Positions 1 to 64,000 of a stretch of DNA of 64,000 bases are shown here, piece after piece. A program made the translations under genes and the position numbers. How positions within the stretch are numbered: the stretch's first letter is position 1; every line of letters begins with the position of its first letter. The stretch is from a virus. Taxonomy: Duplodnaviria; Caudoviricetes. The notes beneath the pieces were generated by a model, which worked only from the letters and a program-made list of their open reading frames with translations, had not been told where the DNA came from and did no database searches. The stretch lies in the IMG/VR virus record IMGVR_UViG_3300046170_000323; one strand, given 5' to 3'.

Positions 1-4
1 GTAA

Positions 5-1857
5 ATGGCAATAAGTGCAGAAACAGAAGCGATCATTGATCGTTTAAAAGCAGAAGGTCAGTTGACTCGCAATAGCGGTAGTCACTCTATTCGCTCTGTC
101 AAAATACAACTCGAAAAGTTCGAAGGTGTATTCAATTCCATCTCTGGAAATATTGCGGAACAGACACAACTGTTGCGCAAACAGATGGGCATTCAAGAAG
201 AAGCAATCGAAAGACAACAGAGAAGAGACGACCTCAACGAGTTGCAACCACCAGTTCAACCCGAAATCGAAGAGCCTGAAACAGATACAACTATCACTGA
301 TAGTAATGGTAAGAAGTCAAAAGGTCTCATAGAAATGATTTCTGGATTTGGTGGAAGTCTTCTAGGAATGATGAAACCACTTCTTCTTGGTTCTGCAGGT
401 TTGTTTGTTGCATATAACTTTGCAAAAGGATTTATTGACGAGAAGACAGGTGGTGGATTCACTGCCTTTGAAACCTCAATGATCAAGACCTTTAAAGAAG
501 TTGACTGGTCTGCACTTGGAACTTCTTTTGTAACCTTTGCAACCAAAATTCCAGAAGCAGTTACTGCAATCACTGATTTTATCTCAAGTCCATTAGGGAT
601 GATTCTTGCAGGCGCAGGTTTGACTGCCGCCGGTATCATGTCTGGATTTGCAGGCGGTGCACTTGCAAAAGGTGTTACTGCTGGTATTATTCAAGGTGTA
701 TTAGGTGCTGGCGGTGGTGGAGGGCCCTGCTGGACAAGGTGCGCCTGCAGGGTTGTTGAACCTAAGAAAAGTATTAAAGGTTTCTGCACTGGGTGCGTTA
801 ACTGGTGCACTTGTTTTCTATGGAGAAGATATCAGTAATTGGTTACAAACTCAAGGCATGTCAGAAGGATGGGCAGATTTCGCTGTTGATAGTGCGACTG
901 CAATATCTGGAGCACTCACACTTGGTGCAATGTTTGGGGCCGCCAGGGTTGCTTGTTGGTGCAGTAGCAGGTATTGCGTATGTTGCAGGGAAGACCTTAT
1001 ACAATTGGTTTAAGAGAAACCAAGCGGATGCAGAGAAAAAACTCGCAGACCGACTTGCACTTGCAGATATTCTAGAAGGTAATCTTGGATCATTAGAAAA
1101 TTATGATGATGCTGTATTAAGAGCTGCAAGAATGAAAAGACCAAATACAGAAGGCGTAGCTGGATCTGCAAGCGCAGACAAGTTTACCAAAACAACTGAT
1201 GCAGAACAAATGGCAATCGCTGCTAACTTGTACGACGACTTTGATGAAGTGCTTCAACAGGCTGCAGAAGGGGATAAAGCTGCTGTTAATGATGTAATCA
1301 AGATGTTAGATCAAGCGACCATTCAAAGATTCATCGACAGATTTGGCCCCATGATGGCGGCACAAAGAGGTCAACTTACGATGTTGGGTGACAATCTAGG
1401 TGATGTTGAAGATGATGAGGCGTACAATAAATTCTTTAGTCAACTTGAAGAGTTGAATAAGTTTGTTGAACTGTCTGGTAACGATACGGCGATCCTAACC
1501 ATGCGCAACGAATTGCGTAATGGTATACTGAGATCGTTCCAAGGCATTACGTCTACTTCTGAAGACTTCGAATTCCTAACAGATGATCAAAAGAGAATAC
1601 TCAAAGCGCTGGAAGAAATAATGAACGGCGGGCCTGCGGCACAAAAACTGAGTTCACTGGCAGGAAGTGCTGCTACACAACAGATGTTAGCAGATGCCGC
1701 CATGGGGAATAGTGGTACAAACGTGGTGATTGGAAAAGTTGGTGGGGATACGATCCAAAATACTCAGATCACTAAAGGTGGTGCAGTAAATATTGCAGAC
1801 GTTAAATCCTACAACCAGACTGGCAATCCAATGAGTCCTATGAAACTAAGTGGTTAA
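5..1857 (+). CDS. Large Ala/Gly-rich protein with hydrophobic segments, probable baseplate hub/tape-measure (gp29-like); split by two +1 frameshifts (~727, ~940)
   Basis: ORFs 5..838, 705..1013 and 805..1857 join into one reading (GGGGG-PAGQGAP...GAMFG-PPGLLVG) if one base is removed at gggccc and one at ggggcc. Product call is by composition only. Confidence 0.45.
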
Positions 1858-2039
1858 CCACCCACATAGGTTTTATTCTTTGGACGATACCAATTTTTTT
1901 GATGGTACATCTTGGCCAAAAGTTCGTTGATAACTTGTTTTTCTTTTGGGTCTGCTGCAAACATGCGAAAACGCAGAGCAGTTTCAATCTGCTCTACGTC
2001 ACGAACGTTTAGTTTAAATTTTTCATTGGGTTTATTCAT
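1854..2039 (-). CDS. Hypothetical protein (61 aa)
   Basis: ORF packed in the minus-strand operon. Confidence 0.6.
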   Translation of the reverse strand: MNKPNEKFKLNVRDVEQIETALRFRMFAADPKEKQVINELLAKMYHQKNWYRPKNKTYVGG

Positions 2040-2044
2040 GAAAA

Positions 2045-2227
2045 TTATTTATATAGTTTTTTGATTTCCATCATACACGCTTTCGATTCCTCGTGCATAC
2101 CCATCCTTGCGAGTTCCGAAGCCGCTCTGCTGTAACCCATCATCTGGGTATACCGATCTAAGGAAGACCACAATCCCGACAACGGTGAGAAAACATAGTT
2201 TGCTACTAATGTTGTCATTAGACCCAC
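2045..2227 (-). CDS. Small hypothetical protein (60 aa)
   Basis: ORF overlapping the stop of the upstream gene. Confidence 0.6.
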   Translation of the reverse strand: MGLMTTLVANYVFSPLSGLWSSLDRYTQMMGYSRAASELARMGMHEESKACMMEIKKLYK

Positions 2228-2469
2228 CCTCTTAGATTTGTATTAACGCAGTGTTCGATTGTATCTTTTTTACGTGCGATAGAATAAATGTCGCCTCTTG
2301 AGATACCGATATCCATAAGATCTGCATCTGATAGTCTGCCGAGTGCTTTTTCAGTTTCTCGAATTGCTTTACGTTCAATTCTCCAATTTCTAAAGTCTCT
2401 GAAGGCGTTGATGATTAGTTCGATTGATCTGGTTGTATAACCATGTGCTGCTAGTATAGCTTGTGTCAT
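2218..2469 (-). CDS. DUF1127 (YjiS-like) small protein
   Basis: Signature R..L..LSDADLMDIGISRGDI; SD GGAG before ATG at 2469. Confidence 0.8.
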   Translation of the reverse strand: MTQAILAAHGYTTRSIELIINAFRDFRNWRIERKAIRETEKALGRLSDADLMDIGISRGDIYSIARKKDTIEHCVNTNLRGWV

Positions 2470-2632
2470 TTTGTTCTCCAAATGTATGATAAATGTGTGT
2501 GTTAATCCGAGCGTAGGCGATCTACATTTTACTCCTTTTCCACACATTTATTTAGTACAGAAATAGGTAAATAACCCTTACCAATTTGGAATAGGCGTTA
2601 TGCAAATTTGGAAAGTGTGACAACTTGTTCGC

Positions 2633-2660
2633 AAAAAAAAGGTCTCCGAAGAGACCTTTG
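2633..2660 (-). terminator. Intrinsic terminator
   Basis: GGTCTC-cgaa-GAGACC hairpin with an 8-T run on the minus strand. Confidence 0.75.
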
Positions 2661-2662
2661 AA

Positions 2663-2899
2663 TTATTCTTTTGTATCATCTCGTTTACTAACGAAACTGT
2701 ACATCTCTTTTGCCTTCTCCATGAGGTCTTGTACAGAATACATTTCAGTTACTTTCTGAAACTCTTCCATCTGCATCTTGCCTTGATCCATCATTTTCTC
2801 AGCGAACTGTACGTTCATATGATACTGTTGATCCATGTAGTCTTTTGCAAGTTGCAACATCTCAGAACGGATTTCGAATGGATTTTTATTAGACATCAC
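2663..2899 (-). CDS. Hypothetical protein (NKNPFEIRSEMLQLAKDY type)
   Basis: 78-aa ORF in operon context. Confidence 0.65.
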   Translation of the reverse strand: MMSNKNPFEIRSEMLQLAKDYMDQQYHMNVQFAEKMMDQGKMQMEEFQKVTEMYSVQDLMEKAKEMYSFVSKRDDTKE

Positions 2900-3102
2900 T
2901 TCACCACCTTAGCGAGCATCTCGCCTGTTGCATTAGAAAATTCATTGATTTGTTTAAAGGACGCTTTTGTAAATGCGGTTTGAGTGTCGATAAAATCATT
3001 CAAGGGTTTACTGAGTGTTTCATCTTTCACCCAAGTTGATACCCAACCTCGTTTTGCATTCTGGATTGCGTCAATCCACATATTAGACATGTATTCGTTC
3101 AT
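2896..3102 (-). CDS. Hypothetical protein (68 aa)
   Basis: SD AGGAG, ATGA overlap with the next gene. Confidence 0.65.
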   Translation of the reverse strand: MNEYMSNMWIDAIQNAKRGWVSTWVKDETLSKPLNDFIDTQTAFTKASFKQINEFSNATGEMLAKVVK

Positions 3103-3125
3103 TTTATTCTCCTGTTTGTGTGTGT

Positions 3126-3150
3126 AAAAATGGGGGGAATAAATCCCCCC
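3126..3150 (-). terminator. Intrinsic terminator after hsp20
   Basis: GGGGGGA/TCCCCCC stem followed by a T-run on the minus strand. Confidence 0.65.
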
Positions 3151-3161
3151 TGAGTCATTAT

Positions 3162-3611
3162 TTATTCTGTGAGAAGTTCTTCCTTCCCAGCAACTGAACC
3201 AATAGAGATCTTTCGAGGTTTCTTTTCCTCTGGGATCACATTTTCAAGTTCTACGTAAAGGATACCGTTTTGGTATTCAGCACCACGTACTACAATTGTA
3301 TCCGACAAAGTAAACTTTCTACGGAACTGTCGTGCACTGATTCCTCTGTGTAGATATTGCGCTTCCGACTTTTCGTCTTTCTTACCCTCTACAGTAAGTA
3401 CACCGTCCTTGACTTCAACATCAAGTTCATCTTGGTTGAATCCGGCAAGTGCCAGTTCAATGACGTAATTATCGTCATCTACTTTGCGTATATTGTAGGG
3501 TGGGTAGTTTGGTTGACTTGATCCTGTTTGATGCATACGATCTAGTACACGGTCAAACCCAATAAAAAATGGATCATTAAGTAAGTCGGCAGTCATTCTG
3601 CGAGTATTCAT
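3162..3611 (-). CDS. Small heat-shock protein (Hsp20/IbpA family)
   Basis: NYPPYNIRK, LALAGF, YLHRGISARQFRRKF, NGIL motifs. Confidence 0.95.
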   Translation of the reverse strand: MNTRRMTADLLNDPFFIGFDRVLDRMHQTGSSQPNYPPYNIRKVDDDNYVIELALAGFNQDELDVEVKDGVLTVEGKKDEKSEAQYLHRGISARQFRRKFTLSDTIVVRGAEYQNGILYVELENVIPEEKKPRKISIGSVAGKEELLTE

Positions 3612-3668
3612 TTGCTATCTCCTTTATTAAGCAAGATTGATGTTATGTACCCGATAACGGCGTACAAT
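3612..3668 (-). promoter_or_regulatory. ROSE-like RNA thermometer in the hsp20 leader
   Basis: AUCUUGCU-uaauaa-AGGAGAU: UUGCU with a bulged G pairs across the SD; a 5' hairpin UGUAC/GUACA precedes it. Confidence 0.65.
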
Positions 3669-3670
3669 GT

Positions 3671-3701
3671 TATTTATATCACAAATTGAAGGTCATGTCA
3701 A
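3671..3701 (-). promoter_or_regulatory. Overlapping sigma70-like promoter and T4 late promoter for hsp20
   Basis: TTGACA(3701-3696)-17bp-TATAAA, with TATAAATA at 3678-3671. Confidence 0.7.
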
Positions 3702-3709
3702 CCAAAAAA

Positions 3710-4111
3710 TTACTTTCTTCCTATATTATATTTTACTGTAAGATCCCATTGATCTTTTTCTTTATAAGAAATGATCTTAATGTGATTTAATGGGGCAACT
3801 GGATCCTTGGTTTTTTCTTTATCAACGATCTTGAGTAGTTCCCACTCTTCTAGTAAATTTACAATAGTGTTTCGGCGTGCTTTGTCCTCGTCTGTGAAAG
3901 TATTCTGTTTACCATCTAGTATAAACAGTTCCTTAAAATGAAGGATTGCATATCTGCCTTTTTTGTGTAGGATGTGGCAAGACTGATACAGTCTTTTTTC
4001 TTTTCGTGAAGAAATACCAATTCTTGTGAGCGTCTCTTTAATTTTTAAAAAACTATCATCAGAGGGTAATTCAATCTCGACACCAACTCCCTTAAAAATA
4101 TCTTCGTTCAT
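3710..4111 (-). CDS. regA: RegA translational repressor
   Basis: FLKIKETLTRIGI, LYQSCHILHKKGRY..HFKELF. Confidence 0.95.
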   Translation of the reverse strand: MNEDIFKGVGVEIELPSDDSFLKIKETLTRIGISSRKEKRLYQSCHILHKKGRYAILHFKELFILDGKQNTFTDEDKARRNTIVNLLEEWELLKIVDKEKTKDPVAPLNHIKIISYKEKDQWDLTVKYNIGRK

Positions 4112-4197
4112 AATACATGTTCACCTTTTTTATAATTTATTGTTATGGGTGGTGTTGATCAACATAACCAACGAAAGTATTTATCAAAACGTGTTTT

Positions 4198-4608
4198 TTA
4201 ACCACCAACAAATAACTTATCGTAAACATGTTCCATCTGGTCTTTACTTAGAACCTTGTAATATTGTTTTGCAACTGTTCTGTTACATTCATAAACCTTC
4301 TGGATGGCATCTAGATCTTCATTAGGTTCTGCCTTGTGCCACTTGGAGAACCGTTTGCGTTTGCGTAGTGATGCACGATAATAATCGAACTGTGCGCCTG
4401 CCATGTTGTCTAACATAGGCCAACGGATGTTCATCTCATTCGCATGAAGAATGGTATCTTCAAAGTAAGAGAACCCACGATTGACAACATAGGAATACGA
4501 TGAGTATTCTTTCTCTGCAAGATCTGGGTTCTCTGCCTCACGAATGATATCCTTCTTAGAGTCTGATGCAGCATTCATGAAGTCAAAGGGCGAGAACTCT
4601 TTACTCAT
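4198..4608 (-). CDS. gp62: Clamp loader small subunit (gp62)
   Basis: SPFDF, Y..Y.VNRGFSY..DT..HANEMN, RKRKRFSKW; position between gp44 and regA. Confidence 0.9.
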   Translation of the reverse strand: MSKEFSPFDFMNAASDSKKDIIREAENPDLAEKEYSSYSYVVNRGFSYFEDTILHANEMNIRWPMLDNMAGAQFDYYRASLRKRKRFSKWHKAEPNEDLDAIQKVYECNRTVAKQYYKVLSKDQMEHVYDKLFVGG

Positions 4609-4825
4609 GAAGCATGTGCTCCTCATCATCTACCATTGCATCATACTGCATCTTCTCACGTTCATACGATCCAACGAATGTCAGTTCCTCGTCATAAGAA
4701 ACTACATATCCAACTGCACGTAAGAAGTCAGTGAATGAAGTAAGAACCTCATCAAGGTCTGCATCTTCATTTAATTTCATTTCAATTGATGAACCATCAA
4801 TATTATGGGTGTGACTAAATTTCAT
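4601..4825 (-). CDS. Hypothetical protein
   Basis: ORF with SD GGAGG; LDEVLTSFTDFLRAVGY. Confidence 0.65.
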   Translation of the reverse strand: MKFSHTHNIDGSSIEMKLNEDADLDEVLTSFTDFLRAVGYVVSYDEELTFVGSYEREKMQYDAMVDDEEHMLHE

Positions 4826-4982
4826 TTTTCGCCTCCTCAATACCCTGTAAGATTAGATCAAACTCTTTTGCGCATGAAGGACAGACATCATAAGTTGCCT
4901 GTCCTTCTGCCATTTCTACAGTCATCTTGAATGACTCTTCTTTATCGAATTGTTTTACGCAGTAGAAACATTCTGTCGACAT
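4815..4982 (-). CDS. Small Zn-ribbon-like protein (55 aa, below the ORF-track cutoff)
   Basis: MSTECFYCVKQ...DVCPSCAKE: two CxxC pairs; start overlaps the gp44 stop. Confidence 0.6.
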   Translation of the reverse strand: MSTECFYCVKQFDKEESFKMTVEMAEGQATYDVCPSCAKEFDLILQGIEEAKNEI

Positions 4983-5941
4983 TACTTGTATTCACTTTCA
5001 ATCATAATTTCTGTCAAGTACGCCACCATGTTGATCTCACTATCAGAGGCGAAGTTTGCCTTGTACATGTAATCTGCAGTGGTGACTACAAATCCTGGCA
5101 TACTACGGAACTCTACACGTTCATCTGCAGCATCATAGATTGCACGAAACATCTCGTTCATATCCTGATCAGAATTACGTGCAACCCACTTGCGCATCTC
5201 AGTGAAGTTCTTAGACTTCAGATAAGAGAACAGTTCATCAACACTTTCTGCTTTCAGATTGACAAAGATACCTTCGTCGATTGAACCTGATGCAGCATAG
5301 GATTGAAGTTCGGTAAGTACACGACGAAAGTCTGGGAAGTATTTCTGTACAACCTTTGCAATGACTTTCTTGTCGTATGACACACCCTCTTGATCAAGGA
5401 TTGCAAGAACACGTTTGTAGAACGCCCCTGCGAGTGCAGGTTTCTCTTCATTGTCAATAGAGAAGTCTATCTCAGAGAGACGTGACCTCAAAGGACTAAT
5501 GATACGGTTCTTGAAGTTACAAGTAAAGATGAACCCACAATTCGAAGAGTACTCCTCAATGAAGTTACGAAGTGCAGGTTGAACATTAGTGGATGGTAGG
5601 TAGTCTGCCTCGTCAAATATAACATATTTACGTCCACCTGTCAAGCTGACTGCAGAAGCAAATGTTGAGATATCGTAACGAACGGCATCGATGTTAACGT
5701 TGAGTGATCCATTCTTTACGATGTAATCACAACCCATCTCTTCAAGCATTGCCTTTGCGACTGTAGTCTTACCTACGCCAGGCCCACCTGTCAAGAGAAG
5801 GTTTGGTACGTTCTCATCCTTGATAAATTTTTGAAAGATTTCTTTTGTTTGTTGAGGAAGAATTGTATCTTCAATCAACTGAGGACGGTATCGTTCCACC
5901 CATAATACTTCGTTTACTTTAGTAGTAAGACCTTCTTGCAT
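4982..5941 (-). CDS. gp44: Clamp loader large subunit (gp44)
   Basis: WVERYRP, Walker A GPGVGKT, DEAD, NFKNRIISPLRSR. Confidence 0.97.
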   Translation of the reverse strand: MQEGLTTKVNEVLWVERYRPQLIEDTILPQQTKEIFQKFIKDENVPNLLLTGGPGVGKTTVAKAMLEEMGCDYIVKNGSLNVNIDAVRYDISTFASAVSLTGGRKYVIFDEADYLPSTNVQPALRNFIEEYSSNCGFIFTCNFKNRIISPLRSRLSEIDFSIDNEEKPALAGAFYKRVLAILDQEGVSYDKKVIAKVVQKYFPDFRRVLTELQSYAASGSIDEGIFVNLKAESVDELFSYLKSKNFTEMRKWVARNSDQDMNEMFRAIYDAADERVEFRSMPGFVVTTADYMYKANFASDSEINMVAYLTEIMIESEYK

Positions 5942-6052
5942 ATTGCGCCACCATGTTCATATTATAAAAAAGACTTTGAGGGGCGGTCTAGAAACCCGCC
6001 CCCTCTGGGTATGTGAAACATCGTTGAGTGGTTCTACCCTTCTTGGTATGGT

Positions 6053-6322
6053 TTACTGGACTTTATCAGCCAGTGGAGCATCTGGTGGGACATCGCCTTC
6101 GACGACATCTGCCTCTGCTGTTGGGTCTGGCACAGGTGTACGTTGGTTCACGTATGCCACAATTTTATTGCGGAGAGCGCCAACTCCCGCCAGTTCCTGA
6201 CCCTCGAAACCGCCTCGTCGAGAGACCGCATCAATAATTTGAACTACAGTGGAAATGTCCTGTAGTGTAAGATCGACAGGCTGTTGTTGGCCCATCATTG
6301 CTGCTTGCTGTTGTTCGTTCAT
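6053..6322 (-). CDS. Hypothetical protein
   Basis: 89-aa ORF in operon context. Confidence 0.6.
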   Translation of the reverse strand: MNEQQQAAMMGQQQPVDLTLQDISTVVQIIDAVSRRGGFEGQELAGVGALRNKIVAYVNQRTPVPDPTAEADVVEGDVPPDAPLADKVQ

Positions 6323-6330
6323 GGTATTTT

Positions 6331-6994
6331 TTACCCCTTTTTATAAGTCGACTTAGAATCAATTGCCACAAAATAAGTGACATCGTCACCTTCAAACTTA
6401 GAGATACCTTTTGAAGCAAAGCGTAACTCTATAGTCTTGCGGCAGTAACTTAAGATTATCGGTCTTGATGATAATCTTAAACTCATCGGCAGTATCACCA
6501 ATTTCGACACCGTAGTCATCGGCCCCTTCATTAGTACTATCGATTGCTTTGAGATAACATGTGCCGTTTGAACCGACAAATGCGATCTCACTGAACTGAA
6601 GAACTCCTGCAGCCTTCAATACAGATTGCATGTCATCCCATGAGACATCGACTTCTACATCCTTAGAAGGGATTTTGACATCCTTCTCAGGTGCTGCGTG
6701 AATCATAGAAACGTCTGCGAATAGGTATTTAGTTCTGCGTTTGCCTTCAGAAATAATAAAGTATTTATCATGAAACTCCACATCGGCATCTGCATAAAGC
6801 GATAAAATCGACAAAAAACGTGATAAATCGTAGATACAGGCGTCAGATGGAATCTCATCTGGAATGGTTGCGCTAGCAATCAACGTCCGTTCGGGAGTGA
6901 TTGTCTTGAGGACATTCCCTTCCTTCATCTGGATAGACTTGTTGATTGTAGCAAAACTCTTAAGAATCGTAAGAGTGCGTTCACTGAATTTCAT
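6331..6994 (-). CDS. gp45: Sliding clamp (gp45); one +1 frameshift near 6420
   Basis: MKFSERTLTILKSFATIN, IYDLSRFL, NLKLLPQDY; C-terminus ASKGISKF...YFVAI lies in the adjacent frame. Confidence 0.92.
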
Positions 6995-7024
6995 TATATA
7001 CATATCTCCTTGTGAGTATTCAAA

Positions 7025-7894
7025 CTATACTATACCCCAAAACTCATCCTTTGTCAAGTCTTTTCGGCGAATTCTTTGATTATATTTTATCGCCTCCTCA
7101 ATTAATGAGAAACTTGATTCGAATTGTTTTGCAGTATGTAATAGGGCTTGTGTGTCTTTGGGGAGACAGTGTCCACCCCAACCACGTTCATCTGTGACAA
7201 AACTATGATCATCTCCAATACGTTCATCTAAACATAGGTGATACCTGACCTCATTGAAGTCAATGTTTGCTTTATTGCAGAAATCATATAGTTGGTTGAA
7301 GTAACCTACCTTCAGTGCAAGGAATGCATTCTCTGCATACTTGACGGCAATAGCTTCTTCATTCGTGCAGTGGTGGATGCGAATCCGTTTAAAACGTTTT
7401 ATAAACAAATTTGACCAGAATGAATCTGATGTATCATTACCAAGAATCATATACTTCTGGTTTTCGAAATCATACAATGCAGTTTCCGCACGAAGGAACT
7501 CTGGACTGAATGAAATCTGTTTGTCTGGAAAAGCGGTTTTAATTTGTTCCCAACCCTCAAGACTAATAGTAGACTTAATAAGGATAGGAACGTCTGGTGA
7601 GTCATCAATAACACTTACCACGTTGGTAATGTCACAAGAACCATCAGACGATTTTGGAGTGGATACACAGACGATGACACCGTCTGAATCCTGTTTAATA
7701 GGGAAGTTCCATTCACGATACTGTGGATCCACAATATCATACTTCACTGACTTCACCTGAGAAAAAGCATTAACAACTGCCTTACCCACGTAACCATACC
7801 CTGCTACTGTTATGTTTGTAGTCTTTTTCTTTTGGGATGGGGTTCGGTTTACCGCTTCAAAAGAAGGGTAACCTTTTTCAAATACTGGTTCCAT
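7025..7894 (-). CDS. UDP-glucose/GDP-mannose dehydrogenase family protein
   Basis: GYGYVG Rossmann motif, KST, FSPEFL, KYAENAFLA, GWGGHCLPKD. Confidence 0.9.
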   Translation of the reverse strand: MEPVFEKGYPSFEAVNRTPSQKKKTTNITVAGYGYVGKAVVNAFSQVKSVKYDIVDPQYREWNFPIKQDSDGVIVCVSTPKSSDGSCDITNVVSVIDDSPDVPILIKSTISLEGWEQIKTAFPDKQISFSPEFLRAETALYDFENQKYMILGNDTSDSFWSNLFIKRFKRIRIHHCTNEEAIAVKYAENAFLALKVGYFNQLYDFCNKANIDFNEVRYHLCLDERIGDDHSFVTDERGWGGHCLPKDTQALLHTAKQFESSFSLIEEAIKYNQRIRRKDLTKDEFWGIV

Positions 7895-7896
7895 GT

Positions 7897-8304
7897 TTAC
7901 CTCTCACATACTCTTTTACGTAAATCGGACGAAGAGAATCTATGGTCACGTTTGTTGTAGTACAATTCGATCCCACGTTTCTTACAAGTTTCATAACCAG
8001 TAAAGTTCTTCTCTTTGTATTCTACGCCTAGGATTCTTACGTCGATTTGATACATGGACAGTATATCATCTAAGTCCGCCTCTGTCAAGTACGGAATGAT
8101 CTCATCTACGTAACTAATTGCTTTTAGTTGCGTGTATCTCTCAACAACGGTTTGGATGGGAGAGTTCTTGGACGGACGATCAATCATAGGATCAATCTGA
8201 AGTCCACATATCAAATAGTCGCATTGATCCTTTGCTTCACGTAACATCTGAACGTGTCCAGCGTGAAGCAAATCAAATGCAGATGCAGTAAAACCCACTT
8301 TCAT
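7897..8304 (-). CDS. tagD: Glycerol-3-phosphate cytidylyltransferase-like
   Basis: FDLLHAGH, YVDEIIPY, RDHRFSSS. Confidence 0.85.
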   Translation of the reverse strand: MKVGFTASAFDLLHAGHVQMLREAKDQCDYLICGLQIDPMIDRPSKNSPIQTVVERYTQLKAISYVDEIIPYLTEADLDDILSMYQIDVRILGVEYKEKNFTGYETCKKRGIELYYNKRDHRFSSSDLRKRVCER

Positions 8305-8495
8305 TTTACTTGCCTTTTCAGTAATTCATAGACTACGTATAACTCGTCTATACATTTATCCAATATCATGTGAGCAGTTTCATCATCGTTTTTCTCACGT
8401 TCATCACGTAACATTTTTATGCGTACCTGTAAGTACTTCAAAGGGTTCGCAGGGGAAAGAACTTCCCCCATTGGATGAATCGATCTACGTCTCAC
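8301..8495 (-). CDS. Hypothetical protein
   Basis: 64-aa ORF overlapping both neighbours. Confidence 0.55.
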   Translation of the reverse strand: MRRRSIHPMGEVLSPANPLKYLQVRIKMLRDEREKNDDETAHMILDKCIDELYVVYELLKRQVK

Positions 8496-8959
8496 TTCAC
8501 AAAACGAACCTTGTACTTCTTACCCTTTTCAGAAAAGGTAATTACAGAATGAGAATAAACTTCTTTGGTTGTGTTCTCATATGTGGTTTCATTACGACAA
8601 CGAGTTTCTTGTTTGTAACCAACGATCTGATCTTTTCCTCGTTTGTTATCTGCAGCGATCATGCCACCAAGAACCGCACCTGCAGCTGCACCTTGATCAT
8701 TACCAGATACACCTTTACCAAGGATACCACCGATAATCAAACCACCAAGGACATCGCCTGCGGAGGCGCCCCCGCCCGTACGCCCGTAGATAGGAACATC
8801 TACATCCATACATCTTCGTACGGTAGTGGGGATACTTTCTGTAACTGTGCGATAGTGGTCAACCACTGATCCTTTAACTTTGACTGCATACATCGAATCG
8901 TTTGCAAATGCAGTTGTTGCACATAATGTTAGGGCGGTTGCTAGACAGAAATGTTTCAT
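8492..8959 (-). CDS. Exported glycine-zipper (2TM) protein
   Basis: Signal peptide ending AFA; GGLIIGGILGKGVSG...GAAAGAVLGGMIA. Confidence 0.75.
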   Translation of the reverse strand: MKHFCLATALTLCATTAFANDSMYAVKVKGSVVDHYRTVTESIPTTVRRCMDVDVPIYGRTGGGASAGDVLGGLIIGGILGKGVSGNDQGAAAGAVLGGMIAADNKRGKDQIVGYKQETRCRNETTYENTTKEVYSHSVITFSEKGKKYKVRFVK

Positions 8960-9213
8960 TTCTTTTCTCCATTGTCTTTTTCATTTAACAGTTTGGTGTT
9001 ATCGTTTTGGATCATCCCTTCTTTGATGTCGTAAACCATATCACCCTTAATCATACCTATGATCGTATTCGTTAAATCCACCTCTCGCCTCAGAAACCCG
9101 ATTTTAGTTTCGAGTTTCTCGATTTGTTTGAGGTAGAATTCTAATTCTTGTTCTTTACGTAATTTCTGTTCGATGAAATCACTAATAAGGATTATACGCT
9201 GTTCTTCACTCAT
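8956..9213 (-). CDS. Hypothetical coiled-coil protein
   Basis: ORF in operon context. Confidence 0.55.
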   Translation of the reverse strand: MSEEQRIILISDFIEQKLRKEQELEFYLKQIEKLETKIGFLRREVDLTNTIIGMIKGDMVYDIKEGMIQNDNTKLLNEKDNGEKK

Positions 9214-9219
9214 TGGCAA

Positions 9220-10093
9220 CTATTTTCTTTTCGATTTCTTTTTATAGTTCTTTGGGCGAGACCTTGCGTCTGCTGTGGCAGATACACCAAGAGATCCGAT
9301 TGCACCCATGTTACCCTTGAAGATATGCATACCAATATGGTTTAGTTGCATCCAAGGACACATCCATACACGAAGATCTGCTTTACGTGCCTGTTGACAG
9401 AAGAAATAATCTTCCGACAAATAACGTCTTGATACAGGATCAATGATGCAGTCAAAGAAGGCAGTGATATTACGTTCACCGTCAAAGTTCTCAGTACGTA
9501 CATGATCTGGTTTGTAACTATATTCTGGATATGTATCACGGTACTTCTCAAGAACCTCACGTGGAATCAACATGAATCCAGTACCTGCTTCAGATACTTC
9601 GATTGGTTCACTCAATTTGAATTGACCTTTCATTCCCTGCACTGGGTTGAATACGAAGTCTGATGTGTAGTTCTCCAACTGGAATGGGTTTTCGTCACCC
9701 TTACCTTGTCGTGCAGCTTCTGCAACCTTTTCCCACGCAATAGTTTTCTTGGGATAGGGGCCAGTCATGATGTGATACTTTTCTTTATCATGTACCGCAA
9801 GACCAAGCAACGCAAGTACATCTTTTGCATTGAAGTGGATATCAGAGTCAATGAACATCAAGTGAGAACATTCAGATCGAAGGAATTCGTCTACGACATA
9901 GTTACGTGCACGTTGTACCAAACTCTCGTTGAAGAGATAGTAGAAACGAATTGGTATACCTGCTTGGGTACACAACATCGCCAGATCGTTACAAGATTTT
10001 GTGAAAAGTCCAGAACAGTTTCCACCGTACATGGGGGTTCCGACAAAAATCGAATATCCCCTTTAGTTGTTCTGTTGTAATTTTAATGTCCAT
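9220..10093 (-). CDS. Glycosyltransferase-like (GT-A fold) protein; +1 frameshift near 10050
   Basis: FVGTPMYGG, ESLVQRARN, FIDSD, GTGFMLI, LSEDYFFC. Confidence 0.75.
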
Positions 10094-10103
10094 TATATCT
10101 CCA

Positions 10104-11475
10104 TTATACTTTTAAAGGGTTTCCGCCCAACTTCAGATTATCTTCTGCAGTTTGAATCACGCCATTTTCGATGGTAGTCTCTCCACCATCCTTGTGTGGA
10201 TCAACATGTCCACCGTGGTATTTATTCGTATGCAGCTTCAGACATTTCTATCTCTTTACCTTCAGGCGTCATGAAACCAGAGTTAACTGCAAGAACCATT
10301 TTGTCTTGTGTACTGTATGTACGTTTCTTGTCTAACTTTGTTGTGACAGAATCGATGTCGAACACTTCCATGATCAGTTGGTTACGAAGGACGTTATTTG
10401 TCTTCTGTAATCCACCAACCATCGTGCCAAATGATTTTGGATCTTTGAAATCATCGTGTTCGTAATATTGACCATTTGTTAGAAGTGTAACAACTGCAGT
10501 CATGTACTGTTGAAGGAATGAACGATTGTCATCAATCTTCATCTTCTTGTCTTTCATTGCACAGTAGATAACAAACAAGTCAAAGACTGAGTTACGATTT
10601 GCAATTGCATATGCATCCTCAGACATCACATCTTTCATGAAGGCGTTGAATGTTGTACGGAATTTGTTGATCTGAACTTCACCATCAGAACCATCACGAT
10701 AGAAGTTTTCCATATTTGTTTTGGAAATAGATTTCTTGATATCATAACAAAATAGGAATGCCAAGTTTGCAATGAACTGATCAATACCACGACGATTGAT
10801 GTTGGAGTTTGAAAACCACTTGCCTTGTGTTACAAAGTAATCACCATGTTTATCTGCAAGTTCACGTACAGTATTCGCAACTGTAGTGGTGTAAGAGTTA
10901 AGAATCTCAGGGTGCGTCAAAGGTTTACCATCGTTCACGTTACGGAACAATTCAGATAGTTCTTCACGTGTCGCATCTGTATAAACAGAGATGGTAACAA
11001 TAGCTTCGTGGAATGCATCTGCAAGTACAGGATCAAGAGTATCGTAAGTATCGTTATCTTCATCAACCGCCACAGTTGCACCTTGGATATCATACTTACC
11101 ATGAACAAGACGTATCTTGTTGTTCATGAAATCTACGATAACATTGTTACGGTTGTTAGAGTCGACGTTGATATACTTGATACCACGATCTACTTTCTCT
11201 TGGAAGTATTTGATATCGCCCTTGTCGCCACGTTCAACTGCAGCTGCAAGACATTCGTCTGCGTCTGCAAAGATAAACTTGGAAGGTGCTTTACCTAAGA
11301 TGACAGATCCGATATATGCAGACTTCTGCCACCATTCCCAACGAGAATACTTGTTTGCTTGGAATGCAAGGTCTGCTTCTTGGAACTTACCGATTTGATC
11401 ACGATAAGCATTCATTGTGAAGACCGCATCTTTGTAGGACATTTGACGGAAGTAATTCATAATATAATCTCTCAT
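10104..11475 (-). CDS. DUF262 (GmrSD-like) domain + C-terminal HNH; +1 frameshift near 10235
   Basis: W..WQKSAYIGSVILG, FRNVNDGKPLTHPEILN; rejoined tail HVDPHKDGGETTIENGVIQTAEDN. Confidence 0.65.
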
Positions 11476-11488
11476 TAGTTACAGATAC

Positions 11489-11517
11489 AATATAATACAT
11501 CTACAACGAAATGTCAA
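11489..11517 (-). promoter_or_regulatory. Early sigma70-like promoter
   Basis: TTGACA-17bp-TATATT directly upstream of the DUF262-HNH gene. Confidence 0.8.
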
Positions 11518-11543
11518 GCCCTTTTTTGAAATAAAAACGTTTT

Positions 11544-11799
11544 TTATTTGTAACGATACTGAGACCACTGAAGTTCATCATATGGAACCTTCATAATGTT
11601 TCAACCATTCTAAGGTTACATCCATGTCTGTGTTGATGTCACGATTTGTTTCTATAATAATTTTATGACCATCTTGTTTCCAAGCGTTCAACTTTTCTAT
11701 CATAAACACCGCTGGTTGGGCGTCATGAATTCCATACTGTTCTTGTGCATGTTCTGCTTTAAATGCCACATCATCAAGTTGTACTTTCACTACATTCAT
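11544..11799 (-). CDS. Small HAD-like/phosphatase-like protein; +1 frameshift near 11590
   Basis: G.KIIIETNR, TLEWLKHY-KVPYDEL after rejoining. Confidence 0.45.
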
Positions 11800-12569
11800 G
11801 TAAATAAACCTTCCACATCAAAATCTTCTACTACAGGTTCGCCCTTCTTCCAGTCGAACACATGGTTATATTTCTTATAGGGTTGTGTTGCAAAGAAGTC
11901 TTCCATGCACACCACCTCAACATTATCAAGTTGTTTGTGTAATTCTGCCATCCTTAGATAGTTCAGTTTCAACTGACCTGCAAGGTTTTCAACATATTGA
12001 CTTTCTGGTTCCACATCCAACGTTCTCACTACCGCTTCATCATAGTAATCTTCTGCGACATGCATGTTCCAATGAAAATCAACCAGTCGAGGATTACCAC
12101 TCTTACGACTATGTCTTAGACCATTCCTACCAAACTCACCGTTAGTTCTTAGTGCAACCCAAGACAAGACCTGCGCCTTCCAGTCACGACGATAGAGTAA
12201 GATTACCTTATCTACAGACTTAACAATTTCTAAATCAACCTCTCCATGCGGCCAAGGTTTACGTCTCCAAGGTTCGATGACATGATCAGGCATCAACTTA
12301 AAACATGTCTGTTCCCCATTCTTCAAGGCCTTGATATAGTCCTCACGAAATGGGCGTCCCTGTACAAAAGTAGGGATGAGGGGATTGTCTGGATCATCAC
12401 GTCCCATCTCTAGTTCTTGCCAAAATGCTAAATGTCCACCATACGCCCAAGGACGTTCGTGACTGAATAATTCTCCCATGTAAGGAAGATCATATTCTTT
12501 TGATTTTAAAAGGGTGAAAGCAGTACTACCTGCACGAAAGTTCGTTAGTACACAAACTGTATTGACCAT
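11796..12569 (-). CDS. Sulfotransferase-like (Stf0-type) protein
   Basis: 5'-PSB-like FRAGST, GELF, 3'-PB-like LYRRDWKAQVLSW, MEDF. Confidence 0.65.
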   Translation of the reverse strand: MVNTVCVLTNFRAGSTAFTLLKSKEYDLPYMGELFSHERPWAYGGHLAFWQELEMGRDDPDNPLIPTFVQGRPFREDYIKALKNGEQTCFKLMPDHVIEPWRRKPWPHGEVDLEIVKSVDKVILLYRRDWKAQVLSWVALRTNGEFGRNGLRHSRKSGNPRLVDFHWNMHVAEDYYDEAVVRTLDVEPESQYVENLAGQLKLNYLRMAELHKQLDNVEVVCMEDFFATQPYKKYNHVFDWKKGEPVVEDFDVEGLFT

Positions 12570-12579
12570 CTCAACTCCA

Positions 12580-13686
12580 TTATCTGATAATATCGATATT
12601 ACTATCTTCAGTCCAAATTTCCAGATCGTTTCTTAGACGATCCTCTTCGTTTAGTTTATTGTATCTTTTGGTTGCGAGTTTACGCCACCATTCGATCACA
12701 TTTTTCTGATAGTATTTATCCCAGTTTGGAGCCTTAACAATTTGATCAGTCTTACCGTTTACAATGTCAACAAAGTTTTCTACACCGTAGTTTGAGACAT
12801 AGTAACGTTTCTGTTCTGTCAATGCCTTGGCATCTTCAATAGTTTTCTTGAACCTGTTGAGTTCATCACCTTTCAGTGATTTCTTTATCAAACCAATAAT
12901 CGCATTTGTATATTTCAACTTACGACTTGAAGCACCCTCTTTTACAAGCACACCTCTACCAACAATGTTTTCCACATATGCAACTAAATCCAAGAATGGT
13001 TTACCATGCATCATAGGAATGAAGTCTGACATTGTGTTACCTTTGTAACGCAGTAATGGTTTCATACCATCGTACATCGACGCACCTTTTGTATTTCCAT
13101 ACAAGGATGTGGTCTCGAACATTACGAGGTTCATACCGTATTTCTTGTTGAGTTTTTCTCTGACTTCGTGTGAACAACACAATGATGCCAGTAGTTTACC
13201 ACCAAGGTAGTTGTAACCAAATGGTTGACATGGGACAATAACAAATCCCATAATCGCAGTTCTGTTAAACGTAGACAGTTCTGGTACGTTACCAAGGAGT
13301 TGATTGCGAGGCGCACAGTTGATCACTGGCGAACCAAATCGCATGAACCCCACAAACTGTCCAGTGTTTTTCTCACGCACTGCCAGTTTAAGGGCCTTGC
13401 CTGGGATTGAAACCATATTACTATGACTACTAATCATATTCAAACAGGTATCCCAAGTCATATTGTCAAGTTCGATGACCTCTAGATCCATGTCCTGTGG
13501 GGAAATGGAGAAGTCATCAAACATGTCTGTATCAAAACCAAAGCCAGGCAAAGTTTGAGGTAGTGAACGAATCTGTGCCATCTTCTGATCACGCATGTAT
13601 TCATCAATTCTATCGAACTGACCGAAGTAATTATTGAAGATGTTTGCACAGTGCAATGCCTGATCATTGTTTAGATTGTTAGTCAA
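12580..13686 (-). CDS. Conserved T4-like phage protein resembling DUF4338/DruA
   Basis: GFVIVPCQPFGYNYLGGKLLA, FETTSLYG..SMYDG. Confidence 0.55.
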   Translation of the reverse strand: MTNNLNNDQALHCANIFNNYFGQFDRIDEYMRDQKMAQIRSLPQTLPGFGFDTDMFDDFSISPQDMDLEVIELDNMTWDTCLNMISSHSNMVSIPGKALKLAVREKNTGQFVGFMRFGSPVINCAPRNQLLGNVPELSTFNRTAIMGFVIVPCQPFGYNYLGGKLLASLCCSHEVREKLNKKYGMNLVMFETTSLYGNTKGASMYDGMKPLLRYKGNTMSDFIPMMHGKPFLDLVAYVENIVGRGVLVKEGASSRKLKYTNAIIGLIKKSLKGDELNRFKKTIEDAKALTEQKRYYVSNYGVENFVDIVNGKTDQIVKAPNWDKYYQKNVIEWWRKLATKRYNKLNEEDRLRNDLEIWTEDSNIDIIR

Positions 13687-13939
13687 GAGTCAAGTTGCTC
13701 CATTTTTTAAGTTTCTCACGTTTTGCGTCTGCACATGCATCCACATTATTCCAACTAATCAAATCCCATTCGTGTAGTAAGTTCAACATACACATAAGAT
13801 CACCGACTTCTGACTCCAACTTCTGATTGTTGTCATATCCAAATCGGATCATCTTTGCAGCTTCGATTGCAACCTCTGAACATTCTTCCATAAGAATAAC
13901 CATCAGTTCATCACGCTCTGAAATTTTATCATTACCCAT
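13679..13939 (-). CDS. MazG-like nucleotide pyrophosphohydrolase
   Basis: LMEECSEV...LESEVGDL. Confidence 0.75.
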   Translation of the reverse strand: MGNDKISERDELMVILMEECSEVAIEAAKMIRFGYDNNQKLESEVGDLMCMLNLLHEWDLISWNNVDACADAKREKLKKWSNLTLD

Positions 13940-13943
13940 TATA

Positions 13944-14300
13944 TCACTCCCCTAAGAATTTGTCAAGCCTTGGTGGTTCCCACCCTTCTGGTTTTAGAAC
14001 TTTTCCATCTTCACGTTTGCGAACCTTACCAGTATCTGGATCAATCTTCGCAAAATTTGTTTTCATAACTTCATCCCATGCACCTTGTCCATCCATACCA
14101 GCTGCACGAATTGCACCAATAGTTACAACAAGAATGTCAATCAGTGCATCTAGTTGTTCAACCCTATCGTTTAACATCACTGCGTCTTTAAGTTCACCGA
14201 ATTCTTCTTCGATTAGATCAAGATACAGTGCATAGTTTTCTGGTGACGGTTCTTGGTCACACGCATTACCAAACTTATTGATATCATCAAACAGTGACAT
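13944..14300 (-). CDS. PRA-PH/MazG-like NTP pyrophosphohydrolase
   Basis: LIEEEFGEL, LDALIDIL, EVMKTNFAK, REDGKVLKPEGW. Confidence 0.8.
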   Translation of the reverse strand: MSLFDDINKFGNACDQEPSPENYALYLDLIEEEFGELKDAVMLNDRVEQLDALIDILVVTIGAIRAAGMDGQGAWDEVMKTNFAKIDPDTGKVRKREDGKVLKPEGWEPPRLDKFLGE

Positions 14301-14580
14301 TATATACACCTTTCGTTGTCATGATATATTGTGAGTTAACCGAACGAAGTCGATCCTTACGGAAACTGCGCCAACCATTGGACTCAACATCCCAAACGAC
14401 AACGACTTCCTCACTCTTTTTGCGATTACGATTGATCTCTTCATCAGTTGCCACTGGTGTTGGAAGAACGGACGGATCCAGTGTCGCTTTCATCTGGCGT
14501 ACAGTACCATCTGCTTTCACAAATTCAATATCAACAACTTCAGTTGCAAGTTGTTCCTTTAGTAAGTCAAAATCATACAT
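14287..14580 (-). CDS. DUF2693/WYL_2-like SH3-barrel phage protein
   Basis: FVKADGTVRQMKATL, VWDVESNGWRSFR. Confidence 0.75.
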   Translation of the reverse strand: MYDFDLLKEQLATEVVDIEFVKADGTVRQMKATLDPSVLPTPVATDEEINRNRKKSEEVVVVWDVESNGWRSFRKDRLRSVNSQYIMTTKGVYNVTV

Positions 14581-14753
14581 TGACAGGTCTCCTTCAAAGT
14601 TGTTATCATATCTTTAATTCTAAGTTTTTCTTTCTTTGCCTTACTGATGTGTTGATCTGGTGCTTTCTCAGCAATCAACGCTTCTACGATGGCATGTTGA
14701 TGTTTGTGTGCATCTTCAAGATGTTTCAGTCGGCGTTCTATCTTATCGGTCAT
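14559..14753 (-). CDS. DUF465 (YdcH-like) small coiled-coil protein
   Basis: HLEDAH, KAKKEKLRIKDMI. Confidence 0.7.
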   Translation of the reverse strand: MTDKIERRLKHLEDAHKHQHAIVEALIAEKAPDQHISKAKKEKLRIKDMITTLKETCQCMILTY

Positions 14754-17287
14754 ACAAAGAAATCCTCTAATGTGTTTACTTTTTCTGGTGCCCACCCGAG
14801 CGCCTCTAAGATTGGTTCGATAGGGCCAAGAAAGACCTTCTCGAACTGTTTCTGGTAATCGATGTAATCATCCAGTCCGAACTCTTTTGGTAGGACGCCT
14901 GGGAATGAGATCATGTTCTCTTTCACAGGGTTTGGTTGTTTGAGATATAGGAACTTGATCTTGTCACCAGACTGAATCCCTTCAAACTTCTTGTCCAACT
15001 TCTTAGTCTTCAGAAACTGATTGAAGAGAATACACCCACGAACATGCATAGGACAACCCTTCTTGTATCCACCCCTCTCCATGTACTTCTCAATGTTGTC
15101 AGTACCAGAGTTCTTGGCGATATCTTCTGGGGGTAGAGACGTGAACTCGTCTTTGAACTTTGCAATAAATTCTTGTGTGTCTTCTTCAGTACCTTCCATA
15201 ATAACTTTGAAAGCGTCCTTGAGTTTATCACGACAGATCTGAGGAGTAGATGACCGTACGGATTCCAGACCAGTAACACTGATCTTGGGAGTTTCGTAGT
15301 GGACACCCTCAGAGTTCAGTGTATTCATAATGTAACGTTTCTTCGCAATAAACACTGACTTGTCTGTGATCTTCTCACGTTTCATGAACATCGCTTGACG
15401 GTATGCACCCATCTTCTTAGCGAGTTCCTCATATCCTTTCTCAAGGACGCCTTCAATCTTTGTACCACACACCTGATCAAGGAACTTCTCGCCTTGTTCT
15501 CTTGTAATGTCAACAGTCCCGAATACTTCTTCGATCAGTGGGCCAAAGTTTACATAGATGGAGTCAGTATCGATATACACGATATAGTCTTCACCTTCTG
15601 TCTTCAATAGTTTGTTCAAGTACCCATTCACAGACTTCTGTGCATAACGAATGGACAATTGACCAGAAGTGGTAATTGCCTCTGCGAATTCCATAATGTA
15701 ATACAGGAAGTAGATGTTCGCAGTCGCACCATACAATGAGTTCATAGAAATCTTGATAGACATCTGTGCATTGTGAAGTTGGGTTGCCTTGGATTTTAGT
15801 TTTGCTTTCTTACGTGGATCTGTCTCGTCTTCCAGAGCCTGTTCCACCTTCAACATCTCTTTCTTAATCAGAGAACGTTTGTTGTAGTACTCGTCAATGA
15901 TATCTGGAATGATACCACGTCTCTCATTTGAGAAACATACACCGTTTGCAGCGACTGACACAGTCTTATCATTGTTTTGATAGTTGTCTTCCAGAACCAT
16001 CTCCTGAGAGATAGATTCGAGACGTTGAGGAATGTATGTCTCTGGTGACATGTTGTATTGCAACATGAGGTGTGGGTACAGAGAGTTCAAGTCAAAGGAC
16101 ACCACCCAAGGATGCATCCCGACTTTAGGATCTTTCACGTAACCACCAACCAGTTCATCACCACGTTGGCCAGGCCCGTGTTTGAGTGGGGGAACAATAT
16201 TGTCTTTGATCAGACGACGATAGATAGTGGTCTCCCAATATCCCACCGTACCAAATGCATCACGACAGTTCACACCACCAGTGTACGCAAGAGTCATAAC
16301 CAATGACATCAACGCTACCTCGTCTTCAAGACGTTGAATCAACCAAGTGTCTTTGAGGTTATAGTCCAAGTAGAGTTGAGGGTTCTGTTCATAAAGAGTA
16401 GTAAGGTTACCGTACTCAGAGTAGTCAAGTTTCTTCTCACCCAACACAACGTGTGCAATGTGATCCAACTTGTATGTCTCTTGTGTACCGTACTTGTACG
16501 CAAACTTCTTGAACGTATCAAGATAGTCAACGACACTGATACCAGATATCATGTAGGTGTATTGAGTCTTACCGAACATGTTAGCGGTGTGTTGTTTGAG
16601 GGATCTCCAAGGAGAAAGTTCTTTCGCCTTCTCTTCACCAAACAAACGGATGATACGAGTGACGAGATATTGCACGTCAAAGAACTCTACGTTCCAACCA
16701 GTAACGATGTCGGGGAAGTCATTCGCCCAGATCTTGATGAAACGGAGTAAGAGTGCATGTTCTGTATCGAACTTCATGAACGCAATGTCATCTGGATCGA
16801 TCTCAGTTGTAGTAGCGTATTTGTCGAAGTCCTTACGTCCTAGTAGATGATAGGTGTTGGACTTGGAAGACTTGTATGCGATAGAGGTAATCTCTTTGTC
16901 TGCAGTCTCAATGTTAGCGTAACCATCAGAGATGTCAACCTCAATATCAAACGAACAGATGTTGATCTGATCCATGTCATACTTGATGTCGTTGGGGTAA
17001 TTCTCTTGGATGAACTGTGCAACGTAACTCTGAGTACCACAGATACCAAAGTTAGAAACATCCCTGTAGTCTTCGATGAATTGTTTTGCCTCTGACATAG
17101 AGTCAAACTGTTTACGATGAAGTGGGTTGTTACCATGCAGAGAACGGAACTCTCCACCAGACTTCTGAGTCTGTAAGAATAGAGAGGGTTTGAAGTCAAC
17201 TTTGCGAGAGAACCGTTTACCGTTCTTGTAGCCTCGGTGAAGGATCTTGTTACCGTATCGTTCAACCGATGTGTAGAACTCTGCCAC
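14750..17287 (-). CDS. gp43: Family B DNA polymerase (gp43)
   Basis: Exo FDIE, GWNVEFFD, Y.L.D; Pol SFDLNSLYP, K...NSLYG, YIDTDS, KKRY. Confidence 0.99.
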   Translation of the reverse strand: MAEFYTSVERYGNKILHRGYKNGKRFSRKVDFKPSLFLQTQKSGGEFRSLHGNNPLHRKQFDSMSEAKQFIEDYRDVSNFGICGTQSYVAQFIQENYPNDIKYDMDQINICSFDIEVDISDGYANIETADKEITSIAYKSSKSNTYHLLGRKDFDKYATTTEIDPDDIAFMKFDTEHALLLRFIKIWANDFPDIVTGWNVEFFDVQYLVTRIIRLFGEEKAKELSPWRSLKQHTANMFGKTQYTYMISGISVVDYLDTFKKFAYKYGTQETYKLDHIAHVVLGEKKLDYSEYGNLTTLYEQNPQLYLDYNLKDTWLIQRLEDEVALMSLVMTLAYTGGVNCRDAFGTVGYWETTIYRRLIKDNIVPPLKHGPGQRGDELVGGYVKDPKVGMHPWVVSFDLNSLYPHLMLQYNMSPETYIPQRLESISQEMVLEDNYQNNDKTVSVAANGVCFSNERRGIIPDIIDEYYNKRSLIKKEMLKVEQALEDETDPRKKAKLKSKATQLHNAQMSIKISMNSLYGATANIYFLYYIMEFAEAITTSGQLSIRYAQKSVNGYLNKLLKTEGEDYIVYIDTDSIYVNFGPLIEEVFGTVDITREQGEKFLDQVCGTKIEGVLEKGYEELAKKMGAYRQAMFMKREKITDKSVFIAKKRYIMNTLNSEGVHYETPKISVTGLESVRSSTPQICRDKLKDAFKVIMEGTEEDTQEFIAKFKDEFTSLPPEDIAKNSGTDNIEKYMERGGYKKGCPMHVRGCILFNQFLKTKKLDKKFEGIQSGDKIKFLYLKQPNPVKENMISFPGVLPKEFGLDDYIDYQKQFEKVFLGPIEPILEALGWAPEKVNTLEDFFV

Positions 17288-17571
17288 TATACTTGTTCTC
17301 CCATGTTCTGTGTAATTTCTGTCATCTTAAGAAGTATATCAGAAACTTCGTTCTCTGTCAAGAACCCTTTTACACTATCATAATCTTCAGTCACCCCATC
17401 CAATGGGGTCTGTTCGCCGTGTTTAAACACTGCAATCTCATAGAGTCCACTCATTGTGCCATAGGAAACGGAGTTGCGAACAATGGAAAGTTCGTACTCA
17501 CCGAAGTTTACTACTGACTGAATGCCTTTTGGGATGTTTGTGTTTTGAAATTCTAGATCACTGAATTGCAT
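17287..17571 (-). CDS. Hypothetical protein
   Basis: 94-aa ORF coupled to the gp43 start. Confidence 0.6.
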   Translation of the reverse strand: MQFSDLEFQNTNIPKGIQSVVNFGEYELSIVRNSVSYGTMSGLYEIAVFKHGEQTPLDGVTEDYDSVKGFLTENEVSDILLKMTEITQNMGEQV

Positions 17572-17603
17572 AGTATAGTCCTATAATTTTTCACTTAGGA
17601 TAC

Positions 17604-17632
17604 ATTATACAACTTTTATGGTTGGTTGTCAA
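17604..17632 (-). promoter_or_regulatory. sigma70-like promoter upstream of the gp43 unit
   Basis: TTGACA-17bp-TATAAT. Confidence 0.8.
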
Positions 17633-17810
17633 CCTCTTTCTTCAGTTTATTTTCCCACGCTTCTTCGAAACCATCTAGGTGGTAAACTGTTTCGTGGTTA
17701 CCCCACATTCTTCTGAAGTAACCATCATAACAATCGAACACCGTTTTTTCGTCAGCACCTAAATGGCCCTTGACTATCCAAAACATCCGATAGGCTTCTT
17801 TTCGTGTCAT
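17616..17810 (-). CDS. Hypothetical protein
   Basis: 64-aa ORF, ATGA overlap with gp46. Confidence 0.55.
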   Translation of the reverse strand: MTRKEAYRMFWIVKGHLGADEKTVFDCYDGYFRRMWGNHETVYHLDGFEEAWENKLKKEVDNQP

Positions 17811-19516
17811 GCAATCTCACTGAAGTTCTTTACCTTGTCAAATTTGATGTGTGATGTGAACTTCTCTGCAAACTGATCACCACGGTGTGAGATCACAAAG
17901 ATGTTGTCGTCTGTGTTTAGATTATGTAATGTTTCGATTAAGTTCTCAATACCCGAACCATCCAACGCACCGTCAAGTGTTTCATCTAACAACAATAAGT
18001 TGGTACTGACACTGTTACGCAGTTTTGCAACAGAACGCCATGCCAACATGATAGACAATGTGATGCGGAGTTTCTCACCCTCAGAGAATGAGGCGTAAGA
18101 GAATGCATCACGAAACCTTGATTTGATAACTTCATTAAAGTTTTCGTCGAGTTGGAAGTCCACGAATAGATCAAACGCTCCAAGGTATTTATTGATTAGT
18201 TTGTTCATTACAGGAATGTATTGAGAAATAATTCTCGCTTTAATACCACCGTCCTTTAATATAGTCGAAAGGACACCTAGAACAGACTGATGATCAAGTA
18301 ACTCTTTGCGTTCTTCTGTGTAGACAGATAATTCGTTTTGAAAAGATTCTAACTTAGAAGTGTCAACTTCTTCGACAAGTTGTTCCGCAGCATCCAGTTC
18401 ATTCTTGTATGACAACAATGCATTCTTTGCAATCTTAATCTCACCACGAAGTTCTGAGATACCCAAAGTCTGGTTCTGGATGTCTTCTTCTACTTCGCTG
18501 ATTTCTGCAATTCTGGTTTCGTATCCTGAGATCTTTCCATCGATTTCAACCATACCCGCTTCAATTTGGATTTTCTTGTCTTCTTTTTCTTTGATAACTG
18601 AGTCTTTAAAGTCATGTTCAATTCCCTGTTTGCATGTAGGACAACTATCATTGTCATGATAAAATTTTAGATCTTTCAAGAAGTTGCGCAAGTTTGTATT
18701 CATATCCTTACGAATATCAGATGCAGTAGCATACTTGTTTGTAACATTCTTCTTGTCAGAGATGGTTGTGTAGAGATTTTCGATGGACTCTTGAATGCCA
18801 TCAATCTCTGTTTTGCAACCTTCTATCTTGTCGAGATGAACCTGCATACGTTCACGGATCTTCTCTACCTCAGTCTCACGTATTTTGCGAATACTGTCGT
18901 TGTGTTCCTGTGCACTCTCAATACGTTGTTTGACCATTTCTGTATTATAGTCATTGTCTGTAAGAGATTGACGATTGTCAGAAATACGATCCTTCGCAAG
19001 AAGATTCATAGTACTGAACACTTGAATATCAAGTAGATCTTCAATGATGTCACGTCTTGTGCTTGCAGGGAGTTCCATAAAAGGAACATAGGTTGCACTA
19101 CCAAGGACTACGATCTGATTGAAAGACTTGTAGTTAATACCCAGAATAAATTCTTCTAGATATGACTGATAGTCTTTTACAGCCGCAGATTGATCAACGA
19201 GTTGACCGTCCTTGATTATTTCAAATAGGTTTGGTTTGATTCCACGACGAATGGTATATGAACTACCGCCCACACTGAAATCAATTTCTACCAACAAATC
19301 TTTTTTGTTGATACTGTTAAGCAACTGTCCTTTATTGATCTTACGAAAAGGTTTACCATATAACCCAAATGTCAGTGCGTCCAGTAAGGTAGATTTACCA
19401 CTACCGTTTGAACCACTGATTAGAGTTGTAGGTTTTCTATCTAGATCAATTTTTGTGAATAGGTTGCCAGTTGAAAGTATGTTCTTATAGCGAACTTGCT
19501 TAAACTGTATTCTCAT
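17807..19516 (-). CDS. gp46: Recombination endonuclease ATPase subunit (gp46, Rad50/SbcC-like)
   Basis: GSNGSGKST, CPTC Zn-hook, FSEGEK, LLLLDE, ISH. Confidence 0.97.
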   Translation of the reverse strand: MRIQFKQVRYKNILSTGNLFTKIDLDRKPTTLISGSNGSGKSTLLDALTFGLYGKPFRKINKGQLLNSINKKDLLVEIDFSVGGSSYTIRRGIKPNLFEIIKDGQLVDQSAAVKDYQSYLEEFILGINYKSFNQIVVLGSATYVPFMELPASTRRDIIEDLLDIQVFSTMNLLAKDRISDNRQSLTDNDYNTEMVKQRIESAQEHNDSIRKIRETEVEKIRERMQVHLDKIEGCKTEIDGIQESIENLYTTISDKKNVTNKYATASDIRKDMNTNLRNFLKDLKFYHDNDSCPTCKQGIEHDFKDSVIKEKEDKKIQIEAGMVEIDGKISGYETRIAEISEVEEDIQNQTLGISELRGEIKIAKNALLSYKNELDAAEQLVEEVDTSKLESFQNELSVYTEERKELLDHQSVLGVLSTILKDGGIKARIISQYIPVMNKLINKYLGAFDLFVDFQLDENFNEVIKSRFRDAFSYASFSEGEKLRITLSIMLAWRSVAKLRNSVSTNLLLLDETLDGALDGSGIENLIETLHNLNTDDNIFVISHRGDQFAEKFTSHIKFDKVKNFSEIA

Positions 19517-20579
19517 CCAAGATTCATAGCCTCAATATATAATTCATTCACCAACGTCTTCACCTTTTGTTTGTCGACTTTCGTATCCAGTCCATCGATA
19601 TACTGATGCAAGATTTCTTTGGTATCTTTGGTCTCATCCATAATTTCTTCTGCGCCGACACTTTCTAAGTTCATTGCATCGTCAATTGACTTGATGTCAA
19701 CTGCGCCACTCTCTGACAACTTGTTCATGAACAGATCGTACAGATAGTGGTTAGTCCGATTTTTTCACAATGACTTTGACATATGCATTTTCCTAAAGCA
19801 CTAGTATCAAGGTCTTGAATCTGATCGACAGTCAAGTCTTCGTCATCGTAATCAATCTTATGGAACATTCTATACGGATTTGCCACCTTTGTCAAGTCTT
19901 TTGTTTCAGTGTCAAAAATATGGAATCCACGGTCACCATTATGATCAGACCATGTCATCTCATAAGGCGCACCAAGATACTTGATATTTGAATGTTGTGA
20001 GGGGTGGTGGAAATGTCCAGACCAGACATGTTCAAAGTTAGAGAATCGTTTCATCTCTAAACCATGTGTACATACGTGTCCACGCATCATCTCGAAACCT
20101 TTGACTTCAAGGTGACCACATAGAACATCTGCATCTGACATATCAATAGACGCCATAACTGAGTCGTAGTTCGACTTGGTAATCCAAGGAACCATAAGGA
20201 ACTTCGTAGAACCTTTGGTCAACTCAACAGCATCATGTTGGTACAGAGTAAAATTACTATACTCTTGCAACAACAGGTTCATACTGTTTACGTCATTTGT
20301 ATTTGTGTAGTACGTTGTGTGGTTACCCACCAAAGCATGATATTCGATATTTCGTTTTGCAAGTTCATCGAAAAAGAACTCCTTACCTCTCTTGAGGCTT
20401 TGATAATTGATGTACTTCCGCCGATCAAATGTATCTCCTAGATCAAATACGGTTGTGATGTCGTTATTGTCTAGGTAGGGGAAGAAAACGTTTTTAAAAA
20501 ATGTTTCCTGATGATCAAGAAATACTTGACTATCCCCTCGCACACCAATGTGCATATCTGTAATTATTGCTATCTTCAT
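19513..20579 (-). CDS. gp47: Recombination endonuclease nuclease subunit (gp47, Mre11/SbcD-like); two +1 insertions near 19760-19795
   Basis: TDMHIG, LGDTFD, GNH, GHL, SGHFH. Confidence 0.93.
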
Positions 20580-20998
20580 TCAAGTTGCCCTGTTTCCCTC
20601 ATGGACTTTCGTATCTTAGTTGCGCTGATCTCATGAATCTCTTTACCAAGATCATGTTCAGTAAAAGTATACCCCACACCACGTCCATAACTGATGTCTA
20701 CGATGTTTGGAACTTTCATTATAACATACTCTCTACCATATGTAAAGCCCTCTTGTATAAGAGACATTTCTATTTCGTCGTAGACTTTGTCGAAATCAAA
20801 TGGATTGTCATCTTGAGTTGCAGTACGTCCAGCGCCTACATCCTCACCAACGATACCACCCACATCACGAATCATGATAACTACTTGACCTGTGATTGCA
20901 AGTGCACGTTTAAATAATTCTTGATGTCCTTTGTGCCAAGGTTGCCACCTGCCTAACATCTGTACAGTTGGTTTGTTCCAATCGAAACCGATACTCAT
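20576..20998 (-). CDS. HIGH-motif nucleotidyltransferase (cytidylyltransferase-like)
   Basis: GRWQPWHKGH, ISATKIR. Confidence 0.8.
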   Translation of the reverse strand: MSIGFDWNKPTVQMLGRWQPWHKGHQELFKRALAITGQVVIMIRDVGGIVGEDVGAGRTATQDDNPFDFDKVYDEIEMSLIQEGFTYGREYVIMKVPNIVDISYGRGVGYTFTEHDLGKEIHEISATKIRKSMRETGQLE

Positions 20999-21007
20999 TA
21001 CTACTCC

Positions 21008-21442
21008 TTATCGACAATAATCTAAGTCGAGATATTTTTCTAAAACTTCAGCTAATTGTTGATGAGTGTCATTGAACCACTTACACACGTGATAATCATA
21101 CTCATCGATATGAGGTTGTTCAAATATTTTATTTGTATCCTCAAACCTTCCCTCTTGAATTGTATCCATCCATACTGCAAAATCTGCATTGAAGAATATA
21201 CGGGCTTCAGCGGTAGGACAGATGAAGTCTGCAACTGCAACCTTACCTGCCTTCACTACACCATCTGCTAAGAACTTCATACGCATCGCTTGACGCATAC
21301 GTCCCTCTGGTGTGAAGTCCCAGTCATTGTACTCTTCACGTACCCTGTCTGCGTTTAAATGAACACCGTTGACGAGTTTCGCCAACGGCTCTGCAAGAGT
21401 TGATTTGCCAGATCCTGGCAAACCATATACTAGAATTTTCAT
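21008..21442 (-). CDS. Adenylylsulfate-kinase-like P-loop kinase
   Basis: GLPGSGKST, LNADRVR, DFTPEGRMRQ, ADFICP. Confidence 0.7.
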   Translation of the reverse strand: MKILVYGLPGSGKSTLAEPLAKLVNGVHLNADRVREEYNDWDFTPEGRMRQAMRMKFLADGVVKAGKVAVADFICPTAEARIFFNADFAVWMDTIQEGRFEDTNKIFEQPHIDEYDYHVCKWFNDTHQQLAEVLEKYLDLDYCR

Positions 21443-22083
21443 TTATTGCTCCTCGTCAAAAACCTTTCCGTTTTCATCGCAAGGTTTTAATGTTATTGGA
21501 CAATTGATATAGAATTCACAACCGACATCTAAGAAGTCCAAGTTTTCGACTGATTCGTAACCGTCTTCATCCCAAGCTTCTTCTACATTTTCTAAGTATG
21601 CATTCATTTCATCTTCATCAAGATATCCATCGGCATCGTCTGCCGCAAATTGACGGATTGACCAGTCTTCCCAACATCCATCCCATGTTTCGATCATCTC
21701 CGCATCATAATCACTAACCTCATGGAAGGTACAAGCTTCAGAAGGTATCTGGCGTGAACAGCGTCGATGAGTTCGATTATCTGTTCATCTGATTCTTCAC
21801 AGTCTCCAGACACATAATCGTCATACACCTCTTGAATGTTTTTATAATATGGTTCTTCCTGTGCATCGCCGCCAAATCGTCTGTTAGCGAATGTCATGAT
21901 TTCTTCTTCTGTCTCTGGAATAGTGACTAACCAAGATCCCCATCTCCAACCAACTTCAAGGGTTGCCCATAGAGAGTTTTTATATTGAGAGTCACTTTGC
22001 CATCCACCATCAATATCTTTTTTAAATACTGTCTCTTCCGCAATCGACTTTTTATAAGTCGGTTCCATAACAAAATACTTCAT
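21443..22083 (-). CDS. Acidic hypothetical protein (split by insertions near 21730-21765)
   Basis: ORFs 21694..22083 and 21443..21697 join via FTPDTFEACTFHEVSDYDAEMIE. Confidence 0.55.
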
Positions 22084-22578
22084 CTACGATTGTTCCTTCT
22101 TCGCTTTGAGTTTACCTTCAAACTCTTCTATAAAATCATTGATATATTCTGGGGGTTCGGACATTTGAATTCCGTTACCCATTCCATCCATTGCACCCAT
22201 ACTTGTCATTGCTTTCTGAGATGACTTGAATCGGATGTAAAGTTGTTTCTTTTCTTTCTGGATCCTTCTTAGAAATGCATACCATATAATCTGTGTGAAA
22301 TATGCAAAAGGGTTCTTTGATTTTTCTGGATCAAAATTGTGAATGTATTGTAAACAGTTTTCAATCCCATCTGAAATCATATCATCTTTATAGGAATATC
22401 CAGAGAAGTTTGGTTTCGTCGCAAGACGATTCGCAATCTTGAAGATGCACTCTCCCACATAATTTGGTACTCGTGGAATCTCTTCCCCTGCATCTTCCGC
22501 TTCCTTGCACTCTTCCTTATATTGAATAAGTGCCTCCAGAAGGTCTTTGTTGTTTACGTAGTTTCTTTTCTTAGCCAC
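22084..22578 (-). CDS. gp55: Late-transcription sigma factor (gp55)
   Basis: NYVNNKDLL, YVGECIFKIA, YKDDMISDGIENC, NPFAYFTQI...AFLRRI. Confidence 0.97.
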   Translation of the reverse strand: MAKKRNYVNNKDLLEALIQYKEECKEAEDAGEEIPRVPNYVGECIFKIANRLATKPNFSGYSYKDDMISDGIENCLQYIHNFDPEKSKNPFAYFTQIIWYAFLRRIQKEKKQLYIRFKSSQKAMTSMGAMDGMGNGIQMSEPPEYINDFIEEFEGKLKAKKEQS

Positions 22579-22613
22579 ATGTAGGTTCCCTCTGTTGTGT
22601 TGAAATTAGGTCT

Positions 22614-22642
22614 ATTGTACACTATGTTGATAGGGTTGTCAA
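22614..22642 (-). promoter_or_regulatory. sigma70-like promoter for gp55
   Basis: TTGACA-17bp-TACAAT. Confidence 0.7.
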
Positions 22643-22678
22643 GCAGATAATTTTTTTCATCTTTTTTGAAAATAGTTC

Positions 22679-22707
22679 TTGCCTTTCCTGATCAACGTTG
22701 TTATAAT
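22679..22707 (+). promoter_or_regulatory. sigma70-like promoter facing antisense into uvsW
   Basis: TTGCCT-17bp-TATAAT; the same -35 variant is used at 32166 and 39314. Confidence 0.6.
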
Positions 22708-22743
22708 CGATTTATCGCTTTAAAAGATACCTTTATGGCTGCT

Positions 22744-24234
22744 TTAGATGTCAACCGTGTACACCTTAAATGGGAACTCTTGCGCCCCATAGATCTCAAT
22801 TCTCTTTCTAAAATGTTTTAATGTATAATTTTGGAACGATCCTGTAGAGAGATCGTCAGCGATATCATACAGCGTAGCGTGATCGGCATCGTTTCCTTTT
22901 CTTAGGGTTCTTCCGATTGACTGGAGAACCTTGATCTCAGACTTTGAACCAGAGGCGAAAATCACATTGTCCAACTTCTGTAGGTTAACCCCTGTTGAAA
23001 AGACTCCATAGGATGCAAGGATATCATGTCTCTTGTCTTTATCCTCTTCCACCATGTGTCTGATCGCCTCACGTTCATCTCCCTTTGTACCACCATAAAT
23101 GAAATGCAAGACTCTGTCTTCCTTGCGAAGCAAGGGTTCTAGGATCTTTCCGTGTTTCTCAACCAGATCAAAAAGGATCAGATTGTTCTGACCTTCCAGT
23201 GACCAGACGAGATTACGGATGAACATATTTCTCTTCTCGTGGTTCGTCAAGAACTCACGTTCTGCCGGATACTTTTTCTGAGGCGCATCAATCTTCTTGA
23301 ATGCATCCTTGAAAGATTTCTTTGTCTCTTTATTATAGTTGAGTACAATTGCTTTGACGTTGAAGTCTGCAACTGTCCCTGCGTCAATAAGGTTCTTAGT
23401 TGTGACTGCACGTTTGACAGATCCGAAACAACCTTCCAAAACCATACGGTGTGTCTTCGACTCCGAAGACTTTAGGGTTCCAGTGAATCCATGTCTATAC
23501 TTACAGTCAGATAATTTTTCTAGGATAGTAGTAAGTGACTTCGCAGCAAACAGGTGCGCCTCGTCTCCAAGTACAACATCAAACTGATCGAACCATGCTT
23601 TGGGTTGTTTGATGAGTGACTGCCATGTCGATATTACAACAGGCGCCTTGGTGTGTTTGTCAACACCACCTTGAATTTTGTAGATCTCTTCCTTACATCC
23701 ATAGTCAACAAAGTCACCTGCCATCTGATGGACAAGACCAATCGTCGGGACAATAATCAATGTCCTGTGATCGAACGTGTGCCAATAGTGTTGTTGAAGT
23801 AGGTAGATGATAAGAGACTTACCTGACGAAGTAGGAGATACACTGAGTGTTCTGTTATTCGCAATCGCATTACAGATATATTCTGACTGATAATCACGTG
23901 GTGTGTATTTACAGTTAATATGTTCTGCAAGCGCAGTTGGATAATCATCCACACATACATCCGAATCATATTCTTTTGTTTCTATATTAAGTTCGTATTC
24001 CCTAACGTCACAAAATTCTTTTAACTTACCCAACAACCCAACATAGAGTTTAGGTCTCATAGGTTGATAAAGTCTAATGACTCCATCCCACATACGAGTT
24101 TTTACCTTTGGGTGATATTGCCACCCTTCTGGTTTAAAAGAAAAGAAATCTGAGATCTCTTGTCGTGTCGATGGTTCTGCAAGAACTTTCATATGAACAT
24201 GATCAAGAAATTCAACTGTTACAGTATCTGTCAT
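22744..24234 (-). CDS. uvsW: UvsW DNA helicase
   Basis: PTSSGKS, GDEAH, GFTGT, STGVN, QSIGR.LR. Confidence 0.96.
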   Translation of the reverse strand: MTDTVTVEFLDHVHMKVLAEPSTRQEISDFFSFKPEGWQYHPKVKTRMWDGVIRLYQPMRPKLYVGLLGKLKEFCDVREYELNIETKEYDSDVCVDDYPTALAEHINCKYTPRDYQSEYICNAIANNRTLSVSPTSSGKSLIIYLLQQHYWHTFDHRTLIIVPTIGLVHQMAGDFVDYGCKEEIYKIQGGVDKHTKAPVVISTWQSLIKQPKAWFDQFDVVLGDEAHLFAAKSLTTILEKLSDCKYRHGFTGTLKSSESKTHRMVLEGCFGSVKRAVTTKNLIDAGTVADFNVKAIVLNYNKETKKSFKDAFKKIDAPQKKYPAEREFLTNHEKRNMFIRNLVWSLEGQNNLILFDLVEKHGKILEPLLRKEDRVLHFIYGGTKGDEREAIRHMVEEDKDKRHDILASYGVFSTGVNLQKLDNVIFASGSKSEIKVLQSIGRTLRKGNDADHATLYDIADDLSTGSFQNYTLKHFRKRIEIYGAQEFPFKVYTVDI

Positions 24235-24449
24235 GTTTGAATATCCACATTAGACCCGACAGGTTTTGGAGAGTCTACTAATTCACCGTTTCTATTGTAT
24301 AGAGTATATCCCAATTCAGAAACACGTATTGCGCCGTTCACCATTTGGTGTTCGACGTGAGTTGTAACCAAGTCCTCGCCCACGTAAGCGGTGCGAGTGT
24401 AGTTACTTACAATTTGTGTTGGAAGGATGGGTGGGATAGACTCTACCAT
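24231..24449 (-). CDS. Hypothetical protein
   Basis: 72-aa ORF between uvsY and uvsW. Confidence 0.55.
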   Translation of the reverse strand: MVESIPPILPTQIVSNYTRTAYVGEDLVTTHVEHQMVNGAIRVSELGYTLYNRNGELVDSPKPVGSNVDIQT

Positions 24450-24451
24450 AA

Positions 24452-24886
24452 TTAATAATCACCTGCTTGGAACTTCATAACATCGATCATTGATTTGATT
24501 ACGAAGTTACGAGAGTGTATTGTTTTGATAATATCCTCAAGATAACTTGCACGTTCTTTGTGATAATCTATCTTGAGAGACAACCTGATAATATCTTTAT
24601 CGCTCTGTATGTATTTATCTACATCGTTGCGAAGAACTTTTAACTGGAATGGTTTCCATCCCTTTTCTTTCATTGTCTGTTCGTCTAAGTGACCAGTATA
24701 GTATTCCAGTTTATCTCTTTTTAATTCTGCGAGTACTGCAAGGTTTTTCTTCACAGTCAATGCTTCTTTATAGTACATACCATAATATTTACTATGCAAT
24801 TGTGGTATGCGTTTACTTTCATTTACCAAATTGGTTTCATCGATGGGAGCGTCTTTCGCCCACATCTCATTAATATCATCATTCAT
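24452..24886 (-). CDS. uvsY: Recombination mediator UvsY
   Basis: W.KDAPIDET, IPQLHSKY, KLEYYTG, YIQSDKD; position before uvsW. Confidence 0.9.
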   Translation of the reverse strand: MNDDINEMWAKDAPIDETNLVNESKRIPQLHSKYYGMYYKEALTVKKNLAVLAELKRDKLEYYTGHLDEQTMKEKGWKPFQLKVLRNDVDKYIQSDKDIIRLSLKIDYHKERASYLEDIIKTIHSRNFVIKSMIDVMKFQAGDY

Positions 24887-24893
24887 TTTATAG

Positions 24894-25481
24894 TTACCTT
24901 ATTGGTATAATGTCACAGTTAAAGGAAAAGATTGTCCTTGGTACTTTTGTTTTGTTAGGCATAGAGTAATGTAATAGAAGACTAGGAAAGAATATAATCT
25001 CACCTTCTTTCATATCTGGTGTATGTCTGTAGTCCATCCTATCTAACATATTTTTAAATGGAGCGAAGAACTCAGTTGGGGTATGGTGTCTTGTAAACTC
25101 TGCATATAGAACTGCAGAATACCCAGTCGATTCATGTGTATGTGGTTCCATAGACATGTCTTTCCAATACTTTTGTGCCCAGAGTGTTTGGATCCTCATA
25201 GTACATTCTTTTTGAATTCTATTGAGAGGTGATTTCTCCATCTTACTGACAAACGCATTTAATTCTGGTTTCAACAACTGTTTAAAATCTTCGATGTATT
25301 TTGGTCTATTATCTTCGTTTTTAAATTGCAAATAGTAGTCAGTAAAATATTCATTGAACATACAATCTTTATTTTTCCAATCAACCATTCCCAATAGTTT
25401 TGGTTTTTTCTCTTCCCAGTTTTGTACTGGTACTTTGAAGAAAGGAAGTAGAAACGGATTCGTCTCTTGCACATTTATCAT
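24894..25481 (-). CDS. 2OG-Fe(II) oxygenase (TIGR02466-like)
   Basis: W...Y....MEPHTH, SAVLY, EGEIIFFPSLLLHYS, RTIFSFN. Confidence 0.8.
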   Translation of the reverse strand: MINVQETNPFLLPFFKVPVQNWEEKKPKLLGMVDWKNKDCMFNEYFTDYYLQFKNEDNRPKYIEDFKQLLKPELNAFVSKMEKSPLNRIQKECTMRIQTLWAQKYWKDMSMEPHTHESTGYSAVLYAEFTRHHTPTEFFAPFKNMLDRMDYRHTPDMKEGEIIFFPSLLLHYSMPNKTKVPRTIFSFNCDIIPIR

Positions 25482-25681
25482 TTACTAAAATCCCTATCTA
25501 AGTCAATAAGTCCTCTTTCGATATCACGGGCGAGTGCTCTTATGTCGTCTACCATATATCGACATTGTTCTTTATCGTATGTACCTTGCACACGATAACG
25601 TTCACGATGAAGTTCAATACCTTTATCGTGCAGTACTTTAATTTTTGAGTATAGTTCTTCTACCGAATGTGTCATTACCAC
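25478..25681 (-). CDS. Hypothetical protein
   Basis: 67-aa ORF. Confidence 0.55.
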   Translation of the reverse strand: MVMTHSVEELYSKIKVLHDKGIELHRERYRVQGTYDKEQCRYMVDDIRALARDIERGLIDLDRDFSK

Positions 25682-25724
25682 CCTCTCATTGTCTACAATT
25701 CATAATGTTCCCATTATAACAGAT

Positions 25725-26213
25725 TTACGTGTACGTGTCAACCGTAAAGTTTGTATAACGGAATGCCACAGTCGCTTCTACGTAGTTCGTATCAGTCGCA
25801 GTGATGTCCAGTGGTACTGAGGAGATGGAGATGGGGAAACAATCTTTGAAATTAAATTTGATGTTTGGGTTCTTGTGATTGTTGTTGAGTACAATCGTTA
25901 TATCTGATTGCGTTCCTCTCTCACTCTCTTTGAGATTCTTGTATTGAGTTTGATTTTCTGGAGCGCCCATACCTTCCATCCAGTTCAGAATCTCCAAATA
26001 GTTTTTCATATCCTCATCGACGATAAATGACATGTCGAGATCTGAATAGACCAATTGGCTTGGAGTATCATATAAGATCCCAAGTGGTGAGTTCAACTGT
26101 TGTGGGTTCCCCGACACATCTGGTATTGTCACTTTCTGTGTAAAGAATTCCACATTCGGAAGTCTATCGATAGAAACAAAGAATGACGTTGGAGATAAAT
26201 AGTTAGTGATCAT
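25725..26213 (-). CDS. gp3: Tail completion/tube terminator (gp3-like)
   Basis: NYLSPTSF, NVEFFTQKVTIP, FIVDEDMKNYLEI..W, FKDCFP; late promoter upstream. Confidence 0.85.
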   Translation of the reverse strand: MITNYLSPTSFFVSIDRLPNVEFFTQKVTIPDVSGNPQQLNSPLGILYDTPSQLVYSDLDMSFIVDEDMKNYLEILNWMEGMGAPENQTQYKNLKESERGTQSDITIVLNNNHKNPNIKFNFKDCFPISISSVPLDITATDTNYVEATVAFRYTNFTVDTYT

Positions 26214-26245
26214 TGAAGTGATTACCTTTCAAACTTAATAATAAC

Positions 26246-26253
26246 TATTTATA
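26246..26253 (-). promoter_or_regulatory. T4-type late promoter
   Basis: TATAAATA upstream of gp3. Confidence 0.75.
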
Positions 26254-26474
26254 TGGAGAATGATATGCGTGACATCCTACTAGATGCACTTAGAAAACAT
26301 GCTGAAGGTCATGTTGCAAAACATAAAGCAAATGTAGAAGTTTACTTGCACTCAACAACAGGTATTGGTGAACACCCTGACATCGTAGAAGCGATGGAAG
26401 CGGAACTAATGGAAATCGCAAAATACGATGATGTTTTGGAGATGATTGACAAATACTTTGGTAGTGCAGGGTAA
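26253..26474 (+). CDS. Conserved small T4-like phage protein
   Basis: HAEGHVAKHKANVEVYL...GIGEHPDIVEA. Confidence 0.65.
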   Translation: MENDMRDILLDALRKHAEGHVAKHKANVEVYLHSTTGIGEHPDIVEAMEAELMEIAKYDDVLEMIDKYFGSAG

Positions 26475-26476
26475 AT

Positions 26477-27190
26477 ATGAATCATAAATCTTTAGATCCC
26501 CACAAGATCAGTACCGATGGAATTGATCTCTCTCAGGCTGCGACTCTCTATAGAGAGTTCTTTATCAACTGTGATTATAACTGGTGGTACGAGGTACTCC
26601 CAGATGATATTGTCGTGGATGTCGGTGCTTGTGTGGGGTTCTTCTCTGCACTGGCATTAGATAAAGGTGCAGAACGTGTATACATGATTGAACCGAATCG
26701 TAATCTTTTAAAAACTGCAATAAACAATGTTGCAGATTATATAATCGACGATCCTTCAAAAGTTATACCTGTTCATGGTGCAGTCTCAGAAGATTCAAAT
26801 GACACATTACATGTGTTCGAAGATGATGGATCAGCCTTCCCGAAATTTAGTTTTATTGATTTTATTCATAAACATGAAATCAGTAATATCGATTTCTTAA
26901 AAGTAGATTGTGAGGGAGCGGAATACAATATCTTCAAGAAAGAACAGATTGGTTTCTTTGAGAATAATGTTCGACACATGGCAATAGAATGTCACCTTCG
27001 AGCCGCAGACGACTCACCTGAAAAGTTTATTTCATTCAGAGACAACTTTCTGAAACACTTTATCAACGCTGGTAAGGTGAAAGTTCAGAACAAGACGGTA
27101 CTAGATGCGATAAACAATGACTGGTCAATTAAGAACAGAGACTTTAGGTCTGTACCTGCAGAGTTCATGATCTACATCACTAATTGGTAA
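26477..27190 (+). CDS. FkbM family methyltransferase
   Basis: VVDVGACVGFF, IEPN, FLKVDCEGAE. Confidence 0.88.
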   Translation: MNHKSLDPHKISTDGIDLSQAATLYREFFINCDYNWWYEVLPDDIVVDVGACVGFFSALALDKGAERVYMIEPNRNLLKTAINNVADYIIDDPSKVIPVHGAVSEDSNDTLHVFEDDGSAFPKFSFIDFIHKHEISNIDFLKVDCEGAEYNIFKKEQIGFFENNVRHMAIECHLRAADDSPEKFISFRDNFLKHFINAGKVKVQNKTVLDAINNDWSIKNRDFRSVPAEFMIYITNW

Positions 27191-27887
27191 TATAAACCAT
27201 AAACGAAGAACCCCAACCGATAGGCCAATCACCTAACAGTTTCTCTTCGTTATATGCCAGTGCATGATCCTCATGTTTCAAGAACCTAAGTTGAGATAGG
27301 TCAAACTGTGGTGCGATGTTGTCCCTGAAATTAATCCACTCATAAGGTGCTTCCCTGAATGCATCCAAGTGAAATTCTACAGAGATGTGTTTGACATGAT
27401 GTTTTAAAAACAACATATTTTCTTCTGAGAATACATCAAACTCTGCACCTTCGATGTCGATCTTGAGATAATCTACCCAGTGGATTTGATACTCGTACAT
27501 CAGTTCCATAAAAGTTTTACGAGGAGCGGATGTATCATCACCATAGTAGTTTAGTGCATATCGATCATCTTTACCGATTGCAGCGTGGATAGGAATTACT
27601 GGTGATTCTTTGTGGTCGATCCAATGATCTGCGACATTGTAACAAAGTGTCTTGAGGTGGTTGCGGTTTGCTTCGACTGCATAGACTTTCTTTGCGCCGT
27701 GGTCGAGTGCGTGACATGTGAAGAAACCAACACATGCACCTAGATCAACAACGACATCATCTGGTTGAACTTTATACCACCACTCATAGTCTTTCCTTTG
27801 AAAGAACTCTTCCAACATAGCATTTGTGTCTAATAGATTTAATCCATCAGTACGCAAATCATAGTGTAGATATTTGGTCACGTTCAA
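27180..27887 (-). CDS. FkbM family methyltransferase (paralogue)
   Basis: VVDLGACVGFF, VEAN, YLKIDIEGAE. Confidence 0.88.
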   Translation of the reverse strand: MNVTKYLHYDLRTDGLNLLDTNAMLEEFFQRKDYEWWYKVQPDDVVVDLGACVGFFTCHALDHGAKKVYAVEANRNHLKTLCYNVADHWIDHKESPVIPIHAAIGKDDRYALNYYGDDTSAPRKTFMELMYEYQIHWVDYLKIDIEGAEFDVFSEENMLFLKHHVKHISVEFHLDAFREAPYEWINFRDNIAPQFDLSQLRFLKHEDHALAYNEEKLLGDWPIGWGSSFMVYITN

Positions 27888-27916
27888 CTCCTCATGATAA
27901 ATACATGTAACTTAAC

Positions 27917-27924
27917 TATTTATA
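27917..27924 (-). promoter_or_regulatory. T4-type late promoter
   Basis: TATAAATA upstream of the minus-strand FkbM gene. Confidence 0.65.
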
Positions 27925-27935
27925 GGATGTAATAA

Positions 27936-28559
27936 ATGTCAGATGAATTCTTCTCACGACGAGGCGTGAATTTAGATTCTACACACAGGTGTCCTCTGAT
28001 GTGTCCTAACTGTGCCCGACAGACCTACTATAATGATAGAGGTCAGAAAGTCCCAGGCTGGGATATAACTTTAGAAAATTTCACAAAGGTTGCAAAGTTT
28101 TTCGAAACGATAAACTTCGAAGGACAATACTCTGATCCCGCCCACCATCCAAAATTCATAGACATGTTAAAGATCGCTTACGATAATGTAAGAACGGTAT
28201 ATGTTCAACATGCTGCGAATAAAAAGAAAAACGTGGATTGGTATAGGAGAGCATGGGATGCACATCCATACGCAAGGTGGAGATTTTCTATTGATGGGTT
28301 ACCGAAAGATAGTCACAAATATAGAATAAACCAAGATGGAAAATTTCTTTTCAAAATGATGATCAAATCAAAATTCCATCTTCATAATAAACCAATGTGG
28401 CAATATATTGTTTTCAAATACAATCAAGATGATATAGACGAGGCAGTTGAGTTAGCGGCGAAACATGATATTGAATTCTACCTGATCCATAGTGGTCGTT
28501 GGAAAAGTATAGATGATCCTTTGATGCCACGTAAAGAATTTAGAATGAGGACTAGTTAA
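27936..28559 (+). CDS. Radical SAM protein
   Basis: CPLMCPNC (CxxxCxxC), G..SDP, FSIDG, WQYIVFKYNQ. Confidence 0.88.
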   Translation: MSDEFFSRRGVNLDSTHRCPLMCPNCARQTYYNDRGQKVPGWDITLENFTKVAKFFETINFEGQYSDPAHHPKFIDMLKIAYDNVRTVYVQHAANKKKNVDWYRRAWDAHPYARWRFSIDGLPKDSHKYRINQDGKFLFKMMIKSKFHLHNKPMWQYIVFKYNQDDIDEAVELAAKHDIEFYLIHSGRWKSIDDPLMPRKEFRMRTS

Positions 28560-28978
28560 TGTCAATAGAAGAGGCAATGGAAAAACTCAATCAGATTGGT
28601 GAAGAATCACAAGGACAACCATTAGATCCTATGTGTTTCAAAGGGTTTCCATTTGCAGTCACCAATCAGAATATTCTGTTACCGTGTTGTTACTTGGATA
28701 CATTAGGAAACATGCAACACGAATCTATGCAAGATCTTATTGCGGTTAGTAACATAGATGATTATGAAACTATAGACGAAATACTTCTGACCGAACCGTG
28801 GCAAAAGTTTTATAAAGACTTAAAGAATAATTATGGCCCACCTGCATGTCATCATACATGTTCCCGAAAGAGTGGCCCAGTAAGACAAGATGTCCATATT
28901 GACCCCAAGGACAAAAGTAAAAAGAAAACAGTAAATTTTGGTGATGAATCGTACAATGAACGTGTCAAAGACGAATAA
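28559..28978 (+). CDS. Stand-alone SPASM/twitch-like Fe-S domain protein
   Basis: C...FAVTNQNILLPCCY...C..TC; TAATG coupling to the radical SAM gene. Confidence 0.7.
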   Translation: MSIEEAMEKLNQIGEESQGQPLDPMCFKGFPFAVTNQNILLPCCYLDTLGNMQHESMQDLIAVSNIDDYETIDEILLTEPWQKFYKDLKNNYGPPACHHTCSRKSGPVRQDVHIDPKDKSKKKTVNFGDESYNERVKDE

Positions 28979-29672
28979 CTATAGAAACTATGAATACACC
29001 TTGCAAACTAAAACGAGAGTTATGGTATGGCACAGACAAGCCATTTACGATACGTTTAAAGTTTTTAAGAATTCAGATTTGGTCATTTGTGATCACCTCG
29101 AATATTTCAAGATGGCGTTGATCGCATATCGACACTTTATAGATGACGATCACGAAATAACATTAGAACCATATCAAGAATTCTTTGGAGAAGATAGAGA
29201 TGTCTTTAAAGAAGTTGCACGTGCAAAGTTTAATTCGTTTTGGAAATCTAAAAAAGATGATCCGTTCGAGGACATCAAAGCATCCCCCAGAAAAAGAAAA
29301 GGTATCGTTACTTCTCTCATAGAAAGAAAGTATTGGCACGATGTACCAGAAGATCTGGAGTCAAAAGGATTCCAAGATCCTGATGCAACATTACTTGAGT
29401 CAATGTTATCCACACACCCAGACTTCTATAATCTAGGTGACTCACGTTCCTTTGAGAACGCAGACGAACTAATCAACAAAATGCAAATCGCAAGAGATGC
29501 GAGAATGTACATTGGATCTTGTTGCGCATGGTCAAACTGGACTGCAGAGAATGGTGTCCCTACGTACATCACATTTAATGCCCTTACTGGTTGTGAACAT
29601 CATAGTGATACGTTAGTGAAACAAATTCTACCCCACCTCAGAAAGGGATATGTCCAACCCATTCTCAAATGA
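28956..29672 (+). CDS. Hypothetical protein (possibly glycosyltransferase-like)
   Basis: ORF; C-terminal IGSCCAWS resembles GT-B shared-substrate loops (weak). Confidence 0.45.
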   Translation: MNVSKTNNYRNYEYTLQTKTRVMVWHRQAIYDTFKVFKNSDLVICDHLEYFKMALIAYRHFIDDDHEITLEPYQEFFGEDRDVFKEVARAKFNSFWKSKKDDPFEDIKASPRKRKGIVTSLIERKYWHDVPEDLESKGFQDPDATLLESMLSTHPDFYNLGDSRSFENADELINKMQIARDARMYIGSCCAWSNWTAENGVPTYITFNALTGCEHHSDTLVKQILPHLRKGYVQPILK

Positions 29673-30359
29673 GTCTAATGCACTGAACCATTCTTTTGCA
29701 TAGAGTCCATTTTTGTGTTGGGGAAACCAAGGCCCACCATCTGTATAATGTAAGATCTTTGGAGATCCATCACGAGGTTCTTCGTGTACATTAATCAACC
29801 AGTTCCATTCGATATCGAATTCACCGATCTCCCATTCACACAACCACTGGAACTGGTGAAACCAAATCCCATTATAATCTAAGTTGTTTACTAAGTCTGG
29901 TGTGAGAACACGATTTGACGGATGTGCGCAATTGAACATAATCAAACTAGACCAGTTCTTTCTCGTTGTGCCGTCTGGTAACATTGGATATCTGAATTTC
30001 TTCTGACCATCCATCTTGAGTCCCTCTTCAAAATCATAATTAGGTTTTGCAACCATGATTGCATAATCATCATCTGCCTGATCTAGAAGGGGATTGATAT
30101 CTGTCAACATCAACATGTCACTATCGATGAATGTTGCCCATCCCTTATAGTCGTGCAAGTAAGGTACTAGATATCTTGTGAAGGTAAATTCAGTAGCACT
30201 CAAAGGATCATCTGGTCTGGTGTAAATACCCCGACTCCTGAGATCATTGATTTTAAGTGGTAAGACGTTTATGTCTTTACTGTGATTGTAGAGACTCCAC
30301 TCCATCACATCATAGGCGAGTGATTGTCTGGAATCCCATCCCATATATAAATTTCTCAT
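29628..30359 (-). CDS. Glycosyltransferase (GT8-like)
   Basis: YMGWD, TEFTFTRYLVP, FIDSDML, RKNWSS, EWNWL, HYTDGGPW. Confidence 0.85.
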   Translation of the reverse strand: MRNLYMGWDSRQSLAYDVMEWSLYNHSKDINVLPLKINDLRSRGIYTRPDDPLSATEFTFTRYLVPYLHDYKGWATFIDSDMLMLTDINPLLDQADDDYAIMVAKPNYDFEEGLKMDGQKKFRYPMLPDGTTRKNWSSLIMFNCAHPSNRVLTPDLVNNLDYNGIWFHQFQWLCEWEIGEFDIEWNWLINVHEEPRDGSPKILHYTDGGPWFPQHKNGLYAKEWFSALDSFENGLDISLSEVG

Positions 30360-30371
30360 TCAATTCTCCAT

Positions 30372-30398
30372 AAAAAAAGGGCGGCACGAATGCCGCCC
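30372..30398 (-). terminator. Intrinsic terminator
   Basis: GGGCGGCA-cgaa-TGCCGCCC with a 7-T run on the minus strand. Confidence 0.8.
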
Positions 30399-30420
30399 GT
30401 GACCGCCTATATTTAGGTGA

Positions 30421-30831
30421 TTAGAAGTTGAACGAGACGCCCACTTCTACTTCGCCACGATCTTCTGAATCGAAGTTCCATGACGTTTCACCATATGCAG
30501 TAACACCGCCACCTAGTGCGATATCTGCACCCAACTCTAGAGTTGGTTTTGTTCCATCTTCCCAAACATTCTGAATGGCAAAAGTCTGAACCTGATGCGT
30601 GTCCAGTTTCGTACACTGTCAATGGTACTTCTGCCCAAACTGACAGAGGCCCAGCCGCTGGTGTATAACGCAGTTCTGGTTCGATTGTGACGTGATTAGT
30701 TTCCGCTTCCACTTTGTGGAATGCTTTTAACTTCTGTGTTGAGTTCCAAACCAGGCACTGGTAGGTCTAGCGCCCATAGCGGATGTTGAACAACAGATCC
30801 CCATGACAAGTGAAGTAATGATCATACGCAT
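30421..30831 (-). CDS. Outer-membrane beta-barrel-like protein; three +1 insertions
   Basis: Rejoined ~135 aa: signal peptide ...STSAMA/LD, alternating beta pattern, C-terminus EVGVSFNF. Confidence 0.6.
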
Positions 30832-30860
30832 TTAAATTCCTTTCTTATAACATGCATAAC

Positions 30861-30891
30861 AAAAAAAGAGGAAGAGACGAATCTCTTCCTT
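30861..30891 (-). terminator. Terminator-like UUCG hairpin in the OMP leader
   Basis: AGGAAGAGA-ttcg-TCTCTTCCT followed by 7 T. Confidence 0.6.
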
Positions 30892-31037
30892 CTGATACTA
30901 TTATTTAGGGTTTTTTCTGCGATGCAGAAGACTCTTTCGGAAAATCAAAATATCTTGTGGTATATTTGTCACTTAAACTTTTTTCAAATTATTTTATAAG
31001 TACTTGTTTTCCTTAGATTCTTTTTTTCGTGCCGGGC

Positions 31038-31070
31038 TTGACATTTGTGCCCTTTTCGTGTTAGTATAAT
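31038..31070 (+). promoter_or_regulatory. Early sigma70-like promoter
   Basis: GGCTTGACA...TAGTATAAT; spacing is irregular. Confidence 0.6.
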
Positions 31071-31098
31071 CTTGAAGTTAATAGAGAGAGGTACAAAT

Positions 31099-31734
31099 AT
31101 GCTTTGTTATCCAACATCAATGTCTGACCAAGTTGACCAGTGGCGTAACGCAGGTTACGAAACCAAACTGATCCAAGGTTATCTTGACTATCTGCAAAAG
31201 CAGAAGATGAGTCAGAATAAAGGTACTTACGGTAAAGATTCCGAAAAGACCAAAACCTACAAATGTGAGTGGGCGTTCCAACGTGAGTATCAAGTAAAAG
31301 AGTTTGACACTATCCGTCAAGCGCAGAAACGTTGTGACCAAATCACCAAGTCTGCCTTGTGGGCAAAGTTGCGTGACGAAAAAGGTCGTGACATAATGCC
31401 TGTTTCAGTAAATTCGAAACAACGTAACACTGGTCGTCACACTGCAGGTTGGGCACGTGGTAACACGATTACTCTTGACCTGATCGTTGGTCTTGACGAA
31501 TACACACTGATCCATGAGATGGCTCACTGTCTAGGTAACTGGCATCATGGTCGTCAGTTTCGTCGTGATCTGTTGAAACTGGTTTCACGTTTCATGGGTG
31601 CTGAACCTGCAAAGATCTTGAAGTCCAAGTTCAAGGAAAAGAAACTTGCGTGTGGCGAACAACGTAAACCTTTGGCTTTCGAGAAATGGATCGAAGCAAA
31701 AGAACGTATGACTAAAATGAGGAGTGCACAATAA
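31099..31734 (+). CDS. Zn-metallopeptidase-like (SprT/YgjP-type) protein
   Basis: TLIHEMAH..GNWHHG..F. Confidence 0.65.
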   Translation: MLCYPTSMSDQVDQWRNAGYETKLIQGYLDYLQKQKMSQNKGTYGKDSEKTKTYKCEWAFQREYQVKEFDTIRQAQKRCDQITKSALWAKLRDEKGRDIMPVSVNSKQRNTGRHTAGWARGNTITLDLIVGLDEYTLIHEMAHCLGNWHHGRQFRRDLLKLVSRFMGAEPAKILKSKFKEKKLACGEQRKPLAFEKWIEAKERMTKMRSAQ

Positions 31735-32147
31735 TGAACTACGTTTACGCAGAAGGTTCGACAAAACTAAAACGTTCGATTGCAGAACAGGTGGTCAGGT
31801 TCTGCATTGACGAACTGATGCCTCGTATGCGCACGTTAGAGATTGATGTGATCTTGAATAACAAACTGGAATCACATCAATACGGTTACTGTTGCGCAAT
31901 CGATACTCGTGAGTTCGAACTTGAAGTAAACGCAAACCTCTCCCTCTCTAAACTGGTTACGACGATCTGTCATGAGATGGTTCACGTGATGCAGTACGCA
32001 CGTAAGACATTAGATATAACGAATCAGTCTGATCATTCGACATATGACGAATATCTGGATCTCTGGTACGAAGTCGAAGCAAGAAAATTTGAGAAAATTT
32101 TGACGAAAAAGTTTAAGTCATTGAAAACATTAGGAAAGAAAATTTAA
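31734..32147 (+). CDS. HExxH metallopeptidase-like protein
   Basis: TICHEMVHVMQY...WYEVEA. Confidence 0.65.
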   Translation: MNYVYAEGSTKLKRSIAEQVVRFCIDELMPRMRTLEIDVILNNKLESHQYGYCCAIDTREFELEVNANLSLSKLVTTICHEMVHVMQYARKTLDITNQSDHSTYDEYLDLWYEVEARKFEKILTKKFKSLKTLGKKI

Positions 32148-32165
32148 AATAATTACAAAAAAGGC

Positions 32166-32194
32166 TTGCCTTTTCCTTGTTTATACCCTATATT
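32166..32194 (+). promoter_or_regulatory. Early sigma70-like promoter
   Basis: TTGCCT-17bp-TATATT with an A-tract UP element. Confidence 0.75.
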
Positions 32195-32222
32195 ATAAGA
32201 GTAAGTTGATCGAAAGGACGAA

Positions 32223-32429
32223 ATGATGTTTGAAGTTGGTATGGGATTTTTGCGCCAGTATCGTGACTACACTGCAAAAGGCGAGATCACATCGATCTCA
32301 ACAGACGCAGATGATGAGACACTGATCACTGTGATGTACACAGACGGTGCGGTAAAAACCTACACAGAAAACTGTGTCGAACAAAACTTAGGTCGTCGCA
32401 TGATCGTAACAGAGGAAGTAATATGGTAA
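32223..32429 (+). CDS. Hypothetical early protein
   Basis: SD AAGGA; first gene after the promoter. Confidence 0.65.
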   Translation: MMFEVGMGFLRQYRDYTAKGEITSISTDADDETLITVMYTDGAVKTYTENCVEQNLGRRMIVTEEVIW

Positions 32430-32605
32430 ATTTTATGAATGATGTCTGGACATGTCAGACTATTGCAGGCGCACCAGTTGTGGAACGCCGTGTGTGTTAC
32501 GGTTCGGAACCTGATTTCGAATTCGTTACCCAACTTCCCAATGGTGAATATAACTTCTATTCTGCCTTTGACATGTATGAAAACAAAACGGAGTATTCGC
32601 AATGA
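32423..32605 (+). CDS. Hypothetical early protein
   Basis: Overlapping operon ORF. Confidence 0.55.
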   Translation: MVNFMNDVWTCQTIAGAPVVERRVCYGSEPDFEFVTQLPNGEYNFYSAFDMYENKTEYSQ

Positions 32606-32838
32606 TCGTATATAAGAATTACACACAAGAAAAAATCGCAGAAGGTTTCGATCTTCTAGTAGAGGGCATGAGTAACTGGAAGATGCCTATTAAGACGACA
32701 ATCAAGTCTGAAGATTTCCAGTGGGCATCAGATGCCTGTGCATACTTCACAGGATCTGTTCTTGAAAAACAAGTTGAAACATTTGAAGGCGACATCGTCG
32801 TCTATGCAGATGGTTACTATAACACGATTGGAGCTTAA
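32602..32838 (+). CDS. Hypothetical early protein
   Basis: ATGA overlap. Confidence 0.6.
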   Translation: MIVYKNYTQEKIAEGFDLLVEGMSNWKMPIKTTIKSEDFQWASDACAYFTGSVLEKQVETFEGDIVVYADGYYNTIGA

Positions 32839-32840
32839 TC

Positions 32841-33171
32841 ATGGGACTTAATGTATCAGTATATCGCAACTCAGAATTTGGGGAATACGATTGCACAAAT
32901 GGTGGAATCAGTTCTACAAACAATCGTTTGAATGTCGTCAACTGTGACGGCCCTTTTGATCCGACTGATGATCGCCCTGCAGTGATGGTCGTGGATGATC
33001 GTCCTTGTGGTAGTCCTTATCCTAAACTGGTTCCCGCCGTGTTCGATCGAAATCACTGAGACTTGGGAACGTGCAAAGGGTTGGTTTATGTTTGGTGGAA
33101 ACTATGGTGGATGTTCAGACAGTCGTTTTGAATACAACATTCTTCCTATCCATGATCGTACGGAGGCTTAA
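32841..33171 (+). CDS. Hypothetical early protein; +1 frameshift near 33050
   Basis: Continues as ITETWERAKGWFMFGGNY..CSDSRF after rejoining. Confidence 0.55.
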
Positions 33172-33173
33172 TT

Positions 33174-33542
33174 ATGTGGAATCCTAATAATGCAGTCTGG
33201 GGATGTACTCCAGAAACTCGTGAACTTTCAGACAAGTTGAGTAACCTTGATAACTTCCCTTCAGTTGGTGAAGTATCGAACAAGAAAAAGAATCCTTCGC
33301 TTGAGAAGTTTCGCAAGGCGCAGAATGTCGTTTACGATATCTTTAACAACGGTCTTGGTAATCGTGGTCGTGAACTTCGTGTTCTGGGTTTGAAGAAACA
33401 TCAACTTGCACTTGAAGAATGGTGTCGTTACTCAGGACGCACGATCCGTGAATCCAACTGGGATCAAATCAACGAGATTGTTGAGGGTGCATTTACCCCG
33501 ATTGTGATGGACGCTTCAAGGGAACAGGGGCTGATCTCCTAA
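33174..33542 (+). CDS. Hypothetical early protein
   Basis: 122-aa ORF; YDIFNNGLGNR. Confidence 0.6.
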   Translation: MWNPNNAVWGCTPETRELSDKLSNLDNFPSVGEVSNKKKNPSLEKFRKAQNVVYDIFNNGLGNRGRELRVLGLKKHQLALEEWCRYSGRTIRESNWDQINEIVEGAFTPIVMDASREQGLIS

Positions 33543-33996
33543 TAGAGAGGGCTTTATAAGCAGGGTAGAGTTCATAACCTACCTTGTTCTTTTGATTACC
33601 ACCAAGGATGACATAATAATCTATCCCATCTATTATTCTTGTTTCAATGTAGAAACCGACATGTCCTTTCCATGCAGCATCGCCTCTTGGAAAGACGACG
33701 ATGTCTCCAATCCTTGGTTCCCAAACATCAATCCCCCAAAACAAAAAACTTCGTGCCATCAGAGGATATTCATTGACGGACTCTGAACCAGCCACGTTAT
33801 TTAATTTTAGGATAGAGTTCACGAAAGCCGCACACCATTCTGTGTGGACTGGATCTACTCCTGTAAGGTCTTTGATCTTTGACCTATCTTTCTTTTCGTG
33901 GAGGCCGATGAAACCATGTGCTGCCTTCACGAATGCATAATCATTGTGTTTGTATGGTGATTGATAATTGAATATCGGATCAGATTGAGGGTCCAC
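33493..33996 (-). CDS. TIGR02594-like CHAP/NlpC-P60 peptidoglycan peptidase
   Basis: EWCAAFVN, ARSFL.WG, GDIVVFPRG, GHVGFY, LGGNQ. Confidence 0.85.
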   Translation of the reverse strand: MDPQSDPIFNYQSPYKHNDYAFVKAAHGFIGLHEKKDRSKIKDLTGVDPVHTEWCAAFVNSILKLNNVAGSESVNEYPLMARSFLFWGIDVWEPRIGDIVVFPRGDAAWKGHVGFYIETRIIDGIDYYVILGGNQKNKVGYELYPAYKALSIRRSAPVPLKRPSQSG

Positions 33997-34107
33997 AAGC
34001 GGATAAAAAGTAACCTACCACAACGAAAAAAATTATTTTTTTCATAGAAACTCGCTAAGTGATTGTTTTTGTTGGAAAAGAAAATTTGAAATAATTACAA
34101 AAAAGGC

Positions 34108-34136
34108 TTGACATTTGATGTAAAAAGTACTATATT
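34108..34136 (+). promoter_or_regulatory. Early sigma70-like promoter
   Basis: TTGACA-17bp-TATATT. Confidence 0.8.
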
Positions 34137-34168
34137 ATATAGGTAAGTTGAGAGAAAGTGAGAAACGA

Positions 34169-34424
34169 ATGTTTAGAATTCCTAATTTTTATGAGATGTC
34201 CATATCCTTTGACGAGGCATGGAAAACTATCCAGAACCTTGGTAATGGTGACTGTCTTGAAGGCATGAACGTTATGAACAGTGAATGGGATGCGTATGTC
34301 CGTGGTGACAACGATGACATTTTCGATTGTGACGATGACTGGTGGGACAACTGGGCATATGAAGCAAACGCCTTTAACGTTGTATACGAAGGCATGAGTC
34401 AATTATTTGGAGAGGGCTGCATAA
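34169..34424 (+). CDS. Acidic hypothetical early protein; stop hidden by a +1 insertion near 34415
   Basis: Ends LFGEAA* after removing one G. Confidence 0.55.
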
Positions 34425-34425
34425 C

Positions 34426-34860
34426 ATGGCATATATTTCACAACAAGAGAAAAAAGAACTCGCACCTGCAATCAAAGCAGTATTGAAAAAATACGGTGTG
34501 AAAGGTTCTATCGCAATCAACCATCACAGTTCTTTGGTTGTAAATATTAAATCTGGTGTTCTGGATTTTCTAGGTGCGTCTCAGAAGTACAATGATCGTC
34601 GTGCAGAGATGCGTGGTGAGGCACCTTACAATGTTGGTGGTTATCTTCAAGTGAACACTAGCTGGTGTGAACAGTGGATGGAAGAGATTGGTGAAACCAA
34701 GATCGCAAAGTTCTATGGTGACCTGATCAAAGCGATGAAAGGTACACGTTGGTACAACAACTCTGACATCATGACAGATTATTTTGATTACGCATACTAC
34801 ATTGATATCAATGTCGGTAAATGGGACAAAGATTACGTTCTGGAAAATAATTCAAAATAA
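34426..34860 (+). CDS. Conserved hypothetical early protein
   Basis: MAYISQQEKKELAPAIKAVLKKYG...DIMTDYFDYAYY. Confidence 0.7.
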   Translation: MAYISQQEKKELAPAIKAVLKKYGVKGSIAINHHSSLVVNIKSGVLDFLGASQKYNDRRAEMRGEAPYNVGGYLQVNTSWCEQWMEEIGETKIAKFYGDLIKAMKGTRWYNNSDIMTDYFDYAYYIDINVGKWDKDYVLENNSK

Positions 34861-34884
34861 TTGAAAAAAAGTTGCCCCAAGGGC

Positions 34885-34913
34885 TTGACATTTGGGGCAA
34901 AAGGTATTATATT
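34885..34913 (+). promoter_or_regulatory. Early sigma70-like promoter
   Basis: TTGACA-17bp-TATATT. Confidence 0.8.
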
Positions 34914-34942
34914 AATAAGGTAAGTGAGACAAAGGAAACGAT

Positions 34943-35129
34943 ATGCAAATAGTTGGTGGAATGATAGTTTTTTCTGGTTTGATGATTATGGCTGGATCTG
35001 CAGGTGACTGTGATGGTCAATGTATGGAACTGGCAAATTCAACAGGCGAGATGATTCAAAGCCCTCGTTATGGGTGGTGCTCTTACCGCTATCGGTGCGT
35101 TTTTGATGTCAATGAAAGGAAACCTCTAA
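34943..35129 (+). CDS. Small membrane protein; +1 frameshift near 35058
   Basis: Hydrophobic N-terminus, GDCDGQC, second hydrophobic helix after rejoining. Confidence 0.5.
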
Positions 35130-35142
35130 GATGGAGATCGTT

Positions 35143-35307
35143 ATGAATGAGTTGGTGAAGGACATACAGGTTCTTGAAGATGCAGTAATTAATCTTACTG
35201 AAGGTGCAAGTGATGAGAGACGTATGGCAATATACACTCTCGAACGTTTGATTGCAGAAAAGTCTGCAATTGTAGATCAATTTGAAATGGAGAATGCATA
35301 TGCCTAA
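35143..35307 (+). CDS. Hypothetical protein (54 aa)
   Basis: SD GGAG; MNELVKDIQVLEDAVINLTEGASDE... Confidence 0.55.
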   Translation: MNELVKDIQVLEDAVINLTEGASDERRMAIYTLERLIAEKSAIVDQFEMENAYA

Positions 35308-35518
35308 ATCAAAAGCAATGAAAATCGAAGACATGTTCGATGATGAAACACTGGACGCAATGGATGACGCCGCAGGCGTTGACCGTTTGACCAAAGACGG
35401 AGACTTCAGTCTTTACTACGATCTGGGCCCTGATGCCCGTGGTTGGACTGAACCAAGTCTAGAAGACTACGGTCTTGACAGTCACGCCTTCTCAACAGGT
35501 GGTCTGGACTTCGACTAA
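35300..35518 (+). CDS. Acidic hypothetical protein
   Basis: SD GGAG before MPKSK. Confidence 0.55.
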   Translation: MPKSKAMKIEDMFDDETLDAMDDAAGVDRLTKDGDFSLYYDLGPDARGWTEPSLEDYGLDSHAFSTGGLDFD

Positions 35519-35523
35519 ATATT

Positions 35524-35685
35524 ATGGAATGGATTATGGCCTTTGGATTCATCTTCTTTTTGATGATCCTCTGTTTTTCCTTACTGCGTTTCGCAATAGG
35601 TTTTTTATCATGGTCTTGGCGTAATTCATTCCTAATACTTGCCAGCATTATAATCTTAATACTCCTCTTAGCTCAGCTGGATTAG
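35524..35685 (+). CDS. Small two-helix membrane protein (53 aa) overlapping tRNA-Arg
   Basis: MEWIMAFGFIFFLMILCFSLLRFAIGFLSWSWRNSFLILASIIILILLLAQLD*. Confidence 0.45.
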   Translation: MEWIMAFGFIFFLMILCFSLLRFAIGFLSWSWRNSFLILASIIILILLLAQLD

Positions 35686-35739
35686 AGCATCTGCCTTCTA
35701 AGCAGAGGGTCGTAGGTTCGAGTCCTACAGAGGAGGCCA
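35662..35739 (+). tRNA. tRNA-Arg(UCU)
   Basis: Acceptor CTCCTCT/AGAGGAG, anticodon arm TCTGC-CTTCTAA-GCAGA, TTCGA T-loop, encoded CCA. Confidence 0.96.
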
Positions 35740-35759
35740 ATATAAGGAAAAACAAACTC

Positions 35760-36635
35760 ATGAGTTTTGAATTCGACTTTACCAAGGAACACCTTGGGGA
35801 AATTATTTCTGCAGATGCAGATGATTGGTATGACGCACTTTGCGAACTTCTTCCAAAGTACGGTATTACAACTGAACGCAGAGTTGCACACTTCCTATCT
35901 CAGTGCGCACATGAATCTGCAGGTTTTAAGAGACTAGAAGAAAATTTAAACTACTCTGCAAAGGCTCTACGTGCCGTCTTTGGTAGATACTTCGGCGCAT
36001 CTCCAAAACGTGATGCAGACGAGTATCACAGACAACCAGAGATGATTGCAAATTATGTGTACATGGACGAGTTCCGTAAATACAAAATGGGCAATGTCAA
36101 CGAGGGTGACGGATGGTTATTCAGAGGCCGAGGCTTGAAACAGTTGACTGGCCGTGAGAACTATACACGCTTTGGTAAAACTGTAGATATGACTGCAGAA
36201 GAAGCGGCAGTGTACGTTGCAACACCAGCGGGTGCAATTGAAAGCGCATGTTGGTTCTGGGACGCAAATAATCTAAACGATATTGCCGATGGTGATGACG
36301 TTAAGAAAATGACGAAAAAAATTAATGGTGGATCTATTGGCTTGGATGATCGTAAGAAACGTTACATGCACGCTATGGAAGTTCTAGGAATGGACGCAGA
36401 AGATCTCGCTGCAGATGATGATGACATCGAAGATATCATTGACGATATTGGTGTACTACGTAAAGGTGCAAAAGGCGATGGAGTCAAACTGATGCAAGAA
36501 GCATTGGGTATTGGTGCAGACGGAGACTTTGGGCCAGGCACAGAACGTGCATTGAAAAAATGGCAGTCAGACAATGGATTGACTGCTGATGGTATCGCAG
36601 GGCCAGCAACCCTTGCAAAACTGTTTGACGACTAG
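35760..36635 (+). CDS. Endolysin: GH19 (chitinase-like) domain + peptidoglycan-binding domain
   Basis: FLSQCAHES, ENLNYS, FRGRGLKQLTG..NY, TKKING; C-terminal DGDFGPGT...Q..NGL.ADGIAG. Confidence 0.92.
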   Translation: MSFEFDFTKEHLGEIISADADDWYDALCELLPKYGITTERRVAHFLSQCAHESAGFKRLEENLNYSAKALRAVFGRYFGASPKRDADEYHRQPEMIANYVYMDEFRKYKMGNVNEGDGWLFRGRGLKQLTGRENYTRFGKTVDMTAEEAAVYVATPAGAIESACWFWDANNLNDIADGDDVKKMTKKINGGSIGLDDRKKRYMHAMEVLGMDAEDLAADDDDIEDIIDDIGVLRKGAKGDGVKLMQEALGIGADGDFGPGTERALKKWQSDNGLTADGIAGPATLAKLFDD

Positions 36636-36642
36636 TCGTCAA

Positions 36643-36690
36643 GAAGGGGCGACATCTCCTTTCTCTTACAACTTACAATGTCGCCCCTTC
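36643..36690. repeat. Perfect 13-bp inverted repeat (hairpin)
   Basis: GAAGGGGCGACAT ... ATGTCGCCCCTTC, 22-nt pyrimidine-rich loop. Confidence 0.85.
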
Positions 36691-36696
36691 ACTTTA

Positions 36697-36773
36697 CTCA
36701 GTGTAGGTCAGTCTGGTAGACCGCTACGTTTGGGACGTAGATGTCGTTGGTTCAAATCCAGCCACTGAGACCA
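36697..36773 (+). tRNA. tRNA-Pro(UGG)
   Basis: CTCAGTG/CACTGAG, anticodon arm CTACG-TTTGGGA-CGTAG, CCA. Confidence 0.95.
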
Positions 36774-36775
36774 AT

Positions 36776-36849
36776 AGGAGTGAAGTGTTATGGAAGCACG
36801 TTGGATTCCAAATCCAAAAGCTGGGGTTCGACTCCCTGCACTCCTGCCA
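36776..36849 (+). tRNA. tRNA-Trp(CCA)
   Basis: AGGAGTG/CACTCCT, TTGGA-TTCCAAA-TCCAA, CCA. Confidence 0.93.
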
Positions 36850-36868
36850 GATTTAATGAATAAATAGT

Positions 36869-37012
36869 ATGACAACAGATCACGAAATTACAATGTTTCT
36901 ACATTTCTGGGCAAGAAGGGGAATACCTCTCCCAGATCCAACCCACTACCCTAATTCTTTTATGTGGTATGTGAAGATGTATAGGTACTATCAAAATGAC
37001 AAAGTTAAGTGA
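36869..37012 (+). CDS. Small aromatic-rich peptide (47 aa)
   Basis: MTTDHEITMFLHFWARRGIPLPDPTHYPNSFMWYVKMYRYYQNDKVK*; follows an AATAAATA late-like box and overlaps the next gene. Confidence 0.55.
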   Translation: MTTDHEITMFLHFWARRGIPLPDPTHYPNSFMWYVKMYRYYQNDKVK

Positions 37013-37967
37013 CGAAGAACTCGCACATGTAAGAAAATATGGCCCACCATTGGAAGATCCAGTAATAGAGAATTACTTGGATAAGACAGGTCTCAGTAAT
37101 CCAGACGAAGAGACACGTGAGACAAAAGTAAAACATCTGCAGTATGGTCTTGACATGGATCAAGAAGTAATACGCAGGGCACAAAAGTGCCAGAGAAATT
37201 GGAATTACACCAGAGACATCAATTCATCAGTACGAGATCATCTCCTATGGATTGCACAAAATGCACCTTCGAAACAACACGAAGGTTTTTATGACGTTTA
37301 CTGGTCAGAAGATAGGGACACAATTCAAGAGATGTCCCGATACACTTGGGGATGTACTCACAGTAGAACCCCACCATCAACTTGGAGAAACGCACAAGCA
37401 AATGCAAACATGTATATTTTGTTTGTTGCGAAAGAACCGTCAGGACAAGAAAACTGTCATGTGGATGGATCCTTAAAAGAAAACAATCGCCCAGAACGTT
37501 GGGAAAATGCATATGTCTCTATTGGTATTGCCATGGGGATGATCTTGTTTACTGCGAACCAATTAGGTCTACAGACTGGGTGTAATAAAAGTCACGGTGA
37601 TTTTGATGGTGATGATTATTTTGAAAACAAACTTGGTATCCTTGAGGATGTCAGAGCTGGTAAGAAAAGAATTGCGTATGGGATGGGTATCGGTTATGGT
37701 CAAGATGGTAGACCAAGATACGAAACAGATGAAACAGAGATTGCGCTTGGGGCGGGAAATGGTGACACACTCACTGAATATCCAGACATGGGAACTCATC
37801 CAACAACAGGCAAAGAGTTCAGACGTGTTAAGGTTGTAGATACCACAGAAATGGGTGGACAGGAAGTAACTGATCACTACGGTAACGTGCACACCGTTCC
37901 ACACGACTCTAACATAAAGATTAACACGATGCGCCCACGTGACATCAAGATTATTGAAATAGAATGA
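36996..37967 (+). CDS. Nitroreductase-fold protein
   Basis: SQ/AQKCQRNWNY, AQNAPSKQ, SIGIAMG...ANQLGLQTG, MGIGY. Confidence 0.75.
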   Translation: MTKLSDEELAHVRKYGPPLEDPVIENYLDKTGLSNPDEETRETKVKHLQYGLDMDQEVIRRAQKCQRNWNYTRDINSSVRDHLLWIAQNAPSKQHEGFYDVYWSEDRDTIQEMSRYTWGCTHSRTPPSTWRNAQANANMYILFVAKEPSGQENCHVDGSLKENNRPERWENAYVSIGIAMGMILFTANQLGLQTGCNKSHGDFDGDDYFENKLGILEDVRAGKKRIAYGMGIGYGQDGRPRYETDETEIALGAGNGDTLTEYPDMGTHPTTGKEFRRVKVVDTTEMGGQEVTDHYGNVHTVPHDSNIKINTMRPRDIKIIEIE

Positions 37968-38575
37968 CAGATATAAAAAGCATTGTAGACAGAAGTCAGA
38001 TATGTACTAGGAACTGGGATCACTCAAAGACGATTCCAGAAGAACATATTGATATCTTTTTACACGCATTGCAGAACTGTCCAAGTAAACAGAACTTCGC
38101 CTTCTATAAAATTCATCTGATTACAGATAAAGAGATGCAGGCGCAGATCTTAGAAGAGACAAGGATCTTCACATTACCAAATGGTGTGACTGTTACTAAT
38201 AGTCAAAACATGGCAAATATTCTTATTGTGTTTGAGAAACCAAACTACAGTGATACCATGTTGAAGAGGAATGAAAAGTATACTTGGTTCAACACCCAAC
38301 CAGAGTGGGAACTCGACAGAGATTCGTGGATGAACATTGGTGTTGCGGCTGGATACTTGAATTACATTGCACATTCCCTTGGTTATGAAACAGGGTATTG
38401 TGCAGGTCTGCATCAAGAGAATGTTAAAAATATAATTGGTTGTGAAAACAATATTGAACTCATGATGGGAATAGGTTTTAGGGATATGGAACTGGATCAA
38501 AGAGATCATCACTTTGGTGAAGGCAGGTTCCCCCACTACAGAAAAGAACCTATCATCGTAGAACGACATGAGTGA
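37964..38575 (+). CDS. Nitroreductase-fold protein (paralogue)
   Basis: SQICTRNWD, NCPSKQN, IGVAAGYL..IAHSLGYETG, MGIGF. Confidence 0.8.
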   Translation: MTDIKSIVDRSQICTRNWDHSKTIPEEHIDIFLHALQNCPSKQNFAFYKIHLITDKEMQAQILEETRIFTLPNGVTVTNSQNMANILIVFEKPNYSDTMLKRNEKYTWFNTQPEWELDRDSWMNIGVAAGYLNYIAHSLGYETGYCAGLHQENVKNIIGCENNIELMMGIGFRDMELDQRDHHFGEGRFPHYRKEPIIVERHE

Positions 38576-39294
38576 TTATGTTCACGTTAGGGAAGGACAC
38601 GATGTCTATCCGTTCTTCAAAGAACTTTTCCCTGACTATCAACCCACAGAAAAGGTTTTAGACTTTGGCGGTAATAGGGGAAATTTACTTTATCACTCTA
38701 GTGGTGGAATTACAGACCATAATTATACATCTATTGACGTAAGTACTACGGCGCTCGAATTGGGCAAACAGGACTTTCCAAACGCAACATTTATTCATAA
38801 CAATAAATGGAACTGGATGTACAATCCAAAAGGTGTTGAGTTACCTCACTACTGGCCTCTACAGAAGAAGTTTCCAGAGGTTGATTATAAACAGGACTAC
38901 ATCTTTGCATACAGTGTATTCACTCATACTGATCTAACTGAGTTTGTTGAGACTTTAGAGTGGTTAAATTGGTTTGATTTCAAAAAACTGGCAGTGAGTG
39001 TCTTAGACATCAACAGGGATGAGATCCACAAATTCTTTTACGATAAAAGGGATAGAGGATTACGGGCATTGTGTTGACCTATCAGAGATGAAAGGTAAAA
39101 ACATTGCATACCTCTACAACAACGAGACAATCTTATACGACAAGATTAGTGCATACAAATTAGATGTTCAACACTTCTTGTCACTATATAACATAGACTT
39201 TTTGGTGGAGACGTTGGGTGAGTATGGATTCAATGTTACAATCGAAAAGCCAGGCAAAGGAATCATTCCTTTTGTCTGCATGGAAAAAAAATAA
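38568..39294 (+). CDS. Class I SAM-dependent methyltransferase; +1 frameshift near 39047
   Basis: VLDFGGNRGN, SIDVS, YIFAYSVFTH. Confidence 0.8.
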
Positions 39295-39313
39295 AAAAAG
39301 TTTAATTTAACGC

Positions 39314-39342
39314 TTGCCTTTTGAGGCAACAAGTGTTATATT
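39314..39342 (+). promoter_or_regulatory. Early sigma70-like promoter driving the ncRNA/tRNA unit
   Basis: TTGCCT-17bp-TATATT-AACAAGGTAAG, same family as 34108 and 34885. Confidence 0.75.
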
Positions 39343-39348
39343 AACAAG

Positions 39349-39590
39349 GTAAGACACAGTGAGTGGTTGTCGACTCCCCCATGCTGAAGTATGGAAAACG
39401 ACTTTAAGAGATCTGTTGTCTGTGGTAGCCTGTGCCACGTTAGAAAATAAGACGGGCCGATATTAAAGCAGTACCAAGAGATAGTGAGTTGCTGAACAGA
39501 AGTTGACTGTAAAAGATTGCAGAAGGTCAACTACTCAACTTGAGGGTCACTCTAATTTACTGCACGTTTGATCGTGGTGTTGATCAAACA
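39349..39590 (+). ncRNA. Candidate structured ncRNA A
   Basis: No sense ORF; nested stems AGTGA/TCACT, GTCG/CGAC, CCAT/ATGG, GTGG/CCAC, AGTTGAC/GTCAACT, GTTTGATC/GATCAAAC. Confidence 0.5.
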
Positions 39591-39593
39591 CAT

Positions 39594-39667
39594 GCGGATG
39601 TCGTATAGTGGCATTACCTCAGATTTCCAATCTGATGATGAGGGTTCGATTCCTTCCGTCCGCTCCA
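39594..39667 (+). tRNA. tRNA-Gly(UCC)
   Basis: GCGGATG/CGTCCGC, TCAGA-TTTCCAA-TCTGA, CCA. Confidence 0.95.
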
Positions 39668-39680
39668 AATTTTTAGTTTT

Positions 39681-39848
39681 CACTCGACGGAGTGGGATCG
39701 TGGTGACTGAATAATGGGTGGACGTGCCCATAAAGTACTTCTGAAGATGGTTAGCGCCATGTCTTAGCGGATGCAAGAAGGTTCGAAAGCGAGTTTGACA
39801 GGAGCGTCCTGTGCGAGTAGATGTCGGTAATCCTTAATCCGGCCCACA
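39681..39848 (+). ncRNA. Candidate structured ncRNA B
   Basis: GC-rich intergenic stretch; stems GTGGG/CCCAC, ATGGG/CCCAT, CTTCT/AGAAG, ATGG/CCAT, ACAGGA/TCCTGT. Confidence 0.5.
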
Positions 39849-39868
39849 CCTTATACTATGGAGTTGTA

Positions 39869-40300
39869 ATGAAAGCATATATTACAGGAACTCGTAGGGG
39901 CCTTGGATATGAACTATCCAAGGTTTTTGAAACCTGCGACTCTCTTGAAGAGTGTAATGTATTCATCAACTGCAAACATGATGGCGTAGAACAAGTCCGC
40001 CAACTCTACCAAGCGGTAGATCTAGGAGTGAATAAGATCATCAATATTGGGTCGAATTCACCAGACTGTTTTCATCCCGAACCAAAACCCTATGCAGTTA
40101 TGAAGGCGGCACTTGACCATGCCAACGATCAGTTGTTTCAATTAGGTCATGACACTACTATTATTCGTTATGGGTATTTTGACTCCGAAAGAACTGCCCA
40201 CATAGATGCGCCCAAAATGGAAATAGACTACGCAGTTTATATGGTGAAGTGGGTTTTACACCAACCTTACAGAGTAAAGGAAGTAACTGTATGCGTGTAG
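39869..40300 (+). CDS. Short-chain dehydrogenase-like (compact SDR)
   Basis: ITGTRRGLG, INIGS, YAVMK (YxxxK). Confidence 0.75.
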   Translation: MKAYITGTRRGLGYELSKVFETCDSLEECNVFINCKHDGVEQVRQLYQAVDLGVNKIINIGSNSPDCFHPEPKPYAVMKAALDHANDQLFQLGHDTTIIRYGYFDSERTAHIDAPKMEIDYAVYMVKWVLHQPYRVKEVTVCV

Positions 40301-40759
40301 ATATTGAAAGAATTCTTTTTGAAATAGAAAGTCTCCCTAAGTTTAAAGAACAGATCATGTTGCAGAGTGTAGAACCTGGCGATGATCCTTTCTATGGAAC
40401 AGGACGAGTGACTGAGATCTCTCATAAAGAATACGAGTTCGTCCATCCTACCTTTGATCACATTCCATATCTAAATTCTATTATAGAAAAACTTGGTTTA
40501 AAAAGAACTCGTCTTATGAACCTATCTCCAAGAACGTGTTACACGTATCATATGGATTATACGCCTAGAGTTCACATTCCCCTAATCACAAACGAACGCT
40601 TGTTTCCTAGTCCTCGACGACGAAGTACAATACATGCCTGCAGATGGTACTGTGTATCTGGTCGACACTAGACTAAAACACACTGCCATCAATGCTTCTA
40701 AAGAGGATAGAATACACCTTGTTGGTATCGTCCCTGCTGACTATGTTCTGCCTGAATAA
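40291..40759 (+). CDS. Asp/Asn beta-hydroxylase-like 2OG oxygenase; +1 frameshift near 40605
   Basis: RTRLM.LSP, HMD, RVHIPLITN; tail MPADGTVYLVDT..KHTAINAS..DRIHLV. Confidence 0.8.
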
Positions 40760-40807
40760 ATAGATTTAACCCTTCTGGGTTTCTTTTATTATTAACAGGA
40801 GAATATA

Positions 40808-40984
40808 ATGACACTACATGAACAAATCGAACAGGCGTTCGCAGACTACGTGAAAGAGACTGAGTCTTTTGAAGAGAAGGGTGTGAAAGCATCCGCTGCA
40901 CGTGCAAGGAAAGCACTATCAGAAATCACAAAACTCGCAAAAGACAGGCGAGCGGAAATTCAGAACGCAAAGAATGCGGCATAA
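40808..40984 (+). CDS. Small basic protein, histone H1-like Hc1 type (58 aa)
   Basis: F..KGVKASAARARKALSEITKLAKDRRAEIQ; SD AGGAG. Confidence 0.7.
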   Translation: MTLHEQIEQAFADYVKETESFEEKGVKASAARARKALSEITKLAKDRRAEIQNAKNAA

Positions 40985-41010
40985 AAAAAGGGGATCTTAG
41001 GATCCCCTTT
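40983..41010. terminator. Bidirectional terminator
   Basis: A7-GGGGATC-ttag-GATCCCC-TTT between convergent genes. Confidence 0.75.
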
Positions 41011-41042
41011 CTCGTTTAGAGTACCGTTTCTACTCTTCTATA

Positions 41043-42015
41043 TTATAATCCGCTTGGAACAATAATATAATGTATCATCAGAACAAGTGCAACTGATGCA
41101 CCAAGTCCTACCATCATCTTACCAAAGTCTTTGGCAACCAATGGGAATACTGATTTAGTTTTCTTCTTACCGAAGTACGTTGCCATTGCAAGTTCACGCC
41201 CTGCAAGCAAACCAACGAACACCCATGTTGTACTCATAGGAATATCATTCAATTCCTTAAAGAAGTACAGACACAACCAATAGAACAAGTCAATCAGTGT
41301 TGCAGATCTCACGTAACGAGTGTTGTGTTTCTCTAATACGATCTTCTGAATCTTACCACCCTTTTCTCTGAACATAAAGAACAGTCCAGCGACAAATACA
41401 AATGATATGAATATCATCAGATCAACTGGTACTTGACGTGGTAAGAATACTGCAATGTTTGCCATGTCGTGTGACAACCATGTCCACCACAGACCACCTG
41501 TTGCAACCCACTGTGCGATGCGCCAGAACTTCTTATTACTTTCGGTGACTGGTTGAGTCTCATCAAACCACTTACCTGTATACTTGTGTATTGCGAACCA
41601 GATTGCATATGCAAATGCGGCTGCAACACCATATCCCATGATAGACTTCATCAACATCTTCTCAAGAACAAATGTACTTGCAAAGACTGACAATACTAGG
41701 AATGAAGTTGATACTGGTACACCTATTCTCGTTAGTAATACGAGGATTGCAGGTGCGGCTGCATGATACCATTGAACCTCTTGCCAAGGTATTTTGTTTA
41801 GTCGTTCGTAACTGATGTCTCCACCATTTACACTCCACCCATACCACAGGGTTGCAAGTAACACTGCACTTGCGGCTGCCCATAGTGTTCTGTAGTGGAA
41901 TCTCTCATTGTTTGATGCCATCCATGTGCCGAGAGTTTGCACTGAATCGTTTGCGATAACGGCATACGCCGCCAGTAGGAACCCAATGAGGGCTCCACAT
42001 AGTAAGTAGTTCCAT
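41043..42015 (-). CDS. Polytopic membrane transporter, PiT-like (phosphate/sulfate) family; +1 frameshift near 41995
   Basis: Rejoined start MELLM.ALIGFLLAAYAVIANDSVQTLGTW; PVSTS, SHDMANIA, PMSTT: duplicated PiT-like signatures; many TM helices. Confidence 0.6.
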
Positions 42016-42097
42016 TTCTTTCTCCTTATGCTTGCAGGCTTTACCCCTGCGCTCGCTTGGATGACAAGCGAAACGGACTTGTCGGGAATATTTAGGC

Positions 42098-42126
42098 TTG
42101 ACTTATGAAATAACAGGGTGTATAAT
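42098..42126 (+). promoter_or_regulatory. sigma70-like promoter
   Basis: TTGACT-17bp-TATAAT. Confidence 0.7.
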
Positions 42127-42156
42127 TGTTCTACAAATGATCAATAGAATCAACAA

Positions 42157-42685
42157 ATGAGAGCAGAAATGAAAAAATTAGTTATGGCTGCAGTAGCGGC
42201 ATCAATGATGTTATCTGGTGCAGTACCTGCATCTGAGTCTTCTACCGATGTAGATTGGGAAGAGATGAAATGTCTCGCATTGAACGTATACTATGAGACA
42301 CGTTCAGATAGTCTCGCTGGTCAATACGCAGTGAGTGATGTTGTGTTGAATCGTGTGGCGAGTGATCGTTATCCAAACACTGTCTGTGAAGTTGTACACC
42401 AAGGAAAACAAAAACCCTCTTGGAAAGATCCAAGTAAAATGGTTATGGTTCGCAACATGTGTCAGTTCTCTTGGTACTGTGACGGTAAGGCAGACAAACC
42501 AACAGACGAACAATCTTGGTCAAGCGCCCCAAATGGTCGCCTTTTCTATTATGATATATGGGAAGTATAGAGGGTTGACCGAAGGTGCAACACATTATCA
42601 TGCGAAGTATGTCACACCTTCATGGTCTAAAGATTTATATCAGATAGGTCGTATTGGTCAACATATCTTCTATAGGTATTACTGA
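42157..42685 (+). CDS. Cell-wall hydrolase (SleB/Hydrolase_2); +1 frameshift near 42525
   Basis: CLALNVYYETR, V..VVLNRV, YPNTVCEVV, CQFSWYCDG, GATHYHA. Confidence 0.92.
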
Positions 42686-43012
42686 TTACTTTTTACGGAG
42701 AGCGTCTGCTCCAAAGAATGCAGCAACCAATGCAGAGATAGCAACAAAATATGTTGGAGCAATATCACCAACAATACCTGCGGCTGTCTCTAGTCCAAAG
42801 TACGCAGTAAGTACGATGGCGAATGGATACAACAGCATTCCGAAAAGGGCGAACCAAGTCATATTACGCATTGCATCACGCTGTGCGTCTTGGTCTTCTA
42901 GCGCTTTTCTTTTAAATTCTAGGTACATGGCTTTTTCTTCTTCGTCTACCGAACCATCACCGTTTACGTCTGCAGGGTGGTAACCTGCTTTCTTCATATC
43001 TTCTTCAGACAT
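42686..43012 (-). CDS. Holin-like membrane protein with an N-terminal EF-hand-like loop
   Basis: DVNGDGSVDEEE followed by two hydrophobic helices. Confidence 0.55.
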   Translation of the reverse strand: MSEEDMKKAGYHPADVNGDGSVDEEEKAMYLEFKRKALEDQDAQRDAMRNMTWFALFGMLLYPFAIVLTAYFGLETAAGIVGDIAPTYFVAISALVAAFFGADALRKK

Positions 43013-43062
43013 AGGAAACTCCTTGGATAATTAAAGATGCATGCCGAAGAATTCACTTACAT

Positions 43063-43074
43063 TATTTATAAATA
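43063..43074. promoter_or_regulatory. Overlapping bidirectional T4 late promoters
   Basis: TATTTATAAATA contains TATAAATA on both strands. Confidence 0.7.
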
Positions 43075-43087
43075 GTCTTATTGGGTA

Positions 43088-43116
43088 TTGACAAGTATAA
43101 AAAAATGTCGTATAAT
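43088..43116 (+). promoter_or_regulatory. sigma70-like promoter
   Basis: TTGACA-17bp-TATAAT upstream of the tmRNA unit. Confidence 0.8.
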
Positions 43117-43147
43117 AATGATGTAAAAACAAAATTGGAAATGAAAT

Positions 43148-43321
43148 ATGTGGTTGTTAACACTAATTGCACTCGAACCTGTGGATGGTCATGTTTTGAA
43201 TCCACATAAGATTTTAGGTTTCAAAGATGAAGAATCTTGTAAGGCTGTTTCCTCTATGGATGCAGTCTATGTAGACGGTGTTTACTGGAAGGTAGACGCA
43301 CCCTGTTTAGATGTTTCATAG
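43148..43321 (+). CDS. Small hypothetical protein (57 aa)
   Basis: MWLLTLIALEPVDG...ESC...PCLDVS*. Confidence 0.45.
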   Translation: MWLLTLIALEPVDGHVLNPHKILGFKDEESCKAVSSMDAVYVDGVYWKVDAPCLDVS

Positions 43322-43333
43322 AAGGAAGATTAG

Positions 43334-43522
43334 ATGCAGAGAAATAGTAGACTACCAAGAAAACCTATGAACTCTGGTGATGAGTGGGATGTGTTAACTG
43401 ACGCACGTGAGTTCTACTGTTATACACAAAGATCTAAAGTTTGCAAAAAGATCAAGAAAGCGTATAACAAAAAAGAACGCAAATGGTTAAACAAAGAATT
43501 CTTAGTCGTGGACATGGACTAA
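43334..43522 (+). CDS. Basic hypothetical protein
   Basis: 62-aa ORF; GDEWDVLT. Confidence 0.55.
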   Translation: MQRNSRLPRKPMNSGDEWDVLTDAREFYCYTQRSKVCKKIKKAYNKKERKWLNKEFLVVDMD

Positions 43523-43795
43523 GTAAAGATGTAATTGTTGAAGCAAAGCGAATACGAACTGGACTGGGGGGCAGTACCCCACAGCTCCACCACAAACACA
43601 TTTACTGAGTGTGTTTTTGATGGGGGCTGAACTAGGATCGACAGGCGGGCTAGTTGAGTGGAGATTACCGTGGTGACCTACGTTATTCGGTCAAAAACTA
43701 TAAGTGCAAATGATAATTTCGCACCATCTGAGTTACGCCTAGCAGCGTAGCCGCAGGGGGTATGGGTTCCACCTAGCAACAGAAAGGGCCCGTTT
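43523..43795 (+). ncRNA. ssrA: Circularly permuted two-piece tmRNA (alphaproteobacterial type); outer ends approximate
   Basis: Acceptor piece ends TGGGG-GGCAGTA-CCCCA CAGCTCC-A-CCA (43592); hairpin spacer 43593-43622; coding piece starts GGGGCTG (43623, G3-U70 pair); tag 43706-43750 = ANDNFAPSELRLAA*. Confidence 0.93.
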
Positions 43796-43856
43796 TACGT
43801 TTGGCATAAATATTTTGAGACCCATAATAGATAACAAACTCTAAAGGAAATATAAA

Positions 43857-44042
43857 ATGGCTTTCAAAGTTGGAACAGTTACTGTTATCGACAACTCCAA
43901 GGAACTCGAAAATATTGAGGCCACGGATGCGGTAACAGTAGAAACGATTGAAGACGCAATAAGAGAAGCGGCTAATAAAATCATCATTTATGATTCGGCG
44001 GGTAATGTGTTGAAAACAGTATTTGGCCCACCAGAAGCATAA
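43857..44042 (+). CDS. Small putative virion/tail-fibre-associated protein
   Basis: MAFKVGTVTVID...; CATAAATA late-like box at ~43806. Confidence 0.55.
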   Translation: MAFKVGTVTVIDNSKELENIEATDAVTVETIEDAIREAANKIIIYDSAGNVLKTVFGPPEA

Positions 44043-44057
44043 GAGAGGGCAAAGACT

Positions 44058-45014
44058 ATGGCTGTGAGAAGACCTCTTTACTGGACAGGTGATGGCCTCA
44101 GGCCCATGTCCGATGCGATGATAGATGATATCGTTGATCGTGCTGTTGCGTTGTATAATAACAACCCTTCAGTCACGTTAGACGTGGTAAGTGATAATGG
44201 TAATTTACGAACGATGAATGACACACGTTTCGAAGCGGGTGATGCAACAAGAAGATCTGGTAGATATTCGACTGAAGCTGAAACTCCAGATATCGAAGAA
44301 GTTGTAATTTATAACGATAGAATTGATCAAACGGTTGCAAGTGGCACATCGTATCCTACAAACACTGACAACATTGCGTTTCCCACTTACCAAACAGGGT
44401 CTGATGTGCGAACAATGACACGTGGTGATTTTGTAGACACATTCATTAAACCTGCGATTGATAAGTTATTGACATCAACTGTTGCAGGGTATACAGTCAT
44501 TTCTGATGCTGCGACAGCACCCAACACCGTAGAAGCTGTTGACAATACTCCAATCTTTATAAACACGATTGCAGATGTTAGCTAAGTTCACGGCGGTTGG
44601 TATTCCAGAAACTAAAGATCAACCAGAAACTGTGGACTCATACAAACTTTATCGGTACAAGAATACAACACCAGCAGCGTTATCACAAAAACCTCTGAAA
44701 CTTACAAGTAGAAACTGATCCACATATCCAACAGATGTCAGATACAGAATTGAATGATCTTTTAGAAGACACTATCAGACATACAGCCTGCAAATGATAC
44801 TACAGCTGCACACAGAATTAGGTATAACATAAATGTGGTTGGTGGGACTAATCGTGGTTCACCAATGCTTGATACAAGACTTAATGGAACGTCTGCAGCA
44901 GGATATACTCAGAAACCTTTGGGGATCTATGACAACTATTACGAAACTCAGGAGTTTCCGAACGGTATTGAAACTACCATAAATACATATAACTTAACTA
45001 TTACAAAATCTTAG
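44058..45014 (+). CDS. Putative virion structural protein A (frameshifted after ~44580)
   Basis: MAVRRPLYW, DTRFEAG, ...YETQEFPNG...TINTYNLTITKS*; Thr/Asp/Ala-rich. Confidence 0.6.
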
Positions 45015-45029
45015 AGGGAAATTTTTAAA

Positions 45030-46010
45030 ATGGCAGTGCGAGCACCCTTATACTGGGATGGAACCGAAGTCCAAGAAATGTCAATTGCGCAGGTTACTGC
45101 GATTTGTGAACGCATGAACAATGCGTACTCTGGTAACGAGACCGTAACGCTCTCTGTTGTTGCATCCGCAGGTACATTAGCTGCGATGGATGATACGAGA
45201 TATCAAGCAGGTACTTTCACAACAGGTACAACTGCATACGCAACCGAAGCAGCGACAGCAGATATCTCCACTGATCACCACGACATTTGATAAAATCTCT
45301 CAGTCAAAATCTAGTCCCGCGTCATATCCAGTAGACAGTCAACAAAAGTTATCCTTGTTATTGGGACACGGCGACTGGTGAGATCAGAGCGATGACTCAA
45401 CAGGACATGATCGATACTTTTGTTGATCAGGCGACTGATTTACTTGCGGCAGGGAATACAGAGTCAGACACCTCAAAGAAGGCAGGTTCTTATACAATTA
45501 GTACAAGTAACTCACTTGCAGGCGCAACTCTTGTAGATGCAGCCCCCAATATATACAGATACACGTGCAGATGCAGATGTGTATACATCTGGTGGTATTC
45601 CAGAAGCGCAAGACCAACCAGAAGACGTAAACAACTACTATCTACACCAGTGGAATGGTGATGCAGCTGCAGGCGCAGATGTGCCACTCATGATAAATAT
45701 AACTGGTGGCGTAACAGACTTACAAACATACTCAGATACGGACTGGGACTTTATCCTATCGGAATACATTCGATACGCAACTGAGAATGAAACTGGTCAA
45801 CAAATCAACTTTGAAATATACGAAGTTGGCAGTGAACCCGCTGGTGCAAACCTCTGTGGAACTGCAATTGTTGATACAACGCTTGACGGATCGTCTGCCA
45901 GCGGGTATACTACACGTCTAGTAAATGCAAACGACTATAGAACACAGGAATTCCCGAATGGGGTTCCAACAACAATTAAATCATATGGTTTATATGTCAC
46001 TAAAAGCTAA
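45030..46010 (+). CDS. Putative virion structural protein B, paralogue of A (several frameshifts)
   Basis: MAVRAPLYW, DTRYQAG, ...YRTQEFPNG...TIKSYGLYVTKS*. Confidence 0.6.
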
Positions 46011-46029
46011 CTGAAGGAGTGAATTGAAA

Positions 46030-46542
46030 ATGGCTGAATTTAGTAACAACATTATTGATGTGTATTTTTTCGATCAGGAAAAGTCAATTATCAATGTTGA
46101 ATGGAGAGGATCTGATGATAAGATCCGTAGGTTTTTCGTAAACGTCGACGAGACTGATGCGAACTATCAAGACCTCATTGCAGAGGGTTGGAACGAAACT
46201 AAGGTAGAACAGTCTACCAAAGAGTATCGTCGTCGTGCACGTAAAGCATTCGAGAAAGAATGTATGTTGATTGCAGCACGTGAAGGCATCATTGATACTT
46301 CTGAACTTGGGTTCAAAAAGATCTATAACTTCCTAAAACTGGAAGAAGACAAGATCGAAGCGGAAAAACTTTTCAAGTTTAAGATTGAAGCGTTTGATGA
46401 AGAAGCAGTCGTCCAGTGTGAAGACACTTCTGTAAAGCGTGCAATCCGCCAAGCGAAAACCTACAAAGAGGTTATCGATCTAGTTATTGCTTTGGGTGAA
46501 CCTGAAGGAGCGGATGAGTCCGACACAGAATCGGAAGATTAA
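46030..46542 (+). CDS. Hypothetical acidic protein
   Basis: SD AGGAG; LFKFKIEAFD. Confidence 0.6.
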   Translation: MAEFSNNIIDVYFFDQEKSIINVEWRGSDDKIRRFFVNVDETDANYQDLIAEGWNETKVEQSTKEYRRRARKAFEKECMLIAAREGIIDTSELGFKKIYNFLKLEEDKIEAEKLFKFKIEAFDEEAVVQCEDTSVKRAIRQAKTYKEVIDLVIALGEPEGADESDTESED

Positions 46543-46546
46543 AAAT

Positions 46547-47245
46547 ATGAAAATTTTTGTTGTGAGAATCGGGAACAAATATGGGCCCGAATATGAAGAC
46601 TATATCGAATCGAAACTAGGAGACGACTATGAAGTCGTCTGGATTCGTGAACCTTACGATAATCGTGTAGAACTACAATGGAACAAGATGTCTGTAATGG
46701 ATATGGACATCGATGAACCAGTGTGCGTAATCGATATCGATCTTCTTCTGATTAACGACTACAAAAAGTGTTTTGATTTTCCTGTGGAACGTGGACAGTT
46801 TCTTGCCATGCGAGCGTGGTGGAGAGACACTCTTCATCCAGACTATTCTTTGAATGGTGGTTTCTACAAATACTACCCGAATGATTGTCGGTACATCTAC
46901 GAGAAGTTTATGACAGACGTAGAACACTGGCAGAAATTCTACATTCGTGCAGGCATCACAAGTGGGCCTGTGAACGGTGAACAGTACTTTGTTGAGGATG
47001 CGGTTAAAGAAGAACTGGAATTGATCTATCTACCATCTGCGTGGCAGACACGTTGGTTGAGTCAGAATGATGTACTTCCTGATCTATACACTGAGTGGCA
47101 AAACCGTTTCAATAAGAAATATGAAGCCGTTACTGGTAATGAGTATGCGTGGTTTGGTGACTTTCATGAAGACATCAAGTTAGTACACTTTACGCATGAA
47201 ATGAATCTACCTCACACATGGAAGTATTATAAACAATACACCTAA
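46547..47245 (+). CDS. Glycosyltransferase-like (GT-A) protein
   Basis: VRIGNKYGPEY, WNKM, IDIDLL, NGGF, GEQYFV, KLVHFT. Confidence 0.7.
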   Translation: MKIFVVRIGNKYGPEYEDYIESKLGDDYEVVWIREPYDNRVELQWNKMSVMDMDIDEPVCVIDIDLLLINDYKKCFDFPVERGQFLAMRAWWRDTLHPDYSLNGGFYKYYPNDCRYIYEKFMTDVEHWQKFYIRAGITSGPVNGEQYFVEDAVKEELELIYLPSAWQTRWLSQNDVLPDLYTEWQNRFNKKYEAVTGNEYAWFGDFHEDIKLVHFTHEMNLPHTWKYYKQYT

Positions 47246-47266
47246 ACGGAAGAACCTTCCTATATT

Positions 47267-48682
47267 ATGAAAATTAAAACTGAAAAAGAAAAACCAGATC
47301 TTATCGCTCTGAAAGATCATGATGCTGATGCGTATGCGTCTACTCCTCATGATTACTTCAAGAAGGGTGAACCTGATCTGAACTATATGTTAGATGAAGT
47401 CATCAAAGATAAAGGTGATTTCTTCTGCTCCCAGCCTTGGGTTCATATGTACATGCCAACATATGGATTCCAGCATATTTGTTGTAATACAAGTATGAGT
47501 GTGAAGAAACATATTTCCCAAGCAACCTTTGAAGAACTTTACAACGAACCAGAGTTCACCAAACTTCGTGAAGAGATGGTTGGTGGCCACAAGGATCGTG
47601 AAAGAACTCTGAAGACGTGTGTTAGATGTATTCAAACAGAACATCGTGGGTTTCCTTCCCTGCGAGAGTCCTATAATAGATCTGCAAACAGAAACACCCA
47701 AACAAAAGACGAGATGGGTAAACTCGTTAGTAAAGTCAAAGAAACTGGCGATGGGAATATTGGGCTACCAGAAAAACTTCACACGGTTGAACTCAAAGTG
47801 TGGGGAAACTATTGTAACCTTCAGTGTCTAATGTGTTCTGTAGAGGACTCGTCTTCTGTTGCAGAAGAACAGATGGCACTGGGTGAGATAGATGCAAAGG
47901 GTATTAAAGAACGTGTAACATTGCGTACAGGTATTGAACCACCCTTTACCCCACCTTTGATTCGATATCAAGACAACTACATCGATGAAGATCAGTACTG
48001 GGGCATTATTGATCGTGCAGTACGTATCAAACTTATCGGTGGAGAAACTTTCCTTCAAAAACAAAATATTCAATTGTTAGAACATCTTGTCAAAACAGGC
48101 AAGGCGAAGGATAAAGAACTTATCATCTTCACAAACAACTATGGATATCCACGTATGGAATACGTGCGAGACCTTCTACGCAACTTCAAATCAATTGCGT
48201 ACAAATGTTCTATGGAGTTATGGGGTGAGAAGAATGATTACATTCGTTACCCATCAAAGTGGGATGAAGTACATCGTAACATGAAAATGATGGCGAAGAT
48301 CCCTCAGTTACAAGTGTTGCCAACTTGCACACTAAATCCAATAACAATAGGATATGTACATGAGATCATCGATGGGGCGGCACAGTTCTCAGATGTCATG
48401 CCAAACTTCTCATCTGTATCAAGACCAAAATGGTTTACTGCACACTGTATTCCAGATGATGTCGTGGATTTCTATCTGGACAGATATTATAGTCTACCGT
48501 ACGAGATGATTCACCTTTGCACAAAGGCGATTGAAACTCTGGAACAACGTGATTTCAAAGAAGACAAGTACAAGAAGATGATCAACCATATCACACGTAG
48601 AGATAAACATCGTAATGATAACATCTTGAATTTCTTTCCAGAGTGGAAAAACCATTTCAAGGATCCTTATTATGATAATTGA
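47267..48682 (+). CDS. Radical SAM protein with an N-terminal SPASM/twitch domain
   Basis: C..PWVH......ICC, C..C, CNLQCLMC, GGETF, YIRYPSKW. Confidence 0.9.
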   Translation: MKIKTEKEKPDLIALKDHDADAYASTPHDYFKKGEPDLNYMLDEVIKDKGDFFCSQPWVHMYMPTYGFQHICCNTSMSVKKHISQATFEELYNEPEFTKLREEMVGGHKDRERTLKTCVRCIQTEHRGFPSLRESYNRSANRNTQTKDEMGKLVSKVKETGDGNIGLPEKLHTVELKVWGNYCNLQCLMCSVEDSSSVAEEQMALGEIDAKGIKERVTLRTGIEPPFTPPLIRYQDNYIDEDQYWGIIDRAVRIKLIGGETFLQKQNIQLLEHLVKTGKAKDKELIIFTNNYGYPRMEYVRDLLRNFKSIAYKCSMELWGEKNDYIRYPSKWDEVHRNMKMMAKIPQLQVLPTCTLNPITIGYVHEIIDGAAQFSDVMPNFSSVSRPKWFTAHCIPDDVVDFYLDRYYSLPYEMIHLCTKAIETLEQRDFKEDKYKKMINHITRRDKHRNDNILNFFPEWKNHFKDPYYDN

Positions 48683-49715
48683 TAATCAGTTCAATTTAAA
48701 AAAGATGGACTCTGAGATTACCAATAGATGTAATGCTGCATGTACATTGTGTCCACGTACGGGCACATATCCAGGCGGGTTGGGTAAAGAAGTTTATAAC
48801 TCAGGCCCATTGGATATATCTCTGGATGTGATAGAAGAATGTCTTGGTTGGCCAATTAAGAAGTGGCAGTATTGTGGTAACTACGGTGATCCGATGGCCC
48901 ATCCAAAGGTGTTTGACATTGCAGAGATGGTATCCAAATCTACAGTAGATGCACAACAGTTCGACACAAATGGTTCTATGAGATCCACTCAATTCTGGAA
49001 AGAGTTGGGTGGACTTCCTAATAATATGATAGTGAACTTTGCACTTGATGGACTGAGTGATACAAACCACATCTACAGAACCAACACCAACTTCGAAAAG
49101 ATCATTGAAAATGCAAAAGCATTCATGGCAGGTGGTGGTATTGCACGTTGGATCTTTATTGTTTTCAACCACAATGAACACCAAGTAGAAGAAGCCAGAG
49201 ACATGGCAAGGAAACTTGGGTTTGATAACTTTGCTTTCAAAAAGACTTCTAGACAACTAGAAAAAGGTTCGACAACTGCAAAGAAAGAATATAAGAAGTC
49301 GTCAAAGTCTGAGACAGTCACCAAATCAGTAACTGCAACTAAGAGACCAGAGTTCCAAGCGGATACGATCAAGAGAGGTGTTGTTGAACATGTTGTCTCT
49401 TGTAAGGCACTTGGACAGAAGAAAATGTATGTGACTCCAAAGGGACAATTGATTCCCTGTTGTCACGTTCACCAAGATCTCTTTAAGAACGAATACAATC
49501 CAGAATTCCGTAGTAAGAACGATGAGATGAACTTCACAACTTGGCTGGATGAAAACAACGTCAAGTACGATCTCAATAAGTATACCATATTTGAAGTGAT
49601 GAAGTCTTACAGAGAAAACCTTGACTCGATTGAAGACAGGTGGTTTAGAAGATCTTTACGTTCTTGTAATAAAAAGTGTGGGAGCAATCTAAGAAATGAA
49701 GTCGTTAATTATTGA
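48672..49715 (+). CDS. Radical SAM protein with a C-terminal SPASM/twitch domain
   Basis: CNAACTLC, GNYGDP, TNGS, FALDGL, C...KMYVTPKGQLIPCCH, C..KC. Confidence 0.92.
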   Translation: MIIDNQFNLKKMDSEITNRCNAACTLCPRTGTYPGGLGKEVYNSGPLDISLDVIEECLGWPIKKWQYCGNYGDPMAHPKVFDIAEMVSKSTVDAQQFDTNGSMRSTQFWKELGGLPNNMIVNFALDGLSDTNHIYRTNTNFEKIIENAKAFMAGGGIARWIFIVFNHNEHQVEEARDMARKLGFDNFAFKKTSRQLEKGSTTAKKEYKKSSKSETVTKSVTATKRPEFQADTIKRGVVEHVVSCKALGQKKMYVTPKGQLIPCCHVHQDLFKNEYNPEFRSKNDEMNFTTWLDENNVKYDLNKYTIFEVMKSYRENLDSIEDRWFRRSLRSCNKKCGSNLRNEVVNY

Positions 49716-49809
49716 CTATTATTATAATATCAAAACATATTTTGTGGGTTGGTATTATAAAGTATCTAAGAAAGAAACTGATGATGAATTTATTTACGAG
49801 GATGATTAA
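49696..49809 (+). CDS. Small Tyr-rich peptide (37 aa)
   Basis: MKSLIIDYYYNIKTYFVGWYYKVSKKETDDEFIYEDD*; fills the gap exactly, and its TAA overlaps the next ATG (TAATG). Confidence 0.6.
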   Translation: MKSLIIDYYYNIKTYFVGWYYKVSKKETDDEFIYEDD

Positions 49810-50526
49810 TGAGTCTTTTTGATCTGATCGAAGAAAAACGTAGACACGTTAGAGAATATATGACAAAGGTGCCTCCAAGGGAAATTGTTGAGGACTGTCT
49901 ATGGAAAGCGTGGAAAACATCTCCTTCTAAAAACAACTTTATGGCATATCGTGTGGACGTTTATGGGCCTGATAAACACGAAGAGAAAGAGATTATCTGG
50001 AACCTTGTTCTGAAGAATCACATTCGTGCAGAAGAACGTGCACAACGAGATGGTAGAATAGAGTTTACTCAGAAGGGTGAACCAAATCCTTTCTACGAAC
50101 ATGTAAAACTCAATCCCTATTTGTTTGTTCTCCACAGTAGAGTGGCAAAGAAAGCGAATAGGTTCTACGCACATCAAATAGAAAGAGGTCACTTTGCAGA
50201 TCAGATGTATCCAGATCTAGTCGAAAGACTGGTGGATTCTGTGGCAGTCGACTGTGGACTATTCTTATCTAACCTTACCGCTGCACTTCTAGGAACACGA
50301 CATAGACGTTTCTTACAATTCTTGTTTCCTCAGAGATCCCGCTATATGGCGTTCTGCCGGACTTGATCATGTTGAGTATCGTCCTATCGTTATGATGAGT
50401 GCAGGGTACGCTGCAAAATATAGACACGAGTGCCTCACTGAATGGAACATGGATGGATGGGATGTTAAACCAGACATCGAAGAAGTTATAAAATGGGTGG
50501 GCGAAGATGTTACTAACACTGGGTGA
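49809..50526 (+). CDS. Nitroreductase-fold protein; +1 frameshift near 50300
   Basis: RRHVREY, AWKTSPSKNNF, VAVDCGLF..NL...LLEHDIDVSYNSC, MSAGY. Confidence 0.75.
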
Positions 50527-51319
50527 TAGTTTTACCGTAAAGAGATATGACGGTGATAAACCTTGGTCTGAACAACTTGCAGAGAAACTGGGTATGGAAT
50601 TACTCAATGTATCTCACGAAGGCGAGTCCAACTCTTATATGTTCCGTAATGCGATATGGGCACTGACAACACAAGACGTTGAACTATGTGTCATATCTCT
50701 GACAAACTGGGACAGGTTTGAACTTCCGTACTCAGACTATGGTCTAAAGGGTTCTGGAATGTACGACAGAACAAAAACATTTAAACCAAAAAACTGTTGG
50801 GATGAAGATAATCCCTATTCAAAGCTTTACATTGCATACTATTCTATGTTATACTACGTAGATACAACCTCTTCGTATATCATTGCGATTGACAACTTGT
50901 GTAAGGCAAAGGGTATTCCTCTGATCTTTACACAACCTCTGTTGCCTTTCAACGTGAGAATCAAGGCGGTTAAAACTGGAGAACTGGACTTTTTGTTTTC
51001 AAAGAATATGAATGCTATGGGTGAAGACTACATTGAAAATATTTCGTTGTTCCGTCATGTTGATAAATCACTATTCTGCATGTTCAAACCAACTGCGCAA
51101 ACAATACTCTTTGGTAAGGAAGATGGTATATCTGAAAAGACTTACGACAACATGTTCAGTTTCTTCACAAGGAACCATCCAGAATATGTGATGGGTTATC
51201 ATAATAAATACATTTATAAAGGTGGACAGGCTTTTAGAAAATCATGGGATGGTCATCCTAATTTGAAAGGTCACCAAATGATATCTGATATTGTTTATGA
51301 TCACTATATGAATATGTAA
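50507..51319 (+). CDS. SGNH/GDSL-family protein (acyltransferase/esterase)
   Basis: LGDSFT, GESN, DGHPNLKGH. Confidence 0.8.
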   Translation: MLLTLGDSFTVKRYDGDKPWSEQLAEKLGMELLNVSHEGESNSYMFRNAIWALTTQDVELCVISLTNWDRFELPYSDYGLKGSGMYDRTKTFKPKNCWDEDNPYSKLYIAYYSMLYYVDTTSSYIIAIDNLCKAKGIPLIFTQPLLPFNVRIKAVKTGELDFLFSKNMNAMGEDYIENISLFRHVDKSLFCMFKPTAQTILFGKEDGISEKTYDNMFSFFTRNHPEYVMGYHNKYIYKGGQAFRKSWDGHPNLKGHQMISDIVYDHYMNM

Positions 51320-51330
51320 AGGAGAACTAC

Positions 51331-52035
51331 ATGTCTGTTGCAACAACGTATGCAGATCGAAATCAAACACGTTACTTTGATCAAAACGAAGTTCCTGATA
51401 AAGAACTAATTGAAAAGTGTCTACTCAAGACTCATGAAATTGTCATGTCAAAACAGAACTTGATGCCGTATCAGTGTCATATTTTTGGCCCTGATGATTA
51501 TGATATCAAAAGACGGTTCTATGAACTGGCAAGTACGGTAGAGTACGCTGATCCTGAGAAGAGACAGTTCTACCGAATGGAGAGATTAGAGAAACATGAA
51601 CGTTTCTTTGATAAACAAAAAAGATTCCCGAATGGTAACAGTCAATTGTTTGCGCCGTGGGTTCTTGTATTCTCACCACGTAAACCAAAACCAAACAAAC
51701 TAGTTCAAGACTATCTTGAAGGTCAACACGAGATGAACTATGAGGACATCAAAAACTATGACAGTGGTGCATCCAAGATGGAGATTGGTATGTTCGCTGC
51801 GTTGTTGGGTGGTGTATGTGTAGATGAGGGTCTGAATGTTAGTTACACTGGGTGTATCAACTCACGTGCATTGGTCGAAGAGTTTACATGGTGTAAGTCA
51901 CAACCTGCAGTGTCAGTAAGTATTGGGTATCCCCATACTGAACTTAATGATCGTTACCTTTATAATAAAGTATTCTTCAAAAACAAAGGTGAAGATAAAC
52001 CTAAGCCGGAAGAAATGTTTCACTGGATGGATTAA
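51331..52035 (+). CDS. Nitroreductase-fold protein
   Basis: RNQTRYF, SKQNLMPY, EIGMFA..L...CVDEGLNVSYTGC, SIGY. Confidence 0.72.
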   Translation: MSVATTYADRNQTRYFDQNEVPDKELIEKCLLKTHEIVMSKQNLMPYQCHIFGPDDYDIKRRFYELASTVEYADPEKRQFYRMERLEKHERFFDKQKRFPNGNSQLFAPWVLVFSPRKPKPNKLVQDYLEGQHEMNYEDIKNYDSGASKMEIGMFAALLGGVCVDEGLNVSYTGCINSRALVEEFTWCKSQPAVSVSIGYPHTELNDRYLYNKVFFKNKGEDKPKPEEMFHWMD

Positions 52036-52037
52036 AA

Positions 52038-53375
52038 ATGTTTGATGTGGTAACTGGAATCTCAGAAGGATTCCATGACGCCTGTAAGACTATTATCAAA
52101 GATGGTAAGATTGTCTATGCAGGTCATGCGGAAAGATATTCTCGCATAAAGAATGATAAACACCTACACCCTGATATGCCTGAGACAGAAGGTGTAACTG
52201 TATTCTATGAAAAACCTTTCCTAAAAAATACCAGAAGATTATATGCAGGTCAGTCTTGGAAGAAACGTGGTAAGTATGACTTCACGATTCCCCATCACTG
52301 GTCACATGCGTCTGCAGCTTATTACACTCGTCCCTTTGCTTTAAAGGAACCAGTCTGCGTTGTTATTGATGCGATTGGTGAGTGGGACACTGCATCTATC
52401 TGGTGGAGAAAGAAAAAGGTTTGGAGTATGAAGTACCCTACATCACTGGGACTTTTCTACTCTGCGATAACACGTCACATTGGACTTAAACCAAATGAAG
52501 ACGAGTTTATCACAATGTGTCTCGCAGCGATGGGTGACAGAAACAAATATGACTTCGATCCCTATCTGTACTATCATAAGGGATATGACTTTGGTAAGGG
52601 TCGTAAAGAAGATATCGCCGCATCCGCCCAAAGAATACTTGAAGACGAAATCCTGAAGATCATGGAGAAAGCACGTTCTTACTCTCCTTATCTTTGTTAT
52701 GGTGGTGGGGTTGCACTAAACTGTGTTGCGAACACAAAGATTAAAAGAATGTTTGATGATATGTGGATCTTCCCAAACCCATCAGATGGTGGCAGTTCTT
52801 TGGGTGCAGCGATATCTGCACTAGAACTTGGCCCGTATAGAACGTTGCAGATTGATAACATGTTCCTTGGTCATGAAATAAAAGGCGAATTAGATGTTGC
52901 CAAAGTGGTACAAAATCTGGTACAATATAAAACATGTGGAGTAGCAAATGGTAAAGCAGAATTTGGCCCTCGTGCTCTTGGTAATCGTTCTCTCTTGGCC
53001 GATCCTAGAGTGGACAATATCAAGGACGTGGTTAATAAGGTTAAAAATAGACAAGGTTATAGACCGTTTTCGCCAGCGATACTAGAAGAATATGCTTCTG
53101 AGTATTTTACTGGCCCTATGAATGAGTACATGCAATATGTCTCTCATGCAGAACATGATTACCAAGGGGTGATGCATGTTGATGGTACGTCTAGAGTCCA
53201 AGTCGTTAAAGACGATGGAAGCAATATGCGTAGAGTCCTAGAAGCGTGGTACGAAAAAACTAAATGCCCTATGTTACTAAACACATCACTTAACATAAAG
53301 GGTAAACCTATCGTGAATAATGAACGAGATGCAAAAGAATTTGAAAAGGTAACAAAGGTTCCAGTAGTAACATGA
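52038..53375 (+). CDS. Carbamoyltransferase (NodU/CmcH/TobZ family)
   Basis: GISEGFHDA, HH.SHA, DAIGE, GGVALNC, EFGPRALGNRS, RPFSP, HVDGTSRVQ, LLNTSLN. Confidence 0.95.
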   Translation: MFDVVTGISEGFHDACKTIIKDGKIVYAGHAERYSRIKNDKHLHPDMPETEGVTVFYEKPFLKNTRRLYAGQSWKKRGKYDFTIPHHWSHASAAYYTRPFALKEPVCVVIDAIGEWDTASIWWRKKKVWSMKYPTSLGLFYSAITRHIGLKPNEDEFITMCLAAMGDRNKYDFDPYLYYHKGYDFGKGRKEDIAASAQRILEDEILKIMEKARSYSPYLCYGGGVALNCVANTKIKRMFDDMWIFPNPSDGGSSLGAAISALELGPYRTLQIDNMFLGHEIKGELDVAKVVQNLVQYKTCGVANGKAEFGPRALGNRSLLADPRVDNIKDVVNKVKNRQGYRPFSPAILEEYASEYFTGPMNEYMQYVSHAEHDYQGVMHVDGTSRVQVVKDDGSNMRRVLEAWYEKTKCPMLLNTSLNIKGKPIVNNERDAKEFEKVTKVPVVT

Positions 53376-54160
53376 TGCACATCTTAACACTAAAGGTTGG
53401 GAAAAAATATAGTTCACAATACGTGAATAAATTATACTTGTCTCTTAAAGACAACTCAACCGCTCCTTTTAAGATGTACTGTTACACAGATGATCCAGAA
53501 GGTCTAATAGAAGACGTAGAAGTAATTTACAATCCGTTCATGAAGTTTCTACTTCAGTGGAACAAGGTGGAGTTTCATTCCGCAGAATTTGGTGACATCC
53601 CACAAGGCGAACATTGTCTTATCATGGATATTGATCAGATTGTCATTGGAGACTTCGATCCAATATTAACTCACCAACTTGAAGAAGGTCAGTTCGGATG
53701 TATGCGTAGATGGTGGTCTAGACTACAGGAAGACTGTCCAATCAACGGTGGATTTCAGATGTTCCGTAAGGGAGACACTGATCACATATGGCAGAAATTT
53801 AATGCAGACTCAGATTTTTGGCAACAATATTATCTGAAGAATGGTCTTGCATTCGGTAAAGTAAATGGTGAACAGAACTTTATTCACCAGTTCGCACAAG
53901 AGAACAGGCATTGGTTTCCAAAAGAATGGTTTGGGAAGTATGACTCTGATCAAATGGAAGTGATACAGAAACAATGGATGGATGAGGTCAATACATTTGA
54001 ACCGTTCTATCTTGGCGACGAGTTTGCTGAATCAGTTAAGTTGGTTCACTTCGCCGCCTCATATAATATGATGCATAAACAAAACCTCTATATTGTTAGA
54101 AAGTATTGGGGTGCAGGGGAATTTGATGCTAAGAGTTATTTGCGTACGCACAGGAAGTAA
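53372..54160 (+). CDS. Glycosyltransferase-like (GT-A) protein
   Basis: LKVGKKYSSQYVNKL, WNKV, MDIDQ, INGG, GEQNFI, KLVHF. Confidence 0.7.
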   Translation: MMHILTLKVGKKYSSQYVNKLYLSLKDNSTAPFKMYCYTDDPEGLIEDVEVIYNPFMKFLLQWNKVEFHSAEFGDIPQGEHCLIMDIDQIVIGDFDPILTHQLEEGQFGCMRRWWSRLQEDCPINGGFQMFRKGDTDHIWQKFNADSDFWQQYYLKNGLAFGKVNGEQNFIHQFAQENRHWFPKEWFGKYDSDQMEVIQKQWMDEVNTFEPFYLGDEFAESVKLVHFAASYNMMHKQNLYIVRKYWGAGEFDAKSYLRTHRK

Positions 54161-54704
54161 GTATGATGAGTGGTATGAACACAACCTAAAACATATGGTT
54201 GACACGTACTCTGGTTTGAAGTATGATGAGTTCGTCTGTATTGATGAAGATCTCTATGATGACGAACGTGGTGTTTTTAACAAACTTCAAATGTTTGATA
54301 AATATAAGGACGGTCAAAACATCTTTTTTGATTTGGACGTTGTAATTAAAGGCGATTGTAATCACTTCTTGAGAGATGAGTTTACATTGTGTCACGCACA
54401 TTGGCGTGAACCATTTCATACTCCTCTGAATAGTTCCATAGTTTCATGGAATGGAGATGCATCTCACGTAACTGAGGCATTTCACAAGGATGAAGAGTAT
54501 TGTCTATTATTTTACAGAAGAGGAATCGATCAGTATATTTTTGAGAATACAAACTACGACATGTACTCAATAGAAGATAAATACGTATCATACCAAACTG
54601 TATTAGAAGAGACTGATGCGCCGGTATACTTATTTAACCAAAGATACAAAAACATGCAGAGAGATAAAGCATGGTTCTCAAAGTATCTATTAGAGAGAAA
54701 GTGA
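54126..54704 (+). CDS. Glycosyltransferase-like (GT-A) protein
   Basis: VRTGSKYDEWY, FNKL, FDLDVV, LNSS, GIDQYI. Confidence 0.7.
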   Translation: MLRVICVRTGSKYDEWYEHNLKHMVDTYSGLKYDEFVCIDEDLYDDERGVFNKLQMFDKYKDGQNIFFDLDVVIKGDCNHFLRDEFTLCHAHWREPFHTPLNSSIVSWNGDASHVTEAFHKDEEYCLLFYRRGIDQYIFENTNYDMYSIEDKYVSYQTVLEETDAPVYLFNQRYKNMQRDKAWFSKYLLERK

Positions 54705-54709
54705 AATAA

Positions 54710-55351
54710 ATGTTTGAGACACTAGTTGTTGCAATCCTGATCGGGATAGTGTGGAGTGAAATCATCTCCCACTTCGGCGCATCTATATTGTTGCACCGAT
54801 ACTACTGTCATAAACAATTCAAAGTCCCTGTCTGGTTTGAATGGGTTGGTTTGTTTATGTTATCTGTGGCGTACATTAGGACGCCTATTGGTTGGATTGC
54901 ATCACATAGAATGCATCACCATCATTCAGATTCAGATAAAGACCCACACAGTGCAAAGCATGTAGGGTTTTGGAAAGTACTATTGACAATCTGGGACATC
55001 CCAAGCATACCAACAAAGTATGCAAAAGATTTGTTTGCAAACCCTAGACTTGTTTTCTTTCACAATCATCACTTAAAAATTCTTATCGCACATAACGTTG
55101 TTGCGTTTCTAATCAGTCCTTACTTCTGGGTGGCATATGCACTTGTTCCATTCATCTTTGCGAAAGTCGGATTTGGTTTATTGAATACAATCGGACATCG
55201 AACTGAGGGAGGCGCAAATGTCCCTTGGTTAAATTTCTTTATTGCTGGAGAAGGGTATCACAAGAATCACCACGAGAATTCCAAACGTGTAAGACTACAC
55301 AAGTGGGATACTGGTGGATGGTTAGCTGAAAAATTATTTGTGAGAGATTAA
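54710..55351 (+). CDS. Membrane fatty-acid (acyl-CoA-type) desaturase
   Basis: His boxes HRYYCH, HRMHH, HKNHH; DPHS. Confidence 0.88.
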   Translation: MFETLVVAILIGIVWSEIISHFGASILLHRYYCHKQFKVPVWFEWVGLFMLSVAYIRTPIGWIASHRMHHHHSDSDKDPHSAKHVGFWKVLLTIWDIPSIPTKYAKDLFANPRLVFFHNHHLKILIAHNVVAFLISPYFWVAYALVPFIFAKVGFGLLNTIGHRTEGGANVPWLNFFIAGEGYHKNHHENSKRVRLHKWDTGGWLAEKLFVRD

Positions 55352-55354
55352 ATT

Positions 55355-57014
55355 ATGAAAATTCAGATGGGATCATTCAGTATCCCAAGAAGTTTGCCTT
55401 ACATCCCCTATAGTTCTGCAGTCTTGGAATCTTATGTTAAGAACAGAGACGATCCACCTGCCTGCGAATTTTTAGAACCCATCTACAAATACGATGACAT
55501 ACCAGATCCAGAATGTGAAATTTTGGGTCTGACTTGTTATGTCTGGTCGCAAGATCACGTCGATCAAATCGCCAAGGATCACAAAGAGAAATATCCGAAC
55601 TGTACAATCATGTATGGTGGCCCGAACATTCCTGTATCTCCCACTGAGTGGTTGAAGTACGAGGGAGAACGTCCTTGGGTGGATGTATTTGTCGCAGGTT
55701 CTGGTGAAGAGATCTTTGTGCAGTTGTTGAAAGAGTACCCAAACTTTACTCAGAAGTGGTATAAACTGGAGAAAGATGTAAAGCGTTACACATACGAAAC
55801 TCCAACACCTTACGTGGATGGCACGTTAGATAAGTTCCTCAAACGGAAAGATGAAAAGTTTGTTGCAGTATTAGAAACCAATCGTGGTTGTCCTTTCAAG
55901 TGTGCGTATTGCGACTGGGGAGATGCGACTGGTGGTAAGGTTTCTAAGTATGATGGAGATGTCAACTACAAGACACTCGACTTGATCATGGATTCAGAAG
56001 CGATGACAGGTATTAAGATCATCGATGCAAACTGGGGAATGTACGAACGTGACCTAGACATGACGAAAGTACATGAGAGATCACAAGAGAGAAGATGTGT
56101 TTGTCAGTTTGTGTGGTACTGCAAAGAACAGTATCAAATATGTACCAGAGATTTCTAAGATCTTCTTCCAAGATAACTTTGCTGCAGAGAGTGGTCACTG
56201 GACTCCTCTGAAGTTAGGTATCCAATCTTGGTCAGAAAAGACACTGGCATATAATGATCGTTCAAACATCAAAACATCTCAGTTGGAATATCTACTTAAT
56301 TACTATAAAGACAATGACATTCCTTACCACAGTGAATTGATCCTTGGTCTGCCTGGCGAAACACCAGAGTCGTGGTTGTACACGTTAGACAAAGATCATG
56401 GACACGGTGTGGAGACTCAAGCGTTCCATGCATTAGAAGCGGTTCCTAATATGCCTCTCTTGTTAGACCATAGAGAAGAGTATGAACTGGAGTTGCATTC
56501 CGCATATGCCCTGAGAGAGAATATCTATTCTGTTCATCCTAAGTTTTATCATAGGAATAGAGACTTGGTGTATGATGACTTCAACGAAAACGTTGATAAA
56601 ACAAAGATTGTTAGAAAAGATCTTATCAATTCATGTTTTTCGTTTTCACATGAAGAACTGTTGACCATGTATGACTATACTTGGTGGATGAATACCTTTA
56701 ACAACACGAAACTATTACCAGACATAAAGAAACCGAGCGAAGACATTCTACGGTTCTTTGATAACTTGGACAAGATGCCTTTCTGGAAATCACGAGTCGA
56801 AGAACATCGTGCGCACTGGAGAGAAGCAATGATCGAAGGAAAGATCCTTAGTGCTGGGTCTTTGCGTTACTGGTTCCACACAATGTTTCGTGCAGACGAA
56901 CTAATGTATGTTGGTGAAAACTTTGAACAGGCACAAGACGAAATGGGAAGAAAGTTCCGTCCGTTCAAAAAATCTTTGAGAGTTTACGATTATGAATATA
57001 CCATTCCTCACTAA
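55355..57014 (+). CDS. B12-binding-type radical SAM protein; +1 frameshift near 56068
   Basis: GLTCYVWS, GGPN, GSGEE, ETNRGCPFKCAYCDWG, DANWG, ELILGLPGET. Confidence 0.88.
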
Positions 57015-57708
57015 ACCTTCTGTTAAGTTCTATTCCGAAGAACCTATCATCACAGAAGAGTATCCTATCTACCCTGCGAAACAATATAAACGCAAATGGG
57101 TAAAGAACTGCGCTAGTGCATTTCAAAAGTACCGTAAGGTTACTGATGGACGTGCATCCGTTATCTCTGCAGTCAAATGTCCTGGCATCCGTAATATTAT
57201 GGAAGAGGGATGGATCGCACAGACGTGGCATGATTTCACTATTGAAACAAAAAGTGACGGATATGAAATATTCTATCCAAATGCGATGAAAGACTTTCTC
57301 AAAAGAATTGAATATAAACATCGTCCCATCGAAGTATTCGATACACGAAAAGGCCCAATGAAAGTTCCCACAGGGCGCAATCACAATCACATATTTAAGA
57401 TTCATATTCCGTATTGTTTCGACATTCCAAATGGATATGAGTTGAGAATATTACCAGTTGCATATGATGACAACCCTCAGTTCACTGCATGTGCAGGTTC
57501 TTGTGAAGGGTTCCAGTCAGAATTTAATATTCATATTTTCTGGCACACTCCAGAAGGTCGTGTAACGATTCCCGCTGGAACGCCTCTTTGTCAGATCGTT
57601 CCCATGCGTAAAGAGAAGATAAAGATAGAGACAGGGATTGCAGATGAACCGACACTCAAAAGGTCGAGGAGAAACCTATTACATAGGAGTAATAAGTTTA
57701 CACTATGA
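56992..57708 (+). CDS. Hypothetical beta-rich protein (DUF6065-like)
   Basis: KCPGI, TIPAGTPLCQIVP. Confidence 0.5.
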   Translation: MNIPFLTKPSVKFYSEEPIITEEYPIYPAKQYKRKWVKNCASAFQKYRKVTDGRASVISAVKCPGIRNIMEEGWIAQTWHDFTIETKSDGYEIFYPNAMKDFLKRIEYKHRPIEVFDTRKGPMKVPTGRNHNHIFKIHIPYCFDIPNGYELRILPVAYDDNPQFTACAGSCEGFQSEFNIHIFWHTPEGRVTIPAGTPLCQIVPMRKEKIKIETGIADEPTLKRSRRNLLHRSNKFTL

Positions 57709-58304
57709 GTTATTCGAAATTATCCCTGCACAAAAAACTTGATCTACCTTCTCACACTTTTACAACTACCGAACCAAGTCCAGAAATCGAATACCTGTTT
57801 GACAAGGTTGGTTCGTTGAATGATTACAAAAGAAGATCCCACAACTACGTGGTAGACAAGACTTTAAAAAAACGAACACTGGCGTATTCAGTTACGACAG
57901 TAAACGAGCAACCTGTATTAGGTTCTCTTGCATGGACACGCCCTCTATACAATGGTGTCATAAGACTTTGTACACGATATTGTATAGATCCAGAATGGGC
58001 GCATCTGAACTTTGGAAAGGGTACAGATGGAATGAGACTAGATACGATGGATCATATAATACAACAACTGAAAGTTTGTCAAGAACTAGGACACAATGAC
58101 TTCTTTGTTGGACGTAATGATAAGTCTAGAGGTCGTCGTTCACAAAAAATTGCAAAACAGATAAGTAAGTATACAGGTATAGATTGGAAGGTATCTGACA
58201 CAGAAGTCTTGTGTTCTATGGGTATCGAAGATGACCAATCGTGGCAATATATAATTTATAATGGAAGGAAGGATTTTAATTATGAAAGTGAGTTCAAGAG
58301 GTAA
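57705..58304 (+). CDS. Hypothetical protein, possibly GNAT-like
   Basis: ORF; RLCTRYCIDP segment. Confidence 0.45.
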   Translation: MSYSKLSLHKKLDLPSHTFTTTEPSPEIEYLFDKVGSLNDYKRRSHNYVVDKTLKKRTLAYSVTTVNEQPVLGSLAWTRPLYNGVIRLCTRYCIDPEWAHLNFGKGTDGMRLDTMDHIIQQLKVCQELGHNDFFVGRNDKSRGRRSQKIAKQISKYTGIDWKVSDTEVLCSMGIEDDQSWQYIIYNGRKDFNYESEFKR

Positions 58305-59317
58305 CTACTCAGTATACATCGATGATGTGAACTTTGACGAAATGACAGATGACCAATGGATGGAGATCGGCAAGATCCACATGGCAAATCTGGTTACTAT
58401 TATTCGCAACTGTAATGTAAAACAAACAGAAGCGGCGAAGTATGTGAACAAATGGGGCCCCGTCCCGATACAGTGGGATGTATTATATCTGTTCAAACTA
58501 TCCAGATCTAACTGCAAAAGAAATCATTTCATTGTCACTAAAGGGCGATGAGAGAATTGCAGACTATCATCGTGCGTTGGTAAAAAACCGTTTCAAAACA
58601 AAAGGCCCTGCAGGGACACAACGAGTCACTGACATCAAAGATAAGAAAGGTGACCACACAGGCATCTTCCCTGATGGTGAATTGAAGTGGCACAGTAACG
58701 AGGCAGGGAATCATATCTTTGCGCCTGGCGTTGCGTTGTTGGGTGTACAGAACATGAAGGGATCATCTACTGGGTTCCTTGAAACTGCAACATTCTATGA
58801 AGAGTGTTCTGAGACTTTACGTTCTGAGTTGGACGACATGATCTGTATTCATCGTCACAAGCCTGGCATGTTGCACGTCAAAGACTTGGGTGATCAAGAC
58901 GAAATGATGCGTATTAATATGAACCCTGAGAATGAGACTTACATCCCTATGGTGATTCAGTCGCCTGGCGGTATTCGTGGTATGCATTACTCTATCAATA
59001 CTGTAGACGGTATTGTCGGTATGTCACAGGCAGAAAGTGATAAGTTTTTTGAGATGATCAACGAAGAGTTGATGCGTCACGCATGGGATCACTGGTACGA
59101 GAATGATAACGATTGGTTGTTCTTTGACAACAGTATCACTAATCACCGTAGACTTGGTGAAGTGAAAGACAGACTTGGACTACGAGTCCAACACGGTTAT
59201 GAGAATATTGAGATTGAAAACTACAATCCCTACTTCCAAGAAGAACACGCAAAAATATATACAGAACGTCTAGCGGAGTTAAAAGAATTCAATGAGAACC
59301 ATTTTGGCGCAGGTTAA
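58282..59317 (+). CDS. TauD/TfdA-family 2OG dioxygenase; +1 frameshift near 58477
   Basis: G.FPDGELKWHSNE, T.F, WDH.Y...D.LFFDNS...HRR. Confidence 0.75.
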
Positions 59318-60089
59318 ATCTTTTCATAACATAAAATTACTGAGGGGAGTCCAATATCTTAGTTGGGCTTCCGTTCCGTTTGTCTTGGTCTATCCTTCGA
59401 CATTCAGTCTGCCTGCATTTCTTGTTGGTGTGTTCTTCATTACTATGTTGGGTTCGTCTGCAGGGTTGCACCGATACTTTGGACACAAATCGTTTAAGAC
59501 TGGAAAGTTGAGACACTGGTTTCTTGGTCTTGTAACGACATTGTCCACACAGGGATCTATTCCATTCTGGGTACAATACCATCGTGCACACCACGTCTTT
59601 ACTGACACAGAGGACGATCCGATATCACCCACCTTCGTGGGGTTCTGGAAATCCTTCTTCTCTATTCAAGACATCAACAGTTACAAAGGCATCAGTCCTA
59701 AAAACATTGCAAGGGAGATGAGAGACCCTGCAGTGAAATTTTTTCATGAGTGGTACTGGATTATTATCTTGACATACGTTTTGATTCTTGGTATAATAGA
59801 GCCAACGCTTTTGATAAATGCTTATTTGCTGCCTGTGTTCATGATCAGGTTCACCTTTGGGCTTCAGAATACATTTGGGCATGGTATACCTGTTTTCTTT
59901 GGATACCGTAACCACGAGACGAAAGATAAGAGTTTGAACAGCATCTTTGTAAATATCATCACGTTTGCACTGGGGGAGACACTCCATAACAATCACCATG
60001 CGAACCCTGCGAAATACAACTATCAGGAAAGATGGTATGAACTGGACTTGACAGGATTTGTAATTAAAAGGTTTTTCTCAATTGTATAA
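59292..60089 (+). CDS. Membrane fatty-acid desaturase (paralogue)
   Basis: HRYFGH, HRAHH, GETLHNNHH. Confidence 0.88.
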   Translation: MRTILAQVKSFHNIKLLRGVQYLSWASVPFVLVYPSTFSLPAFLVGVFFITMLGSSAGLHRYFGHKSFKTGKLRHWFLGLVTTLSTQGSIPFWVQYHRAHHVFTDTEDDPISPTFVGFWKSFFSIQDINSYKGISPKNIAREMRDPAVKFFHEWYWIIILTYVLILGIIEPTLLINAYLLPVFMIRFTFGLQNTFGHGIPVFFGYRNHETKDKSLNSIFVNIITFALGETLHNNHHANPAKYNYQERWYELDLTGFVIKRFFSIV

Positions 60090-60642
60090 CATATTTGTTA
60101 CTGGTCATACAAGTGGTATTGGTAAGGCTATTTACGATCATTTAGATAGTCAAGGGTATCATGTAGAAGGTGGTAGTAGATCTAACAATTGGGATATCAC
60201 TAAGGACACAACTGCGAACTATATCAAGGATAAGTTTGACGTTCTGATTAATAATGCATATCATTCAGACGGTCAAGTCAAACTCTTGAAGAACGTATAC
60301 AATGGGTGGCAGAAAAAGAAAAAGACCATTATCAATATCGGTAGTTGGCACAAAGACCATTTATCTGGTCGTCCCTTTTCTTCTCTCAACTACAACGTAG
60401 ATAAGAAAGCATTAGAGACGTACAGTTTTTGGATCGCTGCAAACGATGACACCTGTCGTAGTATGATGTACAACGTTGGGTTTGTAGACACCCCTACGTC
60501 AAGGAAACACATGGACGGTTGGTCTGAAGAAAAACAGAAAGAAGTCTTGACTCGATGTATGGATCCCAAAGTGATTGCAAGAACAATACAATTTATGATA
60601 GAGAATGAATATAATATTAAGGAACTGACACACCATGCCTAA
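60082..60642 (+). CDS. Short-chain dehydrogenase/reductase
   Basis: VTGHTSGIG, LINNA, INIGS, YNVDK. Confidence 0.8.
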   Translation: MYNIFVTGHTSGIGKAIYDHLDSQGYHVEGGSRSNNWDITKDTTANYIKDKFDVLINNAYHSDGQVKLLKNVYNGWQKKKKTIINIGSWHKDHLSGRPFSSLNYNVDKKALETYSFWIAANDDTCRSMMYNVGFVDTPTSRKHMDGWSEEKQKEVLTRCMDPKVIARTIQFMIENEYNIKELTHHA

Positions 60643-61513
60643 ACTAAGATCTGCACCTTTCTTTGTTTGTCCAGAGAGAACATGTGGAACTGTTCTTTTT
60701 CAAGAGATGAAAAAACACGTAGAACAGAAATATAATCTCAAGAGTGGTCACACTGGAGATAACCTGCCCTTCAATGATTTCTTTTTAGACTATAGTACTG
60801 ACTACAGTTTCCACACAAAGAAGTCGGCGGAAGAAGTCAACACTGAGTTACAACTCGTTAGAAAAGGGGATGACATCACTGTCCAACAAGTATTCCCTTG
60901 GTTATTCAGATCGAAAAAAGATCGTGCAATGCATAAGGTAAATGTGTTGAGACAGTTGAAGGAAGATGGTATAGAGTTTAATGTGAAGGCAACTTCCTCT
61001 ATCACATATGTCTTAGAAGAATGTATGGAACTCTATAAAGATAGAACTTGGATCATCACCCTTCGTAGAAATGTATTGGATCATCTGAAGAGTTACGCTA
61101 TCTGGTACGAACACCAGAAACACATGAGTGGTAGAAATGTGGACTGGCAGTTTGTGGAAAGACTGATGAACAGAAAAGATAAGATTCAGATTTCCAATCA
61201 CAGTTGGGATCATGTCGGTATCTTCTTTGAAGAGTTATACAACATCTATGGGTTGCCAGATATGTTAGATGCAAACCACATCGACTATCAGGTTCTTTAC
61301 TATGAGGATATCATAGATGAGAAGACTCGACACAGTTATATAAATCATATGTTCTTGTCTGATGCGTGGAACAAGAATCAACCTTCTAATATTGATAAAA
61401 TCGTACCTAAAAGAATCGAAAAAGATTACGAAAATATTATGAAAGATCCTGAACGATTTAACCGAAGAATAAATAGCATCGTATGGCCAGAAATGAATGG
61501 TGGCCTTAAATAA
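60635..61513 (+). CDS. Sulfotransferase-like protein
   Basis: CPERTCGT (degenerate PSB loop), TLRRNVLDHLKSY, LYYED. Confidence 0.5.
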   Translation: MPKLRSAPFFVCPERTCGTVLFQEMKKHVEQKYNLKSGHTGDNLPFNDFFLDYSTDYSFHTKKSAEEVNTELQLVRKGDDITVQQVFPWLFRSKKDRAMHKVNVLRQLKEDGIEFNVKATSSITYVLEECMELYKDRTWIITLRRNVLDHLKSYAIWYEHQKHMSGRNVDWQFVERLMNRKDKIQISNHSWDHVGIFFEELYNIYGLPDMLDANHIDYQVLYYEDIIDEKTRHSYINHMFLSDAWNKNQPSNIDKIVPKRIEKDYENIMKDPERFNRRINSIVWPEMNGGLK

Positions 61514-61524
61514 AGGGTAAACAC

Positions 61525-62346
61525 ATGGAAATGAAAAAAAGACAACATTTGCCTTTGATGGCAAAACTAAATTTTAAAGTGGATATCGATAAACTACTCA
61601 AAGAGTTCTATGAGTTTGGTTACGATAACTTTGACATGTATAATGGACTGAGTTATGGTAATAACACAGAAGATGGTCTTGTTGTTCGTCGTGTCCTTTT
61701 AGAATACTTCCTTACTGATGAAGAGAAGGAAGCAAGAAAAGATAAACTCGTCGCAGACGGTGGTGAAGCATATAAGATGTTGTGTCTCACAGAGTTCAAT
61801 GGTGATCCAGAGAAACATAACAAAAACCTTGCACAACAGTTAGAGGGTACTAATCTATCACCTCAACAGTTTGCGAGACGTATGGAGAAGATCAGTGATC
61901 CTTCTCATCCAAACTATACACCTATTGCCGACGAGAAACTATACGACAAACGCAACGAGTTCTGTAAAGGATACGTAGACGAAGTACTTAACATGATCGA
62001 AGAGAATATCGGTCACGTTGCACGTACACGTTACGCTGTTCTTAAAGCAGGAGAGGAAATCAAACCTCACCTCGACATTAACACAGACAAAGCGGTTCGT
62101 ATTCATATTCCACTGATCACACATGAGAATGCAGTGATTGGTACTAAGGGTAAAAAACGCACATATGAAATGCATCTGCCTGCAGATGGAGGTGTGTGGT
62201 TCCTAAATCAAGGTTACGAACACTGGGTCAAGAACGATAGTGACGTGGACAGAGTTCACCTCGTCGTTGTTGTCACAGGACAGAAGGGTATCCTTGAGGC
62301 AGATGAACAGTACTGGGATAAAGAAGAAGAACTAGTCGCAGCCTAA
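61525..62346 (+). CDS. Asp/Asn beta-hydroxylase-like 2OG oxygenase
   Basis: RTRYAVL, HLD, RIHIPLITH, HWVKN, RVHLVV. Confidence 0.85.
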   Translation: MEMKKRQHLPLMAKLNFKVDIDKLLKEFYEFGYDNFDMYNGLSYGNNTEDGLVVRRVLLEYFLTDEEKEARKDKLVADGGEAYKMLCLTEFNGDPEKHNKNLAQQLEGTNLSPQQFARRMEKISDPSHPNYTPIADEKLYDKRNEFCKGYVDEVLNMIEENIGHVARTRYAVLKAGEEIKPHLDINTDKAVRIHIPLITHENAVIGTKGKKRTYEMHLPADGGVWFLNQGYEHWVKNDSDVDRVHLVVVVTGQKGILEADEQYWDKEEELVAA

Positions 62347-63221
62347 TGTTATATGTCCTTTGTACAAGCAAACCTTCTGATGGTTTGCTTCATTATAGTT
62401 ATGAATATACACATAAATTAAACGAAGCGGGAATGGAGACAAAGTGTCTCTTTTTCCCTTCCGAAGGTTTTACTAAACAAGATTACATAGATGCGATAAA
62501 CAATAAGTATCGGGTCTATGATCATGTCATGTTCGATGACGAAATTGTGACCGTTTGGGATCACGATGGATGTTTCATTTTGAACAGGTCAATGGTCACC
62601 CTGCCGTATCACAATCGCAACAAGTACACAGAGAAACAACGGTTCATACTCAGTGAGTTGTGCAACAAATTGATCTCGACTTACTCCACCAACCATCCAG
62701 AACAAGCATATCAGGCTGCATTAATGTATTTTAATGCAAATTATGTTGTTGACATTTGTGATAAAGAAGTGTATAATGATGGTGTTGGTGAAAATTTTGA
62801 GAAGCGTATTAACTTTTCTCTGTACAAAGACATTGTCCACGAACCAGTTTGTGAGCACTTGTTCCTTGGTACGAACAGAGAATACTATGATACGGTTCTT
62901 GGACAGTATGAAAATTATGCAGATCCAGCAGTGATTGTATATGAGAATCAGAAGGGACTAGAAGTATTCAGACATGATTTGAAACACATCTACGTTCCAG
63001 TTGACAACCTGTGTGGTCTGTTCGAGAAGTATGTTTACACCAAGACTGCATTTGATCCAGCGCCAAGACTTTTGCAAGAATGCAAGTACTATGGCAAGGA
63101 ACTGATCTACGCAAGAGATCCGTCTATGGTAGACGGTGGTAGTGTCTATTATAAACGTGATCTGAAAGAACCAGATCTTACAGCGGTGTTTAACGCCATT
63201 GATATATTGAAGAGGAAGTAA
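62346..63221 (+). CDS. Hypothetical protein (possibly glycosyltransferase-like)
   Basis: DGLLHYSYE; DPAPRLLQECKYYGK. Confidence 0.5.
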   Translation: MLYVLCTSKPSDGLLHYSYEYTHKLNEAGMETKCLFFPSEGFTKQDYIDAINNKYRVYDHVMFDDEIVTVWDHDGCFILNRSMVTLPYHNRNKYTEKQRFILSELCNKLISTYSTNHPEQAYQAALMYFNANYVVDICDKEVYNDGVGENFEKRINFSLYKDIVHEPVCEHLFLGTNREYYDTVLGQYENYADPAVIVYENQKGLEVFRHDLKHIYVPVDNLCGLFEKYVYTKTAFDPAPRLLQECKYYGKELIYARDPSMVDGGSVYYKRDLKEPDLTAVFNAIDILKRK

Positions 63222-63224
63222 AAA

Positions 63225-64000
63225 ATGAGTATCTCATATGATGCATGGGATCGTGAGTGGAAAGCCAATGAAGTCGCATACTACGGTCTACTTGATAAAG
63301 CAATGCAAAAACCATATGATGGTAGTGTTGAGTTTTTGGAACAGAACATTGAGATGTTCACTGGACGTTACTATGCGGTAGGTGTTGCCAATGCAACTGA
63401 TGCGTTATACTTTGCACTCGTGTCAAAAGGTATTGGACAGGGTGATGAAGTTATTGTAACTAACTTCTCATGGATATCTTCTGGTACTTGCGTAACACGT
63501 TGTGGTGCAACGCCTGTGTTCTGTGACATCGATTTGGATACTTATCACCTATCTTTTGAATCTGTGAAACGTATGGTTTCTCCAAAAACCAAAGCACTTA
63601 TCTGGACACATCTGTTTGGTTCAATGTCAGACACTCGTGAAGTTGAGGAATGGTGTAGAGACAAAGGTATTCTCTTTATAGAAGATGCAGCGCAGTCTGT
63701 TGGTTCATCTTTGGATGGTCGTAAAGCAGGCAATATCGGTGACTGTAGTGTATTCAGTTTCAATTCAAATAAAGTTATCGCAGGTATCGCAGGCGGTGGA
63801 ATGTTCTTGACGAATGATAAAGATCAGGCAAATGCCGTTATGTCTCTACGTAGACACGGTAAAGTCGGTGAGTCATTTGATACTGAACACGGTGTAAACT
63901 CCAAACTGTATGTACCAAACGCAGAGGTTATCGCCCATCGTCTTAAGTTCATGACGGTATGGCAGAGTAAACGTCAAGAGATTGCAAAACTATATGACGC
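63225..64000 (+). CDS. DegT/DnrJ/EryC1/StrS PLP aminotransferase (runs off the window)
   Basis: NATDAL, GDEVIV, GATPVFCDID, IEDAAQS, SFNSNKVI..GGG. Confidence 0.93.
   Translation, partial: MSISYDAWDREWKANEVAYYGLLDKAMQKPYDGSVEFLEQNIEMFTGRYYAVGVANATDALYFALVSKGIGQGDEVIVTNFSWISSGTCVTRCGATPVFCDIDLDTYHLSFESVKRMVSPKTKALIWTHLFGSMSDTREVEEWCRDKGILFIEDAAQSVGSSLDGRKAGNIGDCSVFSFNSNKVIAGIAGGGMFLTNDKDQANAVMSLRRHGKVGESFDTEHGVNSKLYVPNAEVIAHRLKFMTVWQSKRQEIAKLYD

Follow-up and report, generated by a model that had tools for sequence, protein, structure and literature searches.

A kinase-nucleotidyltransferase pair of marine phages and bacteria as a putative miniature PAPS synthase

The window analyzed in this study is a 64,000-nucleotide stretch of DNA from an uncultured marine T4-type phage (IMG/VR record IMGVR_UViG_3300046170_000323), and it carries two very small, tightly linked genes on its minus strand. 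One encodes a lid-less APS-kinase-like P-loop kinase of 144 aa (P0002, 21008-21442), and the other encodes a minimal HIGH-type nucleotidyltransferase (NTase) of 140 aa (P0001, 20576-20998) with the motifs GRWQPWHKGH, YGRGVGY, and ISATKIRK. The SbcD-like gp47 gene (19725-20579, minus strand; phrog_100 at 2.3e-90) follows. The junctions around the pair are operon-like: the TAA of an 84-aa upstream ORF directly precedes the ATG of the kinase gene, AAGGAG stands between the kinase stop and the ATG of the NTase gene, and the stop of the NTase gene shares the sequence ATGA with the start of gp47, which places the NTase in an operon context. A first-pass annotation of the window had joined the pair with two sulfotransferase-like ORFs, P0003 (11796-12569, minus strand, 257 aa) and P0004 (60635-61513, plus strand, 292 aa), into a possible self-contained sulfation pathway, and all four ORFs are present as it described them.

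P0002 matches the Pfam family APS_kinase (PF01583) with 35.3 bits, above the cut-off of 21.1 (1.4e-8). Its family profile (A4), built without any canonical CysC, finds about 25 solved APS kinases in the PDB at 9e-16 to 5e-7, and the next-best family is shikimate kinase at 1e-5. Walker A is present, and the LDGDxxR, FSxEDR, and SFISP motifs of canonical CysC have aligned counterparts in residues D32, R35, F43, R48, F73, P76, and R81. The same residues, together with G12 and K13, are conserved among the mini-kinases when these are aligned to the CysC domain of the fusion protein P0273 (see below); relative to this domain, about 18 lid residues are missing from all mini-kinases of alignment A3. 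These matches mark P0002 as a genuine APS-kinase derivative, and the label first given to it stands.

The description of P0001 as a Sat-type HIGH enzyme held in its second half only. The profile of the NTase family (A2) matches the NadM-type NMN adenylyltransferases (NMNATs) 1f9a, 2qjt, and 1ej2 at 4e-11 to 6e-7, with no Sat chain among its PDB matches at E<=10. Identity with the Sat-type ATP sulfurylases was rejected: PF01747 (Sat) scores 17 bits on P0001, under its cut-off of 24.3 and over the HxxH stretch only, and hhalign against two Sat sequences gave a probability of 9%. The NadM-type motifs GRFQPxHxGH, NPF, and ISxTxxR are invariant in alignment A2, and judged from its sequence P0001 derives from the NadM-type NMNATs. 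Its family core is about 115-125 aa long, compared with about 165-180 aa for the full-length NadM core, and the stretch that joins strand 3 to the C-terminal helix in NadM has been shortened by about 25 residues (profile positions 76-90, 15 in number, stand opposite the 40 residues 69-108 of 1f9a). Of the Sat motifs, HxGH is present in P0001 but follows GRWQP where Sat has QxRNP. G105 and R106 are invariant in the family and align with the GRD loop of Sat (VGRDHAG) in a low-confidence hhalign alignment; the Asp of this loop is variable (D, G, N, E, or K), and the phage P0001 has GRG. The predicted model of P0001 (pLDDT 87.5) gave VIA Z scores of 10.2 with NadM 2qjt, 9.6 with PPAT, and 8.5 with Sat 1v47, and fold matches of this kind do not discriminate among the three families. 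If the NTase activates sulfate, it would be analogous to the known ATP sulfurylases and have been recruited from among the NMNATs. Some JGI records label its relatives "nicotinamide mononucleotide adenylyltransferase."

This ancestry would fit a salvage pathway of the NAD type, in which the NTase would be a true NMNAT, the kinase would phosphorylate nicotinamide riboside or NAD, and the phage would replenish the NAD(P) of the cell that it infects. The NadM enzymes are the sole significant sequence relatives of the NTase family as well as its best fold match, and the JGI names read the same way. However, the partner kinase is specifically APS-kinase-like and not NadR- or Nrk-like, the NTase has lost the NadM segment described above, and no NAD gene lies beside the pair in any locus examined, where cysQ, Sulfotransfer_3, and CysC fusions are found instead. 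We therefore regard NAD salvage as unlikely.

The gene arrangement was compared across viral and bacterial loci. The kinase gene lies directly upstream of the NTase gene at 72 of 80 viral and 68 of 80 bacterial loci, and the two are fused in many proteins, in either order. Such pairing is far beyond chance, and it supports the earlier proposal that the kinase and NTase behave as one functional unit. In P0273, which was found on four contigs of distinct JGI and ENA samples, the NTase (GRWQPWHKGH) is fused to a complete APS kinase of the canonical type (PF01583, 5.7e-63). At loci L089-L092, cysQ (TIGR01331, 288 bits) is directly upstream of the pair, forming cysQ-kinase-NTase operons; a SAR86 operon has the order Sulfotransfer_3 (135 bits), kinase, NTase; and at locus L165 a fused pair adjoins GT2, GT4, Sulfotransfer_3, and GT9 genes. 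The main Pelagibacter clade has no sulfur genes next to the pair, its neighbors there being an M24 peptidase and an enoyl-CoA hydratase. Since its neighbors in SAR86 and SAR11-type bacteria include sulfotransferase and cysQ genes, the pair probably makes PAPS, by an undescribed route.

The Pelagibacter arrangement bears on another explanation, that the product is a different 3'-phospho-adenylyl compound. The NTase would adenylylate a phosphate ester (e.g., 4'-phosphopantetheine) and the kinase would add the 3'-phosphate, in the manner of PPAT and DPCK, or a PAPS-like donor would be formed. The chemistry, at the 3'-OH of an adenylyl compound, would be the same, PPAT is the second-best fold match of P0001 and gives weak profile matches (0.015), and the enoyl-CoA hydratase gene follows the pair in 40 loci of the main Pelagibacter clade. 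Phosphopantetheinyl transferases also release 3',5'-ADP, and CysQ-type phosphatases can clear it. However, the Pelagibacter synteny represents a single lineage, five of five genomes checked already have canonical CoaD and CoaE, and sulfate is indicated by the canonical CysC fusion and by the operons with sulfotransferase genes, which makes this explanation improbable.

The distribution of the NTase in bacteria also agrees with a function in sulfation. Among 61 genomes of the SAR86 order, 26 have both the NTase and Sulfotransfer_3, 2 have the NTase only, 5 the sulfotransferase only, and 28 neither (Fisher p = 4.6e-10, in a test that ignores phylogeny), and a Sulfotransfer_3 gene is located within 1 kb of the NTase gene in 10 of 28 SAR86-order genomes that have the NTase. 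Sat and a strong CysD/H match were each detected in 1 of the 61 genomes. A complete SAR86 chromosome encodes two strong sulfotransferases, its sole APS-kinase match is the mini-kinase, and neither Sat nor CysD was found on it. The SAR86 and SAR11 lineages are usually regarded as incapable of sulfate assimilation. The competing pathways are already largely occupied in the five genomes checked, with CoaD and CoaE in all of them and NadD above cut-off in four; the complete SAR86 genome, with no NadD above cut-off and only an odd 372-aa NTase, would fit NAD salvage, whereas the pair-bearing SAR11 genomes possess NadD as well as the pair. Taken together, the CysC fusion, the cysQ and sulfotransferase operons, and the near-absence of Sat and CysD from sulfotransferase-bearing SAR86 genomes support the link of the pair to PAPS and sulfation that had been suggested from the phage window.

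Considering the homology of each protein, the obligate linkage and the fusion of their genes, and the bacterial gene neighborhoods related to sulfation, we lean toward the view that the kinase and NTase constitute a two-protein miniature PAPS synthase, carried by phages as a mobile metabolic cassette. We infer sulfate as the substrate of the NTase, APS as that of the kinase, and every acceptor. The NTase would bind ATP through its HxGH and ISxTxxR motifs, and its invariant Gly-Arg loop (YGR[D/G]VGY) would place sulfate for attack on the alpha-phosphate, yielding APS and PPi. The lid-less kinase would then phosphorylate the 3'-OH of APS, and this formation of PAPS would pull the unfavorable APS step forward. 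PAPS would be consumed by sulfotransferases, in the phage probably by P0003 and perhaps by P0004, and otherwise by host enzymes. There is about an even chance, in our estimate, that the NadM-derived NTase of 120-140 residues adds to Sat and CysDN a third class of ATP sulfurylases, analogous to both, and that with the lid-less kinase it forms a hidden sulfate-activation route of SAR86, parts of SAR11, and their phages, spread as a phage cassette. We found no paper describing the kinase-NTase pair.

In phage genomes, the pair is a cassette that moves around: it adjoins gp47 at only 1 of 69 loci. The majority of phage copies have no sulfotransferase nearby, and none of five large pair-bearing phage contigs carries a recognizable sulfotransferase above cut-off, with one weak match. 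Viral and bacterial sequences are interleaved in the NTase tree. These observations would also fit a counter-defense function, in which the pair modifies or depletes an adenine-nucleotide immune signal and the bacterial copies serve sulfation or are phage derived, and next to one of the fused copies is a gene that weakly matches the Acb2/Tad1 hairpin. However, this match is weak and single, no defense-system context was seen at the pair loci, and the phage proteins are 50-68% identical to chromosomal copies located in metabolic operons. We consider a counter-defense role very unlikely.

The other members of the suggested pathway fared differently. P0003, encoded in a sugar-nucleotide-type island, is probably a Stf0-like sulfotransferase, judging from its predicted fold and motifs. 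Its model (pLDDT 92) is nearest to Stf0 1tex (Foldseek 2.7e-4; VIA Z 8.8), followed by 4gox (Z 8.0), with shikimate kinases reaching Z 7.7, and in the ESM atlas the Stf0 clusters have TM scores of 0.55-0.59 compared with 0.43 for kinases. The motifs TNFRxGST and YRRDxxxQxxS show little or no variation; like Stf0 (PF09037) and Sulfotransfer_3, P0003 has a 5'-PSB-like RxGST loop without the Walker lysine (GK[ST]) and a 3'-PB-like RRDxxxQxxS. In contrast to these families, it belongs to a small family of 17 clusters confined to marine phage contigs and has no Pfam, PHROG, NCBIfam, or PDB profile match to any sulfotransferase family, and hhalign against three Sulfotransfer_3 proteins returned nothing. 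The orphan P0004, in an oxygenase and desaturase block, is a weak sulfotransferase candidate on language-model features: its look-alikes (0.95-0.96) include clusters with Sulfotransfer_1, Sulfotransfer_3, and Stf0, in some of which sulfotransferase Pfam families are found on 12-75% of members. It has no Pfam, PHROG, or NCBIfam sulfotransferase match and no profile match to P0003, and no relatives were found. The transporter of the first-pass annotation, P0005 (41043-41942, minus strand, 299 aa), is a real ORF for a polytopic membrane protein that ends at 41942 and not at 42015. Its likeness to PiT-type phosphate/sulfate permeases is only a lead: its own atlas cluster is automatically named "phosphate/sulfate permease" (0.98), a PHO4 cluster scores 0.88, and two P(V/M)ST(S/T) repeats are visible by eye, with no match at E<=0.01 in Pfam, including PF01384. 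P0005 occurs on at least 590 viral contigs, with at least 90% identity among the 80 listed.

The four genes do not occur together across phages. Of 80 loci with the pair, only that of this phage has a P0003 relative nearby, and the NTase alone accounts for over 8000 metagenomic clusters at 90% identity, compared with 17 for P0003 and 1, itself, for P0004. The pair shares this genome with two candidate sulfotransferases by happenstance and is not a conserved phage sulfation pathway, and a self-contained pathway has no phyletic support.

If the pair makes PAPS, sulfate would be activated by about 280 residues in total, with an enzyme lineage that has had no link to sulfur so far. This would close the pathway gap of bacteria that rank among the most abundant in the ocean, in which sulfotransferases are present and Sat and CysDN were not found, and, given the cluster count of the NTase, would add a very widespread auxiliary function of phages. 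The present annotation (cytidyltransferase, NMNAT, "kinase") would then be misleading, and a minimal PAPS synthase could be useful for enzymatic sulfation in biotechnology.

Compared with known systems, the mini-kinases share with CysC (PF01583) the P-loop, (L)xxDxxR, F(S/T)xExR, (D/S)F(I/V)xP, and overall collinearity, but they have 136-144 aa instead of about 180-200, lack the lid of about 18 residues (KGLYKKARAG...FTGI in the canonical CysC domain of P0273), and mostly carry Asn or Ala for the first Asp of DGD. The NTase shares GR(F/W/Y)QPxHxGH, NPF, and ISxTxxR with NadM (1f9a of M. jannaschii, 1ej2 of M. thermautotrophicum, and the NadM-Nudix proteins of Francisella and Synechocystis), and the profile similarity spans the N-terminal two thirds; it differs in the lost segment, in its constant APS-kinase-related partner, and in a gene context of sulfation instead of NAD. 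Unlike the bifunctional PAPS synthases (metazoan PAPSS1/2; Sat-CysC, as in Aquifex 2gks; CysN-CysC), the pair would use a kinase without a lid and an adenylyltransferase of about 120-140 aa in place of Sat with about 380 aa or the CysD/CysN GTPase pair, and this NTase has no PUA-like domain, QxRNP motif, or significant similarity to Sat. Nevertheless, both would couple adenylyl transfer to an APS-kinase-type step, and in both the two steps are encoded together or fused, in either order, the fused kinase-NTase order being that of PAPSS, and both are located next to sulfotransferase and cysQ genes.

The window is a piece of a marine T4-type phage that carries a gp44-like clamp loader (4982-5941), gp45 (6398-7003), a family-B DNA polymerase (14750-17287), gp46 (17807-19516) and gp47 (19725-20579), and a gp55-like sigma factor lies shortly past 22084; its DNA shows only distant kinship to cultured cyanophages and pelagiphages. 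All of the ORFs named in the first-pass annotation are present. The kinase P0002 (144 aa, 21008-21442, minus strand) and the nucleotidyltransferase (NTase) P0001 (140 aa, 20576-20998, minus strand) are packed into an operon, as is seen at three junctions: the TAA of an 84-aa upstream ORF immediately precedes the kinase ATG, an AAGGAG lies between the kinase stop and the NTase ATG, and the stop of the NTase and the start of gp47 share an ATGA.

The description of 21008-21442 as an APS-kinase-like gene is upheld. P0002 scored 35.3 bits against Pfam APS_kinase (cut-off of 21.1), and the profile of its family, made from 19 mini-kinases of phages and bacteria and no canonical CysC, had as its top matches about 25 solved APS kinases (9e-16 to 5e-7), followed by shikimate kinase (1e-5). 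Alignment with a canonical CysC domain shows that P0002 retains the P-loop and equivalents of the motifs LDGDxxR, FSxEDR, and SFISP (D32, R35, F43, R48, F73, P76, and R81) and lacks about 18 lid residues. Taken together, the profile matches, the kept motifs, and the missing lid indicate, at the level of sequence, that P0002 derives specifically from APS kinase and has lost the lid.

The NTase had been called Sat type, which is incorrect where homology is concerned. The single-sequence matches of P0001 were weak and preferred NMNAT over ATP sulfurylase. Its very large family falls into more than 8000 clusters at 90% identity, and 974 representatives remain at 50%. The motifs GR(W/F/Y)QP(W/F)HxGH, YGRxVGY, and ISATxIR are invariant or nearly so. 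The family profile matched NadM-type NMNATs across its N-terminal two thirds (4e-11 to 6e-7) and PPAT at about 0.015, but no ATP sulfurylase at E ≤ 10, and hhalign in greedy local mode gave only 9% probability for the family against Sat. Only 15 profile positions stand opposite residues 69-108 of 1f9a, a stretch that in NadM probably contributes contacts to NMN. Family members differ at the Asp of the 'GRD'-like loop, which reads GRG in this phage. The AlphaFold model of P0001 (pLDDT of 87.5) matched NadM (Z of 10.2 and 9.4), PPAT (9.6), and the Thermus ATP sulfurylase (8.5) about equally, so that the substrate cannot be read from the fold.

The two genes are closely linked. In 72 of 80 IMG/VR loci and 68 of 80 bacterial loci, the gene immediately upstream of the NTase encodes a kinase relative, and in the bacterial loci the two mostly overlap by 8 nt. 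Kinase-NTase fusions occur in PHROG 10255, in many metagenomic proteins, and in the cultured Xylella phages Sano and Salvo and Stenotrophomonas phage DLP6. The predicted complex of the kinase and the NTase scored 0.00, a value that speaks neither for nor against binding. The pair is a mobile two-gene cassette, and its placement between gp55 and gp47 was found in this phage alone among 69 loci. In the NTase tree, viral sequences are interleaved with those of SAR11-type bacteria, other alphaproteobacteria, and gammaproteobacteria, which fits an exchange between phages and hosts.

Apparent fusions of the NTase to partial chorismate synthase, DHQS_C, and UCH (metagenomic proteins P0195, P0222, and P0237) were set aside as probable assembly chimeras. 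A 364-aa protein on contig 2 of Pelagibacter genome G002 (L259, 1456-2550, minus strand) has an N-terminal APS-kinase domain with the lid and an uncharacterized 190-aa C-terminal domain, and its gene adjoins a formyltransferase-like gene; it has no NTase part, so it was rejected as a further fusion. Another fused kinase-NTase, P0290, is encoded on a short phage-like contig (L169, 139-1465), two genes past a 93-aa protein with a weak match to the Acb2/Tad1 hairpin, which hints at an anti-defence neighbourhood.

Several gene contexts connect the pair with sulfation and PAPS. In the metagenomic protein P0273, found on four contigs from separate samples, the NTase is fused to a canonical APS kinase that is complete and includes the lid (5.7e-63). 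In L089-L092, loci of a single alphaproteobacterial lineage, the gene directly 5' of the pair is a genuine cysQ (TIGR01331, 288 bits). An operon in SAR86 has the order APH-like kinase, 183-aa gene, Sulfotransfer_3 (135 bits), mini kinase, mini NTase, and 2-hydroxyacid dehydrogenase. An alphaproteobacterial MAG carries the fused pair followed by GT2, GT4, Sulfotransfer_3, and GT9 genes, and in a Pelagibacteraceae genome the fused pair lies inside a sugar-nucleotide cluster. Among 61 SAR86-order genomes, 26 have both the NTase and Sulfotransfer_3, 2 the NTase alone, 5 the sulfotransferase alone, and 28 neither (Fisher p = 4.6e-10, without phylogenetic correction); 10 of the 28 NTase-bearing genomes have a Sulfotransfer_3 gene no more than 1 kb from the NTase. 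Sat was found in 1 of the 61 and a strong CysD/H match also in 1. A complete SAR86 chromosome encodes two strong sulfotransferases, its sole APS-kinase match is the mini kinase, and neither Sat nor CysD was found on it.

The resemblance of the NTase to NMNAT and PPAT raises the alternative of a role in NAD or CoA synthesis. All five genomes checked encode both CoaD and CoaE, and four of them also encode NadD, so those pathways are not missing a step that the pair would have to supply. In the complete SAR86 genome G003, a canonical NadD was not detected, and the search turned up only a 372-aa protein with the motif GRFNPIHSGH (L258, 828-1946, minus strand; C1:523142-523627). Its C-terminal half is an NTase, whose further motifs FGRKIG and ISSTILR are, like the first, similar to those of the mini NTase. 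It may be another relative of the mini NTase or, since no canonical NadD was detected, the NAD adenylyltransferase of that genome.

The main Pelagibacter clade has a different order (M24 peptidase, the pair, HalD-like protein, and enoyl-CoA hydratase), a synteny unrelated to sulfation, and no sulfur genes were seen near the pair there. In L133 (4359-8013) and about 40 Pelagibacteraceae loci, the M24 peptidase upstream and the enoyl-CoA hydratase downstream are fixed; the HalD-like oxygenase follows the pair in only some loci.

The two proposed sulfotransferases of the phage differ in support. P0003 (257 aa, 11796-12569, minus strand) has only 17 relatives. It has no sequence-family match, its family profile matched nothing in the PDB, and hhalign of the family against P0004 and three Sulfotransfer_3 proteins gave nothing. 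Its model (pLDDT of 92) is closest to the Stf0 structure 1tex (Foldseek 2.7e-4; Z of 8.8) and other sulfotransferases, with kinases reaching a Z of 7.7; in the ESM atlas, Stf0 clusters gave a TM of 0.55-0.59 versus 0.43 for kinases; and two motifs are retained in the family, an RxGST loop lacking the Walker lysine and RRDxxxQxxS. P0003 is a probable sulfotransferase by fold and motifs. Its gene lies in a minus-strand island between gp45 and gp43 (7025-14309), inside the replisome operon, together with genes for UDP-glucose/GDP-mannose-dehydrogenase-like, second cytidylyltransferase-like (135 aa), GmrSD_N-like (417 aa), and DruA-like (368 aa, phrog_19197) proteins and two MazG-type pyrophosphohydrolases (MazG-like and PRA-PH-like). 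The island may form a module for modifying DNA or glycans. Another ESM atlas neighbour of the P0003 model is a viral cluster with 1864 members, proteins of 193 aa (TM of 0.65). Separately, a phage protein of 213 aa that carries the motifs PGSKWS and HRPNDS and has a weak Sulfotransfer_3 match is encoded about 5 kb from the pair in G008 (L252, 1360-2001, minus strand); these suggest that marine phages hold sulfotransferase-like proteins that Pfam misses or barely detects.

For P0004 (292 aa, 60635-61513, plus strand), the sulfotransferase-like label has behind it look-alikes from a language model only; the protein is an orphan, with no profile match from the P0003 family. It lies in a co-oriented plus-strand block (54710-63221) with two fatty-acid-desaturase-like, a B12-binding/radical-SAM-like, a TauD-family dioxygenase, an SDR-like, and an Asp/Asn-beta-hydroxylase-like protein, a set that resembles lipid hydroxylation and tailoring enzymes. 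The supposed PiT-like transporter is indeed a membrane protein, although it spans 41043-41942 (minus strand) and not 41043-42015. This 299-aa polytopic protein, P0005, has two P(V/M)ST(S/T) repeats and occurs on at least 590 IMG/VR contigs with at least 90% identity among the 80 matches listed, a conservation unusually strong for a phage accessory gene; as a lead only, it may be a PiT-like permease.

The first-pass annotation had joined these genes into a possible self-contained sulfation pathway, which does not stand as a conserved unit. Near the pair, a P0003-like gene was found in 1 of 80 viral loci (this phage), a P0004-like gene in none, and a gene like the 213-aa one in 2, and co-occurrence at the level of phages, proposed as a check on the four genes, is therefore rejected. 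A Sulfotransfer_3 search of five large pair-bearing viral contigs gave nothing above the cut-off and one weak match (19 bits), and the family sizes of the pair, P0003, and P0004 are orders of magnitude apart. The parts could work together in this one genome.

We found no description in the literature of this pair, a mini PAPS synthase, a miniature ATP sulfurylase, or the linked SAR86/SAR11 sulfotransferases. The lack of homology to Sat, the variable loop Asp (GRG here), the lid-less kinase, and the main Pelagibacter synteny count against PAPS as the product. Weighing these points with the gene contexts, we consider it quite likely that the pair has some role in PAPS or sulfation metabolism, and we lean towards a putative PAPS synthase. 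On this reading, the pair would be a PAPS synthase with an analogous, NMNAT-derived adenylyltransferase.

Follow-up and report, generated by a model that had tools for sequence, protein, structure and literature searches.

A circularly permuted, alphaproteobacterial-type two-piece tmRNA gene in the genome of a T4-like phage

A tmRNA made of two RNA pieces was reportedly described by Keiler, Shapiro and Williams in 2000 for Caulobacter crescentus and other Alphaproteobacteria. Processing and activity have been demonstrated for the Caulobacter molecule, whereas those of the gene discussed here are predicted from its sequence. Phages carry genes of this type as well. The phage Melnitz, which infects OM43, a gammaproteobacterium, has an alpha-type ssrA; two-piece tmRNA genes occur in 17 of 47 Melnitz-like contigs, and a census of 18,146 phage genomes with ARAGORN as the detector gave 53 distinct two-piece tmRNAs, 50 of which were marine or aquatic (Buchholz et al. 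2022, PMC9004378). In that study the genes are proposed to maintain the machinery that the phage has hijacked or to recycle proteins of the host. Phage tmRNAs in one piece have also been described, as has a case in which only the tRNA-like domain (TLD) is present; a molecule reduced in this way is noted to be a strong inhibitor of tmRNA, possibly because it titrates SmpB (Hudson et al. 2014, PMC4131195). The one-piece tmRNAs of the mycobacteriophage Bxz1 group and of Bacillus phage G resemble the gene described here in being phage-borne rescue RNAs that rely on host partners, but the genes of the Bxz1 group, phage G and mycobacteriophage DS6A are non-permuted and belong to phages of Gram-positive hosts.

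The window analysed here, a stretch of 64,000 nucleotides from an IMG/VR virus record, contains a two-piece tmRNA gene on its plus strand. With Rfam 15 cmscan the tmRNA_permuted model (RF04321) matched at 43530-43750 with 115.2 bits (E 9e-22) and the alpha_tmRNA model (RF01849) at 43461-43794 with 103.2 bits (E 4.5e-27), far above the gathering thresholds of 47 and 50 bits, respectively. Among the overlapping models of the clan the alpha model scores best at this locus. An earlier note on this DNA had proposed a phage-encoded, circularly permuted tmRNA of the alphaproteobacterial type at 43523-43795. This identification is confirmed by the two Rfam models and by the features read in the sequence: the interval encloses the gene (43530 to about 43791), and every element that had been named, i.e. 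the GGCAGUA T loop, an encoded CCA, a hairpin spacer, G3.U70 and the tag ANDNFAPSELRLAA, is present. The order of acceptor piece, spacer and coding piece is the same as in the two-piece tmRNA of C. crescentus and other Alphaproteobacteria, with the CCA at 43590-92 followed by the spacer at 43593-622 and by G1 at 43623.

The two-piece tmRNAs of the Melnitz-like and pelagimyophage contigs (PMC9004378) are of the same kind as the window gene. Like the ssrA of Melnitz (MZ577097.1, 45984-46436), it is an alpha-type two-piece tmRNA in a T4-like marine myophage, it is located downstream of an early-type promoter, and it encodes an ANDN...LAA tag (in Melnitz ANDNYVPVDYALAA). There are also differences. 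The spacer is 30 nt long in the window and 142 nt in Melnitz, and the genes downstream of the window tmRNA have no similarity to Melnitz gp33 or gp59. The glutamine riboswitch of Melnitz is not present in the window, as the region 42900-44400 gave no Rfam match to it even at E <= 1.

The anatomy of the gene can be followed position by position. The acceptor piece (43530..43592, +) consists of the 5' strands of P2, the T arm, the acceptor 3' strand, A73 and CCA. In the T arm (43565-81) the stem strands UGGGG (43565-69) and CCCCA (43577-81) enclose the loop GGCAGUA (43570-76), which is of the GGCRGUA type found in alphaproteobacterial tmRNA (RF01849); the Rfam alpha consensus reads GGCgGUA. The acceptor 3' strand CAGCUCC (43582-88) is followed by the discriminator A73 (43589) and the CCA. 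Excision is expected for the 30-nt spacer (43593..43622, +), in which AAACACA (43594-600) and UGUGUUU (43610-16) form a 7-bp hairpin. The coding piece (43623..43791, +) starts with the acceptor 5' strand GGGGCUG (43623-29), which pairs with CAGCUCC to give a 7-bp acceptor stem between the two pieces. In this stem G3 (43625) faces U70 (43586), the alanine identity pair that is also found in the alphaproteobacterial tmRNAs. Next come the D-loop-like segment AACUAGGAUCGA (43630-41), which corresponds to the AGGAUCGAC D-loop analogue of RF01849, and the 3' strands of P2 (CAG at 43642-44 and AUUAC at 43664-68). A probable pseudoknot 1 (PK1, 43669..43693, +) can be drawn shortly before the resume codon, with stem S1 formed by CGUG (43669-72) and UACG (43679-82) and stem S2 formed by UGACC (43674-78) and GGUCA (43689-93).

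The tag frame (43706..43750, +) starts at the resume codon GCA 43706 and continues for 14 codons to GCG (43747), after which the stop codon UAG follows at 43748-50. The resulting tag ANDNFAPSELRLAA has alanine as its first residue, an ANDN start and an LAA end; the bacterial alpha tags in our sample likewise begin with ANDN. Beyond the frame the 3' H-type pseudoknot (43758..43791, +) is composed of S1 (GGG 43758-60 with CCU 43772-74) and S2 (GGGUUC 43764-69 with GGGCCC 43786-91). Its loop contains the conserved motif GCAACAGAAA, in agreement with the GCAACAGAA loop of the alphaproteobacterial 3' pseudoknot, while about 40 positions of the RF01849 model past the stop codon are missing in the window gene. 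A kissing interaction between CAACAG in the 3' loop and UUGUUG in the leader was considered as well and rejected, because in two relatives (L010 and L055) the leader has changed without a change in the loop. The last hairpin is followed by the U-rich tail GUUUUACGUUU (43792..43802, +), which is conserved in L010 and is a possible transcript end, a candidate that the terminator scan did not call. A promoter-like site is located after the last hairpin at 43801-28.

The earlier note had suggested ARAGORN and Rfam for checking the identification. Both Rfam models agree, but ARAGORN called no tmRNA in the window, even with thresholds lowered down to -ps80. Chimeras with the detected relative L055 showed that the stretch responsible is nt 20-37 of the coding piece, which contains P2b. 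Here the window RNA has just two pairs and an A.G mismatch, which explains why the program fails on this gene and makes P2 weaker than in most relatives. Since two Rfam models and the covariation described below agree, we treat the ARAGORN result as a false negative. The single-sequence MFE fold of the tmRNA was no better than that of shuffled sequences (z = -1.31) and is uninformative.

The genome that carries the tmRNA is that of an uncultured T4-like marine myophage. The window encodes a T4-type DNA polymerase of the gp43 family (E 3e-298), an SbcC-like gp46 and a gp41-like helicase, and the polymerase is just about 45% identical to that of the nearest isolates, which are cyanomyophages. 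The nearest record, G001, is an IMG/VR virus of 118 kb with a completeness rating of 63%, and it has the same tmRNA at 116.5 bits. The tmRNA gene lies inside the phage genome with phage genes on either side, and L010 is syntenic on both sides. One of the nearby genes encodes a SleB-like cell-wall hydrolase (42157-42570, +; Pfam Hydrolase_2, E 4e-13); among the matches listed, such a gene is found near the tmRNA in 26 viral loci. Searches of the six frames of the window with an HMM built from five bacterial SmpB proteins gave no SmpB (best E 0.36), and none was found in the incomplete G001 genome. The RNA therefore presumably uses host SmpB and other host factors, and its function would depend on a compatible host SmpB. 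Its location in a lytic-type phage for which neither the window nor the incomplete G001 yielded an SmpB gene distinguishes the window tmRNA from the two-piece tmRNA of Alphaproteobacteria.

A perfect sigma-70 consensus promoter (TTGACA-17-TATAAT) at 43088..43116 (+) likely drives a unit consisting of orf57, orf62 and the tmRNA. Matches to the sigma-70 consensus with at most one mismatch are about 20-fold enriched in the window (20 observed vs 0.88 expected). These sites follow the gene strand, minus to about 26 kb and plus from about 34 kb, with examples at 13938-13966 (-), 25713-25741 (-) and 59769-59797 (+). The homologous promoter of L010 directly precedes the tmRNA, with 6 nt between its end and the acceptor piece, and in five further relatives a promoter close to the consensus lies 8-13 nt upstream of the tmRNA. 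The 5' end of the acceptor piece is placed at about 43530 because promoters abut that position in these six relatives. In the window and G001 the promoter and the tmRNA are separated by an insert of about 410 bp that carries orf57 and orf62 and is absent in L010 (window 43117-43529 vs about 3105-3270 on the L010 plus strand); a short GTAAA repeat occurs at both of its edges. The first of the two small genes, orf57 (43148..43321, +), is conserved only in G001 (100%) and absent from L010. The second, orf62 (43334..43522, +), encodes a small basic helical protein and has its stop codon 7 nt before the acceptor piece. With the insert placing the promoter 413 nt away, the two small ORFs and the tmRNA are probably transcribed together, the tmRNA forming the 3' part of the mRNA-tmRNA transcript, and an extra 5' cut would be needed to release the acceptor piece, unlike in L010. 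No Pfam or PHROG match was obtained for orf57, for orf62, or for a 61-aa ORF and a 175-aa ORF near the tmRNA. In a related viral contig a manA RNA motif (RF01745, 64.7 bits; L014:8176-8382, -) was found directly downstream of the tmRNA gene.

We consider it most probable that the gene encodes a functional alpha-type two-piece tmRNA that takes part in ordinary trans-translation, relies on the host for SmpB, AlaRS, EF-Tu and the processing enzymes, and thereby keeps ribosomes free during infection. We infer that it is transcribed, processed, charged and active in tagging, to the benefit of the phage. Host sigma-70 RNA polymerase would probably transcribe the unit early from 43088-43116, with the two small ORFs leading the transcript. 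The precursor would then be cut into an acceptor piece of about 63 nt (43530-43592), with its encoded CCA end, and a coding piece of about 169 nt (43623 to about 43791), while the 30-nt hairpin spacer would be discarded. Pairing in the acceptor stem and in the long helix P2 would hold the two RNAs together. Host AlaRS may recognize G3.U70 and A73 and charge the 3' end with alanine, after which host SmpB and EF-Tu would deliver the molecule to ribosomes stalled on broken mRNAs. Translation is predicted to resume at GCA 43706 with addition of ANDNFAPSELRLAA, so that the ribosome would be released and the product marked for ClpXP-type proteolysis. The likely benefit is that ribosomes remain available while the T4-like infection degrades host DNA and mRNA.

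The same trans-translation could also, as the earlier note proposed, be maintained for a counter-defence reason, in which case the phage copy would mainly replace host tmRNA or tRNAs cleaved by anti-phage nucleases. The four tRNA genes that the same phage carries at 35662-39667 (+), 4-8 kb upstream of the tmRNA (Arg-TCT, Pro-TGG, Trp-CCA and Gly-TCC), could be taken for a set of spare parts for translation. However, none of the genes beside the tmRNA was identified as a defence or anti-defence gene, no result links tmRNA cleavage to this phage group, and maintenance of the machinery or recycling of host proteins is what Buchholz et al. propose instead (PMC9004378). The sequence itself argues neither way, and we regard a backup against host defence as very unlikely to be the main reason for carrying the gene.

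A degenerate pattern describing the alpha-type T arm and acceptor end was searched in IMG/VR and matched at least 120 contigs (L002-L121). The permuted order, defined by a complementary 5' strand with G1 and G3.U70 at most 200 nt downstream, was found among the matches listed in 106 of the 113 loci with enough flank, while a complementary 5' strand occurred in the upstream control in none of the 113. Together with the 53 published cases (PMC9004378), these numbers do not support the earlier view that permuted phage tmRNAs are few. A tag of the ssrA type, taken as one that starts with A or V and ends in AA or in an aliphatic residue followed by A, is encoded by 112 of the 116 complete viral genes among the matches listed, and most of these tags end in LAA.

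Covariation was measured in the 45 viral sequences nearest to the window among the matches listed, in which the helices, P2a, P2b and distal P2 included, remain paired although both strands have changed. In this set the T arm is 100% paired, with four pair types at two positions, and P2a is also 100% paired. Pairing amounts to 92% in P2b and to 82% in distal P2, the latter compared to 32-46% in slid controls. In the 3' pseudoknot S1 is 99% paired and S2 86%, with 21 additional pair types in S2, and the acceptor-stem pairs 5:68 and 6:67 covary. The signal is lower in PK1, where S1 is 70% paired (at most 52% in slid controls) and S2 45%, the S2 columns being gappy and poorly aligned; compensatory variants of PK1 are visible by eye in three sequences of the printed alignment (L106, L006 and L072). 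In the S2 stem of the 3' pseudoknot of L010, a gene 86% identical to that of the window, all six pairs differ from the window while complementarity is kept.

The comparison of the window with G001, which is 98% identical, adds a view at short distance. Differences are found at 5 of 30 spacer sites and at 4 of 232 mature sites (Fisher p = 0.0013), which corresponds to an about 10-fold higher rate of change in the spacer than in the mature RNA. The changes in the mature RNA preserve pairing: the acceptor pair 5:68 is C5-G68 in the window and A5-U68 in G001, a compensatory double change, and a second change converts a G-C pair of S2 to G.U. Differences concentrated in the spacer and pairing-preserving changes elsewhere are what one would predict for a spacer that is removed and two pieces that have to remain paired. 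Two near-identical phage genomes thus provide unusually clean evidence of a spacer that is thrown away while the rest is kept, and by this comparison the tmRNA gene is under selection that is purifying on the mature parts and not on the spacer.

Not every relative has kept the complete gene. The record IMGVR_UViG_3300024264_000029 (L169, 1475-1875) shares only window positions 43308-43644 at 96% identity, which comprise orf62 and the tRNA-like domain. Its tmRNA breaks off after GGAUCGACAG and a nuclease-like ORF of the PD-(D/E)XK-like type comes next, so that a TLD-only remnant is left, the state described for mycobacteriophage DS6A (PMC4131195). Since everything past the tRNA-like domain is gone, at least one lineage can do without the tag half. 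That such truncation can happen, together with the weak P2b and the promoter displaced by the insert, might suggest that the window gene is a neutral or decaying copy, captured from a host, for example by a temperate phage integrating at ssrA, and no longer used. However, the gene is complete and not an attachment-site fragment, it belongs to a large all-viral group in which helices covary, and the compensatory change and spacer-specific divergence between genomes of 98% identity are difficult to reconcile with disuse, which we consider extremely improbable.

The state of L169 also bears on a different role, in which the phage RNA would compete for SmpB or swap the tag and so alter which proteases see the rescued proteins. 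A molecule reduced to the tRNA-like domain is the strong tmRNA inhibitor for which SmpB titration has been suggested (Hudson et al. 2014, PMC4131195). With respect to the tag, the middle and penultimate residues vary widely among viral tags, and the window tag ends in RLAA while ALAA is the commonest ending among the viral relatives in the matches listed. Yet the final three residues LAA are canonical, and the window retains a complete, conserved tag frame and 3' pseudoknot as well as the probable PK1, features more in keeping with an RNA that works in tagging than with a decoy. No sequence evidence sets this role, or the defence backup, apart from ordinary rescue. Interference or re-tagging as the purpose of the window gene is rated highly improbable, and a tmRNA that takes part in ordinary trans-translation remains the preferred interpretation.

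Sequence comparison indicates where the gene belongs. In a BLAST search of 50,697 phage records only Melnitz (about 73% identity over 145 nt, annotated SsrA) and Sinorhizobium phage Phosso matched. In an even sample of 401 alphaproteobacterial species, identity over long stretches reaches only 66-73% at best, and therefore capture was not recent, which is a further argument against an unused host copy; five small-genome MAGs share only the T arm with the window tmRNA. In a tree of 109 viral and 29 bacterial tmRNA sequences a branch with SH-aLRT 81 separates all sampled bacterial tmRNAs from the window gene, which lies on the viral side within a well-supported all-viral group of 41 (SH-aLRT 95). 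Melnitz is located in the viral group adjoining that of the window. The separation of viral and bacterial genes in this tree is provisional because the bacterial sample of 29 is small. The phylogeny against host ssrA that had been suggested as a check thus returned, with these bacterial sequences, nearest relatives that are all viral, the bacterial tmRNAs lying across the branch. The earlier expectation that the gene pins the host class is weak: the gene type points to an alphaproteobacterial origin, but the host class is suggested and not pinned, because Melnitz with its alpha-type ssrA infects a gammaproteobacterium.

The discovery of yet another two-piece phage tmRNA is in itself of modest weight, because such genes are already published and common and the window gene is one more confirmed case. 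Its detection history has a wider implication. Among the matches listed, ARAGORN detected 71 of 116 complete viral alpha-type genes and missed 45 (39%), whereas all 16 of the ARAGORN-negative loci tested with Rfam scored above the gathering thresholds. Censuses of phage tmRNAs that are based on ARAGORN therefore undercount these genes, and this applies to the published one.

The protein encoded by orf62 deserves separate consideration. Its AF2 model is helical and confident (pLDDT 85.5) and had no fold match in the PDB or AFDB clusters; in the Atlas only viral hypothetical clusters were found. The family comprises 831 protein clusters, all unannotated, of basic, helical proteins of about 55 aa. 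Thirteen distinct genomic contexts were found: four are inside tmRNA spacers (L100, L174, L193/194 and L195/196), one is directly upstream of a tmRNA (the window orf62), three are beside or within tRNA arrays, and five are away from RNA genes. In two of the three tRNA-linked lineages the gene lies 17-20 nt past a tRNA 3' end, and in the third it lies within the tRNA array. Members of the family are located at L100:8612-8785, L174:1501-1668, L193:1501-1686, L195:783-965, L172:1501-1662 and L188:1501-1680.

Small genes in tmRNA spacers are not restricted to this family. An orf62 homologue lies in the spacer of L193, whose closing stem, AAACACA/UGUGUUU, is also that of the 30-nt spacer of the window, which is empty. 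With a closing stem as in the window, the 149-nt spacer of L010 contains a different ORF of 47 codons, of which a homologue is present in the L036 spacer (140 nt). Among the matches listed, 25 of 42 viral tmRNA spacers of at least 90 nt contain an ORF, and families of spacer ORFs recur in different spacers, e.g. L010/L036, L110/L037/L028 and L099/L088. It could be that the tmRNA gene of marine T4-like phages is a docking platform for small protein genes, and that the orf62-family proteins do not merely borrow the promoters of these stable RNAs but act together with them, e.g. when precursors are processed or ribosomes rescued; we think this rather unlikely. The orf62 family is a concrete lead on phages packing small genes into stable-RNA transcription units.

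Follow-up and report, generated by a model that had tools for sequence, protein, structure and literature searches.

The locus

The window analysed here is the whole stretch of viral DNA, 64,000 nt in length, and its 46.5-64 kb portion carries 22 plus-strand genes and one 37-aa ORF (Table 1), as judged from the ORF listing and from the intact copy in G001, an IMG/VR record that is 99% identical to the window and supplies intact versions of its genes. The gaps between genes in this block are all 21 nt or less, and overlaps occur at 14 of 23 tabulated gene junctions (a count that takes in three genes outside 46.5-64 kb), which bears out the preliminary description of about 20 tightly overlapping, co-oriented plus-strand genes. 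The bounds first given for the block, 46,547-64,000, have to be moved at both edges: the block is real, but it starts at ~43.8 kb and ends beyond position 64000. The stretch is best read as the core of an accessory island of ~27 kb, which runs from ~43.8 kb to gp59, ~7.6 kb past the end of the window.

Table 1. Coordinates of genes and other features in and next to the island, with supporting matches
Feature	Position	Strand	Match or remark
tmRNA, alpha-type permuted	43461-43794
Late-promoter-like box CATAAATA	43805..43812	+	~45 nt upstream of 61-aa ORF
61-aa ORF, head of cassette A and of island	43857..44042	+
Two tandem paralogous ~320-aa proteins, cassette A anchor	44058..46010	+
170-aa acidic protein	46030..46542	+	no Pfam match
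GT-A glycosyltransferase 1	46514..47245	+	paralogue of 53372 gene, 2.5e-29
Radical SAM, N-terminal twitch domain	47267..48682	+	NF033640, 243.9 bits (cut-off 170)
Radical SAM, C-terminal twitch/SPASM-like Cys motif	48672..49715	+	Pfam Radical_SAM 1.5e-7, 32 bits
37-aa Tyr-rich ORF	49696..49809	+	start and stop overlap adjoining genes
Nitroreductase-fold protein 1	49809..50526	+	31.7 bits (cut-off 23.5)
SGNH-like hydrolase or acyltransferase	50507..51319	+	GDS and DxxHP motifs
Nitroreductase-fold protein 2	51331..52035	+	Pfam 0.0064, below cut-off; paralogue of 49809 gene
NodU/CmcH-type carbamoyltransferase	52038..53375	+	Carbam_trans_C 1.9e-45, Carbam_trans_N 6.5e-39
GT-A glycosyltransferase 2, retaining GT8-like fold	53372..54160	+	phrog_1962 1.2e-11
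GT-A glycosyltransferase 3	54126..54704	+	phrog_1962 1.8e-4; DxD motif
Membrane-bound acyl desaturase-like di-iron protein 1, opens cassette B	54710..55351	+	FA_desaturase 7e-9
Cobalamin-dependent (class B) radical SAM methyltransferase-like enzyme	55355..57014	+	TokK 5.8e-37, CysS 3e-26
phrog_7084 protein	56992..57708	+	phrog_7084 7.7e-36
199-aa protein	57705..58304	+	no Pfam, PHROGs or NCBIfam match
TauD-family Fe(II)/2-oxoglutarate dioxygenase	58261..59317	+	48 bits; PDB TauD 3e-6
Membrane-bound acyl desaturase-like protein 2	59292..60089	+	FA_desaturase 4e-17
Perfect TTGACA-17-TATAAT promoter-like site, in desaturase-2 gene	59769..59797	+
Short-chain dehydrogenase (SDR)-like protein, 186 aa	60082..60642	+	adh_short, RmlD, Epimerase weak, below cut-off
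Sulfotransferase-like protein	60635..61513	+	no Pfam match
Aspartyl/asparaginyl beta-hydroxylase-family 2-oxoglutarate oxygenase (AspH), closes cassette B	61525..62346	+	Asp_Arg_Hydrox 5.6e-11
Tyr-rich 291-aa protein, possibly GT1/GT4-like (GT-B) transferase	62346..63221	+	no Pfam match
Second perfect TTGACA-17-TATAAT promoter-like site	62749..62777	+	~450 nt upstream of DegT
DegT/DnrJ/EryC1 sugar aminotransferase, runs off window	63225..64000	+	DegT 2.8e-65

The source is best read as a marine T4-type phage, abundant and uncultured, that is related to the pelagimyophages and probably has an alphaproteobacterial host. The genes for gp43, gp44, gp46 and a helicase were located in the window, those for gp59, gp32, UvsX and gp41 lie just beyond the island, and the polymerase is ~45% identical to those of Kyanoviridae; the alpha-type permuted tmRNA counts towards the same identification. 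In this phage the island is set between the tRNA/lysin/tmRNA region and gp59 and adjoins neither VrlC nor baseplate genes; DUF4815 was not found in the 117.8 kb of G001, which amount to only ~63% of a genome. A syntenic relative, L014, retains the whole gene order, with proteins that are 54-94% identical (the 37-aa ORF, 59%), and contigs from an RNA library match island genes.

The genes are intact in nature. Nitroreductase-1, the B12 radical SAM and TauD look broken in the window because of 1-nt insertions at ~50291, ~56065 and ~58458, respectively, which truncate or split them; their products in G001 have 238 aa (cut to 185 aa in the window), 552 aa and 351 aa. All three insertions are missing from G001, from the seawater contigs X3 and X5 and from the RNA-library run X17 (each of these last three from a different study), and a DNA run, X1, is without those at ~50291 and ~56065. 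The ~320-aa proteins are likewise frame-broken in the window and intact in G001 (317 and 325 aa).

Gene content of the three cassettes

Nearly all of the enzyme families that had been named for the block were confirmed, and their character as tailoring-type enzymes rather than replication genes is supported, in an arrangement of operon-like tightness. The totals of four radical SAM and four nitroreductase-fold genes in the window were correct, and paralogy comparisons show the paralogue pairs to be real. Cassette A (43.8-54.7 kb) is anchored by the 320-aa family, which is present in 233 IMG/VR stretches and includes Mosig_00097 (40% identity). Its fold model (pLDDT 88) has no clear structural relative. 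A virion fold is not recognisable in it either, and the closest match among known structures, to MABP beta-prism domains, is at background level (Z 7.2). The three glycosyltransferases are related to one another, as had been suggested, by paralogy, phrog_1962 matches and a GT8-like fold: the first aligns with the GT8-like family in A5, the model of the second (pLDDT 87) has 334 Foldseek matches headed by GlyE, glycogenin and LgtC (~1e-8 to 1e-9), and the third is 43% identical to Mosig_00094. Both radical SAM proteins of cassette A belong to that superfamily, but the SPASM label given to them at first does not hold, as neither has the full seven-Cys motif and both are of the twitch type. Cys motifs are present in the N-twitch protein; the C-twitch protein, with relatives in at least 587 IMG/VR stretches, combines CX3CX2C with CX13GX4CC and CX3C, all invariant across 30 homologues. 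The carbamoyltransferase is secured by both of its Pfam domains. Of the two nitroreductase-fold proteins, both confirmed, the second is a weak assignment, and the first is absent in L014. The assignment of the SGNH protein is weak as well, and depends on its motifs and on two paralogous genes of G001, one of them with a weak GDSL match.

Cassette B (54.7-62.3 kb) opens with one of the two predicted desaturases, both of which stood up to closer analysis, with three His boxes and with the only transmembrane segments found among the island proteins; the first is 79.6% identical to Mosig_00080. The B12 type of the next enzyme was confirmed by its match to TokK, and profile matches likewise uphold TauD, AspH and, in cassette C, DegT. 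Homologues of the phrog_7084 protein occur in cyanophages Syn9 and S-RIM44, the 199-aa protein keeps its position in L014, L188 and L189, and AspH is 83-86% identical to the L188 and L189 copies. Two further families in this cassette stand in part. The SDR-like protein, which L188 and L189 also have in their cassette B, has a Rossmann N-terminus, the only part that its sub-threshold Pfam matches cover, and is a weak assignment; the sulfotransferase-like protein, also weakly assigned, has PAPS-type motifs spotted by eye and language-model look-alike clusters that carry Sulfotransfer_1/3, which serve as a lead only. For cassette B, acyl or lipid substrates are the more probable.

Cassette C (62.3 kb onward) begins with the 291-aa protein, which is 44% identical to Mosig_00083 and whose look-alike clusters are named GT family 1 (0.98), a lead only and a weak assignment. 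DegT (368 aa in G001; Mosig_00087 is 49% identical and has the same succession of genes downstream) is followed by a small radical SAM protein, a second carbamoyltransferase and a methyltransferase-like protein.

Separate inheritance of the cassettes

The island is best read as a composite of at least three separately inherited cassettes. Among 80 IMG/VR loci for which the 320-aa family served as anchor, VrlC was present in 58, upstream in 57 and always on the same strand, and every enzyme match except one to SGNH lay downstream of the 320-aa gene. These loci included GT2 (59/80), GT3 (45/80) and GT1 (41/80), the methyltransferase-like protein (45/80), the C-twitch and N-twitch radical SAMs (40/80 and 22/80), the carbamoyltransferase (35/80) and SGNH (32/80). 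In 21 of the 80, the gene for the 170-aa protein came straight after the 320-aa gene and on its strand, and homologues of the 61-aa ORF were found in four and, separately, in L189. Cassette B families were rare at the same loci (desaturase in three, AspH in two), and TauD, the B12 radical SAM, SDR and the sulfotransferase were found at none of the 80. With the C-twitch radical SAM as anchor, the N-twitch partner was alongside in 60 of 80 loci, and there were almost no cassette B or C families.

Two other contigs, L188 and L189, share the cassette B succession desaturase, B12 radical SAM, TauD, desaturase, SDR, AspH, at 52-88% identity and between flanks that differ; the sulfotransferase-like gene is an insertion within the cassette in this phage. 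L188 has cassette B without A, and in L189 the two stand side by side; cassettes A and B may cooperate. The order DegT, radical SAM, carbamoyltransferase, methyltransferase in cassette C is the same in Mosig (38-56% identity), where it lies apart from cassette A.

These neighbourhoods bear directly on the original proposal of one coherent, late-expressed 17-kb pathway with a single product. Gene content did prove to be non-random among relatives, with syntenic relatives and recurrent neighbourhoods, and the unbroken co-orientation, the close spacing, the full gene order retained in L014 and the adjacency of A and B in L189 all speak for a single pathway. The synteny of L014 would be expected anyway, however, because it is a close relative, and the neighbourhood counts divide the block: A occurs without B in nearly all of the 80 loci, B without A in L188, and C apart from A in Mosig. 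Nor does the promoter complement fit a single late unit. The box upstream of the island is a one-mismatch version of TATAAATA, found in an ATAAATA scan and putatively late, and TATAAATA itself was not found on the plus strand within the block, which holds two perfect sigma70-type promoters of its own. We therefore set aside the late timing and regard the single pathway as quite unlikely.

Six perfect TTGACA-17-TATAAT sites occur in the window as compared to 0.09 expected, all six oriented with the local genes, and both hexamers of the site in the desaturase-2 gene are conserved in L014. The two internal consensus early-type promoters fit enzymes made ahead of virion proteins, a point that counts against the explanation that we prefer below, as do the position of the island away from VrlC and baseplate genes and the lack of a recognisable virion fold in the 320-aa protein.

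Possible functions of the island

We think it probable that this is a host-recognition-type island, composed of separately inherited cassettes, that builds a decorated glycan. The leading idea is still, as first proposed, that either a virion protein or the host envelope is decorated. Soluble cytoplasmic enzymes would make an amino sugar, retaining GT8-like enzymes would transfer sugars, and the glycan might then be tailored by carbamoylation, acyl transfer or removal, methylation and radical chemistry. The likeliest acceptor would be the phage's own 320-aa host-recognition-region protein or its fibres, with a host envelope glycan nearly as likely. Members of the AspH, TauD, B12 and twitch radical SAM and nitroreductase-fold families also act on peptides or proteins, and a protein-modification reading is therefore also possible.

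Remodelling of the host envelope, in which LPS, capsule sugars and membrane lipids would be altered such that receptors are masked and superinfection by competing phages is blocked, is a possible but rather improbable alternative. LpxO and OlsC are members of the AspH family, the LPS/LOS enzyme LgtC is one of the GT8-like enzymes, and this role would suit the two membrane acyl desaturase-like enzymes of cassette B, the early-type promoters within the block and a UDP-glucose dehydrogenase-like gene located elsewhere in the window. The same role has been proposed for pelagimyophage glycosyltransferases (PMC7029224). The island glycosyltransferases are all soluble, however, Pfam scans of the island gave no match to initiating phosphoglycosyltransferase, flippase, polymerase, ligase or exporter families, and the enzymes show strict linkage to a 320-aa gene that is specific to phages and lies behind VrlC.

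It is unlikely that the island carries out a RiPP- or proteusin-like hypermodification of the 37-aa peptide or the 320-aa proteins, in which the twitch and B12 radical SAMs, AspH, TauD, the nitroreductase-fold proteins and the sulfotransferase would modify residues and the glycosyltransferases add sugars on top. Peptide-modifying members are known in all these enzyme families, and GT2 has its best structural match in GlyE, an enzyme that lengthens the O-glycans of a serine-rich adhesin. The Tyr-rich peptide gene that had been reported is real: its product ends in an invariant [FY]IYEDD, and it is kept next to the two radical SAM genes in five lineages (L014, L098/L099, L100, L010 and G001), in which the radical SAM shares 53-99% identity with the window copy. 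Yet the peptide is missing at 80 radical SAM loci that are more distant, and it tracks the SGNH gene, which in four lineages always lies directly downstream of the 37-aa ORF, at least as closely as it does the radical SAM, which speaks against the peptide as a general substrate. Pfam and NCBIfam scans matched no RRE/PqqD, protease or exporter, and the CX3CX2C of the C-twitch protein, beginning at residue 20, leaves no room for an N-terminal recognition domain.

A further alternative is a diffusible, aminoglycoside- or aminocyclitol-like secondary metabolite, for which DegT would act as an inosose transaminase alongside a BtrN-like radical SAM, a carbamoyltransferase, a B12 C-methylase and the glycosyltransferases; we hold this to be very unlikely. 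The best PDB match of DegT is glutamine-scyllo-inositol transaminase (2.4e-57), but nucleotide-sugar transaminases match almost equally well (QdtB and WbpE, ~1e-46), and the weak matches of the small radical SAM to BtrN and viperin are limited to its cluster-binding N-terminus. Adjacent DegT-family (AHBA_syn) and radical SAM genes of cyanophage S-SCSM2R, ORF305/306, have been called "antibiotic synthesis genes" (PMC12801897) and are like the DegT-radical SAM pair of cassette C by family description only. Neither a cyclitol synthase nor a resistance gene or exporter was seen.

T4-type phages glycosylate their DNA, and the last gene of the island in G001 encodes a QueC-like PP-loop protein with SGGxDS and CxxCxxC motifs, such that glycosyltransferases, radical SAMs and this protein might be thought to decorate phage DNA bases. 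We consider this extremely unlikely, as the 117.8 kb of G001 (~63% of a genome) yielded no TGT/DpdA, thymidylate-synthase-type hydroxymethylase or QueD, and the linkage of the enzymes is with a protein-coding anchor of the baseplate/fibre region and not with nucleotide-metabolism genes.

Relation to known phage islands

The suggestion that the block represents an undescribed system was not sustained. The same assortment occurs in the cultured Pelagibacter phage Mosig, which shares the order of cassette C and homologues of cassette A and B genes, and comparable islands have already been published. Both pelagimyophages and cyanomyophages have islands rich in glycosyltransferases and radical SAM cassettes, and the hypervariable regions of pelagimyophages hold glycosyltransferase/LPS genes together with such cassettes (PMC7029224); a 2010 study had remarked on multi-radical-SAM modules of T4-like Campylobacter phages (PMC2853527). 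The island is not a new kind of system; it belongs, as a variant, with the host-recognition-cluster islands known from pelagimyophages and cyanomyophages, and it putatively builds a decorated glycan.

Genome Context and Extent of the Island

The gp43 polymerase, gp46, a helicase and the gp44 clamp loader are encoded on the minus strand between 5 and 24 kb of the window, and from about 26 kb onward nearly all of the genes lie on the plus strand, with two facing methyltransferase genes at the switch point (see table). Together with gp59, gp32, UvsX and gp41, which directly follow the island in G001, these genes identify the phage as T4-type; its polymerase is only ~45% identical to those of the Kyanoviridae, and a nucleotide search of cultured phages with the block of co-oriented enzyme genes gave no match. 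G001 is a 117.8-kb IMG/VR record, itself a fragment amounting to ~63% of a genome, that is 99% identical to the window across the entire block and served both as an independent copy and as a means of reading past the window end. The tmRNA that precedes the island is permuted and of alpha-proteobacterial type; this and the relatedness to genes of pelagimyophages make an alphaproteobacterial host probable. The block is present, at 79-94% of sampled words, in 16 seawater or marine metagenome runs (X1-X16) from ~12 studies, and this phage lineage is common in the ocean.

At the head of the island, behind a CATAAATA box, a 61-aa ORF is followed by two paralogous genes for proteins of ~320 aa. The block had been thought to end at 64000, but the G001 sequence completes DegT and goes on to a 270-aa radical SAM protein, a second carbamoyltransferase and a methyltransferase-like protein, after which the island extends through a heme oxygenase, a bilin reductase, two SGNH paralogues and a QueC-like PP-loop protein. 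Counted along G001, 24 genes in a row lie on the plus strand with gaps of no more than 21 nt, and 14 of the junctions between them overlap. The heme oxygenase and bilin reductase resemble the hemO-pcyX cassettes of uncultured marine phages (PMC11480375), here in a phage whose tmRNA indicates a non-cyanobacterial, alphaproteobacterial host.

Alignment of the window with G001 reveals seven small indels in 18.7 kb, among them three single extra bases in the window that disrupt nitroreductase-1, the B12 radical SAM and TauD genes. Independent seawater contigs from X3, X5 and the RNA-library run X17, which belong to different studies, are without all three extra bases, and X1 is without two; the natural population therefore has intact genes, and the breaks are peculiar to this assembly. 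The two 320-aa genes are likewise broken in the window and intact in G001, and such frame-breaking single-base indels point to systematic insertion errors in the window's genome record. A 96-aa ORF at 58261, considered as a Tyr-rich peptide, was rejected, as it encodes the N-terminal part of TauD, whose frame is split in the window.

Positions of features in the window and in L003 (part of G001)
Feature	Position	Strand	Remarks
Perfect TTGACA-17-TATAAT site	13938	minus
Perfect TTGACA-17-TATAAT site	17604	minus
Perfect TTGACA-17-TATAAT site	25713	minus
Two FkbM-type methyltransferase paralogues	26477-27887	opposite, facing	40% identical; at strand-switch point
Split radical SAM	27936-28978		core (207 aa, 27936) and Cys-rich twitch-like tail (139 aa, 28559), separate adjacent ORFs
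Perfect TTGACA-17-TATAAT site	43088	plus
Permuted alpha-proteobacterial-type tmRNA	43461-43794		Rfam alpha_tmRNA 103 bits, tmRNA_permuted 115 bits; ARAGORN silent
CATAAATA box	43805
Indels in two 320-aa genes (44-46 kb)	45246-45545		frames broken in window
Extra base	~50291		nitroreductase-1 shortened from 238 to 185 aa
Desaturase-like protein 1	54710-55351
Extra base	~56065		B12 radical SAM (552 aa) split into 267 + 313 aa
Extra base	~58458		TauD (351 aa) split into 96 + 279 aa
Perfect TTGACA-17-TATAAT site	59769	plus	inside block; conserved in L014
Perfect TTGACA-17-TATAAT site	62749	plus	inside block
Heme oxygenase and ferredoxin-dependent bilin reductase	L003:4295-5504		~3.4 kb beyond window end; co-oriented within island
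QueC-like PP-loop protein	L003:7350-8060		SGGxDS and C-terminal CxxCxxC; last island gene before gp59

A Mosaic of Cassettes

The preliminary description saw in the block a single coherent pathway, a view that did not survive three neighbourhood surveys, anchored on the C-twitch radical SAM (twitch denoting a type of Cys motif), the 320-aa protein and the B12 radical SAM, which split it into cassettes. Co-occurrence was counted by tblastn (E <= 1e-5) over 10 kb, and since many of the contigs are truncated the counts are lower bounds, and the 80 loci of each survey are the best-scoring ones rather than a random sample. The C-twitch family occurs in at least 587 viral-contig stretches; among the best 80, the N-twitch enzyme is present in 60, often in arrays, with methyltransferase-like and QueC-like genes in 22-23 (a separate count puts the QueC-like family in 32 of 80 radical SAM loci), and TauD, AspH, desaturase, DegT, sulfotransferase and nitroreductase genes in almost none. 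The 320-aa family was found in 233 stretches, and its best 80 loci display a strict polarity: VrlC is found in 58 of them, upstream in 57 and always on the same strand, and every enzyme match except one to SGNH lies downstream. In the same 80 loci the most frequent companions are GT2 (59), GT3 and methyltransferase-like genes (45 each), GT1 (41) and the C-twitch radical SAM (40), followed by carbamoyltransferase (35), SGNH (32), N-twitch (22) and DegT (17); desaturase (3) and AspH (2) are rare, and TauD, B12, SDR and sulfotransferase genes were not found. The B12 anchor led to two other contigs, L188 and L189, that share one order at 52-88% identity, namely desaturase-1, B12 radical SAM, phrog_7084, a 199-aa protein, TauD, desaturase-2, SDR and AspH (cassette B). 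The flanks of this cassette are unrelated in one contig, and the L189 copy adjoins a distant version of cassette A, the segment with the 320-aa proteins, three glycosyltransferases, twitch pair, peptide, SGNH enzyme and carbamoyltransferase. In L014 the entire order of the block is kept, except for nitroreductase-1, as is to be expected of so close a relative. Given the three surveys and the gene order of the cultured Pelagibacter phage Mosig (see below), we conclude that the block has the makeup of a mosaic of at least three cassettes, and that cassette A is a module that recurs with a fixed polarity and is coupled to a gene specific to phages, from the baseplate/fibre region.

Long arrays of related genes occur elsewhere. 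L007 (IMGVR_UViG_2823573081_000015) has ~14 radical SAM genes in tandem and L105, a 271-kb ENA contig, at least 15, in both cases mixing N-twitch, C-twitch and short radical SAMs with QueC-like, methyltransferase-like, AspH-like and ThiF-like genes, and these families recur in a common order in many IMG/VR contigs.

Gene Assignments

All functions were assigned from family membership and gene neighbourhood. The earlier count of four radical SAM and four nitroreductase-fold genes in the window is correct. The N-twitch radical SAM belongs to NF033640 (243.9 bits against a cut-off of 170, model positions 2-397 of 398), with the motifs CX11GX4CC and CX2C at its N-terminus and CX3CX2C in its core; among cultured phages this family is very rare, represented by three weak matches. 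The C-twitch enzyme is more weakly assigned, barely above the Pfam cut-off, and the SPASM label it had been given does not fit its five conserved C-terminal cysteines, as compared to the seven of SPASM. Sequence searches of the PDB with both twitch enzymes gave no matches. The B12 radical SAM, read from the intact G001 protein, matches the B12-binding family at 5e-5 (below cut-off) and Radical_SAM at 30.9 bits, and aligns with TokK at 5.8e-37 over residues 13-376; by domain makeup it is a class B cobalamin-dependent, methyltransferase-like enzyme with a predicted role in methyl transfer. It shares with TokK and CysS the B12-binding domain and radical SAM core and differs from them in its KedN5-family score (134 against a cut-off of 700 bits) and its setting, beside desaturases and 2-oxoglutarate oxygenases in a cassette of a phage. 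GT2 (phrog_1962), which has two paralogues in the block, yields a predicted model (pLDDT 87) that matches GlyE, glycogenin and LgtC at 4e-9 to 2e-8 with TM 0.54-0.62, and D86 and D88 of a DxD motif are invariant in its family, so by modelled fold it is a GT8-like retaining GT-A glycosyltransferase.

The assignments of the N-twitch and B12 radical SAMs, GT2, carbamoyltransferase, TauD, AspH and DegT are secure, as is that of the two desaturase-like membrane proteins (HX4H, HX2HH and HX2HH boxes). Weaker are those of nitroreductase-2, SDR, the SGNH-like enzyme (motifs and paralogy only) and the sulfotransferase-like and GT-B-like proteins (look-alikes only). In PHROGs, Pfam and NCBIfam, genes 57705, 60635 and 62346 have no match and the SGNH-like gene 50507 no direct one, and the 170-aa protein, phrog_7084 and the 199-aa protein have no functional assignment. 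Matches of the small radical SAM of cassette C (the genes from DegT onward) to viperin and QueE are weak and restricted to the cluster-binding region, and these identities were set aside. The radical SAM core and tail near 28 kb form the same two ORFs in the window, G001 and Mosig, and the split is therefore natural.

The 320-aa protein was modelled with confidence from 30 homologues (pLDDT 88, pTM 0.81). Foldseek found nothing in the PDB or BFVD at E <= 0.001, and VIA-align gave as its best matches MABP beta-prism domains at Z 5 to 7.2, a background level at which we did not adopt that fold. Its position suggests that the protein may be an acceptor or a part of a fibre.

The 37-aa Peptide

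A 37-aa ORF in cassette A, whose start and stop overlap the neighbouring genes, is kept in five close lineages with an invariant C-terminus, [FY]IYEDD, and a variable N-terminal part and length; it directly follows the C-twitch radical SAM in four lineages and directly precedes the SGNH-like gene in four. To judge by this conservation the ORF is real. That it might be the precursor of a RiPP, or that the radical SAMs modify a protein, has little likelihood. The peptide stands beside a maturase-like enzyme, but a precursor should co-occur across the maturase family, and a search of 80 radical SAM loci at greater distance gave no Tyr-rich or aromatic small ORF of this kind. Pfam and NCBIfam scans found no RRE/PqqD-like element, leader protease or exporter family, though remote or novel recognition domains could escape such scans. 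A complex prediction of the SGNH-like enzyme with the peptide scored 0.02, which carries no weight either way.

Promoters and Timing

The block had also been taken for one late operon. There is no TATAAATA on the plus strand inside it, and against an expectation of 0.09 the window contains six perfect TTGACA-17-TATAAT sites; all run in the direction of the genes around them, two lie inside coding sequence, and they are probably early promoters of the phage. Because the sites at 59769 and 62749 lie within the block, and TATAAATA does not, the block is unlikely to be expressed as one late operon; the CATAAATA box may make the head of cassette A late, and downstream parts may be served by early-type promoters. 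The significance of this pattern is limited to the perfect 12/12 sites, as promoter-like sequences in the block show no excess over shuffles (48 versus 57), and terminator-like matches are weak and lie within genes. Contigs of the metatranscriptome library X17 match several block genes at 95-100% identity (at least 99% in 16 of 20), which is compatible with expression and also with DNA carry-over.

Relationship to Known Phage Islands

The hypervariable host recognition clusters of pelagimyophages and cyanomyophages contain GT8-type glycosyltransferases, LPS-type genes and radical SAM cassettes (Zaragoza-Solas et al. 2020, PMC7029224). The present island is alike in being a large variable block of a T4-type marine phage with GT8-type glycosyltransferases, sugar-nucleotide enzymes and radical SAM cassettes, in varying cassette by cassette among related phages, and in having a homologous module behind VrlC in related contigs (57 of the 58 that hold VrlC among the 80 best loci). 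It differs in position: such clusters lie downstream of gp8 and VrlC among tail-fibre genes, whereas here the module is away from VrlC, baseplate and fibre genes, preceded by the tmRNA and small ORFs and followed by gp59/gp32, and no DUF4815 (VrlC) is found in the 117.8 kb of G001. Since G001 is a fragment, VrlC may lie elsewhere in the genome. The island is thus of an already known kind, with variations of its own, rather than the undescribed system it was first held to be; similar islands are described in PMC7029224 and multi-radical-SAM modules in PMC2853527. PMC7029224 gives gene classes only, and the 320-aa anchor, cassette structure, twitch pair and peptide are absent from its description. 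Particular to this island are its detachment from VrlC, a cassette B with an inserted sulfotransferase-like gene, the peptide-SGNH pair and two extra nitroreductase-fold genes.

A cultured counterpart is found in Mosig (EXVC030M, MT647606), in its island Mosig_00072-00098, where homologues of many of the present genes come immediately after gp8, VrlC and two 320-aa genes. Mosig has DegT (49%), the small radical SAM (56%), carbamoyltransferase-2 (49%) and the methyltransferase-like gene (38%) in the order of G001, together with homologues of the 320-aa proteins (40%), GT2 and GT3 (30-43%), the split radical SAM (48%), the GT-B-like protein (44%), desaturase-1 and the nitroreductases. By tblastn at E <= 1e-4 the Mosig region has no N-twitch or B12 radical SAM, 37-aa peptide, sulfotransferase-like gene or TauD of the window phage's type, and Mosig_00075 is annotated as a TauD-type dioxygenase. 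Its island genes lie on both strands, unlike those of the block. The genome announcement does not mention the island, though the sequence is in GenBank. Desaturase-1 is 79.6% identical to Mosig_00080, as compared to 25-56% for other shared island genes, which would reflect either recent exchange or unusually strong constraint.

The T4-like Campylobacter phages CP220 and CPt10 are also rich in radical SAM genes, with 11-12 of them and an interchangeable five-gene module (Timms et al. 2010, PMC2853527). A protein of CP220 is distantly related to the C-twitch enzyme (28% over half its length), but the window phage has only four or five radical SAMs, set among sugar enzymes. The S-SSM7 carbamoyltransferase was dropped as a comparator, being a singleton among core genes with no island.

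What the Island May Make

A self-contained O-antigen or capsule pathway is excluded because initiating, flipping and polymerising enzymes are lacking: Pfam scans of all island genes found no initiating phosphoglycosyltransferase, Wzx/Wzy or ABC exporter, and among the island proteins only the desaturase-like ones have transmembrane segments. DNA hypermodification finds no support, as PF00303 (ThyA family), PF01702 (TGT/DpdA) and PF01242 (QueD) are absent from G001, i.e., from ~63% of the genome, and the QueC-like protein at the island end is accompanied there by no other queuosine/7-deazaguanine gene. An aminocyclitol-type metabolite is a long shot; it is hinted at by the best DegT match and by cyanophage S-SCSM2R, where a DegT-family gene and a radical SAM gene lie side by side and are termed antibiotic genes in a paper (PMC12801897). 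Modification of host intermediates is possible.

Giant viruses have glycosylation clusters, and mycobacteriophage virions, as Freeman and colleagues are said to have reported in 2023 (cited in PMC12801897), are glycosylated by phage-encoded glycosyltransferases. In these systems soluble virus-encoded glycosyltransferases lie near structural genes, the mechanism proposed for cassette A, and there are one or two such enzymes and proven glycans on capsid or tail proteins; the present island, whose glycans would be hypothetical, has a far larger set that adds radical SAMs, a carbamoyltransferase and SGNH. A tentative reading, to which we would give perhaps one chance for every three against it, is that a widespread family of marine phages builds a heavily tailored glycan, or a glycan plus residue modifications, on the phage-specific 320-aa host-recognition protein, for which the dedicated tailoring set would comprise the GT8-like transferases, twitch pair, carbamoyltransferase, SGNH enzyme and small conserved peptide. 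We know of no radical-SAM-tailored virion glycoproteins in phage biology.

Few viruses on Earth are as abundant as the marine T4-type phages of SAR11 and cyanobacteria, and to our knowledge the sugar enzymes and radical SAM genes that fill their largest variable regions have so far had no explanation. The present block now resolves into three recurrent cassettes, one of which is linked in constant orientation, across dozens of contigs, to the 320-aa gene, a phage-specific gene that follows VrlC, and a cultured pair, Mosig and Pelagibacter ubique HTCC1062, has homologues of many of the island genes. The label of LPS-like auxiliary genes thereby gives way to a defined question, namely whether it is the 320-aa protein or the host envelope that is glycosylated and tailored. 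The homologous island of Mosig would make the reading of a tailored 320-aa glycoprotein testable.

Follow-up and report, generated by a model that had tools for sequence, protein, structure and literature searches.

What is the product of a 37 amino acid reading frame that lies between two radical SAM genes and a nitroreductase-like gene of an uncultured marine phage, and with which of its neighbours does it act? The frame was found in a 64,000 nucleotide stretch of viral DNA (Duplodnaviria; Caudoviricetes; IMG/VR record IMGVR_UViG_3300046170_000323), hereafter the window, and this stretch has been found in seawater metagenomes of at least 13 studies. A sequence-only reading of the window had proposed the peptide, rich in aromatic residues, as a candidate precursor on which the two neighbouring radical SAM enzymes would act, the three forming a RiPP-like system of the phage.

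The microprotein gene and its tail

The gene (49696-49809, forward strand) starts with ATG and encodes 37 amino acids plus a stop codon, the translation being MKSLIIDYYYNIKTYFVGWYYKVSKKETDDEFIYEDD, with seven Tyr, one Trp, two Phe and an acidic end, letter for letter and in composition as the sequence-only reading had given it. It is tightly packed amongst neighbours that were also correctly described. Upstream on the same strand are the genes of an N-terminal-twitch radical SAM protein (47267-48682; NF033640, N_Twi_rSAM, 243.9 bits against a cut-off of 170) and of a second radical SAM protein of 347 amino acids with C-terminal Cys motifs (48672-49715; Pfam Radical_SAM, 32.2 bits), the last 20 nt of which are overlapped by the first nucleotides of the microprotein frame. 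This second gene is the upstream neighbour in the window and is not a constant neighbour of the peptide. Downstream, the TAA of the microprotein gene shares its A with the ATG of the next gene (TAATG, 49807-49811), which bears out the claimed coupling. The claimed purine-rich site upstream is also present (GGGAG at 49680-49684, 11 nt before the ATG), but it falls within Cys-Gly-Ser codons of the upstream gene, thus its conservation is not independent support for a ribosome-binding site. The next gene, NTR1, encodes a nitroreductase-like protein (49809-50526, forward strand), with the open reading frame of 49809-50366 scoring 21.6 bits against a cut-off of 23.5, and is a paralogue of 51331-52035. 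One extra base near 50291 disrupts the gene in the window, a base not carried by contigs of the DNA run X1 and the RNA-library run X16, and in near-identical contigs it is intact at 238 amino acids.

The microprotein belongs to an unnamed family of viral peptides of 30-38 amino acids, of which at least 16 sequence variants were found in 11 lineages of marine viral contigs. Relatives with a radical SAM protein 79%, 59%, 53% and 52% identical keep the frame open and its sequence similar, with the remaining frames of the stretch closed, and its pN/pS of 0.19-0.42 is in the range of the flanking enzymes, synonymous sites being near saturation. These relatives have the syntenic small gene and its conserved FIY(E) end for which the sequence-only reading had proposed to look. 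On such comparisons of sequence the frame is confirmed as a genuine conserved coding gene of uncultured marine T4-like phages. Promoter-like sites are fewer in the stretch than in its shuffled versions (11 against 18.2), and no promoter or terminator accounts for it. A contig from an RNA library covers 49647-49869, for which DNA carry-over is a possible source; the contigs of the RNA-library run X16 leave 49540-49633 and other parts uncovered, and these gaps carry no weight.

In the AlphaFold2 model residues 2-27 (49699-49776) form an alpha-helix that is basic and rich in aromatics (block pLDDT 83-89), followed by an acidic tail that is predicted to be floppy and has D-x-F-I-Y-E-D-D at its end. 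Across the family the helix has a charge of +3 to +7 and a semi-conserved block, L-[YW]-[YF]-x-[IL]-K-[TS], with Lys and Arg inside it, and no transmembrane helix was found in the family by hydropathy. The best 19-residue Kyte-Doolittle mean is 0.18 for the microprotein and -0.68 to 0.53 for the family, against 1.59 for DltX of Bacillus thuringiensis. Only Lys13 and the tail are invariant in the family alignment, with the aromatics of the middle shifting position. The tail is the hexapeptide F32-I33-Y34-E35-D36-D37 (49789-49806), in which Tyr34 is encoded by TAC at 49795-49797; among the 16 variants I33, Y34 and E35 are invariant and position 32 (F/Y) is at least 90% conserved. The codons vary synonymously (TTT/TTC/TAT, ATT/ATC/ATA, TAC/TAT, GAG/GAA), which points to selection on the protein and not solely on the ribosome-binding site GAGGA that overlaps the tail. 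As judged from the alignment, the conserved part of the peptide is the C-terminal D-F-I-Y-E with its acidic end and not the Tyr-rich middle. The tails are 4-10 residues long, with the Tyr 1-7 residues from the C-terminus (3 in most variants), and every variant has Asp or Glu at position 6 of the motif, so that the full FXYXXF is not present. Of 1449 frames in the window (stop to stop, at least 25 amino acids), no other than the microprotein has FIY among the final 8 residues.

Searches with the microprotein gave no match in Pfam, NCBIfam or PHROGs and no usable match in a feature search of the ESM Atlas, and no member of the family turned up in 50,697 deposited phage genomes or in a pattern-limited scan of GTDB species genomes. 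Likewise, megablast of the region against phages and a word-based search with one 42 amino acid frame found no match, and a profile search with the family returned nine unnamed clusters. A tblastn match in Vibrio phage PWH3a-P1 (E = 7) is treated as chance; it falls in the C-terminal end of an unannotated frame of 341 amino acids, which lies just upstream of the RNR beta gene and is probably the RNR alpha subunit. A match to the DNA pattern at locus L014 was also rejected, being an unrelated lipoprotein-like frame of 95 amino acids with the C-terminus YIYEDD.

Linkage to an SGNH-fold protein

The constant neighbour of the microprotein is a gene further downstream (50507-51319, forward strand), which encodes an SGNH-fold protein of the esterase/acyltransferase type, 270 amino acids long, that starts with MLLTLGDSF and has no signal peptide. 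The contingency of the peptide, the SGNH gene and the radical SAM genes was taken over 51 loci, with loci found independently of the peptide (7 viral from the SGNH profile, more from representatives and 20 from metagenomes). The microprotein gene is directly upstream of the SGNH gene in 10 lineages and is one gene away in the window lineage, the only one in which NTR1 lies between the two. This arrangement holds even though the SGNH proteins of peptide-linked lineages are only 28-66% identical.

The radical SAM genes do not show the same association. The peptide occurs without them in at least five lineages, with no radical SAM gene in the flanks of the peptide and SGNH genes at L015/16, L020-23, L025-28, L042 and L044, and in some of these (L020-23, L042, L044) the pair stands alone between a gp41-like helicase and ThyX. 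Conversely, loci of three lineages with radical SAM genes and no SGNH gene (L003-5, L050/51) have no such peptide frame. At L012 a PP-loop gene lies between the radical SAM gene and the peptide, with the peptide still joined to the SGNH gene by TGATG. The proposed link of a substrate to the two radical SAM enzymes finds no support in this comparison, in which the peptide occurs where radical SAM genes are lacking and is missing from radical SAM loci that lack the SGNH gene. Across lineages the gene order shows an obligate linkage and a translational coupling of the microprotein gene with the SGNH gene, and the microprotein is probably a partner of the SGNH enzyme.

Some loci depart from the common order. 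The SGNH protein P0123 (L024) has no upstream peptide, and its own C-terminus reads ...EPEDFIYK. A spacer of 24 nt separates the peptide and SGNH genes at L031, and one SGNH subclade (L036-41, L037) has no peptide at its loci. No N-terminal fusion of peptide and SGNH protein was seen, with 18/18 strong representatives beginning at residue 1 to 4, and a fusion by frameshift or read-through is ruled out by the NTR1 gene in the window and by the 24-nt spacer of L031.

The partner has the flavodoxin-like fold and blocks I, II, III and V of SGNH enzymes, with one deviation in block V (D248-x-H250, not D-x-x-H). S8, the putative catalytic Ser, G39, D248 and H250 are invariant and N67 of block III is conserved in most members; R70 is also invariant and R13 nearly so, both near the catalytic blocks. 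The AlphaFold2 model (pLDDT 86.4) matches the folds of TesA (Z 12.6 over 155 residues), PatB (Z 11.0) and CgnD (Z 10.6), with the PatB and CgnD matches no better than those of generic SGNH esterases, and about 100 residues are inserted with respect to TesA. The nearest clusters in the ESM Atlas are 98-100% viral. Three different queries found no homologue in the 50,697 deposited phage records, nor did a pattern scan of GTDB species genomes, the sensitivity of which is limited.

Around the pair the window has a large cluster of tailoring genes. A carbamoyltransferase of NodU/CmcH type (52038-53375, forward strand) is found near the pair in 8 of the 11 lineages, directly after the SGNH gene at L015/16, and the window cluster also has TauD-type and AspH-type oxygenases, glycosyltransferases, an epimerase/SDR and a B12 radical SAM protein.

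Possible roles of the tail

The tail resembles that of microproteins which pass acyl groups. In DltX, itself a microprotein, the invariant Tyr of a C-terminal FXYXXF carries D-Ala to DltD, an SGNH protein, and hands it to the Ser there, and the C-terminal FIYANF of PatA serves PatB likewise, with O-acetyl-Tyr alone able to act as donor (PMC12148441). The C-terminus of B. thuringiensis DltX is TFIYNEF (PMC5541007), and in Lactobacillus plantarum the DltX tail NQAKFIYNEF binds DltD with a Kd of 2.4 uM and is placed in the catalytic pocket of DltD by an AlphaFold3 model (PMC13653941). By analogy, the microprotein tail may be a soluble counterpart of the acyl-tyrosine shuttle of DltX and PatA, the reading that fits best and to which we would give a probability of roughly 0.4. 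The FIYE tail would dock in the active site of the SGNH protein, the hydroxyl of Tyr34 would hold an acyl group as an ester, and Ser8 of the SGNH protein would take up or deliver the acyl. The pair might then acylate or de-acylate a sugar or metabolite made by the surrounding tailoring cluster, with its glycosyltransferases, carbamoyltransferase, oxygenases and radical SAM enzymes, and the transfer would occur in the cytoplasm, without a membrane MBOAT. That the microprotein is in this full sense a membrane-free acyl carrier, with a tyrosyl ester on the FIYE tail passed to a cytoplasmic SGNH transferase, is somewhat doubtful.

Homology of the phage family with DltX is not demonstrable. No match to PF12459 (DltX) was found for nine peptides at E values up to 10, nor in the near-identical viral record G001, and the PDB sequence set has no DltX chain; hhalign of the family with DltX of B. 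thuringiensis placed DFIYE on TFIYN, at E 0.17 and a probability of 0.4%. The viral records G001-G005, which are 8-63% complete, gave no match to MBOAT or AT3 (PF03062, PF01757), the families that would supply a loader of the tyrosine and for which a host enzyme is possible, and no DltA or DltC was found. The shuttle reading also gives no reason why a cytoplasmic system should need a shuttle. Other points that count against it are the Asp or Glu in place of the terminal Phe, the varying distance from the Tyr to the C-terminus, the lack of a transmembrane helix in the peptide and of a signal peptide in the SGNH protein, the D-x-H of block V, the match to PatB that does not exceed those to generic esterases, and the SGNH subclade without a peptide. 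To our knowledge, acyl-tyrosine shuttling was not established before 2023, and since then solely in bacterial envelopes, for systems of a membrane MBOAT with an SGNH protein.

The tail may instead be the core of a crocagin-like RiPP or scaffold, with the helix as leader and the C-terminal FIYE(D)n modified by enzymes of the cluster. The core would be hydroxylated, carbamoylated or glycosylated and the SGNH protein would act as a CgnD-like peptidase that frees it. In crocagin biosynthesis a precursor of 21 amino acids has a three-residue C-terminal core, and the enzymes include a dioxygenase, the esterase-type hydrolase CgnD which cuts off the leader, and the carbamoyltransferase CgnI (PMC10070186). 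A short precursor, an SGNH hydrolase and a carbamoyltransferase do occur in one cluster in 8 of the 11 lineages, CgnD is among the fold matches of the SGNH protein, and the window has oxygenases of the TauD and AspH types. The motif at the C-terminus of the enzyme P0123 would also suit such a role, borosins being a precedent for a RiPP core fused to the C-terminus of an enzyme. However, the match to CgnD does not stand out from generic SGNH esterases, the rest of the cluster resembles sugar tailoring, and the pairs between helicase and ThyX lack any tailoring enzyme for 3-5 kb around. Beyond the Tyr the tails differ in length, which argues against a conserved, defined C-terminal product, and phmmer of four unassigned frames against PDB sequences found no match to CgnB or CgnE at the level of sequence. 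A crocagin-like role is rather unlikely. If the peptide does have a RiPP-like role, as in the sequence-only reading, it would more probably be of this kind than a cross-linking by radical SAM enzymes.

It is also possible, if unlikely, that no chemistry takes place on the peptide and that the tail is an inhibitor, activator or specificity subunit which fills the active site of the SGNH enzyme or makes it complete, the translational coupling fixing the stoichiometry of the two. Two components would suffice for this, which fits both the stand-alone pair and the intramolecular version in P0123, and the order of a small upstream gene overlapping the next by TGATG or TAATG is also in keeping with it. 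R70 and R13 could bind the acidic tail. Against it, the invariant Tyr and the F-I-Y are more specific than an acidic plug requires, and we know of no precedent for such a regulator of SGNH enzymes.

Cross-linking of aromatic residues by the two radical SAM enzymes, with the peptide as their substrate, is very improbable. The genes are adjacent and overlapping in the window and four related lineages, the peptide is rich in aromatics, and the second radical SAM protein resembles SPASM-type maturases, ScmF amongst them, weakly and below the threshold. Yet across loci the peptide follows the SGNH gene and not the radical SAM genes, and L003, with five tandem radical SAM paralogues, has no small frame of the peptide type. 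The aromatic positions of the helix vary, leaving Tyr34 as the only aromatic conserved in position. NF033640 is not a known family of peptide maturases, and no match to PF05402 (RRE/PqqD) or PF13186 (SPASM) was found, although Cys motifs exist and an RRE is not universal.

Hardly credible is a coupling leader or chance frame, with a functionless product, in a spacer that is AT-rich and holds the next gene's ribosome-binding site: whilst the tail codons GAG-GAT do form the site GAGGA, which may partly shape the acidic end, the F-I-Y is conserved with synonymous change yet lies outside it, the E-S-D-D-D and E-R-D-D-E variants differ in bases, pN/pS is enzyme-like, the motif is retained before NTR1 in the window, before the spacer of L031 and in the fusion of L024, and promoter-like sites are below the shuffle count. 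Tyrosine sulfation, suggested by the acidic flank and a weak APS-kinase match at L021, was also considered and set aside, as no sulfotransferase is linked to the pair.

If the shuttle reading is true, acyl-tyrosine chemistry would be more general, extending beyond MBOAT systems and beyond bacteria, and marine T4-like phages would possess an acylation module for a glycan or metabolite that they make themselves. An unnamed microprotein family would be defined as well, and with it a way into the function of the large tailoring clusters, as yet unexplained, that abundant marine myophages carry. Even if the reading fails, the candidate pairing has been corrected, placing the peptide with the SGNH protein rather than with radical SAM enzymes.

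Comparison with known systems

The systems to which the phage pair can be compared differ in how much they share with it. Amongst viral SGNH/GDSL proteins, the nearest structural neighbours of the partner are in virus-only clusters, some with the Pfam domains DUF6071 and Lipase_GDSL, but the partner itself has no Pfam hit and is set apart by its D-x-H block V and the insertion of about 100 residues with respect to TesA. With the RiPPs made by radical SAM/SPASM enzymes (three-residue cyclophane peptides, PQQ, mycofactocin) it shares a short aromatic peptide beside radical SAM genes, and PqqA and MftA have a conserved Tyr near the C-terminus as the phage peptide does. It is unlike them in that the peptide does not co-occur with radical SAM genes, no RRE was found and the other aromatics are not conserved.

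The likeness to crocagin extends to several genes. Both have a very short peptide with Ile-Tyr in its functional C-terminal segment, the core residues of crocagin being Ile-Tyr-Trp, and in both an SGNH-fold hydrolase is accompanied by a carbamoyltransferase and by 2-oxoglutarate oxygenases (compare CgnA, CgnD, CgnI and CgnC). For the phage system no homologue of CgnB or CgnE was found by sequence, the acidic residues after the Tyr are variable, pairs occur without tailoring genes nearby, and enzymes of sugar tailoring make up most of the cluster.

From DltX-DltD and PatA-PatB the phage pair differs by a helix that does not span the membrane and is instead basic and aromatic, by Asp or Glu where the motif has its last Phe, and by a tail of varying length. 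The SGNH partner has no signal or anchor, which suggests a cytoplasmic system, and the system is carried by marine T4-like phages rather than by bacteria. The similarities lie in the architecture and the motif. In both, a microprotein shorter than 50 amino acids has one helix and a short flexible C-terminal tail, the tail carries F-I-Y, the Tyr of which is invariant (FIYNEF in DltX, FIYANF in PatA, FIYEDD here), and the microprotein gene accompanies that of an SGNH-fold protein whose nucleophile is a Ser, putative in the phage. In both, too, the motif is found on a free-standing microprotein as well as joined to a partner enzyme, the fusion in the phages being to the SGNH protein rather than to the loader.

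The small ORF and its conservation

The small ORF lies at window 49696-49809 (+), begins with ATG and encodes 37 aa, a translation identical to the peptide of the sequence-only reading. The neighbours named in that reading are borne out by profile matches, with an N-terminal-twitch radical SAM protein (47267-48682; NF033640, 243.9 bits), a radical SAM protein directly 5' of the small ORF (48672-49715), the end of which shares 20 nt with its start, and a nitroreductase-like gene (49809-50366) whose match is below the Pfam cut-off; the TAATG in which the stop codon of the small ORF and the next gene's start codon overlap is also there. The upstream GGAG is present, in a GGGAG 11 nt 5' of the ATG, although these bases belong to Cys-Gly-Ser codons of the radical SAM gene 5' of the small ORF. 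The window as a whole is that of a T4-like myophage, with a gp43-type polymerase, clamp loader, SbcC-like nuclease, helicase and four tRNA genes, and it is matched by an IMG/VR record at 99% identity and also by a 211.5-kb metagenome contig.

The nitroreductase-like gene (49809-50526) is a paralogue of 51331-52035 that is not at that place in other lineages, and is broken by one extra base near 50291, leaving 185 aa with the remainder in another frame to 50526. The near-identical loci L002, L029 and L030 and contigs of a DNA run (X1) and an RNA-library run (X16) do not have the extra base, their intact protein being 238 aa and overlapping the SGNH start; the extra base probably reflects an error of assembly or sequencing, or else a rare variant. 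At 55355-57014 a CysS/TokK-like B12-binding radical SAM enzyme is found as two ORFs with an 86-nt overlap, the B12-binding domain (55355-56158) and the radical SAM remainder (56073-57014), which may be another frameshift. At 44058-46010 there are 3-4 tandem paralogous ORFs that start MAVR(R/A)PLYW.G.. and end ...TYNLTITKS or ...SYGLYVTKS, the second seemingly split over frames (45030-45290, 45392-45661, 45537-46010).

Relatives were chosen by way of the upstream radical SAM protein (79%, 59%, 53% and 52% identity), and comparison of their DNA found a similar small ORF in all, examples of the peptides being MKSALSDLYFKIKTYIVGYYWKVTKKKDNTEYIYEDD, MMLSKLTDLYFKIKTYVVSYYYRITKKKDNTDFIYEDD, MLKKLKLKLKNLYVRFFSRDKTQPDFIYEDD and MNIFKLLYWKIKLYIQKQSQDFIYEKDTDDR. 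Pairwise pN/pS is 0.19-0.42 for the small ORF, with synonymous sites near saturation, and 0.17-0.39 for the flanking enzymes, and the remaining reading frames of the stretch are closed in relatives. The tail codons supply a GAGGA ribosome-binding site for the next gene, but the F-I-Y-E codons differ synonymously between lineages (TTT/TTC, ATT/ATC/ATA, TAC/TAT, GAG/GAA), thus selection acts on the protein and not solely on this site. An 11-variant profile matched 9 clusters of called microproteins in a 5.8-billion-protein collection, all unnamed and all metagenomic. An RNA-library contig covers 49647-49869, which lends weak support to transcription of the small ORF, as DNA carry-over is possible.

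Across 16 variants Lys13, Ile33, Tyr34, Glu35 and Asp37 are invariant and Phe32 is kept in at least 90%, with merely a general basic and aromatic character maintained in the Tyr-rich middle. AlphaFold2 on the variant alignment predicts a helix over residues 2-27 (block pLDDT 83-89) and an unstructured tail; the helix is strongly basic and the charge of the last ten residues is -2 to -6.

Linkage of the peptide to an SGNH gene

In the closer relatives the small ORF is followed by a homologue of the SGNH gene at 50507-51319 (+; 270 aa, MLLTxGDSF start), with no nitroreductase between. A degenerate DNA pattern of the tail plus TRATG, used to find further loci, gave two cyanophage-like contigs; their gene order is glycosyltransferase-like gene, small ORF, SGNH gene and carbamoyltransferase, and radical SAM genes are absent from the vicinity. 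An independent search used the 270-aa SGNH protein alone as query, without the peptide, and in all seven viral loci it found, the SGNH gene directly follows the small ORF and the two overlap by TAATG/TGATG, the pair being alone in 4 of the 7, flanked by gp41-like helicase and ThyX. Contigs were obtained for 3 of 18 strong SGNH representatives from a 1.84-billion-protein library (L024-L028); the peptide is directly upstream of the SGNH gene in L026-28 and upstream of a second SGNH-like gene in L025. Metagenomes provided 20 further SGNH loci.

Tabulation of peptide, SGNH and radical SAM by tblastn over all 51 loci places the peptide in 11 lineages, always adjoining the SGNH gene except in the window lineage, where one gene, an inserted nitroreductase paralogue, separates the two. 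The peptide is present in at least 5 lineages whose flanking regions contain no radical SAM gene, and tblastn found it in none of the three radical SAM lineages without an SGNH gene (L003, L004/5, L050/51). The exceptions are the SGNH subclade L036-41, L037, without the peptide, and L024, which has no upstream peptide and whose SGNH protein itself ends in ...KINEPEDFIYK. The expectation of FIY-tail small ORFs next to radical SAM genes holds in the relatives at 52-79%, but over the 51 loci the peptide tracks the SGNH gene. The L003 contig (IMGVR_UViG_2823573081_000015) has at 1-6331 at least 5 tandem radical SAM genes, the N-twitch type alternating with a 350-aa type, and this array, which has neither an SGNH gene nor a small FIY ORF, suggests a non-peptide substrate for such radical SAM pairs.

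The SGNH protein and its occurrence

Pfam gave no match for the 270-aa SGNH protein. Within the family alignment Ser8 (in G-D/C-S), Gly39, Asp248 and His250 are invariant, with Asn67 in most members, and the AF2 model (pLDDT 86.4) has structural matches exclusively to SGNH/GDSL proteins, including TesA (Z 12.6), PatB (Z 11.0) and CgnD (Z 10.6). The protein begins at the catalytic strand and therefore has no signal peptide. The ESM Atlas clusters closest to it are viral to 98-100%, and searches of 50,697 deposited phage genomes and a pattern scan of GTDB species genomes gave no homologue.

Several members have a second Tyr-containing acidic-aromatic C-terminal tail (...NLDEYYGK, ...DDYYNRDS, ...LDEYYKRSHYER), those with such a tail of their own being L015 636-1532, L016 1503-2387, L021 4001-4924 and the family proteins P0122, P0126, P0128 and P0135. 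In L021, which has the pair alone, the region two genes upstream (1601-2536) encodes a P-loop kinase and a cytidylyltransferase-like protein; the kinase matches APS_kinase at 22.7 bits, just over the Pfam cut-off of 21.1, and AAA_18 more strongly, and the SGNH motif of this lineage is G-C-S, not G-D-S.

Seawater, marine and viral metagenome runs, belonging to at least 13 studies (2017-2025), contain window 48600-51400 nearly whole (83-95% of sampled words), and the phage is thus widespread; in one metatranscriptomic library 47% of the words are present. Neither the microprotein family nor its SGNH partner has a name, uncultured marine viral contigs being their sole known source in this analysis, and no publication joining SGNH, microprotein and phage was found in the literature searched.

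Possible roles of the pair

Our preferred but tentative reading, with a probability of about 0.4, is that the tail (F32-I33-Y34-E35-D36-D37) would dock in the active site of the SGNH protein and would carry an acyl ester on its Tyr34. It is proposed because F-I-Y is placed as in the DltX/PatA precedent and just 1 of the 1449 frames of the window has FIY within its last 8 residues. PP-loop ATPases with an SGGADS motif and a QueC-like Cys-rich C-terminus (...CKECxWCxEKKWAFGxYDGG) flank the pair in many lineages (L012 5044-5670; L019 2800-3516, 4701-6116; L024 792-1514; L026 1528-2912), in some cases as duplicates or in fusion with a glycosyltransferase-like domain, but not in the window lineage, where none lies near it; they are candidate adenylating, perhaps loading, enzymes. 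No MBOAT or AT3 gene was found in the viral records searched, which are incomplete.

A carbamoyltransferase often adjoins the pair in phage clusters, which also contain oxygenases, and this is reminiscent of crocagin, where a 21-aa precursor has a 3-residue C-terminal core, the SGNH-type hydrolase CgnD removes the leader, and a dioxygenase and a carbamoyltransferase are also used (PMC10070186). That the peptide is such a RiPP precursor, with the SGNH protein a CgnD-type hydrolase, is nevertheless doubtful, as the pair also occurs alone, the residues after Tyr are variable and no CgnB/E-like protein was found. An equally simple reading, and no likelier, is that the peptide is a non-covalent regulatory or specificity subunit of the SGNH enzyme. 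Synteny speaks against the peptide as substrate of the adjacent radical SAM enzymes, as had been proposed from the sequence, and makes this very improbable, whilst the substitution pattern leaves a functionless coupling leader the slightest chance of all.

The precedent for an acyl ester on Tyr34 is DltX, a membrane microprotein in teichoic acid D-alanylation: its C-terminal FXYXXF has an invariant Tyr that bears D-Ala and passes it on to the SGNH protein DltD, at the catalytic Ser; PatA and other MBOAT proteins have this motif fused at the C-terminus, and the Tyr-acetylated peptide FIYANF is a donor for the SGNH protein PatB (PMC12148441). The B. thuringiensis DltX C-terminus is TFIYNEF (PMC5541007), and the L. 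plantarum tail NQAKFIYNEF binds DltD (Kd 2.4 µM) and sits in its catalytic pocket in an AlphaFold3 model (PMC13653941). The phage peptide is set apart from the DltX family, not being a member, because profile match and transmembrane helix both failed when tested: homology is not demonstrable by profile search or alignment, and the helix fails as a membrane span, with a best 19-residue hydropathy of at most 0.53 versus 1.59 for B. thuringiensis DltX. The phage peptide therefore differs from DltX in having no membrane helix, and from DltX and PatA in that the terminal Phe of the motif is acidic. It resembles them in having F-I-Y at the same place in its tail, FIYEDD, and in being encoded with an SGNH protein, its conserved part being this C-terminal F-I-Y tail.
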